Part shown: piece by piece, positions 1 to 64,000 of the stretch
Numbering within the stretch: position 1 is the first letter of the stretch
Layout of the letters: each line of letters starts with the position of its first letter
From: a virus
Strand: one strand, 5' to 3'
Virus record (IMG/VR): IMGVR_UViG_2974520824_000001
Span: 7,539-71,538 of that record
DNA length: 64,000 nt
Notes under the pieces: model-generated
Databases searched by the model: none
The model's input: only the letters and a program-made list of their open reading frames with translations
Told to the model about the DNA's origin: nothing
Program-made: the position numbers and the translations under genes

Positions 1-100
1 ATGACGCAAAGCTGGCAGAACTGATGCCTGCGCTTCGATCGCGACTTTGATTGTGGCGCAAGCATTTTCGCCCCTCGGGACTGAAAGGTAGGAAAACTCA

Positions 101-517
101 GTGTCTCGGTACGACAAGATCAATCCAAAGAACGGAAGCTACCGCGCTTCCCTTGCAGCGGATTTGCCTCCCGCCCTCGTTGAGCACACGGTTGCAGTCG
201 GTCACGACGCAAACGGTCGTCTCGTCGTTGGCGCGGGTCAAACCGGTGTCAAGGCCATCCTCATTCTGACGAAGGCATACAAGGCCGGATACCGTTGCGA
301 TCCAATGGTTTCCGGTGAGGTTGTCGAATTCGGCCCGAATGATGGCACGGCAGAAGCCGGTGTCGATTTCGCAGAGCCGGGTACGAATTACTTCGGCCAT
401 GCCGACGGAACCGTAACTGCGACAAAGGGTGCCGATGGTGTTTACGTCGGCCATACTGTCGACAACGGTCAACGACTCATTGTTCGCGTTCGCGGCGATG
501 AGAGGGAGGTTGCGTAA
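101..517 (+). CDS. hypothetical structural protein immediately upstream of capsid gene (possible head decoration/scaffold-like)
   Basis: GTG start with GAAAGGTAGGAAAA RBS; Gly/Thr-rich 138 aa; position before MCP; no motif recognised. Confidence 0.4.
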   Translation: MSRYDKINPKNGSYRASLAADLPPALVEHTVAVGHDANGRLVVGAGQTGVKAILILTKAYKAGYRCDPMVSGEVVEFGPNDGTAEAGVDFAEPGTNYFGHADGTVTATKGADGVYVGHTVDNGQRLIVRVRGDEREVA

Positions 518-519
518 TC

Positions 520-1812
520 ATGGGTGCGCTTCTTCTCGACAAAAACGTTGCGACAGAAAGGGATTCGGAAATGACGGCACTTCTCGACCGTGCCCGTCCT
601 GGTGGTTTTCATTCCATCGCGCCAAATCGGTTGTGGCTGAACAGCCTTCTGCCGTTTGGTAACGAGGACACCTCAGGCGGTTACGGAACCGAGGGCGACA
701 TTGTTTACACCACCAAGGATGGTGTGGACATCAACAGCCTTTGGGATGAAGCCCAACAGGCGCTTGCGGTTTGGAACCGTGGCCGTTCGCGTTTGGTGGA
801 AATCCTGACGTTCCCGGTTACGAACGAAATCGAAACCGTTCCGCAGGTTGGCGAGGCCGCGTTTGAGGTCGCCACGGAATTCGGTGAGCCGCAAGGTGAG
901 CGGTTGAAGCTTGGCTACTTCCAGCTTGGCTTCGATTTCGAGGACTATGACCGGGCGACTCGTTTCTCGTGGAAGGCGTTGCGCGACATGGATGCTCGCC
1001 AGGTGCGAGCAGTCAACAACGCGCTTCTGCAAGCCGACGAAAAGCTTGTCTTCAAGTTGGTCATGGCATCGGTTTTCGACAACCGCGACCGCGAAACCGA
1101 TATCCGCAATCAGGCGTACAAGGTCTATCCGCTCTACAATGGTGATGGCGTTGCCCCGCCGTCGTATCGCGGAAAGACGTTCACTGGCAGCCACTCTCAC
1201 TACATGGTGAGCGGAAACACGGTCATCGATTCCGGTGACCTTGAGGATGCCTACGAGAACATCGCTGAGCACGGTTACACGATTGAGGCCGGTACTCAAA
1301 TCGTGGTTCTGATGAACCGGAATCAACTTCGCGAGATTCGCAAGTTCCGGATGAATCAGGAGAACAACAACGGCGCGGTCGCGGAATACGACTTCATTCC
1401 GTCGCGCAATCAGCCTGCCCAATTCACTGAGCCCACAGGGCTTTTGGGTTCGCTGCCGCCCGATACCTGGAACGGCCTTCGCGTCTACGGTTCCTACGGC
1501 GACATGCTGTTGGTTGAGGAACCGTTCATGCCGGATGGTTATTTCCTCATGCTCGGTACGGGCGGAATTGGCAACTTGCAGAACCTCGTTGGTCTGCGAG
1601 AGCACGCAAACCCGGTTTACCGTGGTCTGCGAATCATTCCTGGTAACGATCAGCGGTACCCGCTGATTGAGTCCTACTACACCAGGGCATTTGGTACCGG
1701 TATTCGGCAGCGCGCCGGTGCGGTGGTCATGCAGATCAAGCCGGGAACGAATGCGAACTACGAAATCCCGACGCTGTACGACCGCACTGACCCGGGCTTC
1801 ATGCTCTGGTAA
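520..1812 (+). CDS. major capsid protein (putative)
   Basis: 430-aa ORF abutting upstream gene by 3 nt, followed by head-tail connector genes; assignment by size and synteny only. Confidence 0.55.
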   Translation: MGALLLDKNVATERDSEMTALLDRARPGGFHSIAPNRLWLNSLLPFGNEDTSGGYGTEGDIVYTTKDGVDINSLWDEAQQALAVWNRGRSRLVEILTFPVTNEIETVPQVGEAAFEVATEFGEPQGERLKLGYFQLGFDFEDYDRATRFSWKALRDMDARQVRAVNNALLQADEKLVFKLVMASVFDNRDRETDIRNQAYKVYPLYNGDGVAPPSYRGKTFTGSHSHYMVSGNTVIDSGDLEDAYENIAEHGYTIEAGTQIVVLMNRNQLREIRKFRMNQENNNGAVAEYDFIPSRNQPAQFTEPTGLLGSLPPDTWNGLRVYGSYGDMLLVEEPFMPDGYFLMLGTGGIGNLQNLVGLREHANPVYRGLRIIPGNDQRYPLIESYYTRAFGTGIRQRAGAVVMQIKPGTNANYEIPTLYDRTDPGFMLW

Positions 1813-1841
1813 CGAAAACGGTTGAGAGACAGGGGAATCCG

Positions 1842-2378
1842 GTGGCAAAGACAAATAGGGACATTCTAGAGTTTTTGCTCGCCGGTCCCCTGTTCTCAAT
1901 TTTCAAGGTACTCAATCGAATTAGGAGGGACATCGTGGGTCTTCGCGAAACCTTGCAGGGCTACAACGACCGACTCGACCGAATCACCAGCGAGCTTCGC
2001 GACGATTTCCAGCGTCTTCGCGATCAACTGGCGAATGTGTCTGTGCCCGAGGACGTTTCGGACGTTCTCGCTTCGCTGGATTCAAAGATCAGTGCTCTTG
2101 AGGGTCTGGATCAGCCCGATCCCGCAGAGCCGGTCGAAACCACCACTCCCACCGGCGGTGTCGTTCTTCCCCCGACATCGCCGGAACCGGACGAAACGAC
2201 CGCCGCATCGCCGGGTGAGCCTTTCACCACGGATGATTCCGGCAATGTCGTTCCGGTAGAGGATGATTCGGACGAGGAATCGACCGAGCCGGAAAGCTCG
2301 CCGGGTGAGCCTGCCGCAACCGATCCGGTCACCGAGACGGAAACGCCTGCGGCAGAGGATGATTCGGAGACTCAGTAA
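1842..2378 (+). CDS. hypothetical protein, N-terminal coiled coil, acidic Pro/Thr/Glu-rich C-terminal tail
   Basis: ORF with AGGAGGGA RBS region; heptad-like N-terminus (LRDDFQRLRDQL); low-complexity acidic tail. Confidence 0.45.
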   Translation: MAKTNRDILEFLLAGPLFSIFKVLNRIRRDIVGLRETLQGYNDRLDRITSELRDDFQRLRDQLANVSVPEDVSDVLASLDSKISALEGLDQPDPAEPVETTTPTGGVVLPPTSPEPDETTAASPGEPFTTDDSGNVVPVEDDSDEESTEPESSPGEPAATDPVTETETPAAEDDSETQ

Positions 2379-2380
2379 CA

Positions 2381-2692
2381 ATGAGCCGTCGAATCGAAAA
2401 CGATCATCCGTGGACTGACGAGGAAATCCAATACCAATTGGATCGCGGTCGTCAGTATGCGGTCGATCAGAACCGGAAACAGTTCCCTCCCAATGCAACT
2501 CAGGAGAAGGACGCTACGCCGGACGATGAGCAAACGCCCGAAATCGACCAGGAACTTTACCTCAAGGTGAAGAACATGGAAATCGATGATGTGAAGGCCG
2601 AACTCAAGTCCGCTGGCCTCCCGGTAACTGGGGAGCTAAAGGAACTGAAACTTCGTCTGTTCGAGCATCTTTCGGGCCAGAAGTCGGAGTAA
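2381..2692 (+). CDS. hypothetical protein with C-terminal SAP/HeH-like motif
   Basis: VKAELKSAGLPVTGELKELKLRLFEHL resembles SAP/Rho_N HeH consensus; start 3 nt after upstream stop. Confidence 0.5.
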   Translation: MSRRIENDHPWTDEEIQYQLDRGRQYAVDQNRKQFPPNATQEKDATPDDEQTPEIDQELYLKVKNMEIDDVKAELKSAGLPVTGELKELKLRLFEHLSGQKSE

Positions 2693-2698
2693 GAGGAA

Positions 2699-3061
2699 AT
2701 GGCGACGCCTGAGCAAATCGCAATCGTTAATCGGTACCTCCCTACTGCTGCAAAGCAAACGGAGGCCGAGGGCGGTTACGATTGGACCGATGAGTACATT
2801 GAAACCCTCATGGATTCAATGGCTTTCGGTCCTGCTCAGGCTGTTCGCTATTTCTGGTATCAACGCACGCAAGAGACTGCTGAGTATTTGGATGCTGGGC
2901 GACCGCTCTCCCAAATCCACAGGCAGGCAAAGGAAATGCTGGACTATTGGGACGGCATTCTCAAAACGAATCCGAATGGCATGGAACCGCCTGCCAACGT
3001 CGGAAGCGAAAGAGTCCCAATGACTTTCGGCGATATTGAGAGGCCGTGGGATGACACTTAA
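2699..3061 (+). CDS. head-to-tail connector protein (putative, first of four)
   Basis: Small tightly packed ORF between capsid and tail genes; synteny only. Confidence 0.4.
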   Translation: MATPEQIAIVNRYLPTAAKQTEAEGGYDWTDEYIETLMDSMAFGPAQAVRYFWYQRTQETAEYLDAGRPLSQIHRQAKEMLDYWDGILKTNPNGMEPPANVGSERVPMTFGDIERPWDDT

Positions 3062-3467
3062 GCCTGCGATCCTCAATGCGCTGCGAAAAGGAACCGACAC
3101 TGTAATTCGGTTCGACCCAACGGTTTTGGAGCTTCAACCTGCGCCGCTGAAAACGAAAGGCCAGGGCGGGGTAGTAAAGATGGTGCCGCAGGAAAAGCGG
3201 CCTCCCCAAACGTTTTTGGTTCAATCTGTCGGCGCGACTCTTGCTGGCGTTACTGGTACTTCCGGTGGCGCTATCGCAACCGATGGCGCGCAAGGACATT
3301 CGTGGTCATACACAATCACTGGTCGATACGATTGCCAAATGGAAATTGGCGATACGTGGCAGGATGGTGAAACCACTTATCGCATAACGGCTATCAATCC
3401 GACCAACGGATATGAAAGGGTCGGAGTCGTTGAGGCTCTAGGGAAAGACCCGCGATATGGCGTCTAA
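3051..3467 (+). CDS. head-to-tail connector protein (putative)
   Basis: ATG at 3051 preceded by GAGAGG (3038-3043); track ORF starts at TTG 3036 in same frame; overlaps upstream stop. Confidence 0.4.
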   Translation: MTLKPAILNALRKGTDTVIRFDPTVLELQPAPLKTKGQGGVVKMVPQEKRPPQTFLVQSVGATLAGVTGTSGGAIATDGAQGHSWSYTITGRYDCQMEIGDTWQDGETTYRITAINPTNGYERVGVVEALGKDPRYGV

Positions 3468-3837
3468 TCCGAGAGTCCAATTCACTGGCGTTGGCGCACT
3501 TGCCAATTCGATTCAGCAGCATGACTTGAAGGTCAAGCGAGTCATCGCAGGACAATTCCTCTACGCTAAAGATGAGGCCGTTGGCTTCGCTAAGTTGAAC
3601 GCGCCCTGGACAGATCGAACCGGAAACGCTCGCGCTGGAATTCATGGTGATGTGAAGGTCATCAACCAAGGTGAAGCGTTTGAATTGCTTCTGGCACATA
3701 CGGTTTACTACGGCATTTGGCTTGAAGTCCGATTCTCTGGCCGGTACGCAATTCTCATGCCAACGATCAATTACATTGGGGCACTTCTACTTCAACGAAT
3801 CGCTAGTTCGATTCAGAAGATGGAGGCGCTGTCATGA
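3457..3837 (+). CDS. head-to-tail connector protein (putative)
   Basis: 126-aa ORF overlapping neighbours by a few nt; synteny. Confidence 0.4.
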   Translation: MASNPRVQFTGVGALANSIQQHDLKVKRVIAGQFLYAKDEAVGFAKLNAPWTDRTGNARAGIHGDVKVINQGEAFELLLAHTVYYGIWLEVRFSGRYAILMPTINYIGALLLQRIASSIQKMEALS

Positions 3838-4265
3838 GTCGCGCAGCTTTCTACGATGCACTGATTGCCGATCCCGTTCTGAATTCCCTTGGGATAAACG
3901 ACGATACGGTGTGGCACAACTATTCCAGTGAGGAAAGGCCAAGTAACACAACACCTTTCATCATTCTGCGGTGGGGTCCAATTCCCCGCCCACGATGGCA
4001 GAGCGTGAGAAGCCCTGAACAACTTACACTTTGGGTTCATCAGCCTGTCGAAATGGGTAGCGACTTCACCCCGCTTAATGCTATCCTCGACGCGGTAGAC
4101 GATGCGACCAAGCAAATGCACGACTTGCCCGGAATCGATGGATACACACTGGCTTTCGTAGAAATTGGGGATCGATCCGGCGATCTGCTAGACGACGGAT
4201 TTAACACCCTCACGAAAAACGCTGGCTACGAACTACATTCACAAAGGAGTATCCAACATGCCTGA
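3834..4265 (+). CDS. head-to-tail connector / tail terminator protein (putative)
   Basis: 143-aa ORF, ATGA overlap with upstream gene; synteny. Confidence 0.4.
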   Translation: MSRAAFYDALIADPVLNSLGINDDTVWHNYSSEERPSNTTPFIILRWGPIPRPRWQSVRSPEQLTLWVHQPVEMGSDFTPLNAILDAVDDATKQMHDLPGIDGYTLAFVEIGDRSGDLLDDGFNTLTKNAGYELHSQRSIQHA

Positions 4266-4677
4266 CGCGAACGATTTCGCGAATGAGCCTGCGCTGCCGG
4301 GTGATTCGACTCCGCAAGAGGCGACCGCACCGCAAAAGCAAGAGGAACTGACCGACGAGCAAAAGGCTGAAAAGGCTCGTCAAGGTCTGCCGCCGTCTGT
4401 TGAAGTTGTAACTGCCGATGCCCCAATGGAATTGCAGAAGCCGATCAAGGCCGACGAATCCAAGGGTTTCATTCAGTATGTCGGAGTTGCGACCACGCGC
4501 CAAATGACTCCCGCCGACTGGGAGCGTGAGGGCGTTGACGATTTCGACCAGTTCATCGAATGGAACTACCTGAACAAAAAGTGTGTTCCCCGTTCGATTT
4601 TCACGGACAAGGCGCTGCAATACCTGCTTCGTGTCGATGGCCGATTCAAGCTTGTCGACAAGCGTCCTGAAAAGTGA
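4258..4677 (+). CDS. hypothetical protein (acidic N-terminus)
   Basis: 139-aa ORF with AGGAGTA RBS; between connector genes and major tail gene. Confidence 0.4.
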   Translation: MPDANDFANEPALPGDSTPQEATAPQKQEELTDEQKAEKARQGLPPSVEVVTADAPMELQKPIKADESKGFIQYVGVATTRQMTPADWEREGVDDFDQFIEWNYLNKKCVPRSIFTDKALQYLLRVDGRFKLVDKRPEK

Positions 4678-4694
4678 AGTGACACAACAGAATA

Positions 4695-4913
4695 ATGACA
4701 ACTGCGACCACCCAACTCCGATGCAGGAGTAAACTTCACGGAATCATCAAGCATCGCAAAGGAACTCCGGTGCTTGAAGTTCGATGCAAGGATAAGTGGT
4801 GTGCAGAGCGCGGCACCGGAGTTGTTGTGCTGCACTACTTTGATTTGGAGAGCGGGCAGCTCGTTGAAACAAAGAAATACCGTGACCCGGTATCAACGAA
4901 AGGTGAAAAGTAG
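4695..4913 (+). CDS. hypothetical small protein
   Basis: 72-aa ORF filling gap before major tail protein gene. Confidence 0.3.
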   Translation: MTTATTQLRCRSKLHGIIKHRKGTPVLEVRCKDKWCAERGTGVVVLHYFDLESGQLVETKKYRDPVSTKGEK

Positions 4914-5753
4914 ATGACTGCCCCTGTGCCAGTTGCACTTCCGTTCGGTATGCGCGATGTCAAGATTTACCCTTATCTTGACGCGAACGGCACAATCCTG
5001 GCTGAAGAAGGTTACGACCTCCCCAACGCGCAAACGTTCAGCTTCGCAGATTCCGAGGATTTCACGGACCTGCGCGGCGATGACGAACTTGTTGCCACGC
5101 ATGGCAATGGCGCACAAGTGAATTGGACGCTTGAGGCTGGCGGTATCGCGCTTCAAGTTTGGGCCATTTTCACTGGTGGTCAAATCATCGAGACCGGCAC
5201 CGCGCCGAATCGAAAGATCACTCTGCGCAAGCTTTCTGACGACGTTCGACCGTACTTCAAGGTTGTCGGTCAAATCCTGTCGGAGTCGGGCGGCGATGTC
5301 CAAGGCATCGTTTACCGCGCAAAGTGCAACGGCGACATTTCCGGTCAGTTCGGTGATGGTCAGTTCTTCGTGACTTCGGCTGACGGCATTGGTCTTTCGG
5401 TGCCTGGAACCAAGTTGCTGTACGACATCGTTCAGAACGAGACTCGTACTTTCCTGTCCACCACTCCGACCGCGAATCCGATTATGCCCCCGCGCAATAT
5501 CGGTCTTACGGCCATCGGTTCAACAACTGCCGGTGTTCAGTGGGAGCCTGTTTCGGCAGTGACCGGATACAGCTACCGGCTTTCCGACGATGGTGGAGAC
5601 ACCTGGGATGCGCCGGTCGAAAATCCCGACAACACAGTCGATTTGACCGCGCTGACTGCCGACACCGATTACCTGATTCAGGTTCGGTCGAAGGTCGGAA
5701 CCGACTACGGCGCATTCGGTCAACCGATTGCGTTCAGCACCACTCCCGCGTAA
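4914..5753 (+). CDS. major tail protein with C-terminal fibronectin type III / Ig-like domain
   Basis: Position upstream of chaperone and tape measure; C-terminal segment GVQWEPVSAVTGYSYRLSDDGGDTWDAP...YLIQVRS resembles an FN3 repeat. Confidence 0.6.
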   Translation: MTAPVPVALPFGMRDVKIYPYLDANGTILAEEGYDLPNAQTFSFADSEDFTDLRGDDELVATHGNGAQVNWTLEAGGIALQVWAIFTGGQIIETGTAPNRKITLRKLSDDVRPYFKVVGQILSESGGDVQGIVYRAKCNGDISGQFGDGQFFVTSADGIGLSVPGTKLLYDIVQNETRTFLSTTPTANPIMPPRNIGLTAIGSTTAGVQWEPVSAVTGYSYRLSDDGGDTWDAPVENPDNTVDLTALTADTDYLIQVRSKVGTDYGAFGQPIAFSTTPA

Positions 5754-5792
5754 TCCAAACGCAGACAACATAATTCCGGAAAGGAATGTTAA

Positions 5793-6620
5793 ATGTCCTA
5801 CCCTGGCGTTGACCCCGTTGATGAAATTCAGTCGAATCCTGTTGGGACACAGGTGGATTCGTCAACGGGGCATCCCGACCCCGAAAAGCCCAATCCTCTG
5901 ATCGCCCGTTCGATTGTCGAAGATGAAATTGCCGACGCCGAACGTGTCAAAGCCGCGATCAAGGAAAATGAAGTGAGAGAGGCTGCGGCCAAAGCGGTTC
6001 AGGACATGTTTGCCGTCACGTCTTGGCAGCCGTCCAAAACCGTCAAGTTCATGATTCAGTTCCAGAGTGGACAGAATGCTCTCGTAAAGCATTTGAACAC
6101 AATGGATTTGATGCGCGCCAAGCTGATTGAGGACTTGGACTTCTTCACGAAGAAGCTATTCCCTTCGGCCATCGACCAGGCGGGGAATCCTGTTGAGAAA
6201 GAAGAAGATTCGCAGGAGCGTCGCGGAATTTGGGCAGTGCTTGAAGACCCTGAAAAGCGCGCCAAGTTCCTTGACATGACGAACCGTTTGATGGTCGCGG
6301 CGTCGGTCAAGCCAAAGATCGTGAATGATGGTGTGGCACTTCGGGATGACCCTGACAATCCCGGTGAAAAGGTTGACGTGTTCGGTCATGAGATTGAATC
6401 GATTGACGAACAGATCGAATTGTTCGGTAAGCCGGTCCCAGTGCTCAAAGAGGGTGAAGCTTACGCTGGCACAATCGATTTGAACGATCGGATGGTTTTC
6501 TTCCAAGAGCTGAATAAGCCTTTGGAGTTGATCGAACCCTTTCGCGAAGGATCGGATGCTGTGCTGGCAAGTTTGGAACCAGTCCAAAGCTCTCCGGTGC
6601 AGGCCGAGCAGCCTGTATGA
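5793..6620 (+). CDS. tail assembly chaperone (upstream frame)
   Basis: 275-aa ORF directly upstream of tape measure gene; GGAAAGGAATG RBS. Confidence 0.55.
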   Translation: MSYPGVDPVDEIQSNPVGTQVDSSTGHPDPEKPNPLIARSIVEDEIADAERVKAAIKENEVREAAAKAVQDMFAVTSWQPSKTVKFMIQFQSGQNALVKHLNTMDLMRAKLIEDLDFFTKKLFPSAIDQAGNPVEKEEDSQERRGIWAVLEDPEKRAKFLDMTNRLMVAASVKPKIVNDGVALRDDPDNPGEKVDVFGHEIESIDEQIELFGKPVPVLKEGEAYAGTIDLNDRMVFFQELNKPLELIEPFREGSDAVLASLEPVQSSPVQAEQPV

Positions 6621-6915
6621 TATCGAATGGCCTTTGGCCCGTTTCTATTTCGACCGAGGAATCTACTGGTGGGGTAATTTCGTAGAACAACGGATGAATG
6701 AGGTTGAGGCTCAAGTGCGTAAGCAGATGAAAAACCGAAAGGGCACAGAGACTTTCGTTGCTTCGCAGAGGATCGCCACGTTCAACAAACTATTTGGGCT
6801 GTCGGTAGCCGCAGCATATAGGCAACCTGATCTGCCGATGAGCGCAGAAAAGCCGAAAACTCAAGAGCAGAAACAACTTCCGAAGGTTACTAACTTGAGC
6901 GGATTCGGTGGATGA
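6556..6915 (+). CDS. tail assembly chaperone, frameshift extension ORF
   Basis: Overlaps end of 5793-6620 in the +1 frame; ends with ATGA overlap at tape measure start; conserved G/GT-like arrangement. Confidence 0.4.
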   Translation: MLCWQVWNQSKALRCRPSSLYDIEWPLARFYFDRGIYWWGNFVEQRMNEVEAQVRKQMKNRKGTETFVASQRIATFNKLFGLSVAAAYRQPDLPMSAEKPKTQEQKQLPKVTNLSGFGG

Positions 6916-9900
6916 CTGAGCCTTTTGGTGGTGGAGCGGGACCGACCAATCTCGGTACGACTGTTGGTAGAGTTCGTATCGATTATGAGTCGAATTCCGC
7001 TCGCGCCGTTCGTGATGCAGAAAGATTCCAAGATACTCTCGTCGGCGTTGGTGCGTCGGCGCAATCGTCTGCGCGCCAAGTTGGTTCGGCGGTTCAGCAG
7101 ATCAACAACTTTGCGGCCCAAACCGCAAGGGTCAGTTCGCGTATCAAAAACCCGACCGAAGGGTTGGGCAAAGGTGTTGCGGCAGAAGTAAATAAGGCAC
7201 AGGATTCGCTTCGTGCTCTTGAGCGTCAAATTGAGAAGCAGACCGGAAAGGCTGTCAAACTCAAAGGCGCAGTTAACTTTACGCCGACCGATGTCAAGAT
7301 TGACAAGGGCGCGATCACCCAAGCTCTTGATCTGTTCCAGCGCAATTTCAATCAACCGCTGAAACTTAGTGCGTCCGTTCAACTTACGGCCACCGATGTT
7401 CAGATCGACAAGCGCGCAATTGAAACCGCGATTGAAGGTCTGAGTCTTGATCGAATCGTGCTTCGGACTCCGGTTCACATTGAGCCGACCGAAGTGACGG
7501 TGAACCGTGACCGTCTTCAATCAGCGGTCAATTCCGGTGGGCCAGTTAATGTTTCGGGCCAATCCGCTCAACAGCAGGGCGGGGGATCGGGCGCGGGTGC
7601 TGGCGCATTAGCCGGTTCTCTTGCGCGTGGTGGATTGGGGATGGCAGCTAGAGTCGCTGCACCGCTAGCCGCTGCGGGAGCCGTGGGATCGGTTCTGACA
7701 GCAGGTTTTTCGCGACTTGAAGCTATCGACCAAGCTACGACCAAACTTCAAGCTCTCGGTAAGACTGAGCAGGAAATCACCGCGATTTCCAAGACTGCTC
7801 TGAATACGGTGCAGGACACCGCATTTGGACTGGATGAATCATTTAGTGCTGCAACGAATGCCATTTCGTCTGGCATTCAACCGGGCCAGCAATTGAATGA
7901 TTACATGTCCGCGTTGGCTTCGACTGCGGCACTTGCCAATACGTCGATGACTGACCTTGGTGACGCTTTCTCAACTGCTGCGGTTCAAGGCAAGTTGACC
8001 GGCGATGTCATGGACATGCTGTATTCGCGTCAAGTTCCTGTATTGCAGTTGCTCGCAGACGAATACGACACGACCCAACAGCACGCGCAGGAAATGGTGT
8101 CGAACGGCGAAGTGTCGTTTGATCGCTTCATCCATGCGATGAACCAAAACGCTGATGCCGCAAAGATTATGGGCAACACGGTTCAGGGTTCATTCCAAAA
8201 CCTGTTGGCCTCTGTAAAGCGAATTGGCGCAGGCTTTTTGGCTCCGCTTTTCCAGCGTGACGCTAGCGGCGCATCGACGCTTTCCAACATAATTCAAGGA
8301 CTTACGAACCGCCTCAAGGCATTTGAGGGGTTCATGACCGAACACAAAGACACGATTGTCGATGTGTACCGAGTTGCCGGGAAAGCCGTTCTGCTGTGGG
8401 CAGATACGGTGATGACCGCTATCGGTTGGGTTTTGGAGGGCATTGGCAAACTCATTGAGGGAATCGGCCATGTCCCAAGTGCTTTCGCGGGAATCGCTGA
8501 TTTCTTTGGTGCTCACGGAGTAGCCGACAACCTTCGTCGCTATTCCGACAACATGACCAATTGGGGCACAGCAACTTTCGAGGCTGGCCAAAAGGTCTTC
8601 ACTTTCCAAGGCACCTTGGATCAAGCCTATGCCGCACTTGAGCATTGGTCGGATGAAGCCAAAAAGGGCAAGACTTCTACGGGCGAACTTGGTGACAGTG
8701 CGGAAAAGGCTGCACCGCAAGCCATTTCGCTCAAGGATGCTCTTGAAGCTCTCAAGATTCAGGCTGACCAAGCCGAAGATGCCATCAAGGGTTCAAACGA
8801 GCAATTTGAAAAGTTCATCGATCAGGTCAAGGAAAAGGGTGGGACACAAGACCTTATCGATACGCTGACGAAGATTCGGCAAGGCTACGAAAATGGTGGC
8901 CGTGCCGTCGATGAGTTCGCGGAAGCGATTGAGAACTTTGGCGACAAAACGATTGACGCCGACTCTCGCGCAAAGGAATTCATTCGGACCCTGCAAAACT
9001 TGGGTCAGGTGCCGAACGATGATGCGCTCATCCGGTACAACCAGACCGTTGAAGATGCCATCGGCTATCAGTCGAATCTTGTTGACTACCTTGACACTAC
9101 GGGCGATGCGCTCGTCAAAAACGGTGGGCAGCTTGACCTTAACTCAAAGAATGCGCGCACGCTTTCGACTGAGATTTCAAAGCTGGTGCAGGAGAGCACT
9201 TCTCTAGTCGCTAGCGGTCAAGCTTCGCCGGATGAAGCTTACGAACATACGAGCCAAGTTCTTCGGCAGTTGCTCCAAAACTTTGGCATCATGGGCCAGT
9301 CTGCGGATTCGGTCATCGAAAAGTATTTCCCGCGTGATGCATTCCAAAATGCTTTGAAGCAAACCGATCCCAAGGGTGCGCTTGAGCAAATCTTTGCCGA
9401 CGATCCGGCAGAGCTTGAGTCAAAGCTCAAGCTACTCACCACAACTCAAGACATCTTGGGTCAAATCGTTGGCGCGGACGGCCAGCTTCACGTTCCGACC
9501 GTTTTGGACGTGGACAAGTCCCAATTGCCCACGAACACACCGCCTCCCGCACCGCCTGCGCCTCCCCCGCCGACTGCTCCGTCTCCGAATGGACGTGGCC
9601 CGAGCGGAATTCCGTTGCCGCCCCAGGGTTCTCATCCAAAACAGGGCGCATCGCCGTTCGTCGGTCCTGTGGCACCGGGCGATCCGAACTTCTATCAAAT
9701 GCCGGATGGCAAGGTCTATCGCAAATCCGACATTCAGGAACCGCTCACCAATCCGAATCCGATTCCTGGTGCGCCAACTCCGCTGCCCAACAACACAATT
9801 CAGCCCACCGATTTGGGTGGTCTGTTGGGTGCGCCCGGTTCTAACTATGAACTGAGCGATGCGCAGCGAAAGTCTTTCTTGGACTTGGCAAATAACAAGG

Positions 9901-12500
9901 ATGCGCTGAATAAGGCATTCGCTGAAAATCCCGACATCGCGAACGCTCTGCAAGGTTTGGTCGATCAGGCCAACGCGCAGGGTCAGAACATGGGAGTTGC
10001 GTTCGCGCAAGGGCTTTTGACGTCCAACGATCAGGTCAAGGATGCGCTGCTGAAATTGGCGCAACTTGCACCGGACATCTTGGGCAATTCACCGGCGCGA
10101 TATGGTCCGCTTTCCGGTCGCGGCTGGACTTTGTATCGCGGCCAGAAGTTCACTTCGGATTACGCGAAAGGCATTGTCTCCCAAGCGGATTCGGTTAAGT
10201 CTGCTGGCGAGACGATTGCCGGTGGTGCAGCCGATGGATTGGGTAGTGGCCCAAGCGGTCCCGCGCTCACAATGGATGATTCGCTCACACGGACCATCAA
10301 AGACATTCAAGAGCTTTCGGACTTCGGAAAGAAGATTCTTGATTTCGGTAAGCAAATTGCCGACATCGGTTTTGGCGCAGCGAAATTCGCGAACGATTTG
10401 TCCGGTGGACGTTTGTTCCCGAAGTCGTATGTCAAAGACCCGAACTTTGATGCACGGCGGGGAAGCCCCATTGCGCCGTGGAATCCTCAAGGTTGGAATC
10501 CGACGAATCGTTCTGGCGCTCAACAGAATTCGGGCGGTACCGGCCAACAATTGCCGACCGGTCGTGTTGACCCGAATGCAAAGGGTGATGCAGCGGCCAG
10601 CGCATTCATTGCGCAAGCTCAAGCTCGCGGCTGGAATCAAGAGCAAATCCTTGCTGGCTTAGGTGTTTTCAATCAGGAAACCGGATACGCCACAAACCCG
10701 CGAACCAATGACGTTCAGAATCAGAATGGAACTGCCGGTATCACAGGCGGTTTCCAGCAGGATATGTCGTATCGGAAGTACGGCGATCCTCGCGACGTAA
10801 ACAACGCGATTAACGGATTCCTCACTGAATTCGAGAATCGTGGTCAGGGACTTAATGATCCAAACCCCTGGCGGCACGCGGTATCTGATGTCCAAATTCC
10901 GGCCGATGCCGGGGCGGGTGGCTATAACGATTCGGACGGTTCGTATCTCCGAAATCGCCAGCGGCAGCAGGCATTAGACACGTTCAATCGTTTGGCCGGT
11001 GGCGCTTCAAACGATCTGTATTCTGCGGCGAACACAAATCCCGCGTTGACCGATGCTGTCAGTAGCGTTGTCTCGTCTGTCGATGATGCACTTCTTTCGC
11101 GAATTCCTAAGGGAGAGTACGTAACTCCCGACGAAGGAAAAGACTTCGATCTTTCCAAGGGATTGGCTGATTGCTCTAGTGCAATCGAAGATTTGTATAA
11201 CGAAATGAAAGGCATTCCGACATCGGGCCGTTCACTCAGTACCGGCAACGCTGCGGATTGGCTCACTGAAAGAGGCTTTCTGCCAACGGAATCCGTTGTG
11301 CAGGGCGCATTTAACGTCGCATTCAATTCGGGCCATATGCAGGCGACGCTTCCCGGTGGCACAAACTTCAACTGGGGATCGGATTCCGCTGCGCAGCAAG
11401 GTGGCCGGACGAGCCAGGGAGCCTACGATCCCTCGCTGACCCAACGGTTCTACCTGCCGGTGGGTGCCGATGGCTCTCTGGGGCAGCCAGGGGGCAGTAC
11501 GGGCCTGCCCGTCACGCTGACCGGACCCGATCGCGGCCAACTGAGCCAAATCGCCGGTGCCACTTCAACTCTCGGAACGATGCCTGCGAAATTGCAGGAA
11601 TTGGTTGCCGGTGATCCATTGTTGCAAGGTGCGCTCACGAATCAGGCTGCGCTGACACAAGATTCGGTCGTTCCTGTTCTGCAACATATGGATGGTCTGA
11701 TTGCAGATTACTCAAAGACGAACACGCCTGAAAACAAGGCGATGGCAAGCTCTTTGAGCGACATGAAGCAGAATCTCCAAAACCGCTTTGGATTGCAAGA
11801 GGGTCCAACGGGATTGGATCAAGCACAAACGATGGTCAACGGCGTTTCGGGTATCGCATCCGATGCGTTCGCACTTTTCGATCAGGGCTTGAAAACCATT
11901 GCGGCAACACAAGATATCGCCGATACGCTCGTTCGCGGTGTGGCAAACACAAAGGACGTGAACCGGCTGATCGATGATGCACAGGAATTCGTTACGCTGT
12001 TCCAAAAGGGATTCCAATTGGCAAGTAGCGTAACAGGATTCGCGTCTCAAATCGCCGGGGCATCTGGCGGCATGGATATGGGAGCGGGTGGAGCTTTGGG
12101 TGCAGCAAGTGCGTTGACCGGCATGATTTCTCAAGCTCTCGCGGCGGTCAACACGGCAATCGATATCGGACAACAGGCGTACCAAATCACCATGAAGTAC
12201 GTTGGTCGATTCCTCACGAATTGGCTTGGGCTGCCTGGTGCTACGGACGCGAATTTCCTACTCGACACGATGACCGGACAACTCAAGGCGTACACCAGCG
12301 AAAACCCCGAAAACAAGAGCACGATGAATGTCTTCGGTCGCGAAGCTGGATTGGAAAGCGGACGTTACACCGAAAGGCAAGCTCCGACAAACATTTTGAC
12401 GATCTATCAGGGACCGGGGCAAGACCCGCGTGATACGATGAATGATGCAATGTTTGCCGTAAGGGCAAGTGGCGTAGGAGCTTTCGGGTATGCCGATTAA
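6912..12500 (+). CDS. tail tape measure protein
   Basis: 1862-aa ORF; Ala/Gln/coiled-coil-rich; Pro-rich linker (PPPAPPAPPPPTAPSP); position after chaperone pair. Confidence 0.85.
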   Translation: MTEPFGGGAGPTNLGTTVGRVRIDYESNSARAVRDAERFQDTLVGVGASAQSSARQVGSAVQQINNFAAQTARVSSRIKNPTEGLGKGVAAEVNKAQDSLRALERQIEKQTGKAVKLKGAVNFTPTDVKIDKGAITQALDLFQRNFNQPLKLSASVQLTATDVQIDKRAIETAIEGLSLDRIVLRTPVHIEPTEVTVNRDRLQSAVNSGGPVNVSGQSAQQQGGGSGAGAGALAGSLARGGLGMAARVAAPLAAAGAVGSVLTAGFSRLEAIDQATTKLQALGKTEQEITAISKTALNTVQDTAFGLDESFSAATNAISSGIQPGQQLNDYMSALASTAALANTSMTDLGDAFSTAAVQGKLTGDVMDMLYSRQVPVLQLLADEYDTTQQHAQEMVSNGEVSFDRFIHAMNQNADAAKIMGNTVQGSFQNLLASVKRIGAGFLAPLFQRDASGASTLSNIIQGLTNRLKAFEGFMTEHKDTIVDVYRVAGKAVLLWADTVMTAIGWVLEGIGKLIEGIGHVPSAFAGIADFFGAHGVADNLRRYSDNMTNWGTATFEAGQKVFTFQGTLDQAYAALEHWSDEAKKGKTSTGELGDSAEKAAPQAISLKDALEALKIQADQAEDAIKGSNEQFEKFIDQVKEKGGTQDLIDTLTKIRQGYENGGRAVDEFAEAIENFGDKTIDADSRAKEFIRTLQNLGQVPNDDALIRYNQTVEDAIGYQSNLVDYLDTTGDALVKNGGQLDLNSKNARTLSTEISKLVQESTSLVASGQASPDEAYEHTSQVLRQLLQNFGIMGQSADSVIEKYFPRDAFQNALKQTDPKGALEQIFADDPAELESKLKLLTTTQDILGQIVGADGQLHVPTVLDVDKSQLPTNTPPPAPPAPPPPTAPSPNGRGPSGIPLPPQGSHPKQGASPFVGPVAPGDPNFYQMPDGKVYRKSDIQEPLTNPNPIPGAPTPLPNNTIQPTDLGGLLGAPGSNYELSDAQRKSFLDLANNKDALNKAFAENPDIANALQGLVDQANAQGQNMGVAFAQGLLTSNDQVKDALLKLAQLAPDILGNSPARYGPLSGRGWTLYRGQKFTSDYAKGIVSQADSVKSAGETIAGGAADGLGSGPSGPALTMDDSLTRTIKDIQELSDFGKKILDFGKQIADIGFGAAKFANDLSGGRLFPKSYVKDPNFDARRGSPIAPWNPQGWNPTNRSGAQQNSGGTGQQLPTGRVDPNAKGDAAASAFIAQAQARGWNQEQILAGLGVFNQETGYATNPRTNDVQNQNGTAGITGGFQQDMSYRKYGDPRDVNNAINGFLTEFENRGQGLNDPNPWRHAVSDVQIPADAGAGGYNDSDGSYLRNRQRQQALDTFNRLAGGASNDLYSAANTNPALTDAVSSVVSSVDDALLSRIPKGEYVTPDEGKDFDLSKGLADCSSAIEDLYNEMKGIPTSGRSLSTGNAADWLTERGFLPTESVVQGAFNVAFNSGHMQATLPGGTNFNWGSDSAAQQGGRTSQGAYDPSLTQRFYLPVGADGSLGQPGGSTGLPVTLTGPDRGQLSQIAGATSTLGTMPAKLQELVAGDPLLQGALTNQAALTQDSVVPVLQHMDGLIADYSKTNTPENKAMASSLSDMKQNLQNRFGLQEGPTGLDQAQTMVNGVSGIASDAFALFDQGLKTIAATQDIADTLVRGVANTKDVNRLIDDAQEFVTLFQKGFQLASSVTGFASQIAGASGGMDMGAGGALGAASALTGMISQALAAVNTAIDIGQQAYQITMKYVGRFLTNWLGLPGATDANFLLDTMTGQLKAYTSENPENKSTMNVFGREAGLESGRYTERQAPTNILTIYQGPGQDPRDTMNDAMFAVRASGVGAFGYAD

Positions 12501-13365
12501 TAAGAACCTTGAGCCAGGCCAGTACCAAATTGGTGATCTGGTCATGGGTCCGTTCACTCCATTCGCGATTGAATCAATCGACATCGGAAACTACGATGTG
12601 AATTCGCAAGATACGCAATCGATGATGAGCGACGAAATCCGTTTCGGCCAAGACACTTTCAAGCCGAGTCCGTTGCAACTCACGATCAACGTTCAAGTGA
12701 ATCGAATGGTCGAGAACGTCGCGGCCATGATGGCTAGCGTTCCACAATTGAACTTCGCAGACGACCCGAATCTCCATGACCTGCAACGGGAATGGCGCGC
12801 ACCGGAAACACTCAAGGAGTGGGGCGCGATCAAACCTTTGCTGTTTTGTGGTGGCGACGGCATTACGCGCCAATTCTATGGTCGCCCTGGGAAATTCACT
12901 TACAAAAAGCACCGCCAGGCGGGGAGTCTGTTCTACCAATGCCAAGCGGAGTTCAGGCGGTCGGATACGTTCGCGTATTCAGATAAAGAGTTCTACGTTG
13001 ACTTCGCACCGAATGTGCCTCAAACTCTAACGCGCACAATAGGAACCGCGCCAAGTTGGGTTCGATTCTTCATCGTCGGTCCTGCGAATCATCCCGTAAT
13101 CAACTGGGGCACAAAGCAAATCGAACTGGACTGGAATGTTGAAGCCGGTCAGATTGTAGAGATTTCATCGTACCCTTGGCAGCGCAGAGTCGTTGATAAC
13201 ACAGGACTTTCGCTCGCTGCAAGGATCGTGACTGACCGACCGTATCTTGATTCGATTTACTTCAATGACCATGAGCCGAAGTTGATTTCGTGGACGGCTA
13301 CCGGAACCAACGCCGTGTCGAAAATGCGCGTTTTGTGGCATGACGGTTGGCAGGTGATGGACTGA
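12490..13365 (+). CDS. minor tail protein (distal-tail-protein position)
   Basis: 291-aa ORF overlapping tape measure end by 11 nt; synteny. Confidence 0.5.
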   Translation: MPINKNLEPGQYQIGDLVMGPFTPFAIESIDIGNYDVNSQDTQSMMSDEIRFGQDTFKPSPLQLTINVQVNRMVENVAAMMASVPQLNFADDPNLHDLQREWRAPETLKEWGAIKPLLFCGGDGITRQFYGRPGKFTYKKHRQAGSLFYQCQAEFRRSDTFAYSDKEFYVDFAPNVPQTLTRTIGTAPSWVRFFIVGPANHPVINWGTKQIELDWNVEAGQIVEISSYPWQRRVVDNTGLSLAARIVTDRPYLDSIYFNDHEPKLISWTATGTNAVSKMRVLWHDGWQVMD

Positions 13366-15401
13366 TGGCAACCCTTGAGCTGGTAGGGAATTGGACGCCA
13401 TACGCATCGGGAAGCCGTGCGGCACAAGACAAACGGTCACCGATGGTTGCGGTCGGTGGCGGCATTGTTTTGAAGCCGAAGCTCACCCTTCAAATCAACT
13501 CCGATGCCCTTTTAGCCACAGGCGATTTCGAGGGGATTGTTCCCCCGCCGTGGATGGCGAGCGCATTGCCTTCGCAGTTCTCTTGGGCTACCGACCAAAA
13601 GCATTCTGGCACAAGGTCTTTGAAGTTAGGCGCTCATTCCGCAGGTAGCACGATTGGACCGGCCAGCGTAAAGATTCCGGTTCAGTCAACAGATCGATTC
13701 CGCGCAGGACTTTGGGCTAGGCGTGATTCCGCTTACGCTTCAACGGATTCCAAGATGCGGATTTACGATGCGACTGCGGGATCGGCGCTTATTGCAACTG
13801 TCGATTACACCGGCGCTTCTACTGTGCCGCAAGTGGATACGTGGACTCAACGCACATCGGGAATTTGGGGACCGCCCGCAGGCTGTAATGAAATCGCATT
13901 TCGATTGCAGCGCAACGGAACTACTGGCACTGTTTGGGTTGATGATGTAGTTCTTGAGCAATACTACACTGCGGTAACACAATTGGTGGAATTCCACATC
14001 ATCGCGTTCGGGCCGAGCGGTGAAGTGCTCAGCGATACAACTCTCGGAACTTATTCGGCTGCCGCGAATACTGTTGGTACAACTGCCAATTCGGTCGTAC
14101 TTGGCGGTAACGATTATACGGTGCCGAAATACACGAAGAATGTTCAACTCTCCGTTAGGGTTTCGGACAAATTCAACTTCGGTACCATTTCGATGCAGCC
14201 GTCGTTGACGATGACCGCACAGGATCATGACGCGAAGACGTACTATGACCGATTCCATTATTGGGTTCAGGACATTCACGGCAATTGGCTCACGAAAGAC
14301 CTTGTGGGGCAAGATGCTTCGTTGATGCGAGTTCTGAGCGGGCCTGCACAGCTTGAGCTTAAGATTCATCCGAAAGACCCGTCGGTTCAAATGCCGGGCG
14401 AAGACGGCCCAATTCAATTCAAGCCGTGGGGTCATATCGTTCACGCGATGAAAGAAGACCTGAATGGCAATGAGGTTCCGTGGATTTCGACCATCGTCCA
14501 GCCGTCAGACGTTGATCCCCAAACAGGCGTCTTATCCCTACGGGGACAAGGCTTTTCGGGATATGCCAACGGAATCCCTTGGCTACAGAACTGGAATCCT
14601 ATTTCGGTCGATCCTTTTGAAGTCATTTGGCGCATTTGGCAACACATTCAGTCGTATCCTCAAGGCGACCTTGGGGTTACGGTCTACCCTACCGTCTCGG
14701 GCACGCAGATGCTTCCGGGCTTTTCGTTTGAAAACGAAGAATTCGTTCAAAACTTCTTCGCCATCTTCATCCGAGCCGTTGACCGAAACGATTGTGGAGA
14801 CTATATCAACAAGCTTGCTAGAGATATTCCAATAGACTACTTTGAGGAATCGGTCTTCAACGCGGCAACTAACAAGATAGACAAGAAGATTCGGCTCGCC
14901 TATCCGCAGGGCGGCGTTGACCAAACCGATTTGATCTTTCGGCTTGGCGAAAACGTAAGTGCCGCAACGCCAAAGCAAGAGACTGAAATCAACTGGTTCT
15001 CGGACATCACAATCAAGGGCTATTTTCCTGGAAAGGAATACAGCGCAACGATTTCCAATGCCGATACCGACCGTTTGCGCCGCGTGATGGATGAGCAGGA
15101 TTTGCACGTTGATTCAAACGAGCGCGCTGCGGCATGGGGTCGAAGGAGGTTGACGCGCAGGCAGATTCCGTACTACTTTGAGTCCATCGTCGTGGACCCG
15201 TACCACCCGAACGCGCCATTTGGTTCATTCGATGTTGGCGACCTGATTCGTTATCAGGGACCGATGCATTGGAAAGGCAATATCGACCAAAAGCATAAGG
15301 TCATGATGATGGGTTGGGATGAAGCCAAGGGCCAAATGGAGCTAAAGACTATGGCAGAGGGCGCGTTTAACTACGATCCAATCGTGTACGGTGCCGGATG
15401 A
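13347..15401 (+). CDS. minor tail protein
   Basis: 684-aa ORF overlapping neighbours; synteny. Confidence 0.5.
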   Translation: MAGDGLMATLELVGNWTPYASGSRAAQDKRSPMVAVGGGIVLKPKLTLQINSDALLATGDFEGIVPPPWMASALPSQFSWATDQKHSGTRSLKLGAHSAGSTIGPASVKIPVQSTDRFRAGLWARRDSAYASTDSKMRIYDATAGSALIATVDYTGASTVPQVDTWTQRTSGIWGPPAGCNEIAFRLQRNGTTGTVWVDDVVLEQYYTAVTQLVEFHIIAFGPSGEVLSDTTLGTYSAAANTVGTTANSVVLGGNDYTVPKYTKNVQLSVRVSDKFNFGTISMQPSLTMTAQDHDAKTYYDRFHYWVQDIHGNWLTKDLVGQDASLMRVLSGPAQLELKIHPKDPSVQMPGEDGPIQFKPWGHIVHAMKEDLNGNEVPWISTIVQPSDVDPQTGVLSLRGQGFSGYANGIPWLQNWNPISVDPFEVIWRIWQHIQSYPQGDLGVTVYPTVSGTQMLPGFSFENEEFVQNFFAIFIRAVDRNDCGDYINKLARDIPIDYFEESVFNAATNKIDKKIRLAYPQGGVDQTDLIFRLGENVSAATPKQETEINWFSDITIKGYFPGKEYSATISNADTDRLRRVMDEQDLHVDSNERAAAWGRRRLTRRQIPYYFESIVVDPYHPNAPFGSFDVGDLIRYQGPMHWKGNIDQKHKVMMMGWDEAKGQMELKTMAEGAFNYDPIVYGAG

Positions 15402-18400
15402 CCGCATTCCTATCGCCTGCTGGAATCGGTGCTCCCGCAAGCACTTCCACAGATACGCGAGCACTCAAGGCAATTAATTCGCGTAACCTGAGCTATGCCA
15501 ATAAAGACTTCGTCAAAAACATGGCGTGGCTTAATAGTTCAGTCGATACTCTGTCGCAGTGGTCGCAGAAATTGCAGGCCGGTGTTGACTCCGCGAATCA
15601 GAATGCGATTGAACAGATTCAGGGATTCGCCGCTGATCTGTTCGTTCTCTTTGCGGGACTTGAACCTACCGGCGTTGATATCGGTGACCTCAAATACGTA
15701 ATCCAAGGAATCGGAGCACTTCTCGGGATCAATCCCGACACTCCGTTCCCGATGAATCTGCTTGAAGCGGCAGGCCATCTTTTCAGCACGTATATCATTC
15801 CGCTGCCTCAGTTTTCGGACGTAATTTTTGACGCAATCGATGCGTGGGCTGTCGATCTTGGATTGTCGCCTGAATTCATTCAGGCCATGCACGATTTGCA
15901 AGACGCGATTGAGGCTCTGGGAGAGAACTTTTCAGACCTCTTTAATTCAATTGGCCAACTTCTAGAGGTCTTCGGTCCCGACTTCGGTCCTGTCGGGCAA
16001 CTCTGGAATGCCTTGATGGACTTGCTAGATGGAGTGGACACTGGCGCATTGAAGCCAGTGATTTCACTTCTCGCAGACTTAGGTATTCCCTTCATTCAGG
16101 CTTTGACCGCAATTGTCAACGCGGGCAACGCTTTTCTCGACCCCCTCGGAACAATCGCCGGTTCGCAGATTGCGAGCCTTGGGCAGAACATCGTTCCGAA
16201 AGTCAGTGCAGATACGACGGTTTGGTCGGTCGGATCAAACAACGTCAACGCTTGGGTTCTGGACGCGGCCCAAAGTGCTTCTGGCACAGACGGTTCCTTT
16301 ACCACTCTTGGAAACGGCCAAGCCAAACGGATTCTCACGCAGAAGACGTTCCAATGCAAGACCGGTCAGAAGTTCACCGTAAAGGGTTCGCTTCGCTGGA
16401 ACGGAATCCCAACGGGCACAACCGAATTCGGCGCAATCATCGTTTGGTATTCCGATGCCAACGAGGTCAGCACCACGACGTTGAATATCCCTGCGGGACA
16501 TGGCGCTACGGGCGGCTGGACTCAATCGATCAGCTACACCGATGTCACGGTGCCAAACAACGTCAATGGCTTCAAAATTGGTGCGCGCGTTGGGACTACG
16601 GTCACAACCGGCCAAGTGTGGGCCGACGATCTTTCGATGCAATTGCAGGGAACCATCGATCAGGGATTGATCGCGGGCCTGACCCAAACCCTTTCCAATT
16701 TCCTGAATTTCGACTTCTTTGACGACATCATCGGCTCTCCCGGTCAGACGCCGGAATCCGTTGCAGATTGGTTCCTTTCGTTCCTCACTGAGAATTCACC
16801 GATTCCAGGGCTGAACATCATCGGGTCAATCCCCGGTCGTCTTCTGCAAAACATCGGCATTGGCTCAATCGGTGGAACCGCACCAAACCTGTTGGAAAAT
16901 CCAGGGTTTGACACTGCGGTTGCTCTTGATGGCGAAGGCATTTGGACGTGGGACGGAACCATTGGCCGATCCGCTCCACTTGGCAGCGCAAAGGTAATGG
17001 GCACAGGGGTTTTCAAAGAGCTACAGACGAAGACTCCAATTCAAGTCGATCAGGGCCAAAAGCTCAATCTCTCCGGTTGGGTGACGTGGACTGGACTTGG
17101 CGGCTACGCGAGTAACCCTATCGCCCTTGGCATTTCGACCTACTCAGACATCTATGGTCAGAATCTCGTTGCGAGCGTTGAAATCGGTAATGCCGTAGGC
17201 GGTGCCGGTGCGAATAGCGGATTTGTTCAGGTCAGCGGTCAGTACCAAATTCCTGTCGGCGTGGCTAGCGTGCGAGTTCGCTTGATACTCAAGGCAACTG
17301 CCACGGCGGGGCAAGTGAACTTCGATGACCTCTATCTCGGAAAGGTTCAGCTTCTCAACTGGAATTTGGTTGATGGCCTTAACGATGCGTGGCAAGGTCT
17401 GTTGGATACGCTCGGTGGTGGAATCGGTTCCGTCATTGAAGACATCGGGAATCGCCTGTTTGCGTTGAATCCTGATGGGACACTTGATGCTTCGCAGCTT
17501 GCGAACATGCTCAACATTCCGGCCATTAACCCGTTGAAGGTTCTCGGGATCAGCGCGCCGACAATCGTTGATACGTTCCGAAACACGTTGGAACAGTTGT
17601 GGGGTGGACTCGCGAGAAGCCTTGACTACGATGGTAAGTCATTGGCTGACGTTGCAAGCCAAGCGAATAACACGTCCGAAACTGCCGACACCGCACTGCA
17701 AGTCGGTGAATGGAACAACGCGCTTCTCGGTCTGCGAAATAACAAGTCGCTCTTTGAAGGTATGGACGAAACTGAGGAATCCAATTTCACGATGGATTCC
17801 ATGATGATTGCGGGTCAAGCCGATCCACCGATCATCAACGCGACTGCGGCATCTTCGCCTGGATCTATTTGGCGCGCAAAGGAAACCGCGAAGAAAGGTT
17901 TCATTTCGTATTGGGGTCGTGGCATCACCAATGTCACCGGCCTGTACTTGGACATTTACAAGTTCAACACCGCAACGCAAACTTTGGCTCTAATGCATAC
18001 CTCTCCCAACCAAATTGGTGTGCATACTGCCAACTGGGGATTGAACGTCTATTATCTTCCAGCAGAGGCCCGATTCGATGTTGCCTCAGGCGATGTCGTT
18101 TTGGTCTGCTGGCGCGTAACCGGTACTGGCACTTTCCAATTGGCCGGTATCCAATCTCCTTGGATGACAAACCATCCCACGGTAATTCCGCGTCGGCCCG
18201 CTGTCGCGCTACCTTCCGGTGGTCCATTCAACGGTGTTGCTTTGAGTGCTCTAGATTCCTACTACTCCAACAACATTCCGTGGTTTGGTATCGGAATTGC
18301 AACCGGCGACGTTCCTCCCCCGTACTATGCGCCGCGACAAACGCAGCTAACCCAAACGGGACAATGGATTACGTGGCCGATTCCGACATGGGCCAATTTC

Positions 18401-18904
18401 GTTGACGTTGTTCTCGCGTCCGGTGCTGGCGGTGGTCACGGTGGCGACGGCGGTTTCGGCAACTCTGGTCAAGGTGGCAAAAGAGGCAACTGGGGAACTG
18501 AAACTCTACAGCGCGGAGTTGACTTCCCTAGCAACGCAACTCAACTTCAATTCTTCATTGGCGTTGGTGGAACCGCTGGCGCTAAAGAATCAAATGGTGG
18601 AAACGGTCAAGCTTCTGCTCGCGCTGCGATTACTGGTGGTAAAGCACAACTTACAGTGGCCGGTGGTCTTGGAGCGACCGGATACGACAACAACGGTTCA
18701 AACGGTGAATCGTTGCCAAACCTTGATTATCTTGGCGTTCCGTACACTGGTGGTTTGGGTGCGGCATACAATGGCGGCGATGGTGAAGCCGGTCAATCAC
18801 CCGGTGGTGGTGGCGGTGGCGGTCAAGGTGGCGTGTATACCGTTGCGTGGCCTGGTGGTAAAGGCGGCGATGGACGCGGATTCGTTACAGCGAGGCAATC
18901 GTGA
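15398..18904 (+). CDS. minor tail protein with Gly-rich C-terminal module
   Basis: 1168 aa; C-terminus GAGGGHGGDGGFGNSGQGGKRGNWG...GGGGGGGQGG; paralogous to C-terminus of next gene. Confidence 0.6.
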   Translation: MTAFLSPAGIGAPASTSTDTRALKAINSRNLSYANKDFVKNMAWLNSSVDTLSQWSQKLQAGVDSANQNAIEQIQGFAADLFVLFAGLEPTGVDIGDLKYVIQGIGALLGINPDTPFPMNLLEAAGHLFSTYIIPLPQFSDVIFDAIDAWAVDLGLSPEFIQAMHDLQDAIEALGENFSDLFNSIGQLLEVFGPDFGPVGQLWNALMDLLDGVDTGALKPVISLLADLGIPFIQALTAIVNAGNAFLDPLGTIAGSQIASLGQNIVPKVSADTTVWSVGSNNVNAWVLDAAQSASGTDGSFTTLGNGQAKRILTQKTFQCKTGQKFTVKGSLRWNGIPTGTTEFGAIIVWYSDANEVSTTTLNIPAGHGATGGWTQSISYTDVTVPNNVNGFKIGARVGTTVTTGQVWADDLSMQLQGTIDQGLIAGLTQTLSNFLNFDFFDDIIGSPGQTPESVADWFLSFLTENSPIPGLNIIGSIPGRLLQNIGIGSIGGTAPNLLENPGFDTAVALDGEGIWTWDGTIGRSAPLGSAKVMGTGVFKELQTKTPIQVDQGQKLNLSGWVTWTGLGGYASNPIALGISTYSDIYGQNLVASVEIGNAVGGAGANSGFVQVSGQYQIPVGVASVRVRLILKATATAGQVNFDDLYLGKVQLLNWNLVDGLNDAWQGLLDTLGGGIGSVIEDIGNRLFALNPDGTLDASQLANMLNIPAINPLKVLGISAPTIVDTFRNTLEQLWGGLARSLDYDGKSLADVASQANNTSETADTALQVGEWNNALLGLRNNKSLFEGMDETEESNFTMDSMMIAGQADPPIINATAASSPGSIWRAKETAKKGFISYWGRGITNVTGLYLDIYKFNTATQTLALMHTSPNQIGVHTANWGLNVYYLPAEARFDVASGDVVLVCWRVTGTGTFQLAGIQSPWMTNHPTVIPRRPAVALPSGGPFNGVALSALDSYYSNNIPWFGIGIATGDVPPPYYAPRQTQLTQTGQWITWPIPTWANFVDVVLASGAGGGHGGDGGFGNSGQGGKRGNWGTETLQRGVDFPSNATQLQFFIGVGGTAGAKESNGGNGQASARAAITGGKAQLTVAGGLGATGYDNNGSNGESLPNLDYLGVPYTGGLGAAYNGGDGEAGQSPGGGGGGGQGGVYTVAWPGGKGGDGRGFVTARQS

Positions 18905-20220
18905 GTTGGGGTATCAATCCTTCAATTACGCTGCCTAAGCCAGTAAAGGGATGGGCGGTCAATCCTCCTGCGCCACAACTGGATTCGACAACCGGATGGT
19001 TTGCGATCCAATACATTCTGGCTCAAGCTAGCACGCTCGGAATTTCACCGGCTGCATACTTGATCGCAATTGCTAACGGGCAGGCCACTTCTCCGGTAAT
19101 TTCCCCCGCCGTAGCGTTGAGAGTGATTGCGACAGCTAGGGCTACTGCTCCGAATATCACTGCGGCAGGCCAACTTTCGATGGTGGCAAATGCCATCGCT
19201 GATACGCTCGGGATCAATCCGGCTGTTGTCGCGACGGTGATCGGAAACGCTGCCAGCGATCCAATCGGAATCGCAAGCGCGGCAGCAACTTTGATCGCAA
19301 TTGCCGATGCGCCTGCCGATCCGGTCATCATCAATCCGGCTGGAAACGCTAGCAACTTCAACCTGGGAACCGTTGCAGGACAAGCAGATTCGCCCAACAT
19401 TCTGCCTGCGGCCCTGGTCAACGTGCTGGCAACCGCTGTCGCACAGGCGATTTCGATTGCAAACGCTAGCGCAGCCGCGTCGGTCATTTCTGCTGCGATG
19501 GCCGATCCGCTCGCTTTGGCCGACGCCTACGGTGTGGGTTCTGTTGTCTCCCTTGCCAATTCAGACGCTCCGACAATCAGCCCCTGGTCTGATGGCATCG
19601 TAATCGCTTCTGCCCCAACACTTTCGCCAACTCCATCACCGACCGCATCGGGCGCATTTCCGGCTTTCGCGTCAACAAACCAAACCCTAACTGCCACAGG
19701 GTATTTAATCATTCCCTATTGGTGTCGCTACATTGACCTCATCGTAATCAGCGGCGGGGCAGGCGGTCACGGTGGCAATGGTGGTAACGGCCAAGACGGT
19801 ATGGGTGGAAATCCCGGTAACTGGAATGCCATCACGATTGAGCGTGGAGTCCATATCCCTTGGGCCTCAACGCAATTGTATTCAGTTGTCGGTGCTGGCG
19901 GTGCTGGAACTGCGAGCCGCGAACAAAACGGTGGCCCTGGTGGTGATGCCTACGTTTACGATCAATCGAATAACGTGCTGCTCTATGCCGTCGGTGGACA
20001 ACCGAGGAATGGGTATACCTCAGGCGGTGCCGGAATCAGTGCTCCCGCATACACTTTCAACGGAATCACCTACCCTGGTGGTACTGGTGGCGCGTTGAAC
20101 AATCCCGGCAATCCCGCTGGCGGTGGCGGTGGTGGTGGTTATGGTGGTTTCTTCACCAGTGCAGGAAAAGGATATCCCGGTGCTCGCGGCCAAACATGGT
20201 CCGTTTACCGTCAATCATAA
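18901..20220 (+). CDS. minor tail protein with Ala-rich repeats and Gly-rich C-terminal module
   Basis: 439 aa; ATGA overlap upstream; C-terminus GGAGGHGGNGGNGQDGMGGNPGNWN...GGGGGGGYGG mirrors previous gene. Confidence 0.55.
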   Translation: MSWGINPSITLPKPVKGWAVNPPAPQLDSTTGWFAIQYILAQASTLGISPAAYLIAIANGQATSPVISPAVALRVIATARATAPNITAAGQLSMVANAIADTLGINPAVVATVIGNAASDPIGIASAAATLIAIADAPADPVIINPAGNASNFNLGTVAGQADSPNILPAALVNVLATAVAQAISIANASAAASVISAAMADPLALADAYGVGSVVSLANSDAPTISPWSDGIVIASAPTLSPTPSPTASGAFPAFASTNQTLTATGYLIIPYWCRYIDLIVISGGAGGHGGNGGNGQDGMGGNPGNWNAITIERGVHIPWASTQLYSVVGAGGAGTASREQNGGPGGDAYVYDQSNNVLLYAVGGQPRNGYTSGGAGISAPAYTFNGITYPGGTGGALNNPGNPAGGGGGGGYGGFFTSAGKGYPGARGQTWSVYRQS

Positions 20221-20235
20221 AGGGAGGCAAGGAAA

Positions 20236-20442
20236 TTGGAGTGCTATAGCTGCGGGACGATTCATGATTCGTTGTCGGAACAGGGATTCTGCAAGGAATG
20301 CCAGGCCGTTTACGATGAGGGAGTCGAGCGCGCAAAGAAAATCGAAGATCGTCATGACGAACTTGAAAAGGCAAGGGAGACAGGCGATTCCGATACAGTG
20401 GTGAAAATCGTCACTGAGATTGCACAGGAGGGTGTGGTCTAA
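20236..20442 (+). CDS. small zinc-ribbon-like protein
   Basis: TTG start 8 nt after AGGGAGG; CxxC...CxxC (CYSCG...CKEC). Confidence 0.4.
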   Translation: MECYSCGTIHDSLSEQGFCKECQAVYDEGVERAKKIEDRHDELEKARETGDSDTVVKIVTEIAQEGVV

Positions 20443-20784
20443 ATGGGATGGCCGGTAGGAACGAAGAACCAAACGCTGACTTACCTTGCGGGACTTGGTA
20501 ACTGGATTTCGCTGCATACTGCGGACCCCGGTACAACCGGCGCAAGTGAAGCCACCGGTGGTTCATATGCACGAAAGCAAACCGCTTGGGGCGCAGCCGC
20601 TTCCGCGCTCATCACAGGTTCGCAGGTGTCCTTTACAGGACTGATCGCAGCGGCGTACACTTACTTTGGGGTGTGGACCGCGAGCACAGCAGGCACATTC
20701 CTCTACGGATTCGCTTTGAGTCCTGGTGCGACACTGAATGGTTCGGGCGGTTTCAACGTGACGCCTTCAATTCCGTGGCCGTAA
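20443..20784 (+). CDS. hypothetical protein (Gly/Thr/Ala-rich)
   Basis: 113-aa ORF starting one nt after upstream stop. Confidence 0.4.
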   Translation: MGWPVGTKNQTLTYLAGLGNWISLHTADPGTTGASEATGGSYARKQTAWGAAASALITGSQVSFTGLIAAAYTYFGVWTASTAGTFLYGFALSPGATLNGSGGFNVTPSIPWP

Positions 20785-20798
20785 CCTGAAAGGACAAG

Positions 20799-22370
20799 AT
20801 GACTGAAAAGGTTCTACCTTACGACCGTTCCATAGTTCCGCAGGAAACGGGCTATTGGTGCGGTCCCGCTTCAACTCAGGTGATTCTCAATTCGCGTGGA
20901 ATCATTTGGAAAGAAAGCGATTTGGCGCGTGAAATCGGAACGACCACGCGAGGCACTGATTACGTTGGTTTGATCGAACGTGTCTTGGATCGTGTTACGC
21001 CCGATGCGAATTACACGTCGGTTTACACCGAACGCGATCCGATGACGAACGACCAGAAAGAAACGTTCTGGCGCAACATCGTTCAGTCAATCGATGGCGG
21101 TTACGGGGTAAGCACGAATATCGTTGCGCCACCGAACAATAAGCCGCGTGGAGTGCTCGGATCGGTTTCGCCGTCGTATAGCGGTGGGACCACCTATCAC
21201 TACATTGCCATCATGGGCTATCACATCGGAGACGATGGATTCCGCGCAGTTTGGGTGGCAGACAGTGGTTTTCGTCCGTTTGGCTACTGGTGTTCGTTCG
21301 ATCAAATGGCGACGTTGGTCCCGCCAAAGGGATACTGCTACGCCAACACTGGGCCGGTGGTTCCTCCGACTGCGCCCCAAATCGTCCCTGTCGCACTGTT
21401 TTCCAAGGCGATGGGCGATACGATTGGCCTTGACCAGTACGCGGCACTATTGCCGGGATTTGTCGATGCCTGCGAAAAGCTCGGTGTAACTGAGAACAAC
21501 GAAATTGCAATGCTCGCAGCACAATTCGGGCACGAATCCGTTGGTCTGAAATACATGCGTGAATTGTGGGGTCCGACTGCGGACCAACTCAACTACGATC
21601 ACATGATGGGTAATGGTCCCGGTGAAGGTCGAAAGTACCTGGGGCGCGGTCCAATTCAGGTCACTGGAAAGGACAATTACCGCGAGCTATCACGATGGGC
21701 GTTCGATCAGAAATACATCGATTCGCCAACGCTGTTCCTAGATCAACCAGAGTTGTTGGAACAGCCGCAATTTGGGTTCCTTGGTGCGGTTTGGTACATC
21801 AAGGTCAAACAACCTCGCTTCATGGAATACGCCAGGGCGGGGGACATTGAAAACGCATCGAAGGCGATTAACGCACCGGCCTGGATCGGTACGCAAAATC
21901 GTGCCCGAGGCATTGATGATCGAATTGCACGGTGGAACCGTTGCCGCGCAATGGATTTGATGCCGTTACTACGAGAGGAAGATGATCCATTGTCCGACCC
22001 GATTCTGGCGAAGCTGATTGGAGAAATCCACGGCGCGCTATTCAATCCGATTCCGTCTCTGTCGCGGTACAGGGAGGATTACGAGGGAAATGCCTTGACT
22101 ACCAAGGATATTCCTCGCAACGTTGACAAGTTCAGTCATGAGGAATGGACCGAAACAGCGGCCATTCGTGGCAATCCCAAGGCCGTAAAGATGGTGGCGC
22201 GCAATGCTTCTCGTGGTGATTCAATGGCTATGGACGTGTTTGCCCGGATTCCTGCGGAGACGCTTGCTGCCAACGGAATCGACAGTGCCGCAGTCAAATC
22301 CGGCTACGACAAGTCCCAAGCCGAAGACCCCAATCGTTCGGTCTTCGCACTACCCCCGAAGGGAAATTGA
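20799..22370 (+). CDS. lysA: endolysin (lysin A): N-terminal Cys-peptidase-like domain + GH19 glycoside hydrolase domain
   Basis: GYWCGPAS motif (papain/C39-like catalytic Cys context); GH19 signature-like YLGRGPIQVTGKDNY; AAGGACAAGATG RBS. Confidence 0.8.
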   Translation: MTEKVLPYDRSIVPQETGYWCGPASTQVILNSRGIIWKESDLAREIGTTTRGTDYVGLIERVLDRVTPDANYTSVYTERDPMTNDQKETFWRNIVQSIDGGYGVSTNIVAPPNNKPRGVLGSVSPSYSGGTTYHYIAIMGYHIGDDGFRAVWVADSGFRPFGYWCSFDQMATLVPPKGYCYANTGPVVPPTAPQIVPVALFSKAMGDTIGLDQYAALLPGFVDACEKLGVTENNEIAMLAAQFGHESVGLKYMRELWGPTADQLNYDHMMGNGPGEGRKYLGRGPIQVTGKDNYRELSRWAFDQKYIDSPTLFLDQPELLEQPQFGFLGAVWYIKVKQPRFMEYARAGDIENASKAINAPAWIGTQNRARGIDDRIARWNRCRAMDLMPLLREEDDPLSDPILAKLIGEIHGALFNPIPSLSRYREDYEGNALTTKDIPRNVDKFSHEEWTETAAIRGNPKAVKMVARNASRGDSMAMDVFARIPAETLAANGIDSAAVKSGYDKSQAEDPNRSVFALPPKGN

Positions 22371-22371
22371 A

Positions 22372-22833
22372 ATGGCTGAAACCACAACGGAGACAACCGA
22401 ATCCGGCGTGTTGAATTTTCTCAAGGTCAATGCCAAGGCCGTTGTTGCGTTTGTTGTCGGCGTCATTCTGAATGCCGTCAATGACGTTATCAGCGGTAAG
22501 GCTCCGTGGCCGACCTCGCTGGCCGATTGGGGTCGGTATCTCGGTACGAGTTTGATTGGCGCAGTTGTTGTTTGGGCAACCGGCAACAAGCTGACCGAAA
22601 AGCAGATCGTGAATGCTGCTGTGAAGCAAGGCGTTACAGTAGTGACCAACACCGCAATTGATGCTGCTGCTAGCGCGGCTCAAAACACGGTGGAACAGGC
22701 CACTTCCGTATTGCCGCAGCCCGCCGCAGAAGTGGTAAACAATGTGGCACAACAGGTTTCGACCACCGTTACCAATGTTTTGAAGGGAGTCGCGAACAAC
22801 TTCGATGACGTCTTGCCGGAATTCCACCGGTGA
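22372..22833 (+). CDS. holin-like membrane protein (2 predicted TM segments)
   Basis: ATG 1 nt after lysA stop; hydrophobic stretches AVVAFVVGVILNAV and YLGTSLIGAVVVWATG; track ORF 22204 extends upstream across lysA and was not used. Confidence 0.45.
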   Translation: MAETTTETTESGVLNFLKVNAKAVVAFVVGVILNAVNDVISGKAPWPTSLADWGRYLGTSLIGAVVVWATGNKLTEKQIVNAAVKQGVTVVTNTAIDAAASAAQNTVEQATSVLPQPAAEVVNNVAQQVSTTVTNVLKGVANNFDDVLPEFHR

Positions 22834-23330
22834 TTCATCGATGGCTACAGAAGCTACGAAAGCGATTGCCGCCCAAGTGGTTTCTTAAGCCCACACGCCT
22901 AGACCACGGTCGCATGTATATGTGTGTGACCGTGGGTCTTTGGCTGTTTGCGTTGTCCCTCATGATAATTGGGCCAACGCGGTCGTCCAGCCTTTCAGAC
23001 CTCAACATTCTCACTCAAAAGGCAGTGGGATTTGTGATGTTCGTCGGAACCACGATGAAGATTCACGGATTCCTTTCTGGCACAAGAGTTTTGATGCCTA
23101 AACGTGACCTGAGAGATTCGTACCTGCAAGCACTTTGGGCGATCCTCGCGACCAACATCGGTCTAGTCATTTACATCTTCTCGCTGTTCAATGCCTATGG
23201 GTGGAAGACACTTTCAACGTTTGGTGTCATTGGTGCAACGATGGTGGCCGGAGCGATCTGGAATGCCTGGGATTTCAGCAACGAAATCGATAGGCTAAAT
23301 GAGGCTGTCGGAGGTACCACGTTGAAATGA
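22830..23330 (+). CDS. membrane protein, about 4 TM helices (second holin-like candidate)
   Basis: Four hydrophobic segments (e.g. LWAILATNIGLVIYIFSLF); ATGA-type overlap. Confidence 0.5.
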   Translation: MIHRWLQKLRKRLPPKWFLKPTRLDHGRMYMCVTVGLWLFALSLMIIGPTRSSSLSDLNILTQKAVGFVMFVGTTMKIHGFLSGTRVLMPKRDLRDSYLQALWAILATNIGLVIYIFSLFNAYGWKTLSTFGVIGATMVAGAIWNAWDFSNEIDRLNEAVGGTTLK

Positions 23331-23791
23331 AAGAGTATCTAGAAGGCGCGGCAATCGTTGTGGCAGCACTAGTTTCGTTGGCCGGTGCTTACATTTCGAT
23401 TCGGAACAGGAAGACCGATACCAAAAAGGTCGAATCCGAAACGAATCTCAATGAGGCGCAACAGGCTTCAATCGTCAAGCAACTAGCCAATTCAACTGAG
23501 GAAATGTACCTCAAGCGGATCGACTCGTTCAAAGACGATATTAAGCTGTTGCGGGATGAACTGAGGACCGTTCGTGAAGACCATCGCAAGGAGATTGATT
23601 CTGCGAGAAAGGAATTGGCTGAGGTCCGTGATGAGGCTGCCCTCCTAGAGGAATATTTCTTTCAGCACCACGTCCCGTGGGATCGGGAGGCCGCTAGGGA
23701 GATTCAGAAAACGAATCCCCAGTTTCCGGAACCGCCCTCGTGGCTAATCTTCTTGCGCGGCAAGCAAAAAGAAAAGGGAGAGAGTGAATAA
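23327..23791 (+). CDS. membrane-anchored coiled-coil protein
   Basis: N-terminal TM (AAIVVAALVSLAGAYISI) then charged heptad-rich region; ATGA overlap upstream. Confidence 0.45.
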   Translation: MKEYLEGAAIVVAALVSLAGAYISIRNRKTDTKKVESETNLNEAQQASIVKQLANSTEEMYLKRIDSFKDDIKLLRDELRTVREDHRKEIDSARKELAEVRDEAALLEEYFFQHHVPWDREAAREIQKTNPQFPEPPSWLIFLRGKQKEKGESE

Positions 23792-24123
23792 TGGCTAGTC
23801 CAGAGCAGGAAATTCAAGGCAAGCTAGACGGTCGCGATCCGAATACGCCGAACTATCTGGCGTTGCCGTATCGTGGTGTGTCCCTTTATCGTTCGGTCGA
23901 ATTGGGTCAATCGACTGTCGTGCGCCCCGCCGGTGCTGATCCTGGTAAGAAGCCTGGCGAATTGTGGTGGACGACAAGCACTTTGGATGAGGTAACGGTC
24001 ATGGCCGAAATCCTCACGAATAAGTACCACGGCCAAACGATTTGGAACATGATTACCGGCTTGTTTGCGGTAGTCGTGGAAGGCAAGTCACCCGAAGACG
24101 TGCGAAAGGCATTGAGCCTGTGA
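23791..24123 (+). CDS. hypothetical protein
   Basis: 110-aa ORF, ATG overlapping upstream TAA. Confidence 0.4.
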   Translation: MASPEQEIQGKLDGRDPNTPNYLALPYRGVSLYRSVELGQSTVVRPAGADPGKKPGELWWTTSTLDEVTVMAEILTNKYHGQTIWNMITGLFAVVVEGKSPEDVRKALSL

Positions 24124-24926
24124 GTCTTTGGGACGTTGTAGCCAAGCTTGATGGAAAAGAGTTCGTCAAGCGACAGATTTACAACATGGCCGGTACTTCG
24201 GCAAATTGGGATACGCCGACTGATCCGACCAATGTTGTAGCTTCGGCAGCAGACCCGAGATACTATGACCGCCAAGGGATTTGGTATCCGGCGAAGGCTG
24301 TTCCGATGGGACCGTCTGTTGACCAAGGCACCGCTGAGCACTTGCGGTTGCTTCGGCTCAAACCGCCCCGAAAGCGTTGGGTTGGAGTGTATTACAGCCA
24401 ATCCGGCATCGTGGCATACGAGGTCTACGAAGCAATCAAGGGTTCTGATTTGGATGAAACCCTTGATGCCATGCTGATTTTCGGCCCGCCCTGTCGTGCA
24501 AAGGGTGTCGCTCGCGGAAATGAATACGCGGGATGGGAAATGCCGCACCCGAATTCACGCGGCATTGCTGATCGACACTTCCCTGCCGACGAAAAGCGGG
24601 TCTATGATTTCGTCCGTCGCGGTGACATGTACGCCGAGGTTGACGATTCAGACGCCGGTGAAGACATGACGATGGTCTTCAATGTCGTTCAAGACCCGAA
24701 AGCCCTTGTGGCAGGCACTGATTCGGCACTGGAACAGGTGACCGAAATTTTCACGTCTCCCCTCAAGGAAATCCCGTCTGCGGCAAAGGCGATTTGGAAC
24801 GGCCTAACGTTCCTGACGGCGAAAAACCCTCAGGGACAAGTCGTTCCGACCTACCCGCACATTTCGTATGACCCTCAACCGGCCATCCGATTGGTGAACG
24901 AGATTGGAGAAAAGTGGGCAGCGTAA
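24120..24926 (+). CDS. lysB: lysin B-like esterase (cutinase-like)
   Basis: GTG start in GTGA overlap with upstream stop; GVYYSQSG resembles cutinase/LysB G-Y-S-Q-G nucleophile motif; position after lysA. Confidence 0.5.
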   Translation: MSLWDVVAKLDGKEFVKRQIYNMAGTSANWDTPTDPTNVVASAADPRYYDRQGIWYPAKAVPMGPSVDQGTAEHLRLLRLKPPRKRWVGVYYSQSGIVAYEVYEAIKGSDLDETLDAMLIFGPPCRAKGVARGNEYAGWEMPHPNSRGIADRHFPADEKRVYDFVRRGDMYAEVDDSDAGEDMTMVFNVVQDPKALVAGTDSALEQVTEIFTSPLKEIPSAAKAIWNGLTFLTAKNPQGQVVPTYPHISYDPQPAIRLVNEIGEKWAA

Positions 24927-25156
24927 TCGTCTACGGTCGTGAAGGTTGCTATCAATGCAAAGCGACCGTGAAAGCTCTTGATAAGAGCCACATTCCGCAT
25001 GAGTACAAGCATATCGATGAGGCACCCGAATCCCACCGGGCGGGGGTCGCTTCGTTGCCGATTGTTGTTGCGGGAGAACAGAAGTGGGGCGGTTTCCGTC
25101 CTGATCGGATCAAAGAGCTTGCTGAAACACCAAAGCAGGTGATGCGCAGTGAATAA
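24914..25156 (+). CDS. nrdH: NrdH-like glutaredoxin / redoxin
   Basis: 80 aa with CYQC active-site motif near N-terminus, thioredoxin-fold-like spacing. Confidence 0.6.
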   Translation: MGSVIVYGREGCYQCKATVKALDKSHIPHEYKHIDEAPESHRAGVASLPIVVAGEQKWGGFRPDRIKELAETPKQVMRSE

Positions 25157-25290
25157 GCAAGTGGAGCAACAACTTTCACTCTTTGGTCTGAAACCCACGG
25201 CCAAGATGAACCGAGAGCCGGTCGGACAGTTGTCAATTGAAGTGCTGGAACTGTCCGAGTCGCCAAAGCAGATGATGCAGGAGAATCATC

Positions 25291-25830
25291 GTGACCGAAC
25301 CGGCTGAAATCGAAAGCGTCCCTTTGCAACCCGCAGCCATCGGGCTGAATATGGACCCTGAAACTGCCTCGTATGTCGGCATGTTGGAGGGAACCATTGC
25401 GGCACTTGTGATTTCGGACGTGAAGAACCGCACCCTGTTGGAGCTTCTGACCGGCGATGGCTGGGAGGCAGCGCGAGTCGATTTCAATGGGGATGCCCTT
25501 ATCGGGCTTGCTGTTTCGGCGCTCGTCAAACAAACCGGAATGTCGACGGCCAACGCGAAAATCCTCGTAATGAAGCGTTGGGCCGAAAGAAACCATCCTG
25601 CCGATTACATCATTCCGCAGGCGGTATCGATTGACCAAATGACCGGCAACGTGCCCACCAGTGGGCAAGATGTCCCGGCCATGTCCGAGCGCGTGAAGGC
25701 ATGGCGAGCTAAGCAGCAAGCCGAAATTGCCGAATTGTCAAGTGCCGCAACAGATTCCGCTAGCGAAACCCCAAGCGGCGCAAGCGATTTGGAGAAGCAA
25801 GCGGAAACTGGCACGAACGTACCAGAGTAG
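25291..25830 (+). CDS. hypothetical protein (last gene of late operon); contains palindrome copy 1
   Basis: GTG start after GCAGGAGAATCATC; 179 aa. Confidence 0.45.
   Translation: MTEPAEIESVPLQPAAIGLNMDPETASYVGMLEGTIAALVISDVKNRTLLELLTGDGWEAARVDFNGDALIGLAVSALVKQTGMSTANAKILVMKRWAERNHPADYIIPQAVSIDQMTGNVPTSGQDVPAMSERVKAWRAKQQAEIAELSSAATDSASETPSGASDLEKQAETGTNVPE
25652..25667. repeat. 16-bp palindrome copy 1 (TGCCCACCAGTGGGCA), inside CDS, encodes PTSG
   Basis: Exact palindrome seen in sequence. Confidence 0.8.
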
Positions 25831-25847
25831 TACAACTGAATCTGATT

Positions 25848-25899
25848 GCGCGGCAAGGGTTTTCGATCACTGAATTCCCTTGTCGCGCTTTCGTTTCCG
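25848..25899 (+). terminator. putative factor-independent terminator of late operon
   Basis: GCGCGGCAAGGG...CCCTTGTCGCGC 12-bp stem (one G-U) followed by TTTCGTTTCC. Confidence 0.45.
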
Positions 25900-27347
25900 T
25901 GAAAGCGGACTAGGGTCCGGTATTGTGTAGAACTTGACAGGTGTCAATTTTGAAACCCTAACTGTTGCAAAGGATTTCAAATCTGAAAAACGTTGCAGCA
26001 CAAGGCTTTTCGGCCAAAGTTAGTTAACGGCCATTCACTTTTCGGTTTGGGCACCGGACTGTAGTCCGCTTAGGCTGTAGCAAACAGATTATGTCAACCT
26101 AAACGGAACGTGCGTTCTGATCGCCTGTTTTCGCTGGTCAGCGACCTAATTTGGAGGGTGTGAGATAGGTCACACTTTCCAGCAAACTGATGTTTTCCCT
26201 GCATCTACCTGGGTTTTTGGTATAGTGGTGGTTGAAGTGTGTTTATTGAACACATGGTGATTGAAAACTACATAGCGGGTGACGAGCGAACTACTTGGAT
26301 AGTTCGATGCCACGCGAAACGCGCTCGGATTCGACAATGGAAATTTTCCTAGAATCGCAACAGTGAGCCACGCCGCCGGGTATCGATACAAAGTGTGTGT
26401 GAGTGAAAAGCCAACGATGTGGGCGGCCGGATCGAAACACGCGAACACGTATTCCAAGCAAGCGTTGCAAGTGAGCCGAGAACTCATTAGCTTACGAAGT
26501 ACCGATCAGGAGACGTGCGACAATGGCACTGATTGAATCGCGAACCGGATAGTCACCCGCTATGCAGTACAGGCCAGCACCACGGCCAGACAACTAGATA
26601 CGAGGAAACGCGAAAGTTGGCTAATACCAGCAACTTTCACGGAGTATCCGTATCGAATAGTGTACCGCTGCAAGGGTTTTCAAAGACCGGAGTTAGCGCG
26701 TAGTGTTCATCCGGCGATAACGGAGAGACAACCGGAGTCCGCATAGCGGCCCGCCGATCAGGGGACACCCTTTGACCTGAGACTACGTGTGAAATATGGC
26801 ACCCTGAGCAGCGCAATCGAATCGGTGAAAACGTTTGGTGCTGGCACGTTCTGACGATTCGATTGGTGTTCGGTAGGTTCCTACAATTGATAAGACCTGT
26901 TCAGTCAGGCCCAATCCCTAGTCCTACCAACACATTCCATCCATCCTCGGTACAGGGGTTTTCCTCTGTACCAACAGATTTCACGAACAGATAACCGCTG
27001 GTCGTGGCGTCCGTTGGTGCAGGTGGCAGGCTTAGAAATATGGCACGTCCGTATTGGTACCTGGCTGGAACGTAGAAAAGAGTGACCCCGTCTCCGCTAC
27101 TATAATAAGGCGATTTTTCAAAAGTGTCTCAGATTGGCTCTCAGGCCCGGGAATGGGCTTTTGACCAGGACTTTTGTAGGGCATCTCCCAGGACGTGACC
27201 AGGCCGGTACGCGCCAGTACCACACCAAATGGCTTCCCAGACATACGGTTTGGGATTTTGGATTGAAACCTGTTGTGCGGCAACGCATTTCGGGCAGGCA
27301 TCCAAACGAAAGACCTTGCGCTGCAAGGCAATCCGAGAGGATAGGGA

Positions 27348-27485
27348 ATGAAGTTTGCGGTCTGCACTGCTAGCGGCAACGTCCTGGCACGTTTCGGAAA
27401 CGTGACGTGGGCACGTCGTTTTGCGCGTGAGAACAAACCGTGTGTTTTGTGGAATACCAAGACAAACAAGCAACTTCGCTTCTGA
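27348..27485 (+). CDS. small hypothetical protein (45 aa), first gene carrying the conserved GAGAGGAT leader
   Basis: ATG preceded by CCGAGAGGATAGGGA; not in ORF track (<60 aa); ends 10 nt before first tRNA-like element. Confidence 0.35.
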   Translation: MKFAVCTASGNVLARFGNVTWARRFARENKPCVLWNTKTNKQLRF

Positions 27486-27495
27486 GAGCAGTAAG

Positions 27496-27539
27496 GCCCG
27501 CAACGGTTTTCAACGTAGGTTCGATTCCTACGGCGGGTA
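27496..27539 (+). ncRNA. tRNA-like top-half element U1 (acceptor stem + T-arm, no anticodon arm)
   Basis: GCCCGC-AACGGTTTTCAAC-GTAGGTTCGATTCCTAC-GCGGGT-ACG; perfect T-loop TTCGATT. Confidence 0.5.
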
Positions 27540-27568
27540 CGTTATAGCGAAACACGCTATATGAGAGG

Positions 27569-27763
27569 ATGATTCAAATGGCGTTGAATCGTGAGCAGAA
27601 GAAAATGCTCGGAGATGCGGCGTTCGGCAAGGCAATCCAATTGGTCGAATTCTTCGGTGAAGACGAGACCACGGAAGCTCTTGCCGCACAAGGCATTAAA
27701 CCCAGCGAGGCGCGAGAGCAAATCGAAATCTGGTTCTCCAAGATTCCATCGACGTACAAGTAA
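27569..27763 (+). CDS. hypothetical small protein (cassette gene 1)
   Basis: Leader TGAGAGGATGATTCAAATG; consensus alignment suggests true start at second ATG 27578. Confidence 0.45.
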   Translation: MIQMALNREQKKMLGDAAFGKAIQLVEFFGEDETTEALAAQGIKPSEAREQIEIWFSKIPSTYK

Positions 27764-27775
27764 TGAATCACGTTC

Positions 27776-27828
27776 GGGCACAACGGTTTCCGCGCTAGCG
27801 GGCGGGGGTTCGATTCCCCCGGTGCCTA
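27776..27828 (+). ncRNA. tRNA-like top-half element U2
   Basis: GGGCAC-AACGGTTTCC(GCGCTAGCGG)-GGGGGTTCGATTCCCCC-GTGCCT-ACA; extra mini-hairpin in linker. Confidence 0.5.
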
Positions 27829-27863
27829 CAATGCACCAAATCGGTTGCAGGAGAGGATGAATC

Positions 27864-28157
27864 ATGGCTGACATCAAAGCACGCAATCGAATCTGCACCA
27901 ATTGCCAGGTCGATGTGGACGTGCGCCAATGTGATTGCAACGCAAGGGTTACCACGCTGATTTCGTGGGACTGCACACGTTGCGGCACAGAGGTTGTCAC
28001 CAGCGGCGGTCACGACGTTGATTGCCGCAAATGTGGTGCTTGCTACAACGGTTCAGGCCAACGTCTCCGCGACGATTGGCGTTCCAATCCTTCGGTCTAC
28101 GATGACGAAATCGGAGATATGGAAGGGTACGAATTGCAGCACGCGAACGATTGGTGA
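27864..28157 (+). CDS. Cys-rich small protein (putative zinc-binding)
   Basis: Leader GCAGGAGAGGATGAATCATG; CTNC...CDC...CTRC...CRKCGAC motifs. Confidence 0.5.
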   Translation: MADIKARNRICTNCQVDVDVRQCDCNARVTTLISWDCTRCGTEVVTSGGHDVDCRKCGACYNGSGQRLRDDWRSNPSVYDDEIGDMEGYELQHANDW

Positions 28158-28170
28158 CGTAATCACCGGA

Positions 28171-28211
28171 GGGACAACGGTTTTCGGGTAGGTTCGATTC
28201 CTACCGTCCCA
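28171..28211 (+). ncRNA. tRNA-like top-half element U3
   Basis: GGGAC-AACGGTTTTCG-GGTAGGTTCGATTCCTACC-GTCCC-ACG; preceded by hairpin GGTGACGTAATCACC. Confidence 0.5.
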
Positions 28212-28250
28212 CGCTTCAACCAAATCGGTTGGCAGAGAGGGTGGTTCACG

Positions 28251-28490
28251 ATGTCTGATTATTCCTTTCACATCGAAGTCACTGACACGACAGTGGCTTA
28301 CGAGTGTGAGGCAGACCGGGCAGAACGTGAGGGATTCGACAACGTGGCGAAACGTCAACGTGCAATTGCTTTGCACTTGAAGAACGCATACGAACACATG
28401 CGCGACATTTGCCCCGAAGGTTACCGGGTCGAAACGAAAATCGTTGTCTCACATGTCCCTAACGTCAACCCTGTTCTGAATAGACGCTGA
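28251..28490 (+). CDS. hypothetical small protein
   Basis: Leader CAGAGAGGGTGGTTCACGATG after hairpin CCAAATCGGTTGG. Confidence 0.45.
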   Translation: MSDYSFHIEVTDTTVAYECEADRAEREGFDNVAKRQRAIALHLKNAYEHMRDICPEGYRVETKIVVSHVPNVNPVLNRR

Positions 28491-28499
28491 ATCATGGTG

Positions 28500-28541
28500 G
28501 GCCGGAACGGTATTAGGTGGGTTCAACTCCCACCCCGGCTA
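28500..28541 (+). ncRNA. tRNA-like top-half element U4
   Basis: GGCCGG-AACGGTATTAG-GTGGGTTCAACTCCCAC-CCGGCT-ACA; acceptor stem identical to U7. Confidence 0.45.
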
Positions 28542-28577
28542 CAATGCGACGAAATACGTTGCAGGAGAGGATGGTTC

Positions 28578-29357
28578 ATGATGAACGACGATCTGGCTTA
28601 CGTGGCTAAGTGCTGCTTTCATTCCTCTGACGATCACAACCCCATTGGTGGTTGGGACGCCGGTTACTGCTCTGGAAACAGTTGCGGTTGCGAGGAATTG
28701 AGCGATGAGCGCGCCACGGTGCTTGAGGTCTTGAATCATGAGTACGGAACCGCTTTGACTGCAAGCGATTTGGAATACAAAAACGACGTTCCTCGTGAAT
28801 GGTCACACATTCTCAAGCTTGGACCGTATGGTCGGAATCTCGTAATCGACTTGACCAGCGCACGCGATGTGCATGGTTACGATGACGCGCTGACGACCTC
28901 CAATTACGAAGTCCTGCAAGAGAATTGGAAAGGCTACGACGCACTATGCGACGGTGGCTACTCCAATTGCTATTCCATTGGCCTGCAATTCGATGAGGCA
29001 TCCCCCGCCGATCTGGTTTCCACGGTCAAGTCTCTGGAAGACTATCCCGCACTTGATGATTCGCGAATGAGCGAGCTTGAGTGGGAATGGATTACAGAGC
29101 AGTGGAGCGACCACGGCATTCAGGATGCTCGAATCAAGCTGTCGGAGTTGCTATCTCACGATGGCAAGACGCGGTTTGAAATCGAATTGCCTGACGGTGA
29201 TTGGTTCGATGAGATGATTCGGGCCGACATCTTCGGTGACGATTCAAACGTTCCGTACTACGAATCGGGCGGCGGCGCTGTGTATCCCATTGACGAAATC
29301 CTTTCGGACAGTGCGACACTCGCCAAGTACGGTTCAATACTGTTTGCCCTGGTCTAA
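28578..29357 (+). CDS. hypothetical acidic protein (259 aa)
   Basis: Leader GCAGGAGAGGATGGTTCATGATG; in-frame ATG 28578 chosen over upstream track start 28494, which would read through U4. Confidence 0.5.
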   Translation: MMNDDLAYVAKCCFHSSDDHNPIGGWDAGYCSGNSCGCEELSDERATVLEVLNHEYGTALTASDLEYKNDVPREWSHILKLGPYGRNLVIDLTSARDVHGYDDALTTSNYEVLQENWKGYDALCDGGYSNCYSIGLQFDEASPADLVSTVKSLEDYPALDDSRMSELEWEWITEQWSDHGIQDARIKLSELLSHDGKTRFEIELPDGDWFDEMIRADIFGDDSNVPYYESGGGAVYPIDEILSDSATLAKYGSILFALV

Positions 29358-29366
29358 AGGGCAGGA

Positions 29367-29407
29367 GCGCCAACGGTTTTCGGTGAGGTTCGATTCCTCA
29401 CGGCGCA
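29367..29407 (+). ncRNA. tRNA-like top-half element U5
   Basis: GCGCC-AACGGTTTTCG-GTGAGGTTCGATTCCTCAC-GGCGC-ACG. Confidence 0.5.
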
Positions 29408-29442
29408 CGTATCCCAAACGGGAAACAAGAGAGGATGGAACA

Positions 29443-29727
29443 GTGGCGAATACTACCTTCAAAGGTGTTGAGATTTACCGGGTTTCGCGCAACAAGGCCA
29501 GTGGTACCAACGGTAACCCACGGTTCACATTGCACACGGATCGCGGCGAAATGCACACCGGCGTAGACGCTTCCCTTGGTTACGGCATCGAAAACCTGAC
29601 CAATAAGCGGCTCCCTGAGACGTTCGTGATCGGAAACCCCGGTGTCACAGTCGATTTGGTCGGTTGTGGCAGCCGACCGGATTCCAACATCATTCACGTC
29701 ATTCGGGACGGTAAACAGCTGATGTAA
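29443..29727 (+). CDS. hypothetical small protein
   Basis: Leader CAAGAGAGGATGGAACAGTG; GTG start; track ORF 29236 would read through U5. Confidence 0.45.
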   Translation: MANTTFKGVEIYRVSRNKASGTNGNPRFTLHTDRGEMHTGVDASLGYGIENLTNKRLPETFVIGNPGVTVDLVGCGSRPDSNIIHVIRDGKQLM

Positions 29728-29735
29728 TCCAAAGA

Positions 29736-29779
29736 GGGCCAACGGTTTTCGTTGGGGTTCGATTCCCCAAGGCCCACCA
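29736..29779 (+). ncRNA. tRNA-like top-half element U6 (3' end ACCA encoded)
   Basis: GGGCC-AACGGTTTTCGT-TGGGGTTCGATTCCCCA-AGGCCC-ACCA. Confidence 0.5.
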
Positions 29780-29822
29780 TGCTCCAATTCGTTTGGTGCA
29801 GTAGTGAACAGAGGATGGAAAC

Positions 29823-30269
29823 ATGGTAAGCAAGATCATTCTGGTGAATGCGTCTACCCAACTCGATCCGATCCGCAAAGGCATTGCGCAGGCACGACAT
29901 TCGTTGCGTGTTTGCGTCGATGGTGATGCGGTCAAGTTCAAAATCGATGGCGGCACTTGGTCGCCCGGTTACGGTGGCATTGATCCAGGATCGGATTACG
30001 CCTACTACCAACGCAATTCGGAAGCTGAGAAGTGCATCGCCATTGTCTTGAATGATGATGGCACGATGGAAGATCAGTGCTACACCTGGGAAACCGCACA
30101 GACTTACGCCCAACAGGGCAAGGTGGTTCGTGCGGTCCAGGCCGATGGTCACATGAGTATTGAAGCGATTCAACGACTCTGCGACGCCGACCGCGAAAGG
30201 TATTGGGACTGTTTCGATCCCGGTGACCAGTACACCGGTCCTACTCCGAGAGAGTTTGACGACGTGTGA
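29823..30269 (+). CDS. hypothetical protein (148 aa)
   Basis: Leader ACAGAGGATGGAAACATG after hairpin CACCA...TGGTG. Confidence 0.5.
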   Translation: MVSKIILVNASTQLDPIRKGIAQARHSLRVCVDGDAVKFKIDGGTWSPGYGGIDPGSDYAYYQRNSEAEKCIAIVLNDDGTMEDQCYTWETAQTYAQQGKVVRAVQADGHMSIEAIQRLCDADRERYWDCFDPGDQYTGPTPREFDDV

Positions 30270-30475
30270 AAACCATTGATCCAAACATGAACGCGGACAA
30301 GCAATATCGCGAAGCGTTCATGTTACGCCATAGAGCAGTAGCCATCGGAGATATCGAAATGTCAAGGTACATAGACGATTTGATATGGATGATGGCCTGC
30401 TCAATCGCCGAAGGGTTGCCGCAACCCTGGTCCCAATTCTATCCAATGTTTCAAGAAGAATTTGGGATCGAATAG
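30266..30475 (+). CDS. hypothetical small protein
   Basis: 69-aa ORF overlapping upstream stop by 4 nt; no leader cassette. Confidence 0.4.
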   Translation: MKTIDPNMNADKQYREAFMLRHRAVAIGDIEMSRYIDDLIWMMACSIAEGLPQPWSQFYPMFQEEFGIE

Positions 30476-30480
30476 TGGTG

Positions 30481-30522
30481 GGCCGGAATGGTTTTCGGAG
30501 GGTTCGATTCCCTCCCCGGCTA
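30481..30522 (+). ncRNA. tRNA-like top-half element U7
   Basis: GGCCGG-AATGGTTTTCG-GAGGGTTCGATTCCCTC-CCGGCT-ACG. Confidence 0.5.
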
Positions 30523-30564
30523 CGTAATCGGTTGAACCACAACCGGATACAGAGAGGATGGAAC

Positions 30565-30966
30565 ATGACCACGACTACCCTTGAGGACCGTGCTGCCGAG
30601 CTTGGCAAGGACTACGGAAAGGCTGTTGGATCATGGGTCGTTGACGGTAACACGTCAAAAGAGCAGTGCGACAAGCTGATTGAGGGTATCGATACGTGCG
30701 ATCCCGAAGTCATGGACTTGATTCCATCGCCTCTGTCCGGCGAATTTGCCGACGGCCCAACGGTTTACAGCGTTCTAAAAGAACTTGGCCTTGATCCGGC
30801 AGTGTTCGATGAACAGTTCGATCACTTGATCGACGTTTACGAAGAAGCATTCAGCGAAAGCTGGTGTGACACAGTCTATCAGGCCGCTCATGCCAATCAT
30901 CCTGACTACGATCCGTGCTCGGTTTGTGGTCTGTATGGGCATAAGTGGAAAGAACACGTCGATTGA
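30565..30966 (+). CDS. hypothetical acidic protein
   Basis: Leader ACAGAGAGGATGGAACATG; ATG 30565 in frame with track ORF 30385. Confidence 0.5.
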   Translation: MTTTTLEDRAAELGKDYGKAVGSWVVDGNTSKEQCDKLIEGIDTCDPEVMDLIPSPLSGEFADGPTVYSVLKELGLDPAVFDEQFDHLIDVYEEAFSESWCDTVYQAAHANHPDYDPCSVCGLYGHKWKEHVD

Positions 30967-31101
30967 ATGTATCGCGAAAACCCGTACCTCCCAACGCCTT
31001 TGAGGTGGTACGAGTACGTGATACACAATGGACGAAAACACCGTGCGCTCAAGAACTTTCGCGGTTTGACCGTGATACTTGAGTGCGTGGAGTAGTGGTT
31101 A

Positions 31102-31143
31102 TCCCCGATGGTCGTAGCCGTGGTTCGACTCCACGGCGGGGAA
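31102..31143 (+). ncRNA. tRNA-like top-half element U8
   Basis: TCCCC-GATGGTCGTA-GCCGTGGTTCGACTCCACGGC-GGGGA-ACG; 7-bp T-stem. Confidence 0.45.
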
Positions 31144-31188
31144 CGAGCGCGCCAATTCCGGTGTGCCACAAAAAGAAAGAGGATGGTA

Positions 31189-31416
31189 ATGGGTATGGCT
31201 ACCGTACAGAACCGCCAATCGGCCTACGTTCGTAGGCTCCGAGTAGGCGACAAGTTCAACGAAGACGGTACTACCTGGATCGTGACCCGAGAGCCGGAAG
31301 TAATCGACGGCGCAGAGGTTGCGGTCTACCTGAAACCCCTTCCGTCACCGCCACGTTCGCGGTCGCGACGATTCTCCTACGCAATGGATGCGCGGGTTCA
31401 CATCGTCCGGTCCTAA
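31189..31416 (+). CDS. hypothetical small protein
   Basis: Leader AAAGAAAGAGGATGGTAATGGGTATG; start ambiguous between ATG 31183, 31189 and 31195. Confidence 0.4.
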   Translation: MGMATVQNRQSAYVRRLRVGDKFNEDGTTWIVTREPEVIDGAEVAVYLKPLPSPPRSRSRRFSYAMDARVHIVRS

Positions 31417-31434
31417 GTGAGTAGACGGGGGATA

Positions 31435-31498
31435 GCCCGGTTGGTACGAATTCGGTTGAAAGACACCGAATTTCGCAAGTTCAATCCTTGCGCGGGCA
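31435..31498 (+). ncRNA. tRNA-like element U9 (acceptor + long internal hairpin + T-arm; atypical)
   Basis: GCCCG...AATTCGGT-TGAAAGAC-ACCGAATT...GCAAGTTCAATCCTTGC-CGGGC-ACT; T-loop TTCAATC. Confidence 0.35.
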
Positions 31499-31565
31499 CT
31501 ATCTCAGATGCTATTCTGAGAACACCAACGAATCTCGTTGGGACACACAAAGAAAGAGGATGGAT

Positions 31566-32753
31566 ATGAGCCAGGAAACGATGGAATGGTTGAACAAGTA
31601 CATTCTGGTTGGGAACTGCAAGGCCCGACCGAATGCTTGGCACAACCGTCCTGAATTCCGCGAGGCAAATGGTTTGGAGGAAAACCACTTTCAAGACCCG
31701 ATTCCGTATCGGGTTGTGGTTGACCGGCTTTTCAACTGGAAAGCAATCAGCGCCCCGAAAGCGAATCTCATCCCGGTTCCGAAACGAGACGCCAATTGGT
31801 TTGACGCAGACGGCAATCCGTTCAAGATTGTCATGTCGTCCGAGTACGACTACAAAAAGCGTGAAATCATCGGTGGCGAACAGGGTATCGTCAAGTCAGA
31901 TACCTTGGAGCACATCGCAACTCACAGTGGCAAGTACAAAATCCACGATTACGAACAGTGGCTTTTGCAGTTGCAGTCCAACGTGATTGGCGATACGCTC
32001 TCGATTCTCGGTGCCGGTCTACTTCGCAACGGTGCGCAAGCCTACGTTCAGGTGGCACTGCCAGAAACCGTGCAGGACAACAACTCTGGTATGGAATTCG
32101 TTCCGTACATCATGGGGTCAACGTCGCTGGACGGTTCGATTCCGAGCACTTACAGCGCGGGATCGCTTCTGGTGGTTTGCGATAACACCAGAGACGGAGC
32201 GATTGCACAGGCGAACCAGTCGGGTCGCATCTACAAGGCCAAGCACACGTCGAAATCCCTTGATACGGATAGCATTAAAGACGTGCAGCAGGCGTTGGGA
32301 ATCGTCCACCAGACCGCCGAGTCCATGAAGCATGAATTTGCTGAACTGGCCGCTATCGACATGAACCGTCGGCAGACGCTGAAAGTGCTTGATATCATTC
32401 AGCCTATCCCGAAGGAAAAAGACGGTGCGACCAAGCGACAGGTTGTAATCGCGGAAAACAAGCGAGAGGGGTTGCTGCACGCAATCTTTCGCGATCCCAC
32501 AGGCGGCGCGGAATGGAAGAACACCGCGCTTGGCCTGAGCAATGGCGTCTCCACGTACTTCACTTGGAACACCAGCGTTAAGGGAAATCGCTTGGAGCGC
32601 AACGCCGAAAAGGCCATCAAGGCTGGCGTTGAGCGTCGGAAAGCGTTGGAGTTGGGCGCGATTGAATCGGGCGCAACATTCAGAGACGTTGACCGGCAAA
32701 CCATGATGGCGATTGCTCACGTCATGAATCGACCGGAGTTGGTCGGCAAGTAG
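31566..32753 (+). CDS. hypothetical protein (395 aa), largest cassette gene; possibly a DUF932-like phage/plasmid protein (unverified)
   Basis: Leader AAAGAAAGAGGATGGATATG after two hairpins; the family resemblance is a recollection only. Confidence 0.5.
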   Translation: MSQETMEWLNKYILVGNCKARPNAWHNRPEFREANGLEENHFQDPIPYRVVVDRLFNWKAISAPKANLIPVPKRDANWFDADGNPFKIVMSSEYDYKKREIIGGEQGIVKSDTLEHIATHSGKYKIHDYEQWLLQLQSNVIGDTLSILGAGLLRNGAQAYVQVALPETVQDNNSGMEFVPYIMGSTSLDGSIPSTYSAGSLLVVCDNTRDGAIAQANQSGRIYKAKHTSKSLDTDSIKDVQQALGIVHQTAESMKHEFAELAAIDMNRRQTLKVLDIIQPIPKEKDGATKRQVVIAENKREGLLHAIFRDPTGGAEWKNTALGLSNGVSTYFTWNTSVKGNRLERNAEKAIKAGVERRKALELGAIESGATFRDVDRQTMMAIAHVMNRPELVGK

Positions 32754-32759
32754 TAAGGA

Positions 32760-32805
32760 GGGTAGCTCTGGTGAGCTTAGTTCAGGTTCGATTCCTGACT
32801 ACCCA
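32760..32805 (+). ncRNA. tRNA-like element U10 (acceptor + small D-like hairpin + T-arm)
   Basis: GGGTAG-CTCTGGTGAGCTTAG-TCAGGTTCGATTCCTGA-CTACCC-ACG. Confidence 0.5.
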
Positions 32806-32847
32806 CGTAAGCCGTTGACAGTCAACGGAATACAGAGAGGATGGAAC

Positions 32848-33168
32848 GTGCGAATCCCCATGAGGACGAAGTATGTCCGCGAGGATCACGCCTTGCTGAA
32901 AAGCAATGTGTACGTTGATGGTTCAAAGATGATCCAAGTCTTTTCGGCCATCGGCGAACCGCTTCTGACGGCAACCGTGTGTCTTGAGGCATACGGTGAA
33001 AAGCCCGATGAGGGAAACGTTTTCATCAAGACGTGGTCCGAAAACGAAGGTGTCTTTGAGGCACTGCACAAGGCGGGGGTGATTGGCAACGCGGTGCGAA
33101 TGATTCCGGTCGGTGGTCATGATGCTCAAGTTGCCGAATGCCCTCTGCTCGCGAAAGGTCGTTTCTAA
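32848..33168 (+). CDS. hypothetical protein
   Basis: Leader ACAGAGAGGATGGAACGTG after perfect hairpin CCGTTGACAGTCAACGG; GTG start (alternative ATG 32860). Confidence 0.45.
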   Translation: MRIPMRTKYVREDHALLKSNVYVDGSKMIQVFSAIGEPLLTATVCLEAYGEKPDEGNVFIKTWSENEGVFEALHKAGVIGNAVRMIPVGGHDAQVAECPLLAKGRF

Positions 33169-33169
33169 C

Positions 33170-33415
33170 ATGGCATTTGAGACACGGATCAGAAATCGGA
33201 ACACGATTGAAAAGGTCAATCCTTCAACCGGTCACGTCATCGCCAAAGCTGTCAGAGCACAGCCGGGAGCGAATTGGCATGTCGGAGCAGAGATTCAGAC
33301 CGATATGGGAAAGAAGATGACCAACGTCGGAGAGATCGCGGCCCATCTTCCCGAAGTGATGCAACGAAAGCTCGCTTTGAGCTGGGTTGATTCACTGCCT
33401 TTCAATCTGTACTGA
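33170..33415 (+). CDS. hypothetical small protein
   Basis: ATG 33170 two nt after upstream TAA, in frame with track ORF 33113. Confidence 0.4.
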   Translation: MAFETRIRNRNTIEKVNPSTGHVIAKAVRAQPGANWHVGAEIQTDMGKKMTNVGEIAAHLPEVMQRKLALSWVDSLPFNLY

Positions 33416-33424
33416 ATCACGGTA

Positions 33425-33466
33425 TGCCGGAACGGTTTTCAGTGGGGTTCGATTCCCCGCCCGGCA
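33425..33466 (+). ncRNA. tRNA-like top-half element U11
   Basis: TGCCGG-AACGGTTTTCAG-TGGGGTTCGATTCCCCG-C-CCGGCA-GCA. Confidence 0.5.
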
Positions 33467-33504
33467 GCAATGCGGCGAATGACCGCAGGAAAGAGGATGG
33501 AAAC

Positions 33505-34044
33505 ATGAAATTCGTTGACCTGAGCCAGAATCCGCCCGCCGAGGTTACGGTTCTGACCTTGCGAGACATCGCGTTCAAAATCAACGGGAACGACGCATCG
33601 ACCTACTCTGGATACGCTCGTGTTTCAGTCCTCCAAAACTGGCACGACGATCCCGAAATCGAAACTCCCGCACCGGATTACACGATCAGTGAAGTTGACT
33701 ACTGGCTTCCCGAGCGTGTCTCCGAGTGGGATATGTTGTATTCCAATGAGATTCAGCGCGAAGAAGACCGAAAGGCCGAACGTCTCAAAAAGGAAAAGAT
33801 CAGCAAGTCCGATCTGATCGAAACCCTGTTGGATCAAGCCAAAGATGTGGAGCGCCGAAACTCTCGGTGCTACAACCACAATCGCGGCAACTCCATGCAG
33901 GACGGTCGGAAACGGGTTCTGGCTCTTGAAGGTGCCAAAGATTTCGTCGAGTCCATGCTTGGCGAATCATCCATGACGAAGGAGCAGCGTACCAAGTGGA
34001 ACGAATTGCTGAGCCAGGCCAAAGCTCACGTGAAAATGCAGTAA
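33505..34044 (+). CDS. hypothetical protein with charged coiled-coil-like C-terminal half
   Basis: Leader GGAAAGAGGATGGAAACATG after hairpin TGCGG..CCGCA. Confidence 0.5.
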   Translation: MKFVDLSQNPPAEVTVLTLRDIAFKINGNDASTYSGYARVSVLQNWHDDPEIETPAPDYTISEVDYWLPERVSEWDMLYSNEIQREEDRKAERLKKEKISKSDLIETLLDQAKDVERRNSRCYNHNRGNSMQDGRKRVLALEGAKDFVESMLGESSMTKEQRTKWNELLSQAKAHVKMQ

Positions 34045-34199
34045 AGGTCAAGCGTGCCAGAGCATTTGGCGTGAACCTGTTTTTCGCAACGTGTGACGAG
34101 TGCCGATGCTGGATCAAATCTGGTGTCGGCCAACACGTTTGGGAACAGAGAACACAGGCGCGTGCAGCGGCACTAGCACATCGGCACTGAATTAAGGTG

Positions 34200-34241
34200 G
34201 CCCACAGTGGTTTTCGCCAGGGTTCGATTCCCTGGGTGGGC
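34200..34241 (+). ncRNA. tRNA-like top-half element U12
   Basis: GCCCAC-AGTGGTTTTCG-CCAGGGTTCGATTCCCTGG-GTGGGC-GCG. Confidence 0.5.
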
Positions 34242-34270
34242 GCGCTGACCAAAGCGGTCACAAAGAGAGG

Positions 34271-34675
34271 ATGGAAATGAAATCGGTACGAGATTGTGCG
34301 ATCACGTTCGTCGTCGTATCCGCAATCATCGCAAGCTTTTTCGCGGTCTATATGCTGTTCGCTCCAAAGGCGAAGGCAGACGGCTACGACTTCGGTTGCG
34401 AGACAATTCATTGGGGGTTCCTCGGATCGCAACGTCGCATCATCTGTGACGGGCCGAAACGTCCCGATGGATCGTGGGAGCGCGGTCGCGTCATTCTGAC
34501 ACCTGCCCACTACGTTCCCAGAAGTTGTTATTTCGGAACGTATTCCAGCAGTTGCAGCGGCGGTTACCAAGTTGATACCACCGTGCAGGCCAGAGAGTCT
34601 TACATCGTTTTTGATTCAAACGTTCTGCCGGATGAGCCGGGATGGCTGCCGCCAGGAACGGACACTCTGCGATGA
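34271..34675 (+). CDS. secreted/membrane protein (N-terminal signal-anchor)
   Basis: Leader CAAAGAGAGGATGGAAATG; hydrophobic N-terminus ITFVVVSAIIASFFAVYMLFAPKA. Confidence 0.5.
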   Translation: MEMKSVRDCAITFVVVSAIIASFFAVYMLFAPKAKADGYDFGCETIHWGFLGSQRRIICDGPKRPDGSWERGRVILTPAHYVPRSCYFGTYSSSCSGGYQVDTTVQARESYIVFDSNVLPDEPGWLPPGTDTLR

Positions 34676-34782
34676 AAGCTCTTGCGGCCCTGTTGATTTC
34701 GACAATCGTTTTGACCGGCTGTGAAGCGCCGCGAGGAACGACCGACGAACACCCGGTTTACGCAACCTGCGTGAATCGCTGA
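34672..34782 (+). CDS. 36-aa lipoprotein precursor (micro-ORF)
   Basis: ATGA overlap with upstream stop; MKALAALLISTIVLTGC has a lipobox-like LTGC; not in ORF track. Confidence 0.4.
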   Translation: MKALAALLISTIVLTGCEAPRGTTDEHPVYATCVNR

Positions 34783-34791
34783 ATCAAGGTG

Positions 34792-34835
34792 TCCCCCAAT
34801 GGTTTTGAAAGGCAGGTTCGATTCCTGCCGGGGGA
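34792..34835 (+). ncRNA. tRNA-like top-half element U13
   Basis: TCCCCC-AATGGTTTTGAAA-GGCAGGTTCGATTCCTGCC-GGGGGA-GCG. Confidence 0.5.
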
Positions 34836-34875
34836 GCGTTACCGGCCATAGCGGTCGGAACAGAGAGAGGATGGA

Positions 34876-35082
34876 ATGTATTCTGTCACAGTTCAATTGA
34901 ACCATGTGAAGGATTCTGACGACCTGTTGCTCCAACTTGTCAGACTACAAATGGCATTCAATCAGGACGTGGACTGGCTCGCGAAGCTCGCTCAACGAAC
35001 GAATCGTGGGTGCGGTCCATTTCCGTTAGCCTACAAGGGCATTCAGCGGATCGGCACGATTGAGGTCATGCGCAATGGCTAG
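34876..35082 (+). CDS. hypothetical small protein
   Basis: Leader ACAGAGAGAGGATGGAATG. Confidence 0.4.
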   Translation: MYSVTVQLNHVKDSDDLLLQLVRLQMAFNQDVDWLAKLAQRTNRGCGPFPLAYKGIQRIGTIEVMRNG

Positions 35083-35362
35083 GCAGCAGGCGGGGAAAGC
35101 GAAATCCATTCAGGCAGAACCGAAACGAGGTCACAAGTCGAGTACCGCAGACTTGCAGGCCAAAACTCTCAGAAAGGCCCATCGTCAGGGTATGGCGTGG
35201 GATGATTACGAGGTAACGGCTCTAGTGAAAGGAATCGAAAGGGACGCAACAACTTTCGATATCGCCATGTCGATTGGTCGTAGCTACTACGCGGTCATGA
35301 CGACTCGCCGCGCTGTCGGTTTCGCCATGCGACACGCCAACGCGATTTGGGGTGACAAGTGA
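35075..35362 (+). CDS. putative small DNA-binding protein (helix-turn-helix-like)
   Basis: ATG 35075 overlapping upstream stop by 8 nt; TFDIAMSIGRSYYAVMTTRR segment looks HTH-like. Confidence 0.4.
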   Translation: MARQQAGKAKSIQAEPKRGHKSSTADLQAKTLRKAHRQGMAWDDYEVTALVKGIERDATTFDIAMSIGRSYYAVMTTRRAVGFAMRHANAIWGDK

Positions 35363-35508
35363 GAAACAAGGTCCGAAAGAAGGTTCGCGCCAAGAACGTT
35401 GAAAAGCACCGCAGGCGTTTGGAAGATCAGAGATTGATTGACTTCCACAAGACGTTGGCCGATGAGATTCGCGCCGAACGTCAACGCCAAACAGAATCCA
35501 ACAGGTAA
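35359..35508 (+). CDS. 49-aa basic Lys/Arg-rich micro-protein
   Basis: GTG in GTGA overlap with upstream stop; not in ORF track; followed by strong terminator. Confidence 0.3.
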   Translation: MRNKVRKKVRAKNVEKHRRRLEDQRLIDFHKTLADEIRAERQRQTESNR

Positions 35509-35520
35509 CCATTTCAAATG

Positions 35521-35583
35521 AAAACCCCGGTGAGGCAATCGATTTCGCGTAGAAGTCGTGCGTCTCTCCGGGGTTTTCGTCGT
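35521..35583 (+). terminator. rho-independent terminator (bidirectional-looking)
   Basis: AAAACCCCGG(TGAG)...(CTCT)CCGGGGTTTTCGTCGTT: GC stem flanked by A-tract and T-tract. Confidence 0.55.
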
Positions 35584-35681
35584 TGGGGGTGGCTGAGGTA
35601 CCGGCCATGCTATGCTCGTCAGCGAGCGTGGCGTACAGCCGGTCGCACGGCCATCTCCGCAGGTCAACGAGAGGGTCGAAA

Positions 35682-35900
35682 GTGCTTGACAGAGTACGGA
35701 TTTGGGACGGCGAGAACGGAAACGTTCATATTGAACTAAAGGATGAAGACGACGTGCCGTTTTCTCACACCGTGATTCCTCCGCATGAGTGGAAAGAGTT
35801 GCGAGACAATATGATTAAAACGTTCCCCGCCAACGTGTCGGTTTCACTGCTCACGGACTACTTAGTTGCGCTAGGTATCCATGCACTTGAAATGCGGTAA
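35682..35900 (+). CDS. hypothetical small protein
   Basis: GTG 35682 after GAGGGTCGAAA; in frame with track ORF 35583. Confidence 0.35.
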   Translation: MLDRVRIWDGENGNVHIELKDEDDVPFSHTVIPPHEWKELRDNMIKTFPANVSVSLLTDYLVALGIHALEMR

Positions 35901-35957
35901 GAGTCAATGCATTTCATTTGGGATAGAAGAAAGGAGACGACACGCCGGTACAGCTAC

Positions 35958-35986
35958 TTGAATATGTAGGCACTGTGACATACTCT
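35958..35986 (+). promoter_or_regulatory. sigma70-like promoter candidate (TTGAAT-17-TACTCT)
   Basis: -35 TTGAAT 35958-35963, 17-nt spacer, -10 TACTCT 35981-35986, upstream of gene 36042. Confidence 0.3.
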
Positions 35987-36041
35987 TAGGTGGTCTGTCG
36001 ATTCCGGCAGGCAACCTCACTGCACCAAGAGAGAGGTAGCT

Positions 36042-36794
36042 ATGGCTGCACGGCCACGGAGAAGTTCTGTCAAGGAACCATCCCAAATCGAAAAGGACGC
36101 AAGCGAATTCGGCGTCGGAGTGCGTTGTGGCGGTTGGCGGCTCGGTTTGCTTGTCGCCCGAAACGTCATGAAGGTTGGTCAAGGTACTCGCTCGGACTTG
36201 CCCACTAGTGGGCAGGTCGATGGGCAAGTAACGAAGGTGTCAGCGAACCAATTTGCCAAGCTAGCAGGGGTCAGCTCATCCACGGTTGATTACTACTACA
36301 ACGCTTGGCAATTCGCTGCGAAGGCCAGCCTCGTTCCAGACGCCGAAAAGGTGAAGCCAGGAGACGAAGACATCTGCGTTGACGCCGATGCCATCGAAGA
36401 CGAGGACAACCCTCGCACTCACTGGTCACACTTTTACGGCCTTGCGAAGAATCCTCCGAAGGAATCCAAAAAGGCTGAGAAGAAACAAGATTCAAAGCCT
36501 GAACCGGAATCTGACGAGGATGAATCAGACGCCATCGATGAAGACTTCGGCATCAGTGAGGCCGATGCGATGACGGAAGATGAACGGGCAGAAGCGGATT
36601 CGTCAATCAATCGAAACGAACTGCTCGAAATCCTAGAGAGCGCACAGGGTTTGAAGTCGCGTCTTTCTCGGATCGATTCAATCACCGGTCACGAATCTCT
36701 TGCAGCGCAGATCGCAACGGCTGCAAGCGAATTGGCCGATTTGGCTAGCGGAATGGCAGCAACGGACGAAAAGCCGCAACTCCGCGCCGTCTAG
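36042..36794 (+). CDS. putative HTH DNA-binding protein with acidic C-terminal half; contains palindrome copy 2
   Basis: GAGAGAGGTAGCTATG RBS; VSANQFAKLAGVSSSTVDYYYNAWQ looks HTH-like; Asp/Glu-rich region 36360-36600. Confidence 0.5.
   Translation: MAARPRRSSVKEPSQIEKDASEFGVGVRCGGWRLGLLVARNVMKVGQGTRSDLPTSGQVDGQVTKVSANQFAKLAGVSSSTVDYYYNAWQFAAKASLVPDAEKVKPGDEDICVDADAIEDEDNPRTHWSHFYGLAKNPPKESKKAEKKQDSKPEPESDEDESDAIDEDFGISEADAMTEDERAEADSSINRNELLEILESAQGLKSRLSRIDSITGHESLAAQIATAASELADLASGMAATDEKPQLRAV
36199..36214. repeat. 16-bp palindrome copy 2 (TGCCCACTAGTGGGCA), in CDS, encodes PTSG
   Basis: Exact palindrome. Confidence 0.8.
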
Positions 36795-36802
36795 GGGGAA
36801 TA

Positions 36803-36834
36803 GGCCAGTCTCGGGGGTCTGGCCGAAACCTTTT
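36803..36834 (+). terminator. possible terminator hairpin directly upstream of tRNA-Gln
   Basis: GGCCAGTC-TCGGGG-GTCTGGCC then GAAACCTTTT. Confidence 0.35.
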
Positions 36835-36905
36835 GCCCTGTAGTGTAATTGGCAACACTTGGGACTTTGGTTCCCACATTTCAGGTTCGAGTCCTGGCAG
36901 GGCAG
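36834..36905 (+). tRNA. tRNA-Gln (anticodon UUG)
   Basis: Full cloverleaf: acceptor TGCCCTG/CAGGGCA, D-arm GTGT-AATTGGCA-ACAC, anticodon arm TGGGA-CTTTGGT-TCCCA (U33, UUG, R37), T-arm TCAGG-TTCGAGT-CCTGG; 72 nt, no encoded CCA. Confidence 0.85.
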
Positions 36906-37062
36906 CGATCCCACGCTTTTGAAGGGAGGATAGGCAGACCCGATGGGCTGAGAACGTCCCTTGGACGTAAAACTTAACTTTTGCGCGAACACCATGTGAG
37001 GCAGTAAACCGCAATCCGGCTCTGCGGTAAGGGAAATGGATCACCCTTGAGAAACCGGCCAA

Positions 37063-37131
37063 GCCCCATGACTGGTCCCAACGCCAGCTTTAGCACCTGG
37101 CAGCGGGAGGGTTCGATTCCCTTGTGGGGCA
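37063..37131 (+). ncRNA. tRNA-like element U14 (7-bp acceptor, D-arm and T-arm present; anticodon region too short)
   Basis: GCCCCAT-GA-CTGG-TCCCAACG-CCAG-19 nt-GAGGGTTCGATTCCCTT-GTGGGGC-A-CG. Confidence 0.5.
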
Positions 37132-37158
37132 CGCTATTTCAGCAGAGAGGATGGATCG

Positions 37159-37719
37159 ATGGCGAACGCCGTTCAAAAGGCCGAATCGATTGGCAAGATG
37201 GCTACAAAGTCAGGATGGAAAGGCGGCATGGATTCCGAAGTGCGCGAAGGCATTCGGATCACAAAGCTTGAACTTGTCCGAAACGAAGACGAGTACGCCT
37301 ATTTCATCTGGCACGGCTCAAAGCTGGTCGAATCGAACTATCAGATTTTCGACGGCCCGCTCATTCCCATCGATTCCAAACGTAAACTCCTGCAATACAT
37401 TTCGGGCTGGCCTAGTCTAATTGAACTGTTCCAGACATATCCCGAATTCAATCGGCCCATGCTTGTGCAGCAATTCCGCAAGCTGCCGTTTTCATTTGAA
37501 GATGACAATGACACGATCATCGATTCCCTTATAAACAAACAGCTTTGGTGGTACGAACATGAAGGTGCCACAATTCGTTACGATCAATCAAAACTCAAGC
37601 GCAACAGCAAGTTTCGCATCGTAGACATTGGGCACCGTAAGCTCTTTCACGCCGACTGCGAGCAGGCCGGTCTTCGATCATTTCATTTGGATACCTTGCT
37701 TGAGGTCCGTGAAAGATGA
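37159..37719 (+). CDS. hypothetical protein (186 aa)
   Basis: Leader GCAGAGAGGATGGATCGATG immediately after U14. Confidence 0.5.
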   Translation: MANAVQKAESIGKMATKSGWKGGMDSEVREGIRITKLELVRNEDEYAYFIWHGSKLVESNYQIFDGPLIPIDSKRKLLQYISGWPSLIELFQTYPEFNRPMLVQQFRKLPFSFEDDNDTIIDSLINKQLWWYEHEGATIRYDQSKLKRNSKFRIVDIGHRKLFHADCEQAGLRSFHLDTLLEVRER

Positions 37720-38081
37720 GTGCCGACAAGACAATTGGCGTCGGCCAGTGCCGAAAGTGTGGTCGGCCTGCGAGCCTATACAAAACTCACGTTTGCTACA
37801 CCTGTCGCGAAATCGAAAAGGCCGAACGCGAGGACCGTCTAAAGTCGTTGGCAGGCATGGTATCTGCCGACGCTGAGCAAGAGACGATCACGATTCCAAT
37901 TTCGGAATACGAGGGTCTGCTACGAAAAGCCATGAAGGTCAAGGCAATTCGTGAAAAGCTAGACGAATACCACATACGCAAAAAGCTGGTCAGTGCCCAT
38001 GTCACTCATGACCATCTACATCGATTGCGCCGCAAGACATTAGCAGAGATTTACCAACTAATTATCGCGAAAGAGGTCTGA
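37716..38081 (+). CDS. zinc-ribbon protein
   Basis: ATGA overlap; CRKCG...CYTC Cys pairs. Confidence 0.45.
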   Translation: MSADKTIGVGQCRKCGRPASLYKTHVCYTCREIEKAEREDRLKSLAGMVSADAEQETITIPISEYEGLLRKAMKVKAIREKLDEYHIRKKLVSAHVTHDHLHRLRRKTLAEIYQLIIAKEV

Positions 38082-39943
38082 TGGCTAAGGCGAGATTGTA
38101 TCGCGTTTCAAAAGCTGAGCTTGAGCTAGTCTCACCGGATAAGTCTGGGAGAGAACGCTTTCCGTTCAGCTATGAGTCAACCCTCGAAATTCGCGATCTG
38201 TGTCAGCAGCGCAAATGGCGTGTCTCCGTTGAGGAACGGCTCAAGGAATGGATCAAAAACGAGACGGCCAAACGGAATTGGGACTTTGATCTGATCCCGC
38301 TTGAGTCTCCGCTTGGAACTGCGTTGTCGCAGAGGTCATTTCAGCGTGACGGCATCAAGTTCGTCAATGAGCACAAGAGCGTTTTGATTGCGGATGAACC
38401 CGGCCTGGGAAAGACTCTGCAAGCGATGGGGTCTGTAATCCAAAGTGGCGTAACAGGTTCCGTGCTAGTCGTTGCACCGAAATCTGCGGCGTATGTGACG
38501 TGGCCTCACGAATTGGAAACGTGGTTCAGTGATGTTGCGCCCTTTGATGAATGGATCATCATTGGCGGTTCGATGACCAAGCTTCAAAGAGTGCGAGCCG
38601 TAAAGCGTGCTCTCCGTTGGGATATGGGCAAGGGTCGAATCGGTCCACGCCAATGGGTTATCGTGTCCCCCAACTACTTACGGATCAAAGCGCAGACCGA
38701 CAGGCGGGGGAATTTCGTCTACGACGATGACGGATCGAAGATTTATCGCCCTGTGCGAGAAGCGATCCCGGCTTTGTTGGCATTCGATTGGAAAGCGGTG
38801 ATTGTCGATGAAGCCCACCAAACCCTCAGTGGCGCAACAGGAGACGTCAAAAAGCAGTCTGCTCAGCGACAGGGACTTGGCCTACTTGAAACGGGTGATG
38901 ACGCGCTGCGAATCGCTGTCTCGGGTACGCCGTTTCGCGGAAAGCACGAAAACCTTTGGGGCATCCTAAATTGGTTGTACCCCAATGACTTTCGGCATTA
39001 TTGGCCGTGGGTTGATCGGCACTTCAATGTATACGTTGACCCGTTGAGCAATCAGCGAATCGTTGGTGAAGTCAAAGACATGGACAAGCTGCAAAATGAG
39101 TTGCGGCACATCATGATTCGACGCACCAAGCAAGAGGTTGCAAAGGAACTGCCGCGAAAGCGTTACGGTGGAACACCTTTGAAACTTGCCACCGGAAAGC
39201 CTGGGCCGATTGCTGTTTGGTTGGATATGGAAGGCCAACAGAAGAAAGCCTACGAATCGATGGTTCAATCAGCGATGGCCGAACTTGAAGGCGGCACGTT
39301 GATGGCGAACGGTGTTCTGGCAGAAATGATTCGGTTGAAGCAATTCGCCAACAGCTACGGATTCATCGGTGGCACAGACGAATTCTTTCCGACCTTCCCA
39401 TCCAACAAATTTGATTGGATCGTGGATTTTCTGGCCGAACGTGGCATCGACGGTAACGGACCTGGCGAGTCGAAAGTCATTATCGCAAGCCAGTTTACGA
39501 AGCACGTCAACCTGTTCTCTGATCGATTGAGAGAGCAACACAAAATTCCGACGTTCACACTGACCGGCGCAACCAAAAGCGACGAAAGGATAAGGCTCCA
39601 AAGGGATTTCCAGCGAAACCAACTAGACGACGGTTCACCGGCACCGGACGTTTTCTTTCTAAATACGATGGCCGGTGGTGTCTCGCTTACGCTTGACGCT
39701 GCGGATGATGTTGTCCTGATTGACAGTACGTTCAATCATGACGATCAGGAACAGGTAGAGAATCGTGCTCATCGATTGAGCCGACTGGATCACAACGTGA
39801 CGATCTGGAACTTGGCCTCTACCAACAGCATTGACGAATCCATTGCACGTCACACGTTCCAAATGGATACGTCGATCAAACAAATCCTTGATGGCGAGCG
39901 CGGGGTCGATTTCGCCCGAATGCTGTTGAGTGATGCAATGTGA
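38081..39943 (+). CDS. SNF2-family (Rad54-like) helicase/ATPase
   Basis: DEPGLGKT (motif I), VIVDEAHQ (DEAH-like motif II), C-terminal helicase domain; 620 aa. Confidence 0.75.
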   Translation: MAKARLYRVSKAELELVSPDKSGRERFPFSYESTLEIRDLCQQRKWRVSVEERLKEWIKNETAKRNWDFDLIPLESPLGTALSQRSFQRDGIKFVNEHKSVLIADEPGLGKTLQAMGSVIQSGVTGSVLVVAPKSAAYVTWPHELETWFSDVAPFDEWIIIGGSMTKLQRVRAVKRALRWDMGKGRIGPRQWVIVSPNYLRIKAQTDRRGNFVYDDDGSKIYRPVREAIPALLAFDWKAVIVDEAHQTLSGATGDVKKQSAQRQGLGLLETGDDALRIAVSGTPFRGKHENLWGILNWLYPNDFRHYWPWVDRHFNVYVDPLSNQRIVGEVKDMDKLQNELRHIMIRRTKQEVAKELPRKRYGGTPLKLATGKPGPIAVWLDMEGQQKKAYESMVQSAMAELEGGTLMANGVLAEMIRLKQFANSYGFIGGTDEFFPTFPSNKFDWIVDFLAERGIDGNGPGESKVIIASQFTKHVNLFSDRLREQHKIPTFTLTGATKSDERIRLQRDFQRNQLDDGSPAPDVFFLNTMAGGVSLTLDAADDVVLIDSTFNHDDQEQVENRAHRLSRLDHNVTIWNLASTNSIDESIARHTFQMDTSIKQILDGERGVDFARMLLSDAM

Positions 39944-40308
39944 TAGAGGGATTCATTTATGGGTTCTGTTGTGGCGCAAGCCTTTTTAGCCTACTTGGTT
40001 GGCGTGTCCATCGGCGTATGTGCGCTCGTATCGACCGTCACCGTGAGCAGGAGATTGAAGCGCGTCGTCTCGAAATTCAAAGGGACGCATACGATTACGG
40101 AGTGACTGACGAATCCCCGCCTGGTGCGGGACCGGAGGCCGACGAATCTAGTTTGTTTGCAACTCATCCCGGCACGATGTACCTAGACCACATGGCCGAG
40201 AGAATTGCCAAAAATCTGCCCGAACACGTTGACTCTCACCAGTTTTCGACTACACTGGACAACGTCACAGGGTCGCAAGGCCAGACATCAGAAATCGACG
40301 GAAGGTAG
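39940..40308 (+). CDS. hypothetical protein
   Basis: ATGA overlap with helicase stop; weak. Confidence 0.3.
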   Translation: MIEGFIYGFCCGASLFSLLGWRVHRRMCARIDRHREQEIEARRLEIQRDAYDYGVTDESPPGAGPEADESSLFATHPGTMYLDHMAERIAKNLPEHVDSHQFSTTLDNVTGSQGQTSEIDGR

Positions 40309-40311
40309 TTC

Positions 40312-40806
40312 ATGAGTACCGATGTGGCAGAAGCCAATTCGACTGAAACCGAAGCCCCCAAGTCCACGAAGAAGCGTGGCGGCCAGCGCGGCGAGCGTCC
40401 GTGGCGTCCGAAGCCGACCGCACGCGAGCGCGTGATGACTCAGAGCCTCGCGGATTATGTGCGGGAGGAAACGGGCAAGGAGGTTTCGCCGGAAACCGTT
40501 CGCGCCATTCGTTTTTGCCTGCCGAAGTGGTCGAATGCGGATTCCACGAAGAAGCTCCGCGACAACATGGACAAGAAGCTTGAGAAGGCCAAGCTTCAAG
40601 ACAAGCGCGAGAAGGCACTTGCCATGCTGCGTGAGGCTGAGTCCGAGCTTGGAAAGTTCGACGGTGACGCCGATCTGGACGACGACGACGAAGACGAGGA
40701 CGACGACGAGGACGCCGAAAACGTTGACTACGACGACGATTCGGACGATTCCGACGACGACGAAGACATCTTCGGCGACGACAAGGTGAGCGCGGACTTC
40801 TCGTAA
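40312..40806 (+). CDS. hypothetical protein, basic N-terminus and poly-Asp/Glu C-terminal tail
   Basis: 164 aa; DADLDDDDEDEDDDEDAENVDYDDDSDDSDDDED tail. Confidence 0.45.
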   Translation: MSTDVAEANSTETEAPKSTKKRGGQRGERPWRPKPTARERVMTQSLADYVREETGKEVSPETVRAIRFCLPKWSNADSTKKLRDNMDKKLEKAKLQDKREKALAMLREAESELGKFDGDADLDDDDEDEDDDEDAENVDYDDDSDDSDDDEDIFGDDKVSADFS

Positions 40807-40809
40807 ACC

Positions 40810-40825
40810 TGCCCACCAGTGGGTA
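40810..40825. repeat. 16-bp palindrome copy 3 (TGCCCACCAGTGGGTA), intergenic, 3 nt after stop
   Basis: 15/16 match to palindrome; followed by GTGCGA as in copy 5. Confidence 0.75.
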
Positions 40826-40848
40826 AGTGCGACAACTGAATAAGACGA

Positions 40849-40898
40849 CCCCTCAGGCCCGGTGGCCATCCTCTCCTGGGTCTGAGGGTTCAAAAAGG
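40849..40898 (+). terminator. long GC hairpin, possible terminator
   Basis: CCCCTCAGGCCC...GGGTCTGAGGG; no U-tract. Confidence 0.25.
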
Positions 40899-41030
40899 TT
40901 GCAGGGCAATCGATCTCACTACCGCGATGCTAACCCCATCGTTGAGGCTACGGCAATGTAGTGATGTCCTGCAATCTCTTTGAATGAACGGGTCGAAATA
41001 GCAGGGTCGATGAAGAAACAGGTGGTATAG

Positions 41031-42062
41031 GTGAATGCTGTTCCGTTGCTTCGGAATTCAGAACGCACGGACTTTCGGCGGTGCCCGCAACGGTGGCACT
41101 GGCGTTGGAATGAATATCTAGTTCCAATCGAATTGAACCACGGCCCATTGGTTTTCGGAACCTTTGGGCATTTGGCGCTGGCCGAGTGGTATAAGCCTGG
41201 GACCAAGCGCGGGCCGCATCCTGCCGAGACGTGGGATCGAATCACCGAAGATTTCATGGATCAAATTCGTGTTCCCACAACGGGTTACATCGATGAAGAT
41301 ACCGAAATGTCTTGGGAGGACGCACGTTCCCTGGGCCACGATCTTCTCGTCAACTACGTGGATTACTATGGGACAGACGATCATTGGGAAGTTCTGTGGG
41401 TTGAGCGTCCTGGTGACGAATTGATTCGACACCCCTATGACAAGTCGAAAGCCATTGTGCGCTATGCGTTTACGATGGATTTGATTGTTCGCGATCATGC
41501 GGCCAACGGTCGGATTCGCTACGTCGATCACAAGTTCATGAAAGCCATTGAGAAGCGCCATCTTTGGATCGATTCTCAGAACGGCGGCTACCTGGCAATC
41601 GGGACTCACCAGCTACGTAAAGATGGAGTGATCGGCCCGAAAGAGGCAGTCCGCGATCTGGTCTACAATTTCGTGCGGAAAGCGCGCTACCCCGACAAAG
41701 AGCGAAATCACTTGGGGGAGTGGCTAAATAAGGATGGTACGCCGAGCAAGCGCCAGCCGCCGCCATTCTTTGACCGAGTGCCAATCACGAAGACCGCGAA
41801 AGAGCGCAATCAGCAAATCGTTCATATCGGAAATGAAGCCTTGCACATGAAGGCTTTTCGCGATGGCCGACTTCCGTTGCATAAGAATCCCTCTCGCGAC
41901 TGTGCTTGGGATTGCTCGTTTTTCACGCTCTGTGGCATTCATGAGTCAGGCGGGGATGTCGAAGGTACGAAGAAAGTTCTGTTTAGAACAGAAGACCCGT
42001 ACCAGGAATACAAGGATCATTCCAAGTCAACCAAGACTCTTGAAAGGCGACTCAACGAATGA
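41031..42062 (+). CDS. Cas4-like / RecB-family PD-(D/E)XK exonuclease
   Basis: N-terminal Cys (RRCPQRW) plus C-terminal CAWDCSFFTLC cluster; VDHK motif; 343 aa. Confidence 0.55.
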   Translation: MNAVPLLRNSERTDFRRCPQRWHWRWNEYLVPIELNHGPLVFGTFGHLALAEWYKPGTKRGPHPAETWDRITEDFMDQIRVPTTGYIDEDTEMSWEDARSLGHDLLVNYVDYYGTDDHWEVLWVERPGDELIRHPYDKSKAIVRYAFTMDLIVRDHAANGRIRYVDHKFMKAIEKRHLWIDSQNGGYLAIGTHQLRKDGVIGPKEAVRDLVYNFVRKARYPDKERNHLGEWLNKDGTPSKRQPPPFFDRVPITKTAKERNQQIVHIGNEALHMKAFRDGRLPLHKNPSRDCAWDCSFFTLCGIHESGGDVEGTKKVLFRTEDPYQEYKDHSKSTKTLERRLNE

Positions 42063-42895
42063 CCGATATTCCATTGCCAGACAACATCGTTGATCTGGAA
42101 TCGATCACCGCTCACCCGAACATTCTTCTGTTCTCAAAACCCAAGGCGGGCAAGACAACTTGGGCATGTTCAGACGACGACGTTCTACTCATCAACTGCG
42201 AGGTTGAGGGTGAAATCAGCGCGGCCAACTCTGACATCGTTGGAAAGCACGTAAAGCAATGGCGCGTAAGGAAATACGAGGACTTTCAGGCCGCGAAGGA
42301 TTGGCTGATCGAAACAGAACGTAAGTACGGCAAAATCCCGTTCAAATGGGTTGTCGTGGATACTATTACGACTCTGCAAGATCGACAGCTCATGCGCTAC
42401 ATCTTGGATAAGATGTTGGCTAAGAAGCCATCCCGAAACAAGTACATTCCCGATCAGCCCGAATACCTTGAGAACCAACTAACTTTGGTGCAGGACATCA
42501 AAGAACTGTGCGACCTCCCGGTGAACGTGATTCTGACCGCTCACACGATGATGCACGAAGACCCCGACGGCAATTCATTTTACTTCCCCAAGATTCAGGG
42601 GAAGAAATTTGAAGTGGCACAAGCGATTATCGCGATGATGACCAGCTACGGGTACATGTACGTCAAGGACCGGATGACGACGAAAGATGGGAAGAAAGTT
42701 CCGGTCATTCAGGGCGGTCGAAAGATCAAGGACCGCTACATCATGTGGGAAGATTCGGGTCATATGCAGGGAGGCGATAGAACCGGAGTTTTGGGTCAAT
42801 ACACGAAAAACCTTACGCTCAAAGAACTTTCAGAGCGATTGCAGAAGAAAGCCGAAGAAGTGGCACAAGCCAAAGCGGCAGAACAGAAAGGGTAG
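42059..42895 (+). CDS. RecA-like / AAA ATPase (Sak4-like recombination protein candidate)
   Basis: Walker A SKPKAGKTT, Walker B WVVVDTITTL; ATGA overlap with nuclease. Confidence 0.5.
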   Translation: MTDIPLPDNIVDLESITAHPNILLFSKPKAGKTTWACSDDDVLLINCEVEGEISAANSDIVGKHVKQWRVRKYEDFQAAKDWLIETERKYGKIPFKWVVVDTITTLQDRQLMRYILDKMLAKKPSRNKYIPDQPEYLENQLTLVQDIKELCDLPVNVILTAHTMMHEDPDGNSFYFPKIQGKKFEVAQAIIAMMTSYGYMYVKDRMTTKDGKKVPVIQGGRKIKDRYIMWEDSGHMQGGDRTGVLGQYTKNLTLKELSERLQKKAEEVAQAKAAEQKG

Positions 42896-42901
42896 GAAAA
42901 G

Positions 42902-43594
42902 ATGCCAGTCATCAAGCCTAAGAACGACCTTCGGAATGAGGAATCCGGTGTTTATTCCGGCCCGCTTCCGAAGGCTGGCCCGTACAAGGGTGTCGTTAAT
43001 GGCATGTGGTACAACACAATCAAGAAGGGCGATAACGCCGGGGAGGATCAGTACACGGTTTCGGTGAAGATCACCGAAGGCCAGTACAAGGGATTCACCA
43101 CCCTGCACAATCTGCCCCAATTGAAGCAAAACGGTTGGAGCACAAACCAATTCCTTGACGCCATGACCGATGGCTCCGAGAAGCAGCGCAAGTTGCTGCG
43201 GGATTGGTTCTACGACAACGGTTGCGACGTTGCGCCCGACGATGAGGCCAACAAGATCGGTGTTCCGGTGCGGAAGATTCTTTCGCCCAAGGGTCCAAAG
43301 GCCAAGGGGTTCACGCCCGTTGGTAAGGAAATCGGGTTCATTCTCAAAAAGGACAACTACGGCGATCAGGAACGCATGATCGTTGACCGGTTCGTTCTGA
43401 ACGTGAATGATCCTGAGCCGGAACAGGAATCGGACGACGACAATCTCGGTGCGCCTGAGGACGATTCCACCCCTGATGATTCCACGCCGGATACCGATGC
43501 GGCAGAGGATGATTCGACCGAAGACGTTGACACCGAGGATTCGCCGCCGAGTGAAGACGGTGACGGTGACGACGACGACGATCCCTGGTCGTAA
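42902..43594 (+). CDS. possible ssDNA-binding protein (acidic C-terminal tail ending DDDDDPWS)
   Basis: Position after nuclease/ATPase pair; SSB-like acidic tail; fold not verifiable. Confidence 0.35.
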   Translation: MPVIKPKNDLRNEESGVYSGPLPKAGPYKGVVNGMWYNTIKKGDNAGEDQYTVSVKITEGQYKGFTTLHNLPQLKQNGWSTNQFLDAMTDGSEKQRKLLRDWFYDNGCDVAPDDEANKIGVPVRKILSPKGPKAKGFTPVGKEIGFILKKDNYGDQERMIVDRFVLNVNDPEPEQESDDDNLGAPEDDSTPDDSTPDTDAAEDDSTEDVDTEDSPPSEDGDGDDDDDPWS

Positions 43595-43632
43595 AACCAA
43601 GGGGCACAATTAAATAGGGCCGCTACTGGAAT

Positions 43633-43660
43633 GGGGCAGGCTTTCGGGTCTGCCCCTTTT
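43633..43660 (+). terminator. rho-independent terminator
   Basis: GGGGCAGGC-TTTCGG-GTCTGCCCC followed by TTTT. Confidence 0.65.
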
Positions 43661-43697
43661 CCAGACCTTTGAGTGTGAGAGAATGTGAGGAAACCTC

Positions 43698-43892
43698 ATG
43701 CCGCACATACAGATTGAAGTCAACTATCCGGTTGACCTGAAACACTATCCAGGGATCGAAAGTGCAACAGAGGCAATGCTTTTCGATTGCCGACAGATCG
43801 AATCGGGAGACGGAGACATCGGTCTTCTAATCGAAAACGATCTGAAAATCGTTGGCGTAGTTGATGATGAGGGAAACCTACATGAGCTCTGA
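43698..43892 (+). CDS. hypothetical small protein
   Basis: GAGGAAACCTCATG RBS. Confidence 0.4.
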   Translation: MPHIQIEVNYPVDLKHYPGIESATEAMLFDCRQIESGDGDIGLLIENDLKIVGVVDDEGNLHEL

Positions 43893-44151
43893 AATCACAA
43901 TTACGTTGCCGCTCAGCGTTTTTGGTGATGCTTCCGTTGATGAGGTAATCAAGGGAATCAAAGAACGCGAGTCGGCCATGCGAGTGGTAAACGAACTCAA
44001 GGGTGCCGTTGAGCGCCAACGAACCGCGATGAGCAATTTGATTCAATCGCTGAATCAGATCATCGAATCAGACCTGGAACCGTTCAGCAAGTTCCAGCAA
44101 CTCCGTCAATTGCAAACGGAGGCAAACAATTTCATGAGAGGGTCGATATGA
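43882..44151 (+). CDS. hypothetical small protein
   Basis: ATG after GAGGGAAACCTAC; in frame with track ORF 43861. Confidence 0.4.
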   Translation: MSSEITITLPLSVFGDASVDEVIKGIKERESAMRVVNELKGAVERQRTAMSNLIQSLNQIIESDLEPFSKFQQLRQLQTEANNFMRGSI

Positions 44152-44756
44152 CAGAGACAGGGCAGCGAATGTATTTCGGTGACGCGAACCGGATTTCGAT
44201 TCCGACGCCGGAAAACCAAGTGCCGCAACCGAATCACGATCCGTTCCACGGTTGGGTTACGATGGATGGCCGGTTCACCGAGCAAGCCTCTTTCGTAATC
44301 GAATGGGCACTAAAGGTTTTGGCGAAGGGTTGCTTCGTCAACTCCAAAGCTCACGGTTGGTACGAGCCGTACATGCAACAGGCCACCGTGGACGGCGACA
44401 CCGTAAATGTGTTGGGGCAGCGTAACTTTGGTGAAGTGATGGCCCTTATCACTTCCGAGGTTTCCGAAGCCTTTGAGGAATTCCGCAACGGCGATGACCA
44501 GACGCGGATTTACTACAAGGCCAAGCGTCCCGATGGCTCTGAGTGGAAATGGGAAGGGCCGCAACAACTTACGGATAATGAAACCGGTGAGCAGACTTTG
44601 GGCAAACCCGAAGGAATCGCCGCCGAGTTGGCCGACGTTCTGATCCGCGTTTTGGATTACGTTGGGGCATACGGGATTCCGATTTCGGATGCGGTTTTGC
44701 AGAAACATCACTACAATCAGACACGTCCCTATCGACACGGAGGTAAGTTGGCATGA
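44148..44756 (+). CDS. MazG-like nucleotide pyrophosphohydrolase
   Basis: EVSEAFEE (E-x-x-E metal motif) and ELADVLIRVLD segments typical of MazG/NTP-PPase fold. Confidence 0.5.
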   Translation: MTETGQRMYFGDANRISIPTPENQVPQPNHDPFHGWVTMDGRFTEQASFVIEWALKVLAKGCFVNSKAHGWYEPYMQQATVDGDTVNVLGQRNFGEVMALITSEVSEAFEEFRNGDDQTRIYYKAKRPDGSEWKWEGPQQLTDNETGEQTLGKPEGIAAELADVLIRVLDYVGAYGIPISDAVLQKHHYNQTRPYRHGGKLA

Positions 44757-45184
44757 AGGTATTTGGAATCAGCGGAGCAGAGGCCGAGGGAATTCTCGCC
44801 AATGGCGGTTCAATGGAGGACGTGATCGCAGCGGCAATTCGCGGCGGGGAAGTCACCGGAGAAGAAGCCGAAAAGGTAACGGAGGCAATCGGTTACAGCA
44901 AAAAGTCCAAGGGGTCGAAGTCGGCTGTTGAGGCCGAAAAGGCGATGATTATTGAATTGCTCGTCGTGGCATTCAAGCACGCCTATGTTCGGACCACGAA
45001 AGTCTTTGGCATTCAAGGCAATCCGGACATCGTTCGCGGAATGTTGGCTCATTCGCTGGCGTCGGATGAAGGTCTGCCGGATGACAAGCTCAAGCCGATG
45101 TACGACGAATTGCTGCCGAAGGTGTTTGAAGCCCTTGGTATGCAGTTCAATCCGTACAGCGACATCGGTCTGAACACTCACTGA
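44753..45184 (+). CDS. hypothetical protein
   Basis: ATGA overlap. Confidence 0.4.
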   Translation: MKVFGISGAEAEGILANGGSMEDVIAAAIRGGEVTGEEAEKVTEAIGYSKKSKGSKSAVEAEKAMIIELLVVAFKHAYVRTTKVFGIQGNPDIVRGMLAHSLASDEGLPDDKLKPMYDELLPKVFEALGMQFNPYSDIGLNTH

Positions 45185-45381
45185 TGCCCAAAAGTGATGT
45201 GGCCCTGTCCATCGCGGACAGGACACCGGGCCATCCTGAAATGAAACTGCAAGTGGCCGAAGACAATTGGACCTTGCAGTGTGGTGGAGAGTCAATGACC
45301 CTTCCGAGCGCGACAGCCGCAATGGCAGCAAAAACCTTGCTGGACAAAGGACTTCGCGCCGTATCAGAAATGAGTATGTAA
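45184..45381 (+). CDS. hypothetical small protein
   Basis: ATG abutting upstream TGA. Confidence 0.3.
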   Translation: MPKSDVALSIADRTPGHPEMKLQVAEDNWTLQCGGESMTLPSATAAMAAKTLLDKGLRAVSEMSM

Positions 45382-45382
45382 G

Positions 45383-48300
45383 ATGCCCAATCGACCCATG
45401 AGATTCGTTAGCCTGCACAGTCATTCAACGTTCTCTAGCGGTGACGGCTATGAACTGCCCAAGGTTCATGTGACCCGAATCGTTGAGCTTGGAATGAAAG
45501 CCCTTGCGCTAAGCGAACACGGCAACGTTTCCTCATGGGTCGATTTGGAGCAAGCTGCCGAAAAGGCAGGCGTGCAACCAATTTTCGCAATCGAAATATA
45601 CTTTGGCCGTCCGAAGGTTCGCGCCAAGACCCACATGGTTTTAATCGCCATGAATGAGGTTGGCTTGCAGAATATCAACCGGATCGTCACCCGTTCGTGG
45701 CAGCAATTCTATTACAGCCCAACGGTTTACTGGAAAGACTTGGTGGAGTTCAATGAGGGGATTATCGCGCTCTCGGGTTGCGCCGACTCCGCACTCAGTT
45801 GTGAGTTGTTGGGTGGAAAGTGGTTCGGCCCAAAGACATTGGAACCCGAAGACGGAGCGTATGAACGTGCCGTTAGGGGAGTTCGACGGTTCCAGCAGGT
45901 ATTTGGTGACCGATACTATTTGGAAGTTCAGCGATTTCCTGGCCTTGAGCGTACTTGTGCTCTTAACCCGCTACTTGCCCAAATATCAAGAGACACAGGC
46001 GTTCCCCTTGTTGCTACGGCAGATGTCCATTATCCCTACCCTCACCAAAACGAGATTCAGCGGATTCTTCATGCGGCAGATCGCGGAAAAGATGTCGAAA
46101 CTACTGACGCCTCATGGGAATACGACATTCTCCTGACCTACCCTTTATCCGACCGCGAAATCCTGAATGACCTTGTGGGAACGGGACTTTCGCTGGACGA
46201 GGCCAAAGAATCGGTTTTGAATACCGAACGAATTACCGACCGCTGCAAGGGAGTTCGACTGCCAAAGGCTCCCCCGCCGAGGTTCAAGCCGGATGAGCAC
46301 CATGATTTCGTAGGTGACCCGAAAAAGCTTCTGTCCGAATGGATTACGCTTGGCTGGAACTACCGCTTGAAGCACAACAAACACATGCGGGAAAACAAGG
46401 CCGCGTACAAAGAGAGGATGAAGCATGAGTATGAAACGATTTGTGCGAGAGAGGGTTTCGCTGATTACTTTCTCATTGTCTCTGATCTTATCACTTGGGC
46501 AAAATCGCAAGGAATCGCTGTTGGCCCGGGGCGGGGAAGTGCCGCCGGTAGTTTGGTGTGCTATTTGCTCCAAATTACTGAAATCGACTCAATGCAATTC
46601 CCTATGCTCTTTGAACGCTTTCTTGATCCAACACGCACGGACCCACCAGACATCGACATCGACTTTGAAGACGAACGTAGGGATGAGGTATTCCAGTATG
46701 CCGCAAGGGTTTACGGCTCCGATTACGTAGCGAACATTCTGAACTTCACACGCTACAAAGGCAATTCGGCCCTAGACGATATCGGCAAGGTCTACCATCT
46801 TCCGAAGTGGAAAATCGATGCCGTCAAGTCAAAGTTGTTGGAGCGTCCCGAAGGTCACCCTCGTTTCGATAAGTCAATCGAAGATACGTACAACACGTTT
46901 CCCGAGATTCGGCAGTTGGTCGAAGACACGCCCGAATTGGCTTTTGCCCCAAGGCTTGAGGGAAACCTACAGGGATTCAACGTTCACGCGGCAGGCATGG
47001 CAATCGGTTCTGTCCCAACAAATTTCGTGTCGGCAACCTACGAACGTGAAATCAATGGCGTTATCCGACAAGGCATTGCGTATGACAAACGCGGCGCGGC
47101 CTATCTCGGTATGCTCAAGTTCGATATTCTGTCGCTAATCACGATGGGAGAGATTGCCGGTATCTGCAAGATGGCCGGAATGAAGTTGGAGGATTTGTAC
47201 CGAGTTCCCTTGGACGACAACGAAACTCTGCAAGCGTTCCGCGATGGCGACATCATGGGCATTTTCCAATTCGAGGGTGTGACCACGCGGCGCATTCTAA
47301 AGGCAGTGCAGCCAACACGATTCATGCACCTAGCCGACGTGAACGCTCTGGCCCGACCAGGCGCAGACGACAAGGGTTACATTCGGAACAAAAACAGCGG
47401 TGAGCTACCGGATTTCGCGCATCCAATCATCAAGCAGCACACCACCGTTTGGCCGAACACCTACGGCGTTATCACATACGAAGAACAAATCCTAATGATA
47501 CTAAGGGATTTGGGAGGGTTCGCACCGGCTGAGCTTAACCGGATGCGAAAGATCATTCACGACAAGTTGGGATCGACGGCGTTCAATGAGTATTTTCAAC
47601 GATTTCTCAAAGGCTGTGCTGCGCAAGGACTTTCAGAAGATACAGCACGCGAAGTATGGGACGGCATGGTTAGTGCGTCTGGATACGCCTTCAACATCGC
47701 CCATTCTGTCAGCTACGCTCATATTGGGTACTGGCAACAGTTCCTTAAAATCCACCATCCAGCTGAGTTTTACGCTAAGAAACTTACGAAATGCCCTACT
47801 AGTCCAGAGGGCGTTATTCGTAGAGGCAAATTCATCCAAGAGGCCGGTCGTCACGGCATTGATGTTGAACCCCCGAGACTTCTTGAGTCAGGCCATGATT
47901 GGACGCTCATTCCCGAAAAGAAACTGATCGTTGCTGGAATGGCATCGGTTCATGGCATCGGCCCGAAAACCGTTGATAAGATTATCGATTGGCGAAACGA
48001 GAACGCCGACCGTGATCTGAAATGGGATGACCTACTTGAGATTTCGGGCATCGGTGTCAAAAAGATCGCGATGATTACCAATTTCGTGTACGCCGACGAT
48101 CCCTTTGGCGTGCAACGTGTTCCGCGAGTGTTGAACCGAATTCGCAATCAGATCAAGCGCGGTGAGTTCTCGGGAGTGCCTGAGCCAGACACGATTTCGA
48201 TTGACATTGACCCGACCTCAGAGGAACAGGTCTGCTACATCGGAATTGTACGCCAAAGGAAATACTACGATGCTGTTGAACAACTTCAAAAGAAGTCGAA

Positions 48301-48562
48301 GGAGGATTTAAGTTACGAAGATGCCCTAGCACAAATCGATGACCCGCATTTGCTCACCTATGTTGCTTTGGACGTTGAAGACGAGTATGGTGAGATAGTG
48401 CGAGTTTGGCTGTGGCGCAACAAGTTTCAGCCGTTCGCGAATGCAGTCGATAAGATCAAGCTCAACCGAGACGTGGTGATCGCCAGAGGCAGGCCGAGTG
48501 AATTCGGTGGAATCTCCATCAGCGCAAATCAATTCGTAGTCATCAACCCCGAAAGCGAATGA
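45383..48562 (+). CDS. dnaE: DNA polymerase III alpha subunit (DnaE-type) with N-terminal PHP domain
   Basis: FVSLHSHSTFSSGDGY PHP motif; 1059 aa; polymerase core size. Confidence 0.85.
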   Translation: MPNRPMRFVSLHSHSTFSSGDGYELPKVHVTRIVELGMKALALSEHGNVSSWVDLEQAAEKAGVQPIFAIEIYFGRPKVRAKTHMVLIAMNEVGLQNINRIVTRSWQQFYYSPTVYWKDLVEFNEGIIALSGCADSALSCELLGGKWFGPKTLEPEDGAYERAVRGVRRFQQVFGDRYYLEVQRFPGLERTCALNPLLAQISRDTGVPLVATADVHYPYPHQNEIQRILHAADRGKDVETTDASWEYDILLTYPLSDREILNDLVGTGLSLDEAKESVLNTERITDRCKGVRLPKAPPPRFKPDEHHDFVGDPKKLLSEWITLGWNYRLKHNKHMRENKAAYKERMKHEYETICAREGFADYFLIVSDLITWAKSQGIAVGPGRGSAAGSLVCYLLQITEIDSMQFPMLFERFLDPTRTDPPDIDIDFEDERRDEVFQYAARVYGSDYVANILNFTRYKGNSALDDIGKVYHLPKWKIDAVKSKLLERPEGHPRFDKSIEDTYNTFPEIRQLVEDTPELAFAPRLEGNLQGFNVHAAGMAIGSVPTNFVSATYEREINGVIRQGIAYDKRGAAYLGMLKFDILSLITMGEIAGICKMAGMKLEDLYRVPLDDNETLQAFRDGDIMGIFQFEGVTTRRILKAVQPTRFMHLADVNALARPGADDKGYIRNKNSGELPDFAHPIIKQHTTVWPNTYGVITYEEQILMILRDLGGFAPAELNRMRKIIHDKLGSTAFNEYFQRFLKGCAAQGLSEDTAREVWDGMVSASGYAFNIAHSVSYAHIGYWQQFLKIHHPAEFYAKKLTKCPTSPEGVIRRGKFIQEAGRHGIDVEPPRLLESGHDWTLIPEKKLIVAGMASVHGIGPKTVDKIIDWRNENADRDLKWDDLLEISGIGVKKIAMITNFVYADDPFGVQRVPRVLNRIRNQIKRGEFSGVPEPDTISIDIDPTSEEQVCYIGIVRQRKYYDAVEQLQKKSKEDLSYEDALAQIDDPHLLTYVALDVEDEYGEIVRVWLWRNKFQPFANAVDKIKLNRDVVIARGRPSEFGGISISANQFVVINPESE

Positions 48563-48563
48563 A

Positions 48564-49037
48564 ATGGGAAAGAAGAAGCGGAAACCTCAAGGGCAGCAAG
48601 GCAATCCGAAGCCGGGTCCATTTGAGAGCATGAAACAGCAAGAGGCCGTTGAGCGTTTGAGCCGACTGCTGCGATTCGCCAGCGCGCCACCTGAGCCGAT
48701 CTTGGCTATGCTCACACGTCTCGGAATCCCTTATCACACAGGAGAATTGAATCAGGAACTCGACGGCGACCCGATTGGTCAGAAGTATCTCGTCATCAAG
48801 GCCGAAGACCTGGAGGCGGGGGAAAAGAAGAACCAGGCCCAAGGTTCAGTTCTCGCAAGGCTTTACGGGCCGCAGACTCAGAATCCGCAGCAAGTGGTGA
48901 TCGGTCGCGATACGAGCCACATGCCCACCAGTGGGCGGGTTGGAGAGCCAACCGAGCACGTCGTCATGGACGAGGCGAAAAGGATTGCGCCAGAAGACAA
49001 TCCAGAAGATGAATACCTGAGAGGAATTCAAGGCTAA
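48564..49037 (+). CDS. hypothetical protein; contains palindrome copy 4
   Basis: ATG 1 nt after dnaE stop. Confidence 0.45.
   Translation: MGKKKRKPQGQQGNPKPGPFESMKQQEAVERLSRLLRFASAPPEPILAMLTRLGIPYHTGELNQELDGDPIGQKYLVIKAEDLEAGEKKNQAQGSVLARLYGPQTQNPQQVVIGRDTSHMPTSGRVGEPTEHVVMDEAKRIAPEDNPEDEYLRGIQG
48922..48937. repeat. 16-bp palindrome copy 4 (TGCCCACCAGTGGGCG), in CDS, encodes PTSG
   Basis: 15/16 match. Confidence 0.75.
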
Positions 49038-49258
49038 TGCAGGACTACCGGTGCTCTAGCTGCAACCGTCACATCGGCGCGATGTTCGATGAGAAAGGCC
49101 AGCCCGAGCTATTCAAATGCCCTCACAGTGGCCGGATTTCGCACTGTGTGCCGGATCGCCGTCAAGGCCGAAAGACTCCGCCGTTGCCGAATTGGCTTAA
49201 GCCAGAAGATGTTTCGGAACGTGCGAAGAAACGGCGCTCTGCATCCGCAGACGTCTGA
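49037..49258 (+). CDS. zinc-ribbon protein
   Basis: CSSCNRH...CPHSG; ATG overlapping TAA. Confidence 0.4.
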   Translation: MQDYRCSSCNRHIGAMFDEKGQPELFKCPHSGRISHCVPDRRQGRKTPPLPNWLKPEDVSERAKKRRSASADV

Positions 49259-49284
49259 ATCACTAAGTAAGGGAAGGGAATTCC

Positions 49285-50163
49285 GTGTTCAGTACCATTC
49301 TCATGGTTATCCTGATTCTAGTAATCGTGGGTAGCCTGCTGTTCGGACTTGGAAAGGGTGAGCCTGCCGCACTTTTGGTGGCCGGTGTTGCGGTCATCAT
49401 TTTCATTATCACGGCGGCGCTTGCTTGCACATCGATTGTCGGCACGCGACAGGTCGGAATCGTGACCAAGTGGAACAAGCCGACTGGTGAAACATTCGAT
49501 AGCGGACTGCATTTCGTGCTGCCTTGGACCGACGTTCACGAAATGGACGCGGCCATTCAGAACGATGTCTTCAACGGAGACAAGCGAATTCAGGTTCGTT
49601 TGGGCAACAACTCAACTGCGTTGGCAGACGTGAACATTCGTTGGGAAATCAAGCAAGACCAGGCCGACGAATTGTTCCAGCAGTACAAGACATTCGACAA
49701 CGTGAAGTCGAATCTCATTGAGCGCAACCTTCGTACCGCGCTAAATGAGGCGTTCATGAAGTTCGATCCGCTGGCCGGTGAGCCGGAAAAGGGTGCGCCG
49801 CCCAACGCCACGCTTTCGTCTGTCACCGCTGACACTCTTGCGCTGATGAAGCAAAAGAGCGGGAATCAGGTTAACATTCTTGACCTTTCGATCCCGGTCA
49901 TCGATTACGACGACAACACCGAACAGCGAATCAACGCGATCAATGCGGCCCGAGCACAAACGACCCAAGCGGAGCAGGATGCGAAGACTGCAACCCAAAG
50001 GCGTTTGGCCGCAGAGGAATTGAGCAAGCAGCCGGTTCCTGATCTGAAAATCGCCATCGCGGCGTGCGTGAACAAGATGGCCGAATCGGGTCAGAATCTC
50101 AATTGCTTCCCGATTGGCTCGAATGTCCTTCCGACACTTGCGGTTCCGAATCCCGCAGGCTAA
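49285..50163 (+). CDS. SPFH/band-7 (prohibitin-like) membrane protein
   Basis: GTG start after GGGAAGGGAA; two N-terminal TM helices then VGIVTKW...GLHFVLPWTDV band-7-like core. Confidence 0.5.
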   Translation: MFSTILMVILILVIVGSLLFGLGKGEPAALLVAGVAVIIFIITAALACTSIVGTRQVGIVTKWNKPTGETFDSGLHFVLPWTDVHEMDAAIQNDVFNGDKRIQVRLGNNSTALADVNIRWEIKQDQADELFQQYKTFDNVKSNLIERNLRTALNEAFMKFDPLAGEPEKGAPPNATLSSVTADTLALMKQKSGNQVNILDLSIPVIDYDDNTEQRINAINAARAQTTQAEQDAKTATQRRLAAEELSKQPVPDLKIAIAACVNKMAESGQNLNCFPIGSNVLPTLAVPNPAG

Positions 50164-50220
50164 GTAGGGTCGAAGTGGGGCGCGCATACTCATCACGCGC
50201 ACTTAGACTTAGGAGACGAA

Positions 50221-50484
50221 ATGCCAAGCGGCGCAACGGAAATGAAGAAAATCATGCGGCATTCAAAGCCTGTGCCGCAGACCGGACGAACCCTCATCAA
50301 TCGCATTGAGGCGCAGATGGATAAGCGCCGGAAAGCTATGGAAAACCATTATGTCGCAACCGGACAGCAGGATACAATCAATCGCGGCCGTTACGAGGGA
50401 CTTGCCGCAGCACTTGCCATTCTTAGGTCAAGTTCAGTTGCCGTGGAATACGAGCGATCAAACGAACGGCTTGGAATCGATTAA
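50221..50484 (+). CDS. hypothetical small protein
   Basis: GGAGACGAAATG RBS. Confidence 0.4.
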   Translation: MPSGATEMKKIMRHSKPVPQTGRTLINRIEAQMDKRRKAMENHYVATGQQDTINRGRYEGLAAALAILRSSSVAVEYERSNERLGID

Positions 50485-50722
50485 GGCCAAAGTCTATTGG
50501 GACAAAGACGGCGGCATAGATGAAGACGGCATTTGGGTTTGTGAAGTTCCGACCCAAATCACCGCGAGTTCTGTTGGCTGGCAACGAACTAAGTACGCCA
50601 GACGAACCACGGTACGATGGGATGAGGCCATCGATCTTTACATTCGATGGTTCGACCATGTAATCGTAAATGGAAACTTTGAAGCCACGTTCCGTGATGG
50701 CGTCTTTCTAGTGGAGTGCTGA
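50471..50722 (+). CDS. hypothetical small protein (TTG start; upstream part of track ORF 50306 rejected)
   Basis: Only in-frame start codon downstream of the overlapping gene. Confidence 0.3.
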   Translation: MESIKAKVYWDKDGGIDEDGIWVCEVPTQITASSVGWQRTKYARRTTVRWDEAIDLYIRWFDHVIVNGNFEATFRDGVFLVEC

Positions 50723-51309
50723 TGAGTTACCTTGGGCCGAAACCACATTCGCTGGCTGGCGGTAAAGAGCTACGCGAATCAACGATGCCGGGACCGTGCC
50801 TGCCGTTGATCGCTCTTGATCCTGGCGGCATGACGGGCTGGTCGCTAATTGTGTTGCCTGCCAACATCTTTGACCAGAAGCTCCCGCTTGACCAATTACT
50901 CCAAAGGAAATCGTTGTGGGTTCACGGTCAGACCGAATGCTACGACGTGAATCACGGCGCGCATATTCTGCGCAAGTACCTGATTGACCAATGGCCTACT
51001 GCCGCACTGGTTTTCGAGACGTTTTTCCTACGCGGGAATACGAAGTCTGTTGACCTCACGCCGGTAGAACTGAATGCCATTCTTGGACACCATCTTTGGA
51101 TCAAAAAGCGTGACCGCCATTGGCAACAGCCAGCGATGGCGAAGCGGTTAGACAATGACCGATTGAAGCTCATGAACGTCTATACGTCGGAGGGAGGAAT
51201 GCAGCACGCAAGAGACGCAGATCGTCACGCGCTCATGATGATTCGGCGTTGCATGGAGGGCAAGGGAATGAAAGAGAGGTTATGGCCGCATGTTTACCAA
51301 ACAGGTTAA
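50716..51309 (+). CDS. RuvC-like Holliday junction resolvase
   Basis: LIALDPGGMTGWSL resembles RuvC ILGIDPG; VFETFF and HARDADRHALMM resemble catalytic E and D motifs; start may be ATG 50785. Confidence 0.5.
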   Translation: MLMSYLGPKPHSLAGGKELRESTMPGPCLPLIALDPGGMTGWSLIVLPANIFDQKLPLDQLLQRKSLWVHGQTECYDVNHGAHILRKYLIDQWPTAALVFETFFLRGNTKSVDLTPVELNAILGHHLWIKKRDRHWQQPAMAKRLDNDRLKLMNVYTSEGGMQHARDADRHALMMIRRCMEGKGMKERLWPHVYQTG

Positions 51310-51478
51310 GCTACACGGTGGGCCGAAGGATGGCGAAGTTTATCCCTACGGTGATCCATTGCCGAAAGTCCTTGTGATAGCGGAGGTTTCGGAACGAAAA
51401 GGTCCGGTCTACCACGATTACATGCAGGTCGGTGAAACCGAGGACTACAATTGGATTGGTAAAACAAAGGCGAAATGA
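51290..51478 (+). CDS. hypothetical small protein
   Basis: 62-aa ORF. Confidence 0.35.
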   Translation: MFTKQVKLHGGPKDGEVYPYGDPLPKVLVIAEVSERKGPVYHDYMQVGETEDYNWIGKTKAK

Positions 51479-51801
51479 GATACGCCGTCAATCAAGGCCC
51501 GCGATCAGAGGCCGTTCGTGTTGGAATGGAAGTTGCCCTAAAGCAATTCGTGGTCGATTACGCTGCGGACATGGGCATGAGCGAATCAGCGGCAGCGCGT
51601 CGGATGATTCTAATTGGAGCACGATGCGAAGCTGAGCACGGAAATGCCCGAATGCCAGCATCTTTCGCGCAGTTGTTCTATGATAGTGAAACGGCGGCCA
51701 GGGAGGTAGACGAGGCAGTCAAGCAGTACGAGCAAGACGGCAAAGACGACGAATTCGATTGGGAAGGAGGCGAATCCGATGGCGATTCGCGTACAGTGTG
51801 A
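51475..51801 (+). CDS. hypothetical protein
   Basis: ATGA overlap. Confidence 0.4.
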   Translation: MRYAVNQGPRSEAVRVGMEVALKQFVVDYAADMGMSESAAARRMILIGARCEAEHGNARMPASFAQLFYDSETAAREVDEAVKQYEQDGKDDEFDWEGGESDGDSRTV

Positions 51802-51976
51802 CAATTGCGAGAAGATTCTGCGAAACGAGCCGGATGACACCGGAGCAGAGCCAGAGGCCCATTACGTCCTCGCTTTGACAGCGAGCAAGGGAGACAAGAC
51901 AATTCATCCGTTGCAGATGGATTTGTGCCCGCGATGCGCCAAGCGGTATTTCAAGGTTTTGAAAGACCCGGTGTAA
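51779..51976 (+). CDS. zinc-ribbon protein
   Basis: CDNC...CPRC. Confidence 0.35.
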   Translation: MAIRVQCDNCEKILRNEPDDTGAEPEAHYVLALTASKGDKTIHPLQMDLCPRCAKRYFKVLKDPV

Positions 51977-51977
51977 C

Positions 51978-52229
51978 ATGTTGAGCACCTTGGCATCTAG
52001 CCTGATTTCGCTATTCAGCGGCGGGGGAATGGCTTGGGCGTACCGAGATATGGTGTGGCGCAAGAAGATTGCGAACTCATGTCCTCATCACTATAACGAG
52101 TGGGAAGACGTTGAGCTACACAATCATTGGGCATGGGAGAAGTCGAAGAAAGTTTCAAAGACTGTGCCCGCCATGCGAAGAACGTGCGATTTCTGCGGTG
52201 ATGTCCAAGTGAAAGTGCTTGAATCATGA
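51978..52229 (+). CDS. hypothetical small protein
   Basis: ORF, 83 aa. Confidence 0.35.
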   Translation: MLSTLASSLISLFSGGGMAWAYRDMVWRKKIANSCPHHYNEWEDVELHNHWAWEKSKKVSKTVPAMRRTCDFCGDVQVKVLES

Positions 52230-52510
52230 GCGTTTTGGAAGGGCCAACTTTCAAGGCCAAGTACGGCGGCGTGTGCAATCAGTGCGGATTCTCCTACGAG
52301 AAAGGCGAAGCCGTCCACTACGTGAAAGACCGTGTGGCACATGAACATTGCCATGCCAATACGCAGTTCGACAACTACCCCGCCGTAGATGATGAAGACC
52401 GCCGAATTCATCGCTCTGTGGCGAACTCAGAGGGGTATGTCGCACGCGGTATCCGAAAGCCCAAGCTGTGCAAGGAATGTCACATCGAACACGCAGGAGA
52501 ATGCTGGTGA
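52226..52510 (+). CDS. Cys/His-rich small protein
   Basis: CNQCG...HEHCH...CKECH. Confidence 0.4.
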   Translation: MSVLEGPTFKAKYGGVCNQCGFSYEKGEAVHYVKDRVAHEHCHANTQFDNYPAVDDEDRRIHRSVANSEGYVARGIRKPKLCKECHIEHAGECW

Positions 52511-52824
52511 GTAAACACTTCACGTTCGTACCCGATTGGTCCTTACCATCTTTCGACCTCGTAAAGACGTGGGTCAAATTCAAGTGGGAATGGGCCGTCT
52601 TCTATGAGGAATGGACACGAACCGCAGGGCACTATCGTCAGAAGAAGATTGTTTGCGAATCCCGAAGGGAGGCAAGGATTTTCAGGGACAACCTGAATGT
52701 CCGCGTCAAGTACGGAGACAAGATTCGCAACGTCGTGATGAAACGTCGTCTGATTCAAGTGAATTGGGATGAGTACCACGACTCATTCAGCTACAACGCG
52801 AAGGGTAATGGCAATGGCCGATAA
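52501..52824 (+). CDS. hypothetical protein
   Basis: ATG after CAGGAGA; overlaps upstream stop. Confidence 0.4.
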   Translation: MLVSKHFTFVPDWSLPSFDLVKTWVKFKWEWAVFYEEWTRTAGHYRQKKIVCESRREARIFRDNLNVRVKYGDKIRNVVMKRRLIQVNWDEYHDSFSYNAKGNGNGR

Positions 52825-53116
52825 GCCTGTGGCACTTGATCGTAACGTTCTGATTCAGTTTTTGGACTGGTACGATCCTGAAGCCTCTCACCGCGATATC
52901 GGCCTTGCCGGGGTTGTCGATTCATTCTTGGCAGAGAAGACCAGTGGCCGATCCGGCGAGCGTCTAGACGACAAGACTTTTCTGGAATACACAGACAAGG
53001 TCGCAAAATCGTTGGCGCACAACGCCGCTCATTCATTCGCTGTCCCAATCTATGAGTTGAATCTTCTACTCATCGAATGCGACAAGAGATTGAAAGAGGC
53101 CGAGGATGGCCGCTGA
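52808..53116 (+). CDS. hypothetical protein
   Basis: ATG after AAGGGTA. Confidence 0.4.
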   Translation: MAMADKPVALDRNVLIQFLDWYDPEASHRDIGLAGVVDSFLAEKTSGRSGERLDDKTFLEYTDKVAKSLAHNAAHSFAVPIYELNLLLIECDKRLKEAEDGR

Positions 53117-53369
53117 ATGCATTTGCGCCATACCGGATTCGTTCAATGTTCGGATGAGCGACCTTCGCAATCCACGGTGCCCGGTTCATGGCGTGCCAAT
53201 TGTGGAGGGCGACAAGGCAACTCACGATGAGTTGAAGAATCTGCTTCGTGAGCAAATGCAGGAAATCCAACTTACCCCAGGAATGTACGTGTTCGCTATT
53301 TCAAACGCGGACATTGACACCTGTGCTCGAAATCTGTTGGCACGCTACGACATTCGGAGAAAGCGATGA
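53106..53369 (+). CDS. hypothetical small protein
   Basis: ORF, 87 aa. Confidence 0.35.
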   Translation: MAAECICAIPDSFNVRMSDLRNPRCPVHGVPIVEGDKATHDELKNLLREQMQEIQLTPGMYVFAISNADIDTCARNLLARYDIRRKR

Positions 53370-53575
53370 GTGCTGATTCTCACGCACCGTGCCCAAAGTG
53401 CAACGCGCCGTTGGTAATTGACCAAACCAATCCTGAGCAGTATGACCTGCCCACGCCGGTGCGTGAAAATTACGAATTCTACATCAAGGATAATCGGGTG
53501 GTCGCTGATTATCGTGCCGACTGTTGGGACTGCGGTTGGCATTTCGAGTTCAAACATGAGGAGCCAATACCATGA
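53366..53575 (+). CDS. zinc-ribbon protein
   Basis: CPKCNAP...CWDCGW. Confidence 0.35.
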   Translation: MSADSHAPCPKCNAPLVIDQTNPEQYDLPTPVRENYEFYIKDNRVVADYRADCWDCGWHFEFKHEEPIP

Positions 53576-53850
53576 GCACGTACCTGTACCTTGAATGCGC
53601 CGACCACGATCCTCCGATCAAATCCAATGGTGAAGTGGGACAGCATCTTTCAGACGTTCCGCACATTCAAGAGAACCTGAACAATCGGGAAATCTTCATC
53701 GCCAACCGAGAGCGTGACCTGATCGCTGAGTACCGCGATTTCTTCACAACGAACACGGCGTACTTTTTGTGCGCTCATCCCAAGTGCCGCATCGTAATTC
53801 GTGATGAGTACGGAGAAGAACATGGCGGAATTGCTGCCATTCCAAGTTGA
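53572..53850 (+). CDS. hypothetical small protein
   Basis: ORF, 92 aa. Confidence 0.35.
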   Translation: MSTYLYLECADHDPPIKSNGEVGQHLSDVPHIQENLNNREIFIANRERDLIAEYRDFFTTNTAYFLCAHPKCRIVIRDEYGEEHGGIAAIPS

Positions 53851-54242
53851 AACAATCTGCGGCTGTGTGTGTTACGACTGCCGACACGGCCAGTGTTGCG
53901 AGGGGATCTATTGCCGTGATGCCGAATGATCTTCCCTTTCGACCGTGGTGGTGGAAACCCACATACAACGGAAAGCACAGGGGCACATACGAATTCAGAC
54001 AGGGTGGCGAATCCTACGCCAAAGTCATTCCGTTCGGAATCCGATCAATCATGATAAGGCCATACGTCGATGCGATTGCTGAAACTCACCCCAGTTACCA
54101 ACCGCCCCAATGGGTTAATACCCTACGTCTCAGCCGATTGCATCGTTGGCTGCGAAGTAGACGAAATCGCCGGGGAGACAAGGGTTCACACGTCGAACAA
54201 ATACCTGATGCTCAGGTGCTCAGATTCACCGGAAGCGATTGA
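53847..54242 (+). CDS. hypothetical protein
   Basis: ORF, 131 aa. Confidence 0.4.
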   Translation: MKQSAAVCVTTADTASVARGSIAVMPNDLPFRPWWWKPTYNGKHRGTYEFRQGGESYAKVIPFGIRSIMIRPYVDAIAETHPSYQPPQWVNTLRLSRLHRWLRSRRNRRGDKGSHVEQIPDAQVLRFTGSD

Positions 54243-54396
54243 GCGGCTTGCCAATTCGGACGCTGAACGTGAGCCGAACTTTCACATGCTGGTGGAATTC
54301 GCACGTTGGTTCAGTGAGCACAAAGTTGAGACTTTGGGCCGAAGCTACGGAAATATCGTGGATCGATTCATCACTGAACGTCGGTCGAACATCTAG
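54208..54396 (+). CDS. hypothetical small protein (start uncertain)
   Basis: Downstream part of track ORF 54070. Confidence 0.25.
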   Translation: MLRCSDSPEAIERLANSDAEREPNFHMLVEFARWFSEHKVETLGRSYGNIVDRFITERRSNI

Positions 54397-54508
54397 TGTT
54401 TGCTGGAACCGCTCACCCCAACATCTAGTGTCCTTGTCTACCAGGGCATTTGGGTGTAGGGTGGGTGGTTCCGGCCCGACGTAATCCTTTGCGCCAGTTA
54501 GGAATTCG

Positions 54509-57223
54509 ATGGCTTTGAATCAGCCGCGTTCAATCAACTCCACTAGGCCGTTTCATGCGACGGCACGCGAATATGTTCAAAAGGGTTGGGGCGTACTGCC
54601 TTTGCCCGAACGCAGGAAAGAATACCCTCCCGTAGGCTTCACCGGTCGTGCCGGTCGATTTGCGACAGAGGATGATCTAAATGAGTGGCTTAACCCCAAT
54701 GGCGCATATGTCAAGGGCAACATCGCTATTCGAGTCGGAAATGTCATCGACCTCAAAGGCGTTCGTCATGAAGTCATTGGGATTGATGTCGACGCACATA
54801 GCGGAAAGCGCGGCGCTCGCGATTTGGCGCGTCTTGAAAAGAAGTGCGGAAAGCTCCCCGCCACATGGACTTCCAGTTCTCGCACTGATGGAGTATCTGG
54901 AATCCGATTTTACCTCGTTCCCTACGGCTTTGGATTTAGAGGCCAAGCGTCAGACTGCATCGATATTGTTCAGCGCGTTCATCGATATGCCGTTGTTTAC
55001 CCCTCTTGGCATCCCGAAACCAAAGCCCAATACTTTTGGTATCCTCCTGGGGAATCCCCTGACGGCCAAGGATTTTCGACAGACATTCCTAAGGCAGCTA
55101 CACTTCCGCTGCTTCCCGATGCATGGATCGATGAACTTACCGCTAACCGGCAACAGGATACAGATGGTCAGTACGGCATAGACCTGGATTCAACACCGGA
55201 TGAGCTAAAGGCTTGGCGCGCAAAGGTTTTCAATCCCGATATCCCCGATGAGGTCGGGGGAATGTGCCCGCTCATGCGGAAGGCAGTTGAACGCCACATC
55301 GAAAAGATTGAGTCGTCACCGAGCAATCACGACAAAATCACTCGCGCTCACCATTCGCTGTTAAACCTTGCAGCAGAAGGACATTCGGGAATCTCTAACG
55401 CGATTCAAGAGGTCGAAGCGGTTTGGCTCAAGGATATCAAGGCGAAAGCCAAACGGCCCGAACACATGGTGAAGCGTGAAATCACGCGCAGCTATTGGGG
55501 CGCACTGCGAAAGCTCAAGGCTAAGGCCGATGGTTTCAAAGAGCTTGGGCTGCAACTGTTTTCGGCTGAATGCTGTATTTTGGATAAGGACTGGCAGAAG
55601 CCACCGTCACCGGCGGGGAAAGATGACCGACACTGGATCGACACAATACCATTCGACAAGTCCGTTCCCCCAAGGGAATTCGATTGCAATGATGTCAGCC
55701 AGGCTCACCACTTTCATGATCGAGTGGGGGACAATGTTCGATACCTCAATGATTATAACGCTTGGCTCCTTTACGATGGGAACACTTGGCACATAGACGA
55801 TTTCACGCTAGTTCGTGACCTATTCGATAGGTGCTGTGTTCGACCGTCTCGCGGTCAGGCATTCAAATTGCAGAAGAAACTAGCCGAGCATATGACGCAA
55901 GGCGGTTCAGATTCCGATAACATCGGTGCGCCGTTAAAGCGTGATGCCGCAAAGCTTTTCAAGGTTTCGGACACGTACCGCAATGACCCGAAAATCAAGG
56001 CCATGCTCAATTGCATGAAGTCGATCCCCGGTGTCGCGATGCGCTATTCCGAATTGAATTGGGACGCAACGATTCTCGCGATGCCCGATGGCAACTGCCT
56101 GAAATTGGATGAGCCGAAGTCAAAGCCTGACCCAAAAGCTAAGGGGTTCACTGTTGTTGAAAACGAAAAGCAGTTCTACACGACGATGGCGACGAAAGTT
56201 GAATACCGGCAAGACATTTCACGTCGAGAAATCCAACTCTGGTCTGACTATCTCGACCTTTTTCTGCCAGACGCAGATTACCGTCGCTTTGTTCAAAAAG
56301 CGTTGGGCTACATACTTATTGGTGGCAACCCCGAAAAGCTCGCGCTGTTTCTGGTGGGACAATCGAATACTGGTAAATCCACGATGCTTCAAGCGATTCA
56401 AGGTGTCCTAAATGACTATGGCGCAACGTTTCAGCCGTCTGCGGTTTTCAAAGACGCTGGAAGTGGTCTTAACCCGGAACTCGGGAACCTACTACATAAA
56501 CGCGGTATCTTTTCGAGTGAGTCTGGGTCGCAGAGAATTTACGCTAATCCGCTTAAGAGGAATACGGGTGGAGACAAGATTTCTGTTACCCGTAAGTACG
56601 CCAACGACCAAATCGTCGGGATTCCTCAATTCACCCCTGTTGTTGCAACTAATCAACCACCAACGATCGATGATGCGGACGAGGCGCTAGTCAAACGAAT
56701 CTTGGTGCTGCCCTTCACAACTCGCGTACCTGAGAATCAGAATGACAAACGAGCTGATGTCACTTTGGCCCGAGACGCTAAGCACGCGATTTTCAATTGG
56801 CTGGTGCATGGGTACAAAAGGTATGTGCGCGAAGGACTTTCGCACGATACATGGCATCCGTGGTCGATTGCTGCCACACTCGAATTCGCTAGCGAACTAA
56901 GCGATGTTGCTACATTCCTGAGCGAAACCTGTACTGCCGCAGACGATTCGCTCAAGCAATTCCTGACGAGTGATGTTGTCACGCCGGAACATGAAGCGGC
57001 AGTTAAGGAGTGGTCGAAGGTTTCGGTCAATGGTCTCTATATGGCGTATCAACGCGAATGTGCTGAATCTGGTCAAACACCAATGGCGACAAGACTTTTC
57101 AGTAAGAAAGTCAGGCAGGTATTCGGCGTTACTACGATTCCTGTTCGTCGTGAGGGAAAGGTCGCGAAACACTACCTCGGAATCAAGTATCAAAATGAGG
57201 CATCGAACCAAATCACCACGTAG
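54509..57223 (+). CDS. bifunctional primase-polymerase (PrimPol-like N-terminus) / D5-P4-type SF3 helicase
   Basis: 904 aa; Walker A FLVGQSNTGKST in C-terminal half; N-terminal region typical of phage/plasmid primase. Confidence 0.7.
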   Translation: MALNQPRSINSTRPFHATAREYVQKGWGVLPLPERRKEYPPVGFTGRAGRFATEDDLNEWLNPNGAYVKGNIAIRVGNVIDLKGVRHEVIGIDVDAHSGKRGARDLARLEKKCGKLPATWTSSSRTDGVSGIRFYLVPYGFGFRGQASDCIDIVQRVHRYAVVYPSWHPETKAQYFWYPPGESPDGQGFSTDIPKAATLPLLPDAWIDELTANRQQDTDGQYGIDLDSTPDELKAWRAKVFNPDIPDEVGGMCPLMRKAVERHIEKIESSPSNHDKITRAHHSLLNLAAEGHSGISNAIQEVEAVWLKDIKAKAKRPEHMVKREITRSYWGALRKLKAKADGFKELGLQLFSAECCILDKDWQKPPSPAGKDDRHWIDTIPFDKSVPPREFDCNDVSQAHHFHDRVGDNVRYLNDYNAWLLYDGNTWHIDDFTLVRDLFDRCCVRPSRGQAFKLQKKLAEHMTQGGSDSDNIGAPLKRDAAKLFKVSDTYRNDPKIKAMLNCMKSIPGVAMRYSELNWDATILAMPDGNCLKLDEPKSKPDPKAKGFTVVENEKQFYTTMATKVEYRQDISRREIQLWSDYLDLFLPDADYRRFVQKALGYILIGGNPEKLALFLVGQSNTGKSTMLQAIQGVLNDYGATFQPSAVFKDAGSGLNPELGNLLHKRGIFSSESGSQRIYANPLKRNTGGDKISVTRKYANDQIVGIPQFTPVVATNQPPTIDDADEALVKRILVLPFTTRVPENQNDKRADVTLARDAKHAIFNWLVHGYKRYVREGLSHDTWHPWSIAATLEFASELSDVATFLSETCTAADDSLKQFLTSDVVTPEHEAAVKEWSKVSVNGLYMAYQRECAESGQTPMATRLFSKKVRQVFGVTTIPVRREGKVAKHYLGIKYQNEASNQITT

Positions 57224-57243
57224 CCAAAGGGATTCAAATGCTC

Positions 57244-57434
57244 GGTTACAATGTTTTCCCAGGTCAGAGCATGTGTGTAACTGTAACCGAAATCTCTGAG
57301 GTAGCTAATAGTGTGAGAGAGGTTGTGAGGGAATGTGATAACCCCGTCTAGGTAGGGGTCGTGAATTTCGCTCGGTTACGGTTACAGACCGCCTCCTACC
57401 TGCGAGGATCGTGTAACCGAACTGCTGACCTGGG
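57244..57434. repeat. iteron-like GGTTAC/GTAACC repeat cluster plus inverted 10-mer CCCAGGTCAG (candidate origin/regulatory region)
   Basis: Six GGTTAC hexamers in direct and inverted orientation plus CCCAGGTCAG and CTGACCTGGG 167 nt apart. Confidence 0.4.
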
Positions 57435-57437
57435 CTT

Positions 57438-57749
57438 TTGCAGAATCAACACCAAAATGAAAGGGAGACAATGGAATCCGATGAGAACGAGTCAGTTCGT
57501 AAAAAGATGTTCTGCATTCGATGCGGTGAGGAAATCCTAAGGCACGAACCATATTTCGCGATCCAAAAGGATATTCGTGCAGAGCGGTATTTCTTCCACG
57601 GTGACGAATTGCAGTGCGAGGCAATCCAATTGGCAAAGACCGCGACGTTCTGGCCTGCCAGTGGGAAGACCTGCCAGACATGGGAGCATTTCACTGACCT
57701 GCAAAAGAAAACGCTAATCGATTGGTGCCGAAAGGAATTGACGAAATGA
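57438..57749 (+). CDS. Cys-containing small protein
   Basis: GGGAGACAATG RBS; CIRCGEE. Confidence 0.4.
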   Translation: MQNQHQNERETMESDENESVRKKMFCIRCGEEILRHEPYFAIQKDIRAERYFFHGDELQCEAIQLAKTATFWPASGKTCQTWEHFTDLQKKTLIDWCRKELTK

Positions 57750-57967
57750 TGGGGCTACCGAACATCGACGTTCCGGCCATGATGCAGAAACTAGAGCGTG
57801 GAGTTGTCGCGCTGGAAAAGATTGCAGGCCAACAGAATTCCGGTGAATCAGTCACCGAAGCGCAATTGACCCGATGGTATCAGCGCACGATAGATGGTAT
57901 ATCGAAGAATGAGGCCCAAAGGCTAGCGCACGCAATGATTTTTGACTACGACGTGAAGGTGAAGTAA
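57722..57967 (+). CDS. hypothetical small protein
   Basis: ORF, 81 aa. Confidence 0.35.
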   Translation: MVPKGIDEMMGLPNIDVPAMMQKLERGVVALEKIAGQQNSGESVTEAQLTRWYQRTIDGISKNEAQRLAHAMIFDYDVKVK

Positions 57968-58374
57968 TGATCGGTGGGCATGGGCATGTGGTTCCGCGAC
58001 CGGACGGAATGAAGGCCCGATGTGGTGGACCGGGAATGTGTGCTGAATGTTCAAGAGAGCAAGCACAATTGAATGATCCAATCAACGTAGCAGAGGCCAA
58101 GCTTGAAATGTGGCGTCAAGGTGGAGGAATCACCTATATCGCCTCTGCGCTGGATGCCCTAATCAATGCCGTTAAAGCACAACGGGTTTCGGTAATCGGA
58201 ACGAACGTAATCGGCACAGGCGGGGAAATCGTTAGCGCGATACCGGATGAGGTTGACGAGGGCACACTTTCAAGCGCATTATGGGATATAGCGCGGGAAG
58301 GCCATGCCGGGAATTTCAATCCGCAGTTTGTAGCGCGAGAGTTGTTGAAACGCTTCGTGATTCAAGAGAGGTAA
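57967..58374 (+). CDS. hypothetical protein
   Basis: ATGA overlap. Confidence 0.4.
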   Translation: MIGGHGHVVPRPDGMKARCGGPGMCAECSREQAQLNDPINVAEAKLEMWRQGGGITYIASALDALINAVKAQRVSVIGTNVIGTGGEIVSAIPDEVDEGTLSSALWDIAREGHAGNFNPQFVARELLKRFVIQER

Positions 58375-58377
58375 CAA

Positions 58378-58743
58378 ATGACCGAAGGACCGATGGACCC
58401 GAACAATTACGGTTTTGATGGGCCGACTGAATTCTCTTGGGGCGCAGGGCTATTCCCTCCCGGTATTGCAGACAATGAAGGCCAGTCTCGCTATCAGGAT
58501 GACTTCGGAGACAACATGATTCCGCAGACGAATCGAATCGGAGGTAGTGACGATGCATACGCTAGGGCCGTGGCAGACCGCAGGACTGATTCTACTGATC
58601 CTGATAGTGGCCGTGATTTTGAGACGCTTGGTAATCCTGATCGTTACGGCAAACAGCCTCCGCTTGTCCGAGATTCGCCGCAGCGCAACGTTTCTCAACG
58701 GGACGACCGAGTTGAGCGTAAACCCCTCGAAAGAGGATGGTGA
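58378..58743 (+). CDS. hypothetical low-complexity Asp/Gly/Pro-rich protein (alternative to overlapping 58547 ORF)
   Basis: AGAGAGGTAACAAATG RBS; overlaps 58547 ORF by 197 nt; unclear which is real. Confidence 0.3.
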   Translation: MTEGPMDPNNYGFDGPTEFSWGAGLFPPGIADNEGQSRYQDDFGDNMIPQTNRIGGSDDAYARAVADRRTDSTDPDSGRDFETLGNPDRYGKQPPLVRDSPQRNVSQRDDRVERKPLERGW

Positions 58744-58885
58744 TAGTTCCAATTCAATTGCAACAGAAGACAATCCACCTAGTTCTACCGGAATCGTGCC
58801 AGGTGGTGTAAGCTGGACATCGGCACCACCTGTGCCAAATCCCAAGGCCCGCATGAGTATTCGGGTAGGAAAGAGAACTAAATGA
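58547..58885 (+). CDS. small membrane protein (one strong TM helix)
   Basis: GGAGGTAGTGACGATG RBS; GLILLILIVAVILRRLVILIV. Confidence 0.35.
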   Translation: MTMHTLGPWQTAGLILLILIVAVILRRLVILIVTANSLRLSEIRRSATFLNGTTELSVNPSKEDGDSSNSIATEDNPPSSTGIVPGGVSWTSAPPVPNPKARMSIRVGKRTK

Positions 58886-59193
58886 TTGAGTTCGTGTCCA
58901 ACAACCCAGGAATTACCCTGGCCGCAATGTTGATGTTTTTCGCTCTCGCGTGGAATCTGGTGGATCGGATCGCAGAAGTCAGGCGAACCAAATGGCTATC
59001 CACCAATTGCTTGAAATGTGCTGAGCGGGAACAGAATCCACCAAACCTGTTGAATGATCCAGGTTTTGAGGCAGCCGACAAATTCGACAATGCAGTGTTC
59101 GACCTGCATACGTTCGTGAAGTTCCTTGATGAAAAGGGTTGTCTCCGTGAAGGATTCCGCTACGACAAGGTAGTGGAGGAATACATCGCATGA
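58882..59193 (+). CDS. small membrane protein
   Basis: TM ITLAAMLMFFALAWNLV; ATGA overlap. Confidence 0.4.
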   Translation: MIEFVSNNPGITLAAMLMFFALAWNLVDRIAEVRRTKWLSTNCLKCAEREQNPPNLLNDPGFEAADKFDNAVFDLHTFVKFLDEKGCLREGFRYDKVVEEYIA

Positions 59194-59294
59194 TTACGTG
59201 GCGAATGTTGTTGGCCGTCATGGCATTTGCCGCTGTTGTATCAGTCGGAAGTATGTGGCTCGCACTAGAATTCGGACAGGGGTTTTGCAAATGA
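59190..59294 (+). CDS. 34-aa hydrophobic membrane peptide (micro-ORF)
   Basis: ATGA overlaps at both ends; MITWRMLLAVMAFAAVVSVGSMWLALEFGQGFCK; not in ORF track. Confidence 0.35.
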   Translation: MITWRMLLAVMAFAAVVSVGSMWLALEFGQGFCK

Positions 59295-59551
59295 AACTCA
59301 TCGGCATTTGGGTCTTCATCGTTGGAGTCCTTTTGACATTGACCGGTGTTTGGTCGATATTCGATTTCCTCGCAAGGGATTTGGACTTGCAGCTTGGAAT
59401 CGGAGCGTTGATTCGTGTGGTCAACGGAACTACGTTCATCATGATTTCGATGGCGATTTACCGGGCGCATCAATACCTGGAACAGCCAACGAAGTTTGAA
59501 TTCCCTTCTCTTTCAAAGCTTTTGAAGGGGAATGACGATGACAAGATATGA
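59291..59551 (+). CDS. small membrane protein (2 TM)
   Basis: MKLIGIWVFIVGVLLTLTGVWSIF; track start 59198 would override the micro-ORF. Confidence 0.45.
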   Translation: MKLIGIWVFIVGVLLTLTGVWSIFDFLARDLDLQLGIGALIRVVNGTTFIMISMAIYRAHQYLEQPTKFEFPSLSKLLKGNDDDKI

Positions 59552-60488
59552 CGCGAATTCGGTAGACTACGCCATCGCGCAAAGAGGCTTCAAAGATATT
59601 GGAGTCATTCAGACTAACGATCAAGTCGTTAGGTTGATTGAGGGTCGCAACTTTCAGGAAATCCCGGTCGAATACAAGTCACGTCCTTTTGAAGACGCAA
59701 ATCCTTGGCCTCCCAAGATGTTTCGGTGCTCTCTGTGCCGCAAGGATTTCGATTCGATTGATTCACACTTGCGTCATGACCGATGCGAAGCGTCAACGTG
59801 CTTTTGCCGCAATTGTGGTGAGAGCGTTGATCTTTGGGATGGTGATTCAGAAGAAGATTTCTGCCTGCCGACGCTTCATGAGTGCAGCGATCAAGGGCGG
59901 CATTCGTATGAAACCCGTACTAGCGCAACGTATTACGTTCGGGTGACTGGATTCGGCAATCGTGGAAAGCACCATTACGACCCTACGCGCAAACAGTTCG
60001 TTTGGGTCGAAAGCCTAACTGACGCAGGCAAATTCAGGATGGTGTCGAATAAGACCAAGCCAATGATCGGTCGATTCAGCAACGGGATGCCAGCGTATGC
60101 CAATGAAGACGGCACGATTTCTAGCGGTCGAATCCCTTGCAGCAAAACCGATTTCACGTTCATTCCCAACGATGCGATTCCACCGGGCTACACGATTCCT
60201 GATGGAATGGTCGATGATCTGAAAGCCTATGTGGCAGAACGCTTTCCGAATGGACTGCCGAAAGTTGTGCAGGGCCGACGTTGGGGCAAGTCTCCCACGG
60301 GCGGGGAATTCGTATCAAAGCTTTTGGCTCGCTTCATGTTTCGGGGTAAAAAGCCGGAAGTTGATGAAGACGACCTAGATGATTGCCAATGTGATTGTGC
60401 GCCATGCCAATCCGGCAATCATTGCGAAGACATCCTGAAAGACTGCTACGAGGGAGAATATGACTATGATGAACACTTCTACCATTAA
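59532..60488 (+). CDS. Cys-rich protein (318 aa)
   Basis: Multiple Cys pairs (CSLCRK, CFCRNCG, CQCDCAPCQSGNHC). Confidence 0.45.
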   Translation: MTMTRYDANSVDYAIAQRGFKDIGVIQTNDQVVRLIEGRNFQEIPVEYKSRPFEDANPWPPKMFRCSLCRKDFDSIDSHLRHDRCEASTCFCRNCGESVDLWDGDSEEDFCLPTLHECSDQGRHSYETRTSATYYVRVTGFGNRGKHHYDPTRKQFVWVESLTDAGKFRMVSNKTKPMIGRFSNGMPAYANEDGTISSGRIPCSKTDFTFIPNDAIPPGYTIPDGMVDDLKAYVAERFPNGLPKVVQGRRWGKSPTGGEFVSKLLARFMFRGKKPEVDEDDLDDCQCDCAPCQSGNHCEDILKDCYEGEYDYDEHFYH

Positions 60489-60729
60489 GCGTCAACCGAC
60501 CGTAGCAGAGGTTCGGGAAGCGAAAGCTGTTCGGCGCGTAATGATTTGCGATGAACCCTACGCTGTAGGCCAACGTCGTTACGATACCGCGATTCGGATT
60601 CGTGATGTTGATGCGATGTCGGATGAAGCGATTCAAAAGGACATCGAACGAATTGAGCAGGCGCAGAACAAGATTGTCGAAGTGAAGTGCTTGAGCGTCA
60701 AGGGAATTCAGTGGGAGATTGATCGATGA
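60460..60729 (+). CDS. hypothetical small protein
   Basis: ORF, 89 aa. Confidence 0.4.
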   Translation: MTMMNTSTIKRQPTVAEVREAKAVRRVMICDEPYAVGQRRYDTAIRIRDVDAMSDEAIQKDIERIEQAQNKIVEVKCLSVKGIQWEIDR

Positions 60730-61079
60730 CGTATGCCTATCATTGGTCACCGGCATACAACCATGATTCAATCATCAAGCGCGGCTTGCTAGTTCCGAAG
60801 GATCACCCGCGTTTGACTACTCCGGTCACATGCTCGGAAGGCCATCGAAATCCTCACATTTCATTGGGTCGAACCCCTTTGCACGCTTGGGAATTGAGCG
60901 GTGGATTTCTCAAAGACTGCACTGAGAGGGATTTCGCGCTCAAGTGGGATTTGTGGCAGGTTGATATTGGGCCTACTCGTAAGTGGCGTGAAGACGACCA
61001 TGAGTATGCGTCCACGAAAGATATTGCCCCGCAATGGGTTACGTACTTAGCGACTAGATCGATGTTGGAGCACGCATAA
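60726..61079 (+). CDS. hypothetical protein
   Basis: ATGA overlap. Confidence 0.4.
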   Translation: MTYAYHWSPAYNHDSIIKRGLLVPKDHPRLTTPVTCSEGHRNPHISLGRTPLHAWELSGGFLKDCTERDFALKWDLWQVDIGPTRKWREDDHEYASTKDIAPQWVTYLATRSMLEHA

Positions 61080-61439
61080 ATGGGAATCGCAATTCTGGAC
61101 GAAGGCCACAAATTCACCGCATCATTTCTCGCATCGCTTAACCCGCCGCGATGGGATATCGGGATTGACTTAGGTGATGGCACATACGATTTGATTGGGT
61201 TTTCGGTAGAGGAACCGAATCCTGAGGACATGCTAGTTCCTCGCGTAATCCATTTCGCCCCAGCGTTTTTGCATGAGTTCGATTCGTACCCGCGTGCAAT
61301 CTGTGATCGGTTCCCGCAGTGGAAAGTCAGCCCGTATTTCGTAACCTACAAATCCGAACGCCTGCAACGACATTGGATTTGGAAACGGTCGAAGCAATTC
61401 AATGAGGCCGGGTTTGAACTCGCGACATGGCCGGATTAG
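61080..61439 (+). CDS. hypothetical protein
   Basis: ORF, 119 aa. Confidence 0.4.
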   Translation: MGIAILDEGHKFTASFLASLNPPRWDIGIDLGDGTYDLIGFSVEEPNPEDMLVPRVIHFAPAFLHEFDSYPRAICDRFPQWKVSPYFVTYKSERLQRHWIWKRSKQFNEAGFELATWPD

Positions 61440-61726
61440 AAAGGGAGACAATGACAGTGAAAGAGTACGCACGGTGGCATCGTCTCGCGAGCGAGAATCT
61501 GATGGATGCTGCAATTGCAATGGAAGATGAAGGCCAGGCGCATAAGGCTGCCGAACATATAAGGGCCGCAGAGGAATACGCGAAGCTTGCGTTCGATCAC
61601 GTATCTGGCGAATTCACTCGCGCTCTGAATCAAGGCATCACCGGATCGATTGCGTTCCTCAAGATGATGGTCGAATCGGGCAGGCTTTCAAAAAGAGCCG
61701 ATGATGTTGCGGCGCAAGACAACTGA
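61427..61726 (+). CDS. hypothetical protein
   Basis: GAAAGGGAGACAATG RBS. Confidence 0.4.
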   Translation: MAGLERETMTVKEYARWHRLASENLMDAAIAMEDEGQAHKAAEHIRAAEEYAKLAFDHVSGEFTRALNQGITGSIAFLKMMVESGRLSKRADDVAAQDN

Positions 61727-61919
61727 GCAAAGCTGGCGTGAGGTCAGCAAATCGTTCATATGGTTGCGCGGCTATGTCGATGAGTGCGGAACGTTCTGCT
61801 CTGACGAACTTGATAAATTATCAAGCATCGCAGAGGAATTGGCGACCAAAGGACTAGTTGGAAATGGGCAGCAGGCCAAAGGGCAAGTGCCGCATAGTGA
61901 TTCTGCGGAGACGCCGTGA
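61701..61919 (+). CDS. hypothetical small protein
   Basis: ORF, 72 aa. Confidence 0.3.
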   Translation: MMLRRKTTEQSWREVSKSFIWLRGYVDECGTFCSDELDKLSSIAEELATKGLVGNGQQAKGQVPHSDSAETP

Positions 61920-61932
61920 TTACCTAGAGCGC

Positions 61933-62136
61933 ATGATTGCCGAAGACCCCGAGGGCGGTCTATCATGGGATAAGGCCGAAAAGTCTGCGCTTGATTGGGC
62001 AATCGAAACCCTTGAGAGCAACGGACTTTCGGACGATGACCGAATCGTTTGCCACTATTGCGGAAAGAAGTATCCACCAGACAAGTTGGATCGACACCGC
62101 GAGAGATGCGAGATGGAATATGAGCGCGCCGGTTAA
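61933..62136 (+). CDS. small Cys-containing protein (CHYCG...C)
   Basis: ATG 61933 in frame with track ORF 61858. Confidence 0.35.
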   Translation: MIAEDPEGGLSWDKAEKSALDWAIETLESNGLSDDDRIVCHYCGKKYPPDKLDRHRERCEMEYERAG

Positions 62137-63364
62137 ATTCGTCGGAAACCCTACTGGCCCAATGAAATTCATCAAAGAACTGGGCCGTGAGGTTCCGACC
62201 TTTGTTGAAAAGCCAGGTGGGAAGACGAAAGCCCTTCGGCACCATGTACCTTTGGAGTGCCGAGGGGATTACCGGCCATCCGATTTGGCAAACTTTGATC
62301 CCGAATTCAATTACAGGACAGACCCTTTCGGAAGGGTTCTCTGCTATGCGTACACAAAAGCCGGTGAACGGTGCTCAAAGCGTGCGGTCAATCGTTACCC
62401 GCGCTGCGATATCCACGGTGGTCGAATTCACCCGCTGGACAAGATTGCTCCGAAATCCGGTGCAGATCAAGCGGTTTCACGGTATCAGCTCTTTAAGGCT
62501 GGGCAGATCGGTGTTGACGATCTGGACGACGAAGAACTCGCTACGTGTGGATTTCGCGCTTCGGATGGTCGAATCTATAAGCCTCGCAACGTTCCTCGTG
62601 AAATGGCCCAAGCATTCACGAAGGCCATCTATGAGCGTGCGCAAGAGCAATTACGTGCTCTAACAGTCGATGCCGTACAGACTTTGGGCGACATCATGAA
62701 GAATAAGTCGGTCGAACCCGATGTGCGCCTAAAGTCTGCCCTTTCAATTATCGAACGCAACCTTGGGAAAACGCCTCAGGCCGTTGTGCTTTCGACAGAG
62801 AAGCCATTTGAGGAAATTTTTGATGACATCGAACACGGAAGCCGTGAAGACTACCGACGATCCAAAGCCATTGAGTCAGAACGAATTATCGAAGCAGAAA
62901 TCGTTCCCGACCCAGGACGAAATCGACCGGATTTTGCTGATGCAGATGAAAGCCGATCTGGAAGTGATGGAACAGATCGTGGAAGCGTTGGGGGAGAACA
63001 GGATTCGGTACAAGGTTCCGATGCGGGCCAATCTGACGCGGATGAATCAGCTGGTGGATTCGTTAACCCGCGTATGTACGAGCGAAACGAAGCCGTCCTA
63101 GCACAAGTGGTGGAGCGCAAGCCATTTGAATATGACTTGAGCGATCATTCCGAAGATGTCAAAAAGGCAACCCAAAAGCGGTATGTCGCAAGGGCATTGG
63201 GCGAAGACATCATCGAAGGAACCGGGCCATACGAAACAGAGGAAATCCCTCTGCCTGACGGTGGCCGCATAATTAAGAACGTCGATCCAGAACGCCCAAA
63301 ACCCAAGAGCGACAAAGATTCTCGGGCAAAGAGTCGAAAGCGGTTCACGCTAGACGACTTCTGA
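62120..63364 (+). CDS. hypothetical protein with Cys/His cluster and acidic low-complexity region
   Basis: ATG 62120 in frame with track ORF 61937; CYAYTKAGERCSKRAVNRYPRCDIHGG. Confidence 0.45.
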   Translation: MSAPVKFVGNPTGPMKFIKELGREVPTFVEKPGGKTKALRHHVPLECRGDYRPSDLANFDPEFNYRTDPFGRVLCYAYTKAGERCSKRAVNRYPRCDIHGGRIHPLDKIAPKSGADQAVSRYQLFKAGQIGVDDLDDEELATCGFRASDGRIYKPRNVPREMAQAFTKAIYERAQEQLRALTVDAVQTLGDIMKNKSVEPDVRLKSALSIIERNLGKTPQAVVLSTEKPFEEIFDDIEHGSREDYRRSKAIESERIIEAEIVPDPGRNRPDFADADESRSGSDGTDRGSVGGEQDSVQGSDAGQSDADESAGGFVNPRMYERNEAVLAQVVERKPFEYDLSDHSEDVKKATQKRYVARALGEDIIEGTGPYETEEIPLPDGGRIIKNVDPERPKPKSDKDSRAKSRKRFTLDDF

Positions 63365-63500
63365 TAGCGAATTCGCGTGTGTCCCTTGGCAATCCAGCCT
63401 GGGCGGGGTACCCTAATGTCGAAGGGTGGTCGCCGCTGGCTGCATAGCCCTACCCCGCAGAAAGCCGAAAAGGCTTGTAAGAGAAAGGTTTACGAGCCAA

Positions 63501-63746
63501 ATGGCTAAGAAGCGTTTCACTCCGGTCAAGCAAGTTGGTCCGAACACGTCCGATCCGATCAATGCTATTCCGCGTGATCGGGACAATACCGACGATTTGC
63601 TCGCCGCCGAACAAGCTGTGCACACACGTTATTCACACATTCGTGCGCCGCAGGGAACCAAGTCCAAGTCTGCTACCAAGGGTGCATTCGATCCGGCAGA
63701 TAACACCGCATTCAATGGGAACAAGGTCGTCACGCGAAAGACGTAG
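63501..63746 (+). CDS. hypothetical small basic protein
   Basis: ATG after GAGAAAGG; follows structured intergenic region. Confidence 0.4.
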   Translation: MAKKRFTPVKQVGPNTSDPINAIPRDRDNTDDLLAAEQAVHTRYSHIRAPQGTKSKSATKGAFDPADNTAFNGNKVVTRKT

Positions 63747-63772
63747 ACGAATATCGAAGGGAGGCAACCCAA

Positions 63773-63961
63773 TTGAGCGCCAATCGTAGCGAGGCCGTTG
63801 CCATCGCTCGGGCAGCCGTTGGGATTGAAGGGAACCGGTCAGTCCTCGACCCGCTGGCCGGTATCCCGAATCATCCCTTCTTTGATCGGAAGCTCCGATT
63901 TTTCAGTGGCTGTGACAGCAAGGGACGAATTCGCCTGTACGCCATGACAATTCAGGATTAA
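63773..63961 (+). CDS. hypothetical small protein
   Basis: ORF, 62 aa. Confidence 0.3.
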   Translation: MSANRSEAVAIARAAVGIEGNRSVLDPLAGIPNHPFFDRKLRFFSGCDSKGRIRLYAMTIQD

Positions 63962-63963
63962 CT

Positions 63964-63979
63964 TGCCCACCGGTGGGCA
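63964..63979. repeat. 16-bp palindrome copy 5 (TGCCCACCGGTGGGCA), intergenic, 2 nt after stop
   Basis: Exact palindrome; followed by GTGCGA as in copy 3. Confidence 0.8.
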
Positions 63980-64000
63980 TGTGCGAAGGGAGGTCAGGGA

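Follow-up and report, generated by a model that had tools for sequence, protein, structure and literature searches.

The lytic mycobacteriophage Indlulamithi (cluster AC; genome 71.5 kb) carries five copies of a short dyad that, with a probability of roughly 0.55 as judged from sequence comparison, are the cognate duplex-DNA sites of a phage-encoded dimeric HTH protein, most likely gp61. The sites are non-random, conserved in position and covarying in sequence, and their half-sites behave independently. The individual elements of this reading differ in strength: a DNA rather than an RNA target is highly probable, gp61 as the binder is slightly favored, and a transcriptional role of the sites is a tentative suggestion. 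The motif is a new example of an already familiar kind of element.

The sequence studied, here called the window, is the 64,000-nt stretch comprising bases 7539–71538 of Mycobacterium phage Indlulamithi (NC_048824.1). This phage is entered as non-temperate in a published data set (PMC8263002). Its annotation includes no integrase or repressor, and its genes are all transcribed from one strand. A scan of the window finds TGCCCACCAGTGGGCA exactly at 25652 and with one mismatch at 36199 (CTAG center), 40810 (ending in GGGTA), 48922 (ending in GGGCG), and 63964 (CCGG center), the same five places given in a preliminary description of this DNA. The scan yields 8 strand-matches against 0.04 expected, and none of 100 shuffles reaches 8, in keeping with the earlier claim that the recurrence is not due to chance. 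The remaining 7.5 kb of the genome, outside the window, has zero copies, and the genome total is therefore exactly five.

Copy 1 (TGCCCAC-ca-GTGGGCA, 25652–25667) lies inside gp39 (25291–25830), the gene that closes the lysis cassette; the gp39 stop codon follows 164 nt later, and a 1.5-kb region without genes is downstream. Copy 2 (TGCCCAC-ta-GTGGGCA, 36199–36214) is inside the gene of the candidate cognate binder, gp61 (36042–36794, plus strand), where it encodes residues 53–58. Copy 3 (TGCCCAC-ca-GTGGGTA, 40810–40825) is intergenic, starting 3 nt past the TAA of the small methyltransferase gene gp67; a terminator-like hairpin and a conserved structured spacer come next, ahead of the exonuclease gene. 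Copy 4 (TGCCCAC-ca-GTGGGCG, 48922–48937) is inside gp77 (48564–49037), the gene after DnaE. Copy 5 (TGCCCAC-cg-GTGGGCA, 63964–63979) is intergenic and starts 2 nt past the TAA of gp112; because the genome is circularly permuted, it is also upstream of the large terminase, whose ATG (record base 1) is 21 nt downstream across the permuted genome end. Copies 3 and 5 have similar flanks, with N-GTGCGA after both, as noted previously, and both lie near stop codons because TAA is overlapped by the A-rich outer flank of the motif.

The motif is not the strict 16-bp palindrome first proposed. It consists of 7-bp arms around a free 2-bp center (three copies have CA, one has TA, and one has CG), and the dyad reaches outward to AAC-N...N-GTT for a total of ∼22–24 bp. 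Across 31 sites the same elements recur: 7-bp arms, a free 2-bp center, and symmetric AAC/GTT flanks. Comparison of Fowlmouth with MrMiyagi reveals differences at 1 of 84 arm positions, 20 of 720 flank positions, and 4 of 12 center positions. Fowlmouth-type sites depart from symmetry in a consistent way (C at −7, A at +7), a point against the dimer reading, and several sites contain mixed half-sites in which GTCCAC is joined with GGCCAC. Among the 31 sites, 20 of 23 asymmetries within the arms cannot pair in plus-strand RNA, and the other 3 are G·U. Most of these departures are mixed half-sites that cannot pair, which favors binding of duplex DNA by a dimeric protein over an RNA or cruciform hairpin.

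Counting the motif genome-wide and in relatives, as the preliminary description had proposed, gives five copies in Indlulamithi, four of them at positions that are syntenic in the distant relatives Fowlmouth, MrMiyagi, and Cuke. The four places common to Indlulamithi and these three phages are the gp61-like HTH gene, a place just past the small methyltransferase, the gene after DnaE, and the last lysis-cassette gene. Fowlmouth gp36 and MrMiyagi gp36 each hold an equivalent of copy 1 that is read in a different frame, and Cuke gp33 has a half-decayed equivalent with one half intact; a palindrome is also found at the analogous place in the gp61-family loci L011 and L018. The copy 3 spacer holds a site in Fowlmouth, MrMiyagi, Cuke, L009 (degenerate), and L012, and copy 4 has equivalents in Fowlmouth gp87, MrMiyagi gp85, and Cuke gp108. 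Copy 5 is specific to Indlulamithi, as the relatives have no site at that junction.

The sequence of the sites covaries between these lineages. Fowlmouth, MrMiyagi, and Cuke have the form GTCCAC-NN-GTGGAC whereas Indlulamithi has GCCCAC-NN-GTGGGC, both arms being altered symmetrically, and such changes are concerted and lineage-specific across every copy within a genome. Each of four related complete genomes has one recurrent 6+2+6 palindrome family with 3–5 perfect copies; in Markov simulations of the same four genomes (200 per genome), no palindrome ever exceeded 2 copies. A scan of IMG/VR found elsewhere only isolated chance copies. The preliminary description stressed that the intragenic copies are all read as P-T-S-G. 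This is correct for the three intragenic copies of Indlulamithi (frame xTG CCC ACN AGT GGG), but the frame is not intrinsic to the element, because in the gp39 and gp61 homologs of Fowlmouth, MrMiyagi, and Cuke the site reads RPLVD or RPPVD. As the same site is read in different frames, the constraint is on the nucleotides, and it is incidental that the Indlulamithi copies have PTSG in common. Taken together, synteny, symmetric arm change, concerted lineage changes, the free center, and the independent half-sites support the original prediction that a dimeric DNA-binding protein recognizes the motif.

Several observations point to gp61 as this protein. It has zero matches in Pfam, NCBIfam, PHROG, or PDB sequences. 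Its predicted model (pLDDT 83) contains a four-helix HTH domain into which a disordered loop is inserted, as well as an acidic disordered region and, at the C terminus, a helical hairpin that appears suited to dimerization. The predicted HTH fold resembles sigma region 4, LuxR, the ParB DNA-binding domain, and DnaA domain IV. Copy 2 encodes part of the disordered loop just before the HTH, where pLDDT falls below 50 for residues 54–60. The family comprises at least 754 clusters at 50% identity, from actinobacteriophages and integrated elements, and copy 2 is the most widely conserved copy: of the 17 gp61-family genes read on DNA, 13 contain an own-gene palindrome, including all 12 full-length phage-borne ones. 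The four genes without a perfect palindrome are those of L014, L022, L024, and L026.

In 12 further family genes the own-gene palindrome has the same format and a different sequence, giving 9 site types with Indlulamithi. Metagenomic gp61 homologs have quite different arm-NN-arm palindromes at the same spot, the disordered-loop DNA just before the HTH. The linker palindromes, all of this format, are of the types TCGCCAC, C(A/G)TTCTC, AAGTTCAC, AAGTGCAC, TCGTCCAC, CTGCGAAC, and CCGTAACG. Extra matching copies occur elsewhere in the same locus in L009, L010, L011, L012, L018, and L025. Each gp61-gene lineage has its own palindrome beside the HTH-coding DNA, in a sampling that is phylogenetically confounded. 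The recognition helix shows no simple residue-to-base match with site type, as L015 (SKQHV) and Fowlmouth (SKSTV) both go with GTCCAC. The evidence tying gp61 to the site is a correlation, and phylogeny confounds it.

In the proposed mechanism, each gp61 monomer would read one half-site, AAC-N-TGCCCAC, and the 2-bp center, mostly a flexible pyrimidine-purine step, would be free of protein contact. One site would be embedded in the gene of its own binder, in the disordered-loop DNA next to the recognition helix; this arrangement could hold the site in genetic linkage with the specificity of the protein as phage genomes are shuffled into mosaics, and it could permit autoregulation. The other four to five sites would mark places at or near module boundaries, namely the end of the lysis cassette, past the helicase/methyltransferase block, past DnaE, and before the terminase. 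Protein bound at these boundaries may modulate transcription during the lytic program as a repressor, roadblock, or insulator. A consensus scan, which captures mycobacterial and phage promoters poorly, placed no sigma-70-like promoter beside any of the sites, and shuffled sequence gave more promoter-like matches than the real sequence. Since most sites are intragenic and no predicted sigma-70-like promoter adjoins them, a classical operator role is not evident.

An alternative, which seems unlikely, is that the sites are replication origins and that gp61 is an initiator loading the SNF2 helicase and primase from the in-gene and dispersed sites. The lambda O origin is located inside the O gene, within the linker-coding stretch; oriL of the SPP1 G38P system is inside gene 38, and a second origin is far away; and the Bacillus subtilis Spo0J/parS system has a recognition site in the coding sequence of its binder. 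SPP1 and ParB also have further site copies elsewhere on the replicon. As in lambda O/ori, SPP1 G38P/oriL, and Spo0J/parS, a site here is inside the gene of the predicted binder, linking site and specificity. An origin is also suggested by the position of gp61 at the head of the replication module, immediately before the SNF2 helicase in L016 and two or three genes ahead of it elsewhere, by an annotation that shows no other initiator, and by the acidic tail of gp61, whose conserved DFG motif could recruit partner proteins. However, the lambda O/SPP1 G38P type has iterons and an AT-rich region, whereas every site here is a single dyad and no AT-rich unwinding element is found within 150 bp of any of 23 sites, near which the maximum AT of 30-nt windows is at or below that of random positions. 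Moreover, cumulative GC skew climbs monotonically with no switch, and 5–6 widely spaced single sites, one of them in a tape-measure gene, are atypical for origins.

A second alternative retains protein binding and assigns it to another phage protein, such as gp58 or the small terminase, or to a host protein, the gp61 copy being a regulatory target. Nothing physical ties gp61 to the site, and gp58 (35075–35362, plus strand), a small HTH protein of phrog_2511 that was named alongside gp61 as a candidate in the preliminary description, is retained in Indlulamithi, Fowlmouth, MrMiyagi, Cuke, L009, and L010. However, gp58 was not detected within 10 kb of the gp61-family gene in L011, L012, and L013, all of which have palindromes, and L009 and L010 have one site type in common despite different gp58 helices. 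Because phages isolated on one host strain carry different motifs, a host factor is unlikely. Only the association of the site with the gp61 gene is universal, which leaves this alternative rather improbable and gp61 as the likeliest binder.

A third alternative is that the motif works in the transcript as an RNA hairpin with a 6-bp stem and a 4-nt loop, in processing, stability, or translational control, or as a structure recognized by an RNA-binding protein. The transcribed strand holds all copies, copies 3 and 5 are directly past stop codons, G-U pairs would remain in both imperfect Indlulamithi copies, and structured RNA-like elements are abundant between the early genes of this phage. Against this, the unpairable asymmetries include mid-stem T·C and G·A at position 5, and although RNA-binding proteins usually recognize loop nucleotides, the loop positions here are unconstrained. 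Within a genome, all copies have the same arms, with few wobble changes; structure alone would not need one common sequence. Predicted stability is modestly above that of shuffles (z −1.0 to −3.5), a U-tract is absent after the hairpin, and Rfam gave no match at the two copies within the scanned 25–42-kb stretch. Classification as a structured RNA hairpin element was rejected, and a function in RNA is improbable.

The suggestion that the motif is the target or footprint of an R-M system, methyltransferase, homing nuclease, or small mobile element is hardly credible: although the phage has two methyltransferase genes, one of which ends abutting a site, and in L014 a gp61-like domain forms a fusion with a Dam-type methyltransferase, the sites keep syntenic positions across genera and their sequence covaries, whereas R-M targets should be random in place and fixed in sequence; there are only 5 full sites versus 17 occurrences of the shorter core CACNNGTG; and terminal repeats, target duplications, and cargo are all absent. 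REP or MITE-like mobile palindromes were likewise rejected, as three of the five copies are inside ORFs and have no flanking repeat structure.

Cognate sites for a dimeric protein such as gp61 have counterparts in other phages and plasmids. The cluster O mycobacteriophages (Corndog and relatives) have 34 copies of a repeat, 5′-TGTTCGGNNNCCGAACA, that its authors read as sites for a dimeric protein (PMC4351075). Like the Indlulamithi motif, it has 7-bp invariant inverted arms and a short unconserved spacer, is dispersed genome-wide with many intragenic copies, and occupies positions common to relatives, with occasional loss through a single base change (PMC4351075). One Corndog copy is inside gp76, a predicted DNA-binding protein gene. 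However, neither Corndog gp76 nor gp90 has homology to gp61, and a covarying series of site variants across lineages is not described for cluster O. Sequence, spacer length (2 bp here, 3 bp in cluster O), and copy number (5–6 versus about 34) all differ, so the motif does not belong to this 17-bp repeat family and the likeness is in kind only.

The preliminary label of parS-like or stoperator-like does not apply, as defining features of both families are missing. Cluster A stoperators are asymmetric 13–14-bp sites of a monomeric immunity repressor, oriented with transcription and present in tens of copies in temperate phages that have a repressor and an integrase or parABS (PMC9283540, PMC6550527). 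Similarities include identical sites for one phage-encoded protein (here a predicted one) located genome-wide and away from promoters, co-evolution of site and protein specificity between related phages, and a proposed action on transcription elongation. In contrast, the sites here are dyad-symmetric, number 5–6, and are mostly intragenic in a non-temperate phage; membership was rejected on dyad symmetry, the five copies, and the lack of an annotated repressor or integrase. A parS/ParB partition site was rejected because both the ParB N-terminal (CTP-binding) domain and a ParA partner are missing. The operators (OB) of KorB, a plasmid-borne ParB-family protein, consist of about a dozen identical short palindromes on IncP plasmids, some far from promoters, that serve one dimeric HTH global regulator. 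Spread of identical short palindromes over the replicon is shared with OB, but gp61 has no detectable relationship to KorB, and the gp61-associated sites are mostly within ORFs.

It is conceivable, as a tentative generalization, that gp61-type proteins form a class of “self-addressed” DNA-binding proteins, each with its own recognition palindrome in the DNA for a disordered loop of its DNA-binding domain and with extra copies wiring a genome-wide network. If so, gp61-type specificity and its site would travel together through mosaic recombination, and a handful of extra copies would provide lineage-specific transcription insulation or genome organization in phages transcribed from one strand.

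Mycobacterium phage Indlulamithi (NC_048824.1, 71,538 bp) is 100% identical by megablast to the 6 kb around the finding, and the window corresponds to bases 7539-71538 of this record. Indlulamithi belongs to cluster AC, is listed as non-temperate and was among the phages screened in a tuberculosis phage-cocktail study (PMC8263002). Its annotated genes lie on the plus strand throughout, and because gene 1 (terminase) begins at base 1, the record is that of a circularly permuted genome, cut open at this gene. The five dispersed palindromes of the preliminary description are all present, at window positions 25652, 36199, 40810, 48922 and 63964, of which one is an exact match and the other four each carry one mismatch, and their recurrence is indeed not due to chance: dinucleotide shuffles give 0.04 matches at ≤2 mismatches, with 0 of 100 equalling the observed count. 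No copy was found in the 7.5 kb beyond the window. The motif has inverted 7-bp arms (TGCCCAC and GTGGGCA) separated by two free bases, and its symmetry continues outward as AAC-N ... N-GT(T), for a total of ~22 bp. Copy 3 begins 3 nt past the stop codon of the small methyltransferase gene gp67 and copy 5 begins 2 nt past that of gp112, with N-GTGCGA after both; proximity to stop codons results from overlap of the A-rich outer flank with TAA, and, the genome being permuted, the large-terminase ATG follows 21 nt downstream of copy 5. Promoter and terminator scans gave nothing informative beside the sites, except a terminator-like hairpin after copy 3. When IMG/VR was scanned for the Indlulamithi motif, 90 contigs came back, almost all of them single-copy and two with a close pair, which is the chance level, and no nearer relative emerged. 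No description of the motif was found in the literature on Indlulamithi, Fowlmouth and MrMiyagi.

GenBank tblastn searches with gp61 and gp77 recover only Fowlmouth, MrMiyagi and Cuke, which have 36-44% protein identity to Indlulamithi and full synteny. Each carries 5-6 copies of aAAC-CGTCCAC-NN-GTGGACA-GTTt, in which both arms have undergone a mirror change relative to Indlulamithi, from GCCCAC/GTGGGC to GTCCAC/GTGGAC. This is the sole recurrent 6+2+6 palindrome in each of the four genomes, with 3-5 perfect copies, as against never more than two in simulations (200 per genome). Positions match between Indlulamithi and all three relatives within the gp61 homologue, directly after the small methyltransferase, within the gene after DnaE and within the last lysis-cassette gene. 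Other sites are lineage-specific, including those in the tape-measure gene and the gp113 family (the three relatives), in MazG (Cuke) and at the pre-terminase junction (Indlulamithi only), and Cuke gp33 has just one intact half-site where the others hold a full site. The main interpretation of the preliminary description, a site for a dimeric DNA-binding protein, is thus backed by independent comparative evidence.

All three intragenic Indlulamithi copies translate as P-T-S-G, but the common reading frame had been taken as a signature that the alignments do not bear out. The sites in Indlulamithi gp39 and gp61 are read in phase 1, whereas those at the same place in the Fowlmouth, MrMiyagi and Cuke homologues are read in phase 0 (RPLVD/RPPVD), and the shared PTSG frame is therefore incidental. 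The phase-1 reading yields small, flexible residues (P/S-T-S/G-G) compatible with a loop. A mobile in-frame insertion or a peptide-level repeat is rejected in view of the other frame in the relatives and the unlike flanks. Between Fowlmouth and MrMiyagi, differences affect 20 of 720 flanking positions (2.8%), 1 of 84 arm positions and 4 of 12 central bases; judged from these substitutions, the arms are under constraint and the centre is free. The first central base differs at four of six sites between Fowlmouth (L003/L004) and MrMiyagi (L007/L008), which are 97% identical nearby. Each of the four changes is a transition (TG/CG twice, CA/TA and GT/AT), and in two cases an amino acid is altered (RPLVD/RPPVD); this turnover could reflect a hotspot of mutation at the centre of the dyad, or relaxed constraint alone. 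Most of the 18 Fowlmouth-type sites (loci L003-L008) have C at -7 and A at +7 irrespective of reading frame, and the reverse arrangement (T...G) occurs only once, at Cuke 65149. This asymmetry orients the near-palindrome consistently with respect to transcription.

Inverted arms might also be read as an RNA hairpin, and predicted hairpins at the sites are more stable than shuffles, but only modestly so (z -1.0 to -3.5). They lack a following U-tract, however, and no Rfam match was found at the two of five copies covered within the scanned 25-42 kb stretch. Across 31 sites, the 7-nt arms contain 23 departures from symmetry, of which 13 are A.C or C.A, seven are transversion mismatches and three are G.T. 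Position 5 accounts for most of the transversion mismatches, with GTCCAC in one half and GGCCAC in the other. Such mid-stem T.C or G.A pairs would be intolerable for a hairpin, whether RNA or cruciform, but tolerable for a dimer that reads its half-sites independently, which favours the dimer. The centre is mostly a pyrimidine-purine step, the most deformable step and one common at the dyad of protein-bent operators. As read from sequence, the motifs are probably protein sites on duplex DNA (probability roughly 0.8).

Homologous loci fetched from metagenomes and IMG/VR (20 kb per locus) suggest which protein this may be. Genes of the gp61 family carry an arm-NN-arm palindrome whose sequence differs by lineage, at the same spot directly before the HTH-coding DNA. 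Its forms include TCGCCAC-NN-GTGGCGA in L011, L017 and L018; AATC(A/G)TTCTC-NN-GAGAACGATT in L009, L010 and L025; TTCAAGTTCAC-at-GTGAACTTGAA in L012; AAGTGCAC-aa-GTGCACTT in L016; CTGCGAAC-ca-GTTCGCAG in L013; GCCACCGTAACG-at-CGTTACGGTGGC in L023; and the perfect TCGTCCAC-cc-GTGGACGA in L015, a non-phage integrated element. A perfect palindrome was not found in four family members (L014, a Dam-type methyltransferase fusion, L022, L024 and L026). Within the 20 kb per locus, second matching copies lie 8-10 kb upstream, at the lysis-cassette end or in a long gene-free gap (L010, L011, L018 and L025), or in the methyltransferase-exonuclease spacer (L009, degenerate, and L012). One sequence per genome with wholesale change between lineages is the pattern expected of a phage-encoded factor that acts in trans and is sequence-specific, and the sole constant association of the site is with the gp61 gene itself.

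Between the Indlulamithi lysis cassette and early genes, 1.5 kb without an annotated gene (window 25831-27348) contains partial copies of the early-region repeat unit at 25835 and 26652; equivalent gaps occur in L010 (1114-2502), where the gap holds its lineage's palindrome, and in L011 (1030-2915). Across window 27518-37120 (+), the small early genes are separated by gaps of ~90 nt, each with a tRNA-like unit in which the exact T-arm core GGTTCGATTCC has a T-stem and an acceptor-like stem on its flanks; AGAGAGGATGGAA and a start codon come ~20 nt later. The plus strand has 13 exact copies of the core and 16 at ≤1 mismatch, against 2.1 expected; one 1-mismatch match is the T-arm of tRNA-Gln (36834-36906), the only true tRNA. 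The units give sub-threshold Rfam matches to the tmRNA tRNA-like domain and mascRNA, and they may be mRNA punctuation, serving as RNase P/Z processing signals. The methyltransferase-exonuclease spacer (window 40826-41030; Fowlmouth L004 17510-17770) is kept in all relatives and contains the motif ACAAYTRAATARRR and a GC-rich hairpin around CCATCCTCYCC, complementary to the early-gene ribosome-binding motif GGAGAGGATGG. A long-range covarying stem follows (GGTTGCAGGGCAA...TGTCCTGCAATC in Indlulamithi versus GGTTGTGGGGCAA...TTGTCCCACAACC in Fowlmouth), with a variable interior that in MrMiyagi includes the T-arm-like GAGTTCGACTCTC. Near copy 4, the DnaE-like polymerase (window 45383-48562) is a single 1059-aa ORF in Indlulamithi, as opposed to two adjacent annotated ORFs in Fowlmouth, MrMiyagi and Cuke and to PHP and polymerase parts in L011 and L013.

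The gp61 protein (window 36042-36794, +) is annotated as 'MerR-like HTH', and no match was found in Pfam, PHROG, NCBIfam or PDB sequences. A word-indexed search recovers 65 homologues, and an exhaustive search 754 clusters at 50% identity. An AlphaFold model built on a 47-sequence alignment (mean pLDDT 83) predicts that residues 14-95 form a four-helix HTH domain, which a disordered loop (43-64) interrupts; the model also has an acidic disordered stretch and a C-terminal helical hairpin. Helix residues follow site type imperfectly: CCAC-type sites go with SxSTV (Indlulamithi, Fowlmouth, L011) and TTCTC-type sites with SxS(H/Q)V, a pattern broken by L015, which pairs GTCCAC with SKQHV. Back-translation of linker peptides for palindrome compatibility in all 65 homologues has a background of ~2.8% of windows, too high to serve as evidence. 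A second small HTH protein, gp58 (window 35075-35362, +), is kept in the closer relatives and was not found near gp61 in L011-L013. On these comparisons gp61 is the candidate binder, at slightly better than an even bet. The gp61-type DNA-binding domain also occurs beyond phages. In L014 (10001-10978) its fusion partner is a Dam-like N6-adenine methyltransferase, with BREX/PglZ and SIR2 genes alongside, and in the integrated element L015 (10001-10735) the gene with this domain adjoins an integrase, upstream of a DUF3854/AAA_25 gene.

A role in transcription is proposed tentatively, with the odds somewhat against it. The sites would be occupied by gp61 dimers; the in-gene copy would provide autoregulation and keep site and specificity linked, and the remaining copies, near module boundaries, would modulate read-through transcription. 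The sites might instead be replication origins in the manner of lambda O or SPP1 G38P, given a site within the binder's gene and gp61 at the head of the replication module. This is not supported, as every site is a single dyad, none of 23 sites has an AT-rich stretch within 150 bp, and GC skew does not switch. Host DnaA was also considered, the Fowlmouth half-site TGTCCAC resembling the mycobacterial DnaA box; strict head-to-head 2-bp spacing, symmetric flanks and differing motifs among phages of one host counter it. The suggested likeness to stoperators extends to the placing of sites at a distance from promoters in a genome with all its genes on one strand. Stoperators, however, are asymmetric sites that bind a monomer, occur in far greater numbers and are found in temperate phages (PMC9283540, PMC6550527), whereas these sites are symmetric and few, in a non-temperate phage. 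A parS-like function fails for want of both a ParB-type domain and ParA.

Elements of this kind, in which a phage DNA-binding protein has cognate sites dispersed over the genome, are already known; the added twist is that, across a sizeable family without annotation, the gene of the putative binder itself contains a site. The Cluster O repeat TGTTCGGNNNCCGAACA is the nearest precedent: it is dispersed, often intragenic and conserved in position with single-base losses, and its authors read it as a dimeric-protein site without assigning a role (PMC4351075). One copy of this repeat (TGTTCGGAAACCGAACA) lies within the coding sequence of Corndog gp76, a predicted DNA-binding protein, past the protein's N-terminal HTH (L027 7617-7633; Corndog record 47616). 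This parallels the gp61 arrangement, although the proteins are unrelated, with no homology to gp61 found for Corndog gp76 or gp90.

If gp61 does bind these sites, a function could be given to a sizeable protein family that occurs in actinobacteriophages and integrated elements and lacks annotation, and its specificity would become readable, the site being legible directly from the gene's own linker. The family would then supply natural protein/site pairs (GCCCAC, GTCCAC, CGCCAC, TTCTC, GTTCAC, GTGCAC and others), usable for studies of DNA-recognition evolution or as orthogonal regulators in mycobacterial genetics. Understanding gene control in Indlulamithi has some practical value because of that phage's screening for tuberculosis cocktails (PMC8263002). 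Binding by gp61 would also offer a testable explanation for the dispersed Cluster O palindromes.

Follow-up and report, generated by a model that had tools for sequence, protein, structure and literature searches.

Lying where the late gene block meets the early one, the gene-free stretch between gp39 and gp40 of the mycobacteriophage Indlulamithi is a conserved, non-coding control region, and its centre specifies a multi-domain RNA of approximately 740 nt on the + strand, the helices of which are maintained by compensatory changes. This RNA, best read as a previously undescribed large structured phage RNA, ends in an invariant 14-nt sequence that is complementary to the start-associated motif (SAS) of the early genes and is followed by a covarying hairpin. 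The best overall explanation, held with somewhat more belief than doubt, is that the gap is a control region whose RNA acts via this anti-SAS. The window analysed here is a 64-kb stretch of the source genome (NC_048824.1; window position = genome position - 7538), and all coordinates are those of the window; 25831-27347 coincides exactly with the gp39-gp40 gap, which carries no annotation in Indlulamithi, and gp40 starts at 27348. The gap is laid out in four parts, namely the terminator; palindromic repeats with a Crp-type site; a promoter (P1) with the RNA; and a second promoter (P2) with its leader and a tRNA-like element.

25848-25897, + strand: predicted intrinsic terminator closing the late operon (structural and lysis genes); its 12-bp stem is GC-rich (25848-25888) and is followed by UUUCGUUUCC.
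25838-26071, unstranded: operator-like palindromic repeat cluster, its repeats counted in the window and in relatives.
25838 and 25985, with a third at 27265: 27-nt quasi-palindromes, GAA-N4-5-TTG-N5-CAA-N4-5-TTC.
25907 and 26056: GGAC-N4-GTCC palindromes, inside a 19-nt inverted repeat (25903-25921 / 26053-26071).
25934, unstranded: TTGACAGGTGTCAA inverted repeat, unique in the window.
26159-26174, unstranded: Crp-type perfect palindrome TGTGAGATAGGTCACA, spanning about -74 to -59 relative to the start predicted for P1.
26218-26226, + strand: predicted promoter P1, extended -10 TGGTATAGT (hexamer 26221-26226), with a predicted start near 26233.
26233-26972, + strand: large multi-domain structured RNA of approximately 740 nt with covarying helices (approximately 530-930 nt in relatives).
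26267-26568, + strand: 5' domain of the RNA, closed by a 17-nt helix (26267-26283 / 26552-26568; 94% complementary).
26667-26812, + strand: 3' domain of the RNA, closed by the helix GCUGC / GCAGC (26667-26671 / 26808-26812).
26704-26785, + strand: 84-position conserved core (junction) motif, defined by covariation (model R1).
26935-26948, + strand: anti-SAS, the invariant 14-mer TTCCATCCATCCTC, near the 3' end of the RNA and before the terminal hairpin.
26949-26972, + strand: terminal 10-bp hairpin GGUACAGGGG-UUUU-CCUCUGUACC (dG -17.6 kcal/mol, z = -4.0).
27100-27163 including the leader, + strand: predicted promoter P2, CTATAATA, -10 at 27101-27106.
27124-27159, + strand: conserved P2 leader, with GTGTCTCAGA (27124-27133) and the hairpin GGCCCGGGAAUGGGCU (27144-27159), then UUUU.
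27257-27332, + strand: degenerate first tRNA-like element of the early-gene array (model R2: 22.2 bits, E ~1e-3).

Relatives were reached via the gp39 protein and contigs encoding gp39 homologues; a DNA similarity search of GenBank phages returned Indlulamithi itself as the sole match. In 19/19 relatives (related phages or metagenome contigs), a gene-free gap of 0.9-2.0 kb is kept at the same place, after the gp39 homologue, and in the closer pairs it is about as similar (identity 0.72-0.79) as the neighbouring gene. The gap is non-protein-coding, as an earlier sequence-only reading of this DNA had held: across nine pairs of relatives, its substitutions are without codon-phase bias (p = 0.57-0.96) and its indels are mostly not multiples of 3 (e.g., 1/10 and 3/16 are), whereas the adjoining gp39-like gene, taken as the control, has a strong third-position bias (p = 7e-9 to 9e-3). 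The longest ORFs within the gap, all on the minus strand, measure 105, 145, and 120 aa, and a Pfam/PHROG search of the gap's three longest ORFs and five others gave no family above threshold; neither a conserved ORF, nor periodicity, nor a family match thus points to a genuine protein-coding gene.

The case for the RNA rests on covariation, because its body is not exceptional by single-sequence thermodynamics; in the sliding-window folding energies, the terminator region alone stands out (z = -5.6). The core motif runs in the order of an outer helix, GAUAA, hairpin A (loop GAGACAA), AG, hairpin B, CCC, and a GACA-loop hairpin. When this motif is compared with the homologous regions of relatives in an unfitted MAFFT alignment, 94.6% of cells are paired and 13/16 pairs are compensatory, and on alignment A6 (14 distinct sequences) 15/16 pairs covary. 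The core model R1 has exactly one + strand match in 16 of the 20 sources searched and finds Indlulamithi, which is absent from its training set, at 61 bits (E = 2e-15); the same search gave no match in the lineage of L113 and L188. Over the full length, the unfitted alignment A7 supports 12 helices of 54 pairs, 40 of which change on both sides, with 92.8% of cells paired vs 35-44% in slid controls, and the helix score is reached by 0/500 shuffles, a statistic that overstates significance because the helices of the full-length model were chosen from the same alignment used for scoring and the sequences are phylogenetically related. Across the covariation tests, slid controls remain at 23-44% paired vs the 93-96% observed. 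G.U accounts for approximately 8% of the paired cells and would read A.C on the minus strand; the + strand is therefore the RNA.

Individual helices bear out the domain structure. Within the 5' domain, 5/6 pairs of a long-range helix (26294-26299 / 26453-26458) covary, and the closing helix has an equivalent in L113 that was found by eye; similarly, 4/5 pairs of the helix closing the 3' domain change on both sides. The global RNAalifold fold is noisy, and the helices reported are those checked individually. In the terminal hairpin, 8/10 pairs covary, and 3-4 U follow it on the 3' side in Cuke, MrMiyagi, Fowlmouth, L155, and L189, with none in Indlulamithi; the hairpin is possibly a terminator, or else a processing or stability element. 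With its covarying helices, a predicted and conserved promoter upstream, and the covarying hairpin that closes it, the region is very probably a genuine structured RNA element, and the non-coding RNA locus that had been listed among several possibilities is now strongly supported. At the gathering threshold of Rfam 15, tRNA-Gln is the sole match in the whole window; with permissive settings, 25000-38000, four relatives, and the gap by itself yielded chance-level matches only, and the gap matches no model of the Rfam 15 families for 6C or group I/II introns. Membership in RNase P, tmRNA, introns, GOLLD, or ROOL was rejected, since no Rfam model matches.

The 14-mer at 26935-26948 is the most conserved single element of the whole gap and occurs once per gap in 19/19 relatives. 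Its sequence is reverse-complementary to GAGGATGGA(A), i.e., aGAGGATGGAA, the ribosome-binding motif that precedes approximately 15 early genes; GAGGATGG lies upstream of 11 early-gene starts (27565-37147), and of 13 with the shorter GAGGATG, while the + strand of the window has TTCCATCC and TCCATCCT at the anti-SAS only. Duplex energies with the anti-SAS average -14.4 kcal/mol for the early ribosome-binding sites vs -9.9 for other genes, and the contiguous pairing between anti-SAS and SAS covers only 9 bp (approximately -16 to -20 kcal/mol). The SAS is conserved in every lineage, and where it takes the variant form GAGGGTGGAA (L177, L179, and L185), its pairing with the anti-SAS is kept via G.U wobble. 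Such reverse complementarity, with duplex energies favouring early genes and a variant kept by wobble, is as expected of an antisense RNA. The accessibility of the anti-SAS calculated from partition functions is inconsistent, the unpaired probability ranging from 0.10 to 0.88 among homologues. A pattern scan for the anti-SAS returned known relatives only in the viral collection and 55 loci in metagenomes, of which the real ones were only L155 and L153/L171 and approximately 10 were rejected as an unrelated low-GC coding gene; in the reference genomes it gave 14 chance matches, 0 in Actinobacteria, and no sign of prophage copies. The sequence-only reading made no mention of this element at the 3' end of the covarying RNA.

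The flanks of the RNA contain candidate signals for its expression and for that of the neighbouring operons. A predicted late-operon terminator opens the gap; the terminator-like hairpin previously proposed at 25848-25899 is real, with a perfect 12-bp stem (dG -30.8 kcal/mol, z = -6.2) and the UUUCGUUUCC tract behind it, which is the stable GC-rich hairpin plus U-rich tract of an intrinsic terminator, and an equivalent long hairpin lies 3' of the gp39 homologue in Cuke, MrMiyagi, and Fowlmouth. Ahead of the RNA comes a conserved -10 element, the predicted P1, which itself has a Crp-consensus site upstream. At the P1-homologous place in the relatives checked, a TANNNT hexamer was seen or aligned, mostly with an upstream TGN (the variants being TATAGT, TAGTAT, TAATAT, TATAAT, TATTAT, TAGGAT, and TAAGAT). 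TGTGA-N6-TCAC occurs at a single site in the window (26159-26174), and 18/19 relatives have one Crp-type site per gap, at a distance to P1 that varies among them. The consensus of M. smegmatis Crp1/Crp2 is TGTGA-N6-TCACA (PMC7739888), and the putative site resembles the functional M. smegmatis cydA site in consensus and position (PMC7739888); it suggests that host cAMP-Crp signalling may feed into the programme of a lytic phage.

On the other side of the RNA, a second candidate -10 element (P2) and its leader follow, apparently leading into the early genes. L113 and L022 keep both, the leader hairpin showing a compensatory change, and so does each of the seven other aligned contigs of group I; a search for P2 found no recognisable counterpart in the Cuke, MrMiyagi, and Fowlmouth group. 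P1 and P2 are conserved and fit the mycobacterial SigA-type sequence (TANNNT, often with an extended TGN), and a generic two-hexamer promoter scan called neither. Both promoters, the start site, and the 3' end of the RNA are all predicted, the terminal hairpin of Indlulamithi being without a U tract, and in the Cuke, MrMiyagi, and Fowlmouth group, which is without a recognisable P2, the RNA may be the 5' leader of the early operon. The conservation of the two -10 elements, the Crp-consensus palindrome, and the operator-like palindromes supports the proposal of an early promoter or regulatory hub.

In the proposed mechanism, the RNA would be transcribed from the predicted P1, possibly under host cAMP-Crp control, and the terminal hairpin would release or stabilise it; the anti-SAS tail would pair in trans with the ribosome-binding sites of approximately 15 early mRNAs and thereby tune or shut off their translation, and the large folded body may be a scaffold, a stabiliser, or a partner binder. 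Pairing with the SAS in trans is put forward tentatively as the mode of action, being plausible at somewhat less than even confidence. The SAS of mycobacteriophages has been unexplained since 2011, and an RNA with the exact complement gives a testable explanation; the anti-SAS is invariant across lineages in which the surrounding sequence is at approximately 60-75% identity, and it lies at the late/early boundary. Moreover, few very large RNAs of bacteria and phages are backed by covariation, and this one adds a new family to them; the system is tractable, since these are M. smegmatis phages with recombineering tools.

The closest parallel is the SAS/ESAS of Cluster K mycobacteriophages (Pope et al. 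2011; PMC3203893), where K1 phages have a single opposite-orientation SAS copy away from gene starts (PMC3203893); that study left open whether the reader of the SAS is RNA or protein and did not interpret the reverse copy (PMC3203893). The Cluster K1 phage Adephagia has 16 SAS copies plus one reverse-complement copy (58682-58694 of Adephagia), the latter in the loop of a long hairpin within an unannotated 432-bp gap. Both the Cluster K and the Indlulamithi SAS are asymmetric motifs with a Shine-Dalgarno core, situated, always in the same orientation, a few nucleotides before the start codons of numerous non-structural genes and often with an inverted repeat upstream; in all lineages related to Indlulamithi, the motif likewise precedes early genes and one reverse copy is present per genome. 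However, the sequences differ (aGAGGATGGAA in Indlulamithi vs GGGATAGGAGCCC in Cluster K), and the Indlulamithi SAS is therefore regarded as an analogue and not as a member of the Cluster K family. Unlike in Cluster K, the Indlulamithi units each carry a tRNA-like minihelix, and the reverse copy forms part of a large covarying RNA, at its 3' end. More generally, phages with SAS-sharing early genes might encode a dedicated base-pairing RNA reader that constitutes a regulon-wide translational switch, of which Cluster K would have a smaller analogue; this generalisation is rather doubtful. In the Indlulamithi/Cuke/Fowlmouth group, the reader would be the structured RNA (approximately 550-900 nt), possibly switched by host cAMP-Crp, and approximately 15 tRNA-punctuated early mRNAs would have their ribosome-binding sites bound by its invariant tail at once, and in the Cluster K analogue a hairpin-loop anti-SAS in the right-end non-coding gap would take this place.

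Host-encoded anti-Shine-Dalgarno sRNAs, such as the mycobacterial 6C/B11, are approximately 60-100 nt long and carry their seed in C-rich loops. The Indlulamithi RNA shares with them a pyrimidine-rich single-stranded element complementary to the purine-rich ribosome-binding sites of multiple mRNAs, but it is phage-encoded, approximately 740 nt long, and presents, beside a terminal hairpin, a 14-nt seed matched to a phage-specific extended ribosome-binding motif.

Alternatively, the RNA may be no separate gene but the long 5' leader of an early-operon transcript that starts at P1 and continues past the hairpin into the early genes. Its fold and anti-SAS would then work in cis, for instance by covering the foremost ribosome-binding sites until RNases cut at the tRNA-like elements and free the cistrons, or through attenuation at the hairpin. 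This arrangement is unlikely but merits serious weight, in that the RNA and all genes share one strand, the U tract of the terminal hairpin is weak or absent, and in the Cuke, MrMiyagi, and Fowlmouth group the first early gene follows the hairpin after only approximately 95 nt, without a convincing -10. Against this arrangement stand the separate, well-conserved -10 of P2 that lies 3' of the hairpin in Indlulamithi, L113, L022, and all group I contigs, and the disproportion between a single anti-SAS and approximately 15 SAS copies spread over 10 kb.

GOLLD and ROOL are ornate, multi-domain, covariation-supported RNAs of hundreds of nucleotides that multimerise, are phage-associated, and are often found beside tRNA genes. 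An RNA of this type, with a function unrelated to the SAS (e.g., assembly, scaffold, anti-defence, or host takeover) and an anti-SAS that is incidental or serves another partner, seems distinctly unlikely here. The resemblance is considerable, as the Indlulamithi RNA is likewise large, ornate, multi-domain, covarying, phage-encoded, and close to tRNA-like genes, and its body of approximately 700 nt far exceeds the needs of an antisense seed. Unlike GOLLD and ROOL, it matches no Rfam model (their own included), belongs to phages of Actinobacteria, bears an antisense element, and has a conserved promoter context (predicted) of its own; that the most conserved single element of the gap is precisely the SAS-complementary 14-mer also speaks against this reading.

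The palindromes in the left part of the gap raise the further alternative of a replication origin, in which they would be initiator iterons and the P1 transcript an activating or primer RNA forming an R-loop. The 27-nt motif has 9 copies in the window vs 0.015 in shuffles, and relatives have 3-7 copies, also in the left part of the gap. These clustered palindromes with a predicted promoter directly downstream, the status of the gap as by far the largest non-coding one in the genome, and the presence of the phage's own DnaE, primase, and helicase would suit an origin. ColE1 RNA II and T4 oriF/oriG are origin-proximal primer or activator transcripts, and the Indlulamithi locus shares with them a promoter beside clustered protein-binding-type repeats and a folded transcript of several hundred nucleotides; there is, unlike in those systems, no evidence of an RNA-DNA hybrid or RNase H site. 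An origin is nonetheless improbable: the 27-nt palindrome is also found inside six genes elsewhere, the cumulative GC skew has no inflection at the gap, and compensatory changes over approximately 700 nt of G.U-containing helices, together with an invariant anti-RBS tail, are unexpected for a primer; priming leaves both this tail and the conserved junction motifs unexplained. As for the other repeats of this part, the TTGACAGGTGTCAA inverted repeat reported at about 25934 was found there in its single copy and is kept in the contigs L177 and L179, other relatives having GGAC-N4-GTCC palindromes instead. An invertible promoter, with the 19-nt inverted repeat flanking 131 bp (25903-26071), was dropped because the genome has no annotated recombinase and because the arms, being GGAC-N4-GTCC palindromes, turn up one at a time in relatives.

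A hidden gene or small ORF, e.g., a leftward micro-ORF with 26935-26948 as a minus-strand ribosome-binding site of the SAS type, is very improbable. On the minus strand, the succession of hairpin, GAGGATGGATGGAA, and start codon does reproduce the early-gene layout, and minus-strand ORFs are annotated or called here in Cuke (gp34), Fowlmouth (gp37), and L173. However, the ORFs after the motif, read manually, run to 3 codons in Indlulamithi, 8 in Cuke, and 12 in L113 and show no conservation; codon periodicity is absent, frame-breaking indels fall within conserved blocks, no protein family matches, and the + strand is favoured by the G.U pairs as well as by the two -10 elements. The deposited ORFs Cuke gp34 and Fowlmouth gp37 and gp38 probably overlie the structured RNA.

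That the gap is a decayed tRNA-like cassette array without a function of its own is scarcely credible, for all that it contains one degenerate tRNA-like element (27257-27332) and a repeat family of approximately 29 nt resembling the 5' half of the tRNA-like unit, given that model R2 detects no further such element and that the gap is conserved like coding sequence, with covarying helices. Model R2, a covariance model from 13 intact tRNA-like elements (acceptor-like stem, 10-nt bulge, and GGTTCGATTCC T arm), scores the 13 known elements at 39-70 bits with filters off; across the gap, 27257-27332 alone scores, and 26647-26720 (9 bits) is at noise level. The earlier suggestion of a decayed section of the array thus holds for the last ~76 nt (22 bits) and fails for the rest of the gap, which has no such element, and the degenerate T-arm suspected near 26868 proved to be a small hairpin only, at the noise level of R2. 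The element at 27257-27332 lies just upstream of the gp40 start, and its homologous place in relatives has an intact T arm (GGAGTTCGATTCTCC). Two shorter motifs said to recur in the gap do so. GGGTTTTC, the enrichment of which across the window is weak (9 found vs 3.5 expected), was found at 25857 and 26674, as members of the ~29 nt repeat family, and at 26956, on the loop side of the RNA's terminal hairpin; GAAATATGGCAC has two copies, at 26791 and 27035.

The window is identified as Mycobacterium phage Indlulamithi (NC_048824.1), a 71,538-bp member of the genus Indlulamithivirus that infects M. smegmatis; a window position equals the genome position minus 7538. All 112 annotated features lie on the + strand, with no integrase or repressor among them, and are ordered from structural genes through a lysis cassette and gp37-39 to small early genes and, finally, replication genes; in the searched literature, the phage is named only in work on host range. 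The region 25831-27347 is exactly the unannotated 1,517 bp between gp39 and gp40, by far the largest gap of the genome (the runners-up measure ~250 bp). Almost every item of the sequence-only reading of this gap was confirmed, beginning with its being coding-free: open reading frames are short or on the minus strand only, eight of them gave no match above threshold in Pfam and PHROG, and, across nine pairs of relatives, substitutions fall evenly on the three codon phases (p = 0.57-0.96) and indels are mostly not multiples of three. In the same comparison, the adjoining gp39-like gene behaves as a coding sequence should, with substitutions concentrated at third positions (p as low as 7e-9) and indels that keep the frame; in the closer pairs, gap and gene are equally conserved, at 72-79% and 73-82% identity, respectively. 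Furthermore, 1-base indels occur within otherwise perfectly conserved gap blocks when Cuke, MrMiyagi, and Fowlmouth are aligned.

A BLASTN search of GenBank phages returned nothing besides Indlulamithi. The gp39 protein led to Cuke, Fowlmouth, and MrMiyagi and to the IMG/VR contig L113; together with contig look-ups, this search yielded 11 more metagenome contigs, from phages of roughly 70 kb, and L155 was added by a DNA-pattern scan. All 19 sequences present a gp39 homologue, then a stretch of 0.9-2.0 kb in which no credible gene lies, and beyond it a small-gene array with tRNA-like elements between the genes. The core of the gap is a conserved, non-coding, structured element of the + strand with promoter-like and terminator-like boundaries, and it carries an invariant complement (anti-SAS) of the start-associated ribosome-binding motif (SAS) of the early genes.

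Features of the gp39-gp40 gap
25838-26215: palindrome-rich block with quasi-palindromes, GGAC-N4-GTCC (two), TTGACAGGTGTCAA, and a Crp-type site
25848-25888, +: predicted late terminator, 12-bp perfect hairpin (dG -30.8 kcal/mol, z = -6.2), then a U-rich tract
26159-26174: Crp-type site TGTGAGATAGGTCACA, perfect consensus match
26218-26226, +: predicted promoter P1, extended -10 element TGGTATAGT
about 26233-26972, +: large structured RNA with covarying helices
26267-26283 / 26552-26568, +: 17-nt closing pairing in Indlulamithi
26294-26299 / 26453-26458, +: long-range helix of the full-length set
26667-26671 / 26808-26812, +: long-range helix of the full-length set
26704-26785, +: core motif of 84 positions, with covariation
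26935-26948, +: anti-SAS TTCCATCCATCCTC, directly 5' of the terminal hairpin
26949-26972, +: terminal 10-bp hairpin, 8 pairs covarying
27101-27106, +: -10 element of predicted promoter P2, CTATAATA, conserved
27144-27159, +: hairpin of the P2 leader, preceded by GTGTCTCAGA, with a compensatory change in L113
27257-27332, +: decayed tRNA-like element (22 bits, E about 1e-3, model of 13 intact elements)

In the core motif, an outer helix is followed by GAUAA, hairpin A (with GAGACAA as its loop), AG, hairpin B, CCC, and a hairpin with a GACA loop. When seven sequences representing two lineages are aligned with plain MAFFT, 94.6% of the motif's cells are paired, versus 23-39% with partner columns slid; both sides changed in 13 of 16 pairs, and none of 500 shuffles reached its covariation score. 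A covariance model built from this alignment was run on 20 sources and matched 16 of them, each exactly once and on the + strand, including Indlulamithi (61 bits, E = 2e-15), L185, L187, L155, and, weakly, L189 outside its training set, with no further match in 242 kb; among the 14 distinct sequences thus obtained, 15 of 16 pairs covary. Over the full length, a MAFFT alignment of seven RNAs from group I gives 12 helices with 54 pairs, 92.8% paired versus 35-44% in slid controls and 40 pairs changed on both sides; these statistics are generous because the helices were chosen on the scoring alignment and the sequences are related, and the core motif and terminal hairpin stand independently of them. 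A four-pair long-range helix of this set aligns in Indlulamithi beside the 17-nt closing pairing, and the terminal hairpin belongs to the set as well. The RNA is assigned to the + strand because of the orientation of P1 and the G.U pairs (about 8% of paired cells), which would appear as A.C on the opposite strand. No Rfam family matched at any threshold tried. The earlier suggestion of a non-coding RNA locus is strongly supported, and a functional structured RNA very probably exists.

The anti-SAS is the most conserved element of the gap, identical in 19/19 sequences with diverged flanks. It is the reverse complement of aGAGGATGGA(A), which about 15 early genes (27565-37147) carry 0-5 nt 5' of their start codons, and neither TTCCATCC nor TCCATCCT occurs elsewhere on the + strand of the window. 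Every lineage has the SAS upstream of early genes, most of them using GAGGATGGAA and the Cuke group AAGGATGGAA; L177, L179, and L185 have GAGGGTGGAA instead of GAGGATGGAA (e.g., L177 7852, 8192, 9135) and still carry the same anti-SAS, the A-to-G change pairing via G.U wobble. Duplexes predicted between the anti-SAS and the early ribosome-binding sites have a mean energy of -14.4 kcal/mol (14/23 at or below -14), versus -9.9 kcal/mol (7/78) for the other 78 genes.

Transcription would begin at P1, perhaps in a Crp-dependent manner, and the RNA would be released at the terminal hairpin, its tail then pairing with SAS-bearing early mRNAs to regulate translation; the simplest mode would be repression, in which the tail competes with the 16S rRNA tail. 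This trans pairing is put forward tentatively, as somewhat doubtful, because the predicted accessibility of the anti-SAS is inconsistent (0.10-0.88) and the Indlulamithi hairpin has no U tract. The weightiest alternative is a giant cis-acting leader of the early operon, which is favoured in the Cuke group, where P2 was not found; P2 and its leader are common to L113, L022, and all group I contigs. Next in weight stands a GOLLD- or ROOL-like RNA of other function. An origin with an activating transcript comes last.

The proposal of a promoter or regulatory hub is also supported, by conservation of the predicted P1 and P2 elements and by the Crp-consensus match. M. smegmatis Crp1/Crp2 recognize TGTGA-N6-TCACA (PMC7739888); the site in the gap is the sole one in the 64-kb window, and exactly one per gap occurs in 18/19 relatives. 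With a P1 start predicted near 26233, it would lie at about -74 to -59, resembling CBS2 of cydA, a functional site that spans -73 to -58 (PMC7739888). A TANNNT hexamer stands at the position homologous to P1 in the relatives that were checked, accompanied by TGN in most of them. The terminator-like hairpin previously placed at 25848-25899 is the predicted late terminator, with counterparts in relatives, and the TTGACAGGTGTCAA repeat noted at 25934 is present within the palindrome-rich block. The GTTGCA and GGGTTTTC repeats both resolve into a 27-nt quasi-palindrome, GAA-N4-5-TTG-N5-CAA-N4-5-TTC, of which the window holds 9 copies versus 0.015 expected, three of them in the gap (25838, 25985, 27265); in relatives, the left part of the gap contains 3-7 copies. 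Six copies lie in regions annotated as coding (10166, 14294, 22087, 22858, 57815, 60684). These may be sites for a phage DNA-binding protein, their distribution being comparable to that of Cluster A stoperators.

The early-gene arrangement has an analogue in the SAS/ESAS of Cluster K phages. Adephagia (L190, JF704105, Cluster K1) has 16 SAS copies in forward orientation and a single reverse one that carries one mismatch (chance expectation about 0.03, an estimate of our own), located at 58682-58694 in a long-hairpin loop (AGGCGTCGACCAG ... CTGGTCGACGTCT) of the unannotated 432-bp gp92-gp93 gap. A second, unrelated SAS system thus also has a non-coding anti-SAS, suggesting that an anti-SAS RNA exists in Cluster K as well. 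No description of this RNA, the tRNA-like punctuation, or the anti-SAS was found in the searched literature; large structured RNAs of phages are a known kind, as are anti-Shine-Dalgarno sRNAs, and the present RNA unites the two in a new family with a specific, testable target.

Three hypothetical genes overlap the structured RNA, namely Cuke gp34 (L115 7181-7330) and Fowlmouth gp37 and gp38 (L116 6728-7042, 7152-7550); two are on the minus strand of otherwise one-stranded genomes, no reading frame is conserved in sister phages, and all are probably mis-annotations. Compared with Cuke and MrMiyagi, Fowlmouth has a ~270-nt insertion after the terminal hairpin and before its first early gene (L116 about 7300-7560), containing an ORF with an ATG start. 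Its identity to MrMiyagi drops from 99% over the first 364 nt compared (gp36 gene end and gap start) to ~79% over the remainder, which indicates a mosaic junction inside the RNA gene. An exact 12-mer, GAAATATGGCAC, occurs in the 3' domain of the RNA (26791-26802) and between the terminal hairpin and P2 (27035-27046); at the position matching the second copy, L187 carries the similar AAATATCGGAC.

The idea of a decayed cassette array holds only for 27257-27332, 3' of which lie the gp40 ribosome-binding site and start (27348); the degenerate T-arm suspected near 26868 does not belong to the tRNA-like elements. Between P2 and gp40, a hairpin that resembles a terminator (UCCCAGACAUACGGUUUGGGA, then UUUUGG; 27235-27263) is not conserved in aligned relatives and may be an Indlulamithi-specific attenuator or chance. 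ARAGORN and Rfam called only the true tRNA-Gln at 36834 across the downstream array, in which 13 tRNA-like minihelices lie between small early genes (27477-37137). Each comprises an acceptor-like stem, a 10-nt bulge AAYGGTTTTC, and a canonical GGTTCGATTCC T arm, with no anticodon arm, and has 3' of it a short GTTG-N5-CAAC hairpin, then the SAS aGAGGATGGAA and ATG; the minihelices look like RNase P / RNase Z substrates that punctuate a polycistronic early transcript in the manner of tRNAs.

Follow-up and report, generated by a model that had tools for sequence, protein, structure and literature searches.

The window analysed here, a 64,000-nucleotide stretch of Mycobacterium phage Indlulamithi, contains 14 intergenic tRNA-like elements (U1 to U14) between 27.49 and 37.13 kb, all in a single orientation, which is that of the genes. 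These elements are RNA-level mimics of the top half of a tRNA, the acceptor and T arms, without an anticodon arm. Judging from sequence, we give a probability of roughly one half to the reading that they serve, as tRNA/tmRNA-like mimics, as RNase P and RNase Z cut sites in an early polycistronic mRNA. Neither an Rfam family for the element nor a paper describing it was found.

The motif GGTTCGAYTCC matches the window 13 times, only on the + strand, against 0.13 matches expected by chance, and 12 of the 13 exact matches are intergenic elements. The remaining one (32133-32143) was rejected, as it lies inside the gp50 ORF and has a stem of just 3 bp. Two elements lack the exact motif, U4 (GGTTCAACTCC) and U9 (TTCAATC loop). 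A stem-plus-T-loop detector applied to both strands of the 64 kb returned 12 short-linker minihelices, tRNA-Gln and U14, all on the + strand, and no further matches on either strand. With filters off, a covariance model gave 11 matches of 34-62 bits, all on the + strand within 27494-34837 and confined to the array; apart from these, none exceeded 17 bits. Motif count, detector and model bear out the tandem array of 14 proposed in a preliminary description of this DNA, which had also expected a tRNA finder to call only 36834-36905. This tRNA-Gln is indeed the sole call of ARAGORN and Rfam on the window, and the only real tRNA among the tRNA-like features of the array region.

Eleven elements form a short class with an acceptor stem of 5-6 bp, a linker of 10-13 nt (NNNGG...), a T stem of 6 bp and a TTCGATT loop; long linkers occur in three (U9, U10 and U14), and the U2 linker carries an inserted hairpin. 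The internal hairpins described earlier for U9 and U10 stand, with U2, previously unmentioned, and U14 also carrying one. The stem sizes are corrected to a T stem of usually 6 bp and an acceptor stem of 5-6 bp, giving a stack of 11-12 bp (60 of 63 elements), and closure by a G-U pair, said to be frequent, is found in only 4 of the 14. The tRNA-defining residues (linker GG, G53, T54, T55, C56, A58 and C61) are invariant, in agreement with the initial identification as tRNA top halves lacking an anticodon arm; the linker GG always sits at a fixed offset and could have a role like that of G18-G19 at the tRNA elbow. Of 63 elements, 38 have the trailer ACG and most conform to RCN, the ACG register being fixed to the helix end and not to the T loop; AC(G/A/C), as first described, holds for most elements of the array, but U11-U13 end in GCN. 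Just 5' of the helix stands A in 44 elements and G in 17, never U. The stems are maintained by compensatory changes: in 49 distinct elements from 7 sources they are 96% paired (56% when shuffled), pairing falls to 39-51% when the partner is slid, and double-change cells number 223 vs 70. A common GCGCC acceptor stem carries four different compensated T stems across elements. The stems hold 13 G-U/U-G pairs vs one C-A opposition and the copies are co-oriented with the genes, evidence for an RNA-level, strand-specific element.

All 13 gaps between the translation units of a single early gene block have the same order: stop codon, minihelix, RCN, hairpin, AGAGAGGATGGAA (an extended Shine-Dalgarno) and start codon. 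Every one of the 13 non-overlapping gene junctions in 27485-34876 carries an element, overlapping gene pairs carry none, and the same punctuation runs throughout the Cuke and Send513 arrays. The claimed position directly after a stop codon applies to 11 of 13 units, at 5-13 nt; U9 lies 18 nt from the stop, U8 about 135 nt from the annotated stop, though an unannotated ORF of 42 aa stops 6 nt before it, while U14 follows tRNA-Gln and not a stop codon. AGGATG lies 25-37 nt and the start codon 35-47 nt from the element. The small hairpin reported after each element (hairpin 2) begins within a few nt of where the acceptor 3' strand ends in all 13 units, but is missing at U14.

The first cassette (27313..27347, + strand, as are all elements below) lacks a minihelix; its hairpin GACCTTGCGCTGCAAGG is followed by GAGAGGATAGGGA, abutting the gp40 start at 27348, with a AGAGGATAG match at 27336. 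U1 (27496..27538; 54.6 bits under the covariance model, as for the scores that follow) reads GCCCGC / aacggttttcaa / CGTAGG-ttcgatt-CCTACG / GCGGGT, then ACG, with hairpin 2 at 27543-27561, AGGATG at 27566 and the gp41 start at 27578. U2 (27776..27827; 34.1 bits; hairpin 2 27832-27849; gp42 start 27864) has a 21-nt linker with the small hairpin CCGC-GCTA-GCGG and resembles a miniature tmRNA tRNA-like domain, scoring 25.6 bits (E 3e-7) against Rfam tmRNA, under the gathering score of 47. U3 (28171..28210; 58.5 bits; GGGAC / aacggttttcg / GGTAGG...CCTACC / GTCCC, then ACG; hairpin 2 28216-28232; gp43 start 28251) shares, over leader, minihelix and hairpin, 90.8% identity across 74 nt with a Cuke module in a non-orthologous slot. 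U4 (28500..28540; 50.5 bits; hairpin 2 28545-28563; gp44 start 28581) has the T loop TTCAACT and the linker aacggtatta. The acceptor stem of U5 (29367..29406; 61.7 bits; GCGCC...GGCGC, then ACG; hairpin 2 29409-29426; gp45 start 29443) recurs in elements of Cuke, Fowlmouth, MrMiyagi and L029 with different but compensated T stems. U6 (29736..29775; 60.7 bits; GGGCC...GGCCC; hairpin 2 29780-29800; gp46 start 29823) is followed by an encoded ACCA, and U7 (30481..30521; 59.2 bits; hairpin 2 30524-30550; gp48 start 30565) reads GGCCGG / aatggttttc / GGAGGG...CCCTCC / CCGGCT, then ACG. U8 (31102..31142; 44.1 bits; linker gatggtcgta(g); T loop TTCGACT; hairpin 2 31147-31166; gp49 start 31189) has orthologues in Cuke, Fowlmouth and MrMiyagi that precede the gp49 orthologue there and have the T stem CCGTGG in common.

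The long variant U9 (31435..31497) consists of GCCCG / gttggtac / a 9-bp arm with an 8-nt loop / CGCAAG-ttcaatc-CTTGCG / CGGGC, then ACT, followed by two hairpins (31502-31521 and 31525-31541) and the gp50 start at 31566; the corresponding slot in Cuke also holds a long-arm element (L001 6474). U10 (32760..32804; GGGTAG / ctctggtgagcttagt / TCAGG-ttcgatt-CCTGA / CTACCC, then ACG; hairpin 2 32807-32833; gp51 start 32848) has a D-arm-like linker hairpin, and GGGTA-type elements with its acceptor stem are present in Cuke, Fowlmouth, MrMiyagi and L038. U11 (33425..33466; 59.3 bits; TGCCGG...CCGGCA, then GCA) is followed by hairpin 2 at 33471-33487 and AGGATG at 33494, and the true gp53 start is likely the ATG at 33505. 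U12 (34200..34241; 57.3 bits; GCCCAC...GTGGGC, then GCG; hairpin 2 34246-34260; gp55 start 34277) and U13 (34792..34835; 47.2 bits; TCCCCC / aatggttttgaaa / GGCAGG...CCTGCC / GGGGGA, then GCG; hairpin 2 34838-34861; gp57 start 34876) follow. A long G+C-rich hairpin without assigned strand (35521..35580), with runs of A and of T at its sides (AAAACCCCGG...CCGGGGTTTT) and containing a minus-strand terminator-like site (35536-35524), looks like a terminator closing the minihelix-punctuated block after gp59; Cuke has an equivalent structure at the same place (gap gp64|65). The genuine tRNA-Gln (UUG; 36834..36905, 57.5 bits in the Rfam scan) is intergenic like the minihelices and has the 3' trailer GCG. 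The tRNA-sized variant U14 (37063..37130) has a 7-bp acceptor stem including one U-G pair, the linker gaCTGGtcccaac without a D stem, a 5-bp arm with a 9-nt loop at the anticodon-arm position and the T arm GAGGG-ttcgatt-CCCTT, then ACG, with AGGATG at 37148 and the gp63 start at 37159. It is not called by ARAGORN, scores just 18.6 bits against the Rfam tRNA-Sec model, and is matched by the covariance model in the T arm only.

The preliminary description had listed three roles without choosing, and of these RNase P/Z punctuation suits the anatomy best, since an element stands in every gap, with a trailer of tRNA type on its 3' side and a hairpin so positioned that it would cap the new 5' end. 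Present wherever a single long early transcript would be left untranslated between genes, the elements would most likely be cis-acting signals to the nucleases that mature host tRNAs. The expected cuts are one by RNase P where the helix starts on its 5' side, and one by RNase Z, or a 3' activity equivalent to it, past the unpaired purine that opens the RCN trailer. The polycistronic RNA would be divided into pieces holding one gene or up to three translationally coupled ones, and a minihelix of 40-45 nt would be set free as by-product. Each downstream unit would then begin with a few unpaired nt and the small, possibly protective hairpin, followed by the extended Shine-Dalgarno AGAGAGGAUGG, whose complement is found at the 3' end of the 16S rRNA, and by the start codon. 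Genuine phage tRNAs share the trailer type (tRNA-Gln ...A-GCG; Cuke tRNA-Lys ...T-ACG), and because all four phages have their tRNA-Gln in an equivalent slot between genes, excision of a tRNA from an mRNA context would already occur there. Promoter-like and terminator-like sites are not in excess inside the array (4 vs 7.8 and 7 vs 15.1 expected); these negative consensus scans and the large terminator-like hairpin after the array make a single transcription unit plausible, but mycobacterial promoters frequently lack a -35 box, a caveat to the scans.

Several points count against processing. The acceptor stem of a tRNA has 7 bp vs 5-6 bp in the elements, whose ACG trailer moreover follows the helix end and not the T loop in its register, and cleavage by RNase P would expose the 3' end of the upstream mRNA. 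Escherichia coli RNase P prefers U at -1, and the base 5' of the helix is never U, which weakens the RNase P reading. In two Cuke gaps the cassette lacks a canonical T loop, having a plain 11-bp hairpin in one and a loop TGCGAGT in the other, so that the tRNA-like elbow is not indispensable at every site. The family, implied at first to be unique to this phage, is widespread: the same arrays are present, unannotated, in Cuke, Fowlmouth, MrMiyagi, Send513 (which we take to belong to Cluster R) and uncultured contigs, and single copies in many unrelated phage contigs. Such single copies cannot be array punctuation, which also counts against processing, and may mean that the excised RNA has a function of its own. 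The elements may also act in trans as decoys.

Another of the roles first listed, that of recombination boundary, is supported alongside punctuation: in comparisons between related phages, of 24 ends of homology blocks, 14 lie within cassettes. Since the cassettes are the sole conserved sequence between fast-diverging early genes, they probably also serve as junctions at which phages exchange genes, although conserved intergenic sequence could by itself give rise to such breakpoints. The proposed comparison with Cluster K start-associated sequences holds by analogy only, as the Cluster K 13-mer was not found in the window. Most occurrences of the motif in bacterial genomes are tmRNA 3' ends, and the tRNA-like domain of tmRNA has the same topology as the elements, its D-loop analogue resembling their linker. 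A precedent for processing is given by the t-elements of plant mitochondria, which have the same T arm as the phage elements, GGTTCRANYCC, and guide RNase P and RNase Z to the cuts by which mRNA ends are formed (PMC1920247).

The 10 kb region that carries the elements matches Mycobacterium phage Indlulamithi (NC_048824.1; 71,538 bp; host M. smegmatis) with 100% identity, and window positions are obtained by subtracting 7538 from positions in that record. All Indlulamithi genes in the annotated part, from record position 32452 onward, lie on the plus strand. The record has no annotation at the elements, giving for the region only small hypothetical genes and one tRNA-Gln, and no phage-encoded RNA-processing enzyme is annotated within record positions 32452-71538. 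A common layout of lysis genes, non-coding stretch, small-gene array and helicase is found in Indlulamithi, the Cuke-group phages and the Send513-type phages, the last presumably belonging to Cluster R. Between gp39 and the array, Indlulamithi has 1.5 kb without an annotated gene (25831-27347), which holds four copies of a 16-mer like CGCGGCAAGGGTTTTC (25849, 26666, 26948, and 27276), several long-range inverted repeats and a TATAAT at about 27103, and is probably an early regulatory or promoter region; a resembling gap is present in Cuke, Fowlmouth, MrMiyagi, and Send513.

The preliminary description had counted about 14 tRNA-like top-half elements here (U1-U14, 27.49-37.13 kb), and a motif count, a stem and T-loop detector and a covariance model together confirm 14. 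The string GGTTCGAYTCC occurs 13 times in the window, on the plus strand only, against 0.13 expected by chance. The detector, which demands a TTCRANN T loop on a stem of 4 bp or more, a 3' acceptor strand directly abutting that stem and, 6-59 nt upstream, the complementary 5' strand, returned 12 short-linker minihelices, tRNA-Gln (36834-36905) and U14 from both strands of the 64 kb, all on the plus strand and with no match elsewhere on either strand; U9 is also recovered once the last T-loop base is relaxed. The covariance model (R1), built from 57 elements of many phages and run with filters off on both strands, gave 11 matches of 34-62 bits in the window, namely U1-U8 and U11-U13, and nothing else above 17 bits; U9, U10, and U14 are matched in the T arm only, because their linkers are long. 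Weak model matches at 50998-51039 and 25847-25889 were rejected since they lack a T loop, the first also lying within coding sequence. The only extra exact copy of GGTTCGATTCC in the 64 kb (32133-32143) falls within the gp50 coding sequence without flanking stems and is probably due to chance. As had been anticipated, tRNA gene finding with ARAGORN and Rfam (RF00005) calls tRNA-Gln alone, and canonical tRNAs are rejected as an identity for the elements, both on these calls and because linkers of 10-13 nt hold no anticodon arm.

The standard element consists of an acceptor stem of 5-6 bp, a linker of 10-13 nt, and a T stem of 6 bp with a 7-nt loop (mostly TTCGATT), after which the 3' acceptor strand abuts the T stem and is followed directly by a trailer that reads ACG in 38 of 63 elements and RCN in most. 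The stacked helix measures 11 bp in 33, 12 bp in 27, and 13 bp in three of the 63. In tRNA the stack is 12 bp, made up of an acceptor stem of 7 bp and a T stem of 5 bp; the minihelices divide it as 5-6 plus 6 bp, and 7 plus 5 is seen in U14 only. Among members of the 5 bp class whose helix-flanking bases are unpaired, 18 of 22 have A facing A. The linker follows the pattern NNNGG plus about six bases, with GG at offset 3 in 48/63 elements. Invariant columns of a 57-sequence alignment are the linker GG, G53, T54, T55, C56, A58, and C61, a set that derives in part from the T-loop regex used in finding the elements, as does the GC identity of the G53-C61 pair in 49/49 elements. The GG and T-loop residues of this set are those that build the elbow of tRNA, and we infer that the linker GG docks on the T loop like G18-G19 of tRNA. 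Linker type tracks T-loop base 59 (T59 with GGTTTT in 28/35, G59 with GGCA in 5/6), a tendency that may stem from a tertiary contact or just from the existence of subfamilies. Long variants (U2, U9, and U14, and several in Cuke, Fowlmouth, and the uncultured contig L038) have an additional hairpin inserted after the GG segment, in the slot that corresponds to the anticodon arm in tRNA and to helix P2 in tmRNA. The base at position -1 of the helix is never U, and ACCA is encoded in U6 only. Given the short stem, GG and T-arm anatomy together with the likeness to tmRNA, the design is best described as the top half of a tRNA or tmRNA with a stemless D-loop analogue.

The helices have been maintained by selection. 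In the 57-sequence MAFFT alignment 94.8% of cells are paired compared to 55.5% in shuffles, a figure that is partly circular because the seed was chosen by pairing. A less circular test on 52 model matches (49 distinct) from seven sources gave 96.0% paired against 56% in shuffles and 39-51% with the partner slid. Among the 49 distinct elements, double-change cells number 223 vs. 70, and changes occur on both sides in 11 of 12 pairs. Elements of Indlulamithi, Cuke, Fowlmouth, and the uncultured contig L029 that share a GCGCC acceptor stem have differing T stems (GTGAGG, TGATGG, TAGAGG, and TAGTGG), each with its complement. An enrichment test that escapes circularity used only the linker and T loop, leaving pairing unspecified: among the matches listed, acceptor pairing of 5-7 bp was in place in 74/130 from viral contigs and in 6/120 from bacterial genomes. 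Non-Watson-Crick cells comprise 13 G-U or U-G against one C-A, and this excess, in a comparison where the model favors G-U somewhat, points to pairing in the plus-strand RNA rather than in DNA. Two circumstances named beforehand among the refuting conditions, stems without covariation and an intron restoring the anticodon arm, were not seen: the stems are compensated, and the linker of 10-13 nt leaves no room. The observation is real and statistically overwhelming.

The minihelices are part of a larger repeat unit. The sequence of element, hairpin and start-associated leader proposed earlier was seen again on reading the sequence and the intergenic gaps. A second hairpin, with a stem of 4-8 bp and a loop of mostly 5 nt, lies within a few nt 3' of each of U1-U13; its individual z-scores range from +0.1 to -3.7 and its position is constant. 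It is followed by an A-rich spacer and then by AGAGAGGATGGAA, which ends 3-7 nt before the start codon. The string AGAGAGGA is able to pair with the 3' end of mycobacterial 16S rRNA, which we take to be ...CCUCCUUUCU-3', and the motif is therefore read as an extended Shine-Dalgarno sequence. Distances are 25-37 nt from element to AGGATG and 35-47 nt from element to start codon, and the stop codon precedes the element by 5-13 nt in 11 of 13 units. Every non-overlapping junction of neighboring genes has an element (13/13), and the overlapping genes gp46/47, 51/52, 53/54, 55/56, and 57/58/59 have none. The first gene, gp40, is preceded by hairpin and motif without a minihelix, and a large terminator-like hairpin flanked by A and T runs (35521-35580) follows gp59. 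Promoter- and terminator-like consensus sites within the block are fewer than in shuffles and absent from the elements; the seven terminator-like sites, a count below the shuffled expectation, coincide with no element. Separate promoters or terminators for each gene were rejected on these counts, and intrinsic (Rho-independent) termination at the elements on the absence of a T run, the trailers being ACG or GCG and then the second hairpin. The layout would fit a single early transcription unit of ~8 kb.

Several features of the block merit separate mention. Annotated starts fall inside minihelices in several records: the GTG assigned to Indlulamithi gp53 (33442) lies within U11 (33425-33466), and the conserved AGGATGG motif points to the ATG at 33505 as the likely start. 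A like problem affects Cuke gp43, gp44, and gp52 (positions 8430, 8662, and 12065 of the Cuke contig L120) and Fowlmouth gp56 (position 11449 of L121). In the 222-nt gap between gp48 and gp49 an unannotated ORF of 42 aa (30967-31095) ends 6 nt before U8; if it is real, U8 too comes after a stop codon, as the rule for the other elements has it. The gap upstream of gp61 (35901-36041) may be a decayed cassette, with a degenerate T-loop-like string GTCGATTCCGGC and AGAGAGAGGTAGCT before the ATG, and also contains TTGAAT-17 nt-TACTCT, which could be a promoter. Just upstream of tRNA-Gln, in the region 36795-37062, is a hairpin GGCCAGTCTCGGGGGTCTGGCC (~36805-36826), and about 155 nt of unexplained sequence separate tRNA-Gln from U14, where an Rfam Twister-P5 match is at chance level only. 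The leader before the element often reads TGA-ATCATGG or TGA-ATCACGG (28491-28500, 33416-33425, and 34783-34792, and leaders in L120 and L121), resembling the motif-plus-start string GGAATCATGG downstream of Cuke elements. This has the look of a direct repeat on either side of the minihelix-hairpin module, which could be a trace of insertion or unequal recombination.

The preliminary description implied that the element was confined to one phage, and here it proved too narrow: searching with the covariance model, as it had proposed, recovered the array and found further phages positive. The equivalent gene block of Cuke, Fowlmouth, and MrMiyagi has its gaps filled by stop codon, leader, minihelix, ACG, hairpin, AACAGAAAAGGATGGAA, and ATG, with 10-13 model matches in each phage plus variants, while Send513 has 13 model matches at E < 0.001. 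BLAST places the same element in nine more M. smegmatis phages of ~71 kb (Papyrus, Weiss13, Zenon, Nilo, Rope, Riparian, Candle, MontyDev, and JIND1). Arrays also occur in uncultured contigs (L029, L038/L074, and L076, the last with a differing start motif, GGAAAGGGGAT), and a M. abscessus prophage has a single or double copy. In IMG/VR, single or double copies were found in at least 57 loci of 33-67% GC, with at least 44 distinct core sequences. A typical element in these other contigs starts 0-14 nt past a stop codon on the same strand, ends 16-40 nt before the next start and is usually far from any ARAGORN tRNA, which led us to reject the idea that the elements are satellites of tRNA clusters. 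No constant partner gene was seen in 10 other contigs; the flanking proteins are unrelated and of accessory type (PHROGs of unknown function, a methyltransferase, and an anti-repressor). The GenBank records of Indlulamithi, Cuke, Fowlmouth, MrMiyagi, and the Send513-type phages have no feature at the elements, barring ORFs with overlapping called starts; Rfam 15 at gathering threshold has no family at the elements of the window or of 15 other element-bearing loci; and full-text literature searches found no description of the elements or of intergenic repeats in these phages.

Bacterial genomes searched with GGTTTTC-N(2-10)-GGTTCGATTCC gave, among the matches listed, mostly 3' ends of tmRNA, which read GGUUUUCGGAC, T arm, ACCA. 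In many tmRNA genes, mostly from contigs labeled Clostridia, Oscillospiraceae, or Eubacteriales (L123-L242), GGTTTTCGGAC stands directly 5' of the T arm, and this string equals the phage linker consensus GGTTTTCG. True minihelices occur in a few bacterial contigs (L127, L182, and L190), which may be prophages. SPO1-like Bacillus phages (e.g., NC_011421.1, 27728-27746) have 19-nt perfect T-arm matches with no tRNA annotated, and these may be other tRNA-like elements. Two Cuke cassettes (L120, 6336-6414 and 7583-7681) keep the layout of two hairpins without a canonical T loop: one, a cassette 90% conserved among Cuke-group phages, has a plain hairpin of 11 bp with a GAAA loop and then AC, and the other a loop TGCGAGT and a linker without GG.

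We consider it roughly an even chance (probability about 0.5) that the elements serve in cis as processing sites for the nucleases of tRNA maturation. This reading draws on a conserved, compensated and strand-specific tRNA-like helix with elbow residues, one per untranslated gap, on a tRNA-type trailer common to the elements and the real tRNAs of these phages, on a hairpin close behind the helix, and on the presence of a real tRNA in an equivalent slot. The array genes would be co-transcribed; RNase P would cut at the 5' edge of the minihelix and an RNase Z-type enzyme after the first unpaired purine, whereupon hairpin 2 would protect the new 5' end and the extended Shine-Dalgarno sequence would give strong initiation. 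The base at -1, which is never U, fits such cleavage poorly, as do the short acceptor stems, the two Cuke cassettes without T loop and the existence of single-copy elements elsewhere. By kind the elements would be tRNA-like processing signals, with a non-trivial chance that the excised RNAs have a function of their own.

Such a function is the substance of an alternative that seems unlikely but credible, in which excised minihelices of 40-45 nt act in trans as decoys or inhibitors of factors that bind the acceptor/T arm or the tRNA-like domain of tmRNA, and the array raises their dosage. Targets could be toxins directed at the acceptor end (MenT/AbiEii nucleotidyltransferases, CapRel/toxSAS), SmpB, the CCA-adding enzyme or T-loop modification enzymes, and MenT toxins of M. 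tuberculosis are documented to inactivate tRNA acceptor stems (PMC7450476). Many unrelated phage contigs contain one or two copies, a setting in which there is no array to punctuate, and acceptor pairing is enriched in phages (74/130 viral vs. 6/120 bacterial among the matches listed). Furthermore, linker and T arm resemble the tRNA-like domain of tmRNA, both in the Rfam match on U2 and in the GGUUUUCGGAC shared with tmRNA ends, and the T-loop and GG residues are stricter than a cleavage signal might need. However, the distribution of one element per gap and none at gene overlaps fits a role in cis better than one of dosage, the stems are free to differ in sequence among copies, the G3-U70 pair is absent and ACCA is encoded by U6 alone, some cassettes have no T loop, and no partner protein lies nearby, the flanking genes being unrelated across phages. 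A bolder form, similarly improbable, would have the phages encode mimics of the acceptor end or tmRNA domain whose excised RNAs soak up SmpB or defense toxins aimed at the acceptor end (MenT/AbiEii type, CapRel/toxSAS), a counter-defense amplified to 10-14 copies in Indlulamithi, Cuke, Fowlmouth, and Send513-like phages that doubles as a set of joints for gene exchange. Decoy and processing models are compatible because both require excision.

A role without any tRNA enzyme is rather doubtful. Here the elements would be generic structural barriers in the untranslated 90-nt gaps that stabilize 3' ends against exonucleases, terminate or attenuate transcription independently of factors, or keep Rho from loading. 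In favor are the stable G+C-rich helices directly after stop codons and the plain hairpin and non-T loop that occupy the same slot in the two Cuke cassettes. Yet no T run follows any element, its place being taken by ACG and the second hairpin, no terminator is called at the elements, and an ordinary hairpin needs neither invariant GG, G53, T54, T55, C56, A58, and C61 nor a fixed stack of 11-12 bp; the family keeps these residues across phages with GC from 33 to 67%.

The array is mosaic. Homologous array proteins of Indlulamithi and the Cuke group share 36-75% identity and are in part syntenic, and about 10 Indlulamithi genes are without counterpart in the Cuke group. The sole megablast match of the Indlulamithi 10 kb to Cuke is the 74-nt module of U3 (leader, minihelix, hairpin; 90.8%), which lies upstream of the gp42 orthologue in Cuke and downstream of gp42 in Indlulamithi. 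A comparison of Cuke, Fowlmouth, and MrMiyagi puts 14 of the 24 ends of their collinear homology blocks of at least 200 nt inside cassettes, which make up 16-20% of the region (binomial p ~4e-5, with ends that are not independent). In element coordinates, the blocks open at -1, +19, or +33 and close at +87 to +92, a little short of the following start codon. Equivalent slots between conserved cassettes are held by non-homologous genes, and from the patterns of breakpoints and conservation the cassettes are therefore seen as conserved islands flanking replaceable genes. That supplying homology for early-gene swaps between co-infecting phages is their primary role, with the U3 module sitting on either side of an orthologous gene as a possible example, is nevertheless quite unlikely. 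The same breakpoints are expected from any conserved intergenic sequence between diverging genes and may be a by-product; recombination needs identity rather than compensated pairs, whereas these stems vary yet pair and keep tRNA-specific residues; and cassettes cannot be shuffled in phages that have a single copy.

Binding of a phage or host protein at the DNA level is very unlikely. The elements are repeated, oriented, intergenic and adjoin a start-associated motif, and Cluster K offers a precedent in the inverted repeats of its extended start-associated sequences, whose departures do not support pairing and which were proposed to be DNA-binding sites (PMC3203893). The minihelices do the opposite, varying in sequence while pairing stays, with G-U pairs exceeding C-A oppositions 13 to 1 and with conserved residues that are the tertiary-structure set of tRNA. 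Decaying tRNA pseudogenes, or tRNA or tmRNA fragments left by integration, are scarcely tenable despite the tRNA-like T arm and acceptor stem and a tRNA-sized U14 adjoining tRNA-Gln where Cuke has tRNA-Lys, since the elements retain both acceptor strands with compensating changes, a common linker consensus marks the copies as duplicates of one design rather than 14 separate decays, that design is kept across several phage genera and uncultured contigs, and the linker of 10-13 nt makes an intron restoring an anticodon arm impossible. U14 as a decayed orthologue of the Cuke tRNA-Lys was rejected, the two sequences being unrelated.

To our knowledge, tRNA punctuation has so far been tied to mitochondria and a few eukaryotic long non-coding RNAs. 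If RNase P and RNase Z cut the elements, a bacterial-virus case would be added, which would explain the expression of dozens of small early genes from one transcript in mycobacteriophages of ~70 kb and provide a compact, portable part (minihelix, hairpin, and Shine-Dalgarno sequence) for multi-gene constructs in mycobacteria. Many uncultured phage contigs, from hosts of very different GC, also contain the family, so that a named covariance model would improve phage annotation broadly, and the family, as long as it is unannotated, is a source of wrong start-codon calls in several records. The breakpoint data link a structured RNA element directly to phage mosaicism, and the likeness to the tmRNA domain raises a possible link to trans-translation or to defense systems that target the acceptor end.

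Among known RNAs, comparison with tRNA and tmRNA gives partial likeness. The elements carry the T-arm residues G53, T54, T55, C56, A58, and C61, in part by virtue of the T-loop regex, and at relaxed Rfam threshold U14 reaches 18.6 bits at most, with the tRNA-Sec model. At E up to 10, Rfam returns only sub-threshold matches to tmRNA, mascRNA, and Plastid-ycf2. U2 aligns to the tmRNA model (RF00023) over the entire tRNA-like domain, skipping the body of 318 nt (25.6 bits, E 3e-7, gathering 47), and the other elements match in the T arm only. Minihelices and the tmRNA tRNA-like domain have in common an acceptor stem, an unpaired GG-bearing D-loop analogue and a T arm without an anticodon arm, and many bacterial tmRNA 3' ends (GGUUUUCGGAC plus T arm) are like the minihelix linker. 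Membership in tmRNA was rejected on the best score, which is far under gathering, and on the missing alanine identity pair: the third pair from the helix end is CG in 39, GC in eight, UA in one and never G-U, and alanylation as in tmRNA is unlikely because there is no G3-U70 pair. The minihelices also differ in that their halves are joined by 10-21 nt without a tag ORF or pseudoknots (ARAGORN calls no tmRNA), in that CCA is unencoded except for the ACCA of U6, and in forming 14 copies inside an operon.

Start-associated sequences of Cluster K are 13-mers, GGGATAGGAGCCC, located 3-7 bp upstream of start codons, where they overlap the Shine-Dalgarno sequences of non-structural genes, often with an upstream inverted repeat (PMC3203893). 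The preliminary description had likened the array to them, and what remains of this is a conserved oriented motif a few nt upstream of start codons: the 13-mer has no match in the window with up to 2 mismatches, and its position in Indlulamithi is occupied by the conserved motif AGAGGATGG, so that AGAGAGGATGGAA here stands against GGGATAGGAGCCC there, and Cluster K is without the T-loop element.

Processing at tRNA-like or other structured sites is known from phages. The P1/P7 C4 RNA precursor, P4 CI RNA, and phi80 M3 RNA have ends made by host RNase P at a helix like the acceptor/T stack; each of these is a lone regulatory RNA without a canonical T loop, in contrast to the repeated intergenic family seen here. 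The closest phage analogue may be T7, where RNase III sites in the intergenic gaps of the early transcript yield discrete mRNAs with structured ends, the sites being long irregular dsRNA hairpins in contrast to a tRNA-like stack of 11-12 bp with a T loop. In eukaryotes, mascRNA/MEN-beta (MALAT1 3'-end) is a tRNA-like fold within a long transcript that RNase P and RNase Z cut, defining the end of the upstream RNA and releasing a small RNA; RF01684 (mascRNA-menRNA) scores 20.2-23 bits on U2, U5, and U12, under gathering of 42.5, and that fold is a cloverleaf with an anticodon-like arm that is not homologous to the minihelices.

In t-elements, RNase P and RNase Z cuts making mRNA 3' and 5' ends were shown or proposed, and the excised element gains non-templated C/A (PMC1920247). 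By the definition given there, the minihelices have what a t-element has, assuming transcription: a GGTTCRANYCC T arm, no functional cloverleaf and a non-tRNA context (PMC1920247). Both kinds combine this T arm with an acceptor stem in longer transcripts near ORF ends. The minihelices differ in residing in a dsDNA phage of a bacterium, in being smaller and uniform (40-45 nt, no D stem or anticodon arm), in their presence at every gene junction, tied to a fixed module of hairpin and Shine-Dalgarno sequence, and in forming one sequence family over many phages, with cleavage that is only predicted. By analogy, the t-elements of plant mitochondria, and more widely the mitochondrial tRNA punctuation model, are the closest precedent for the array.
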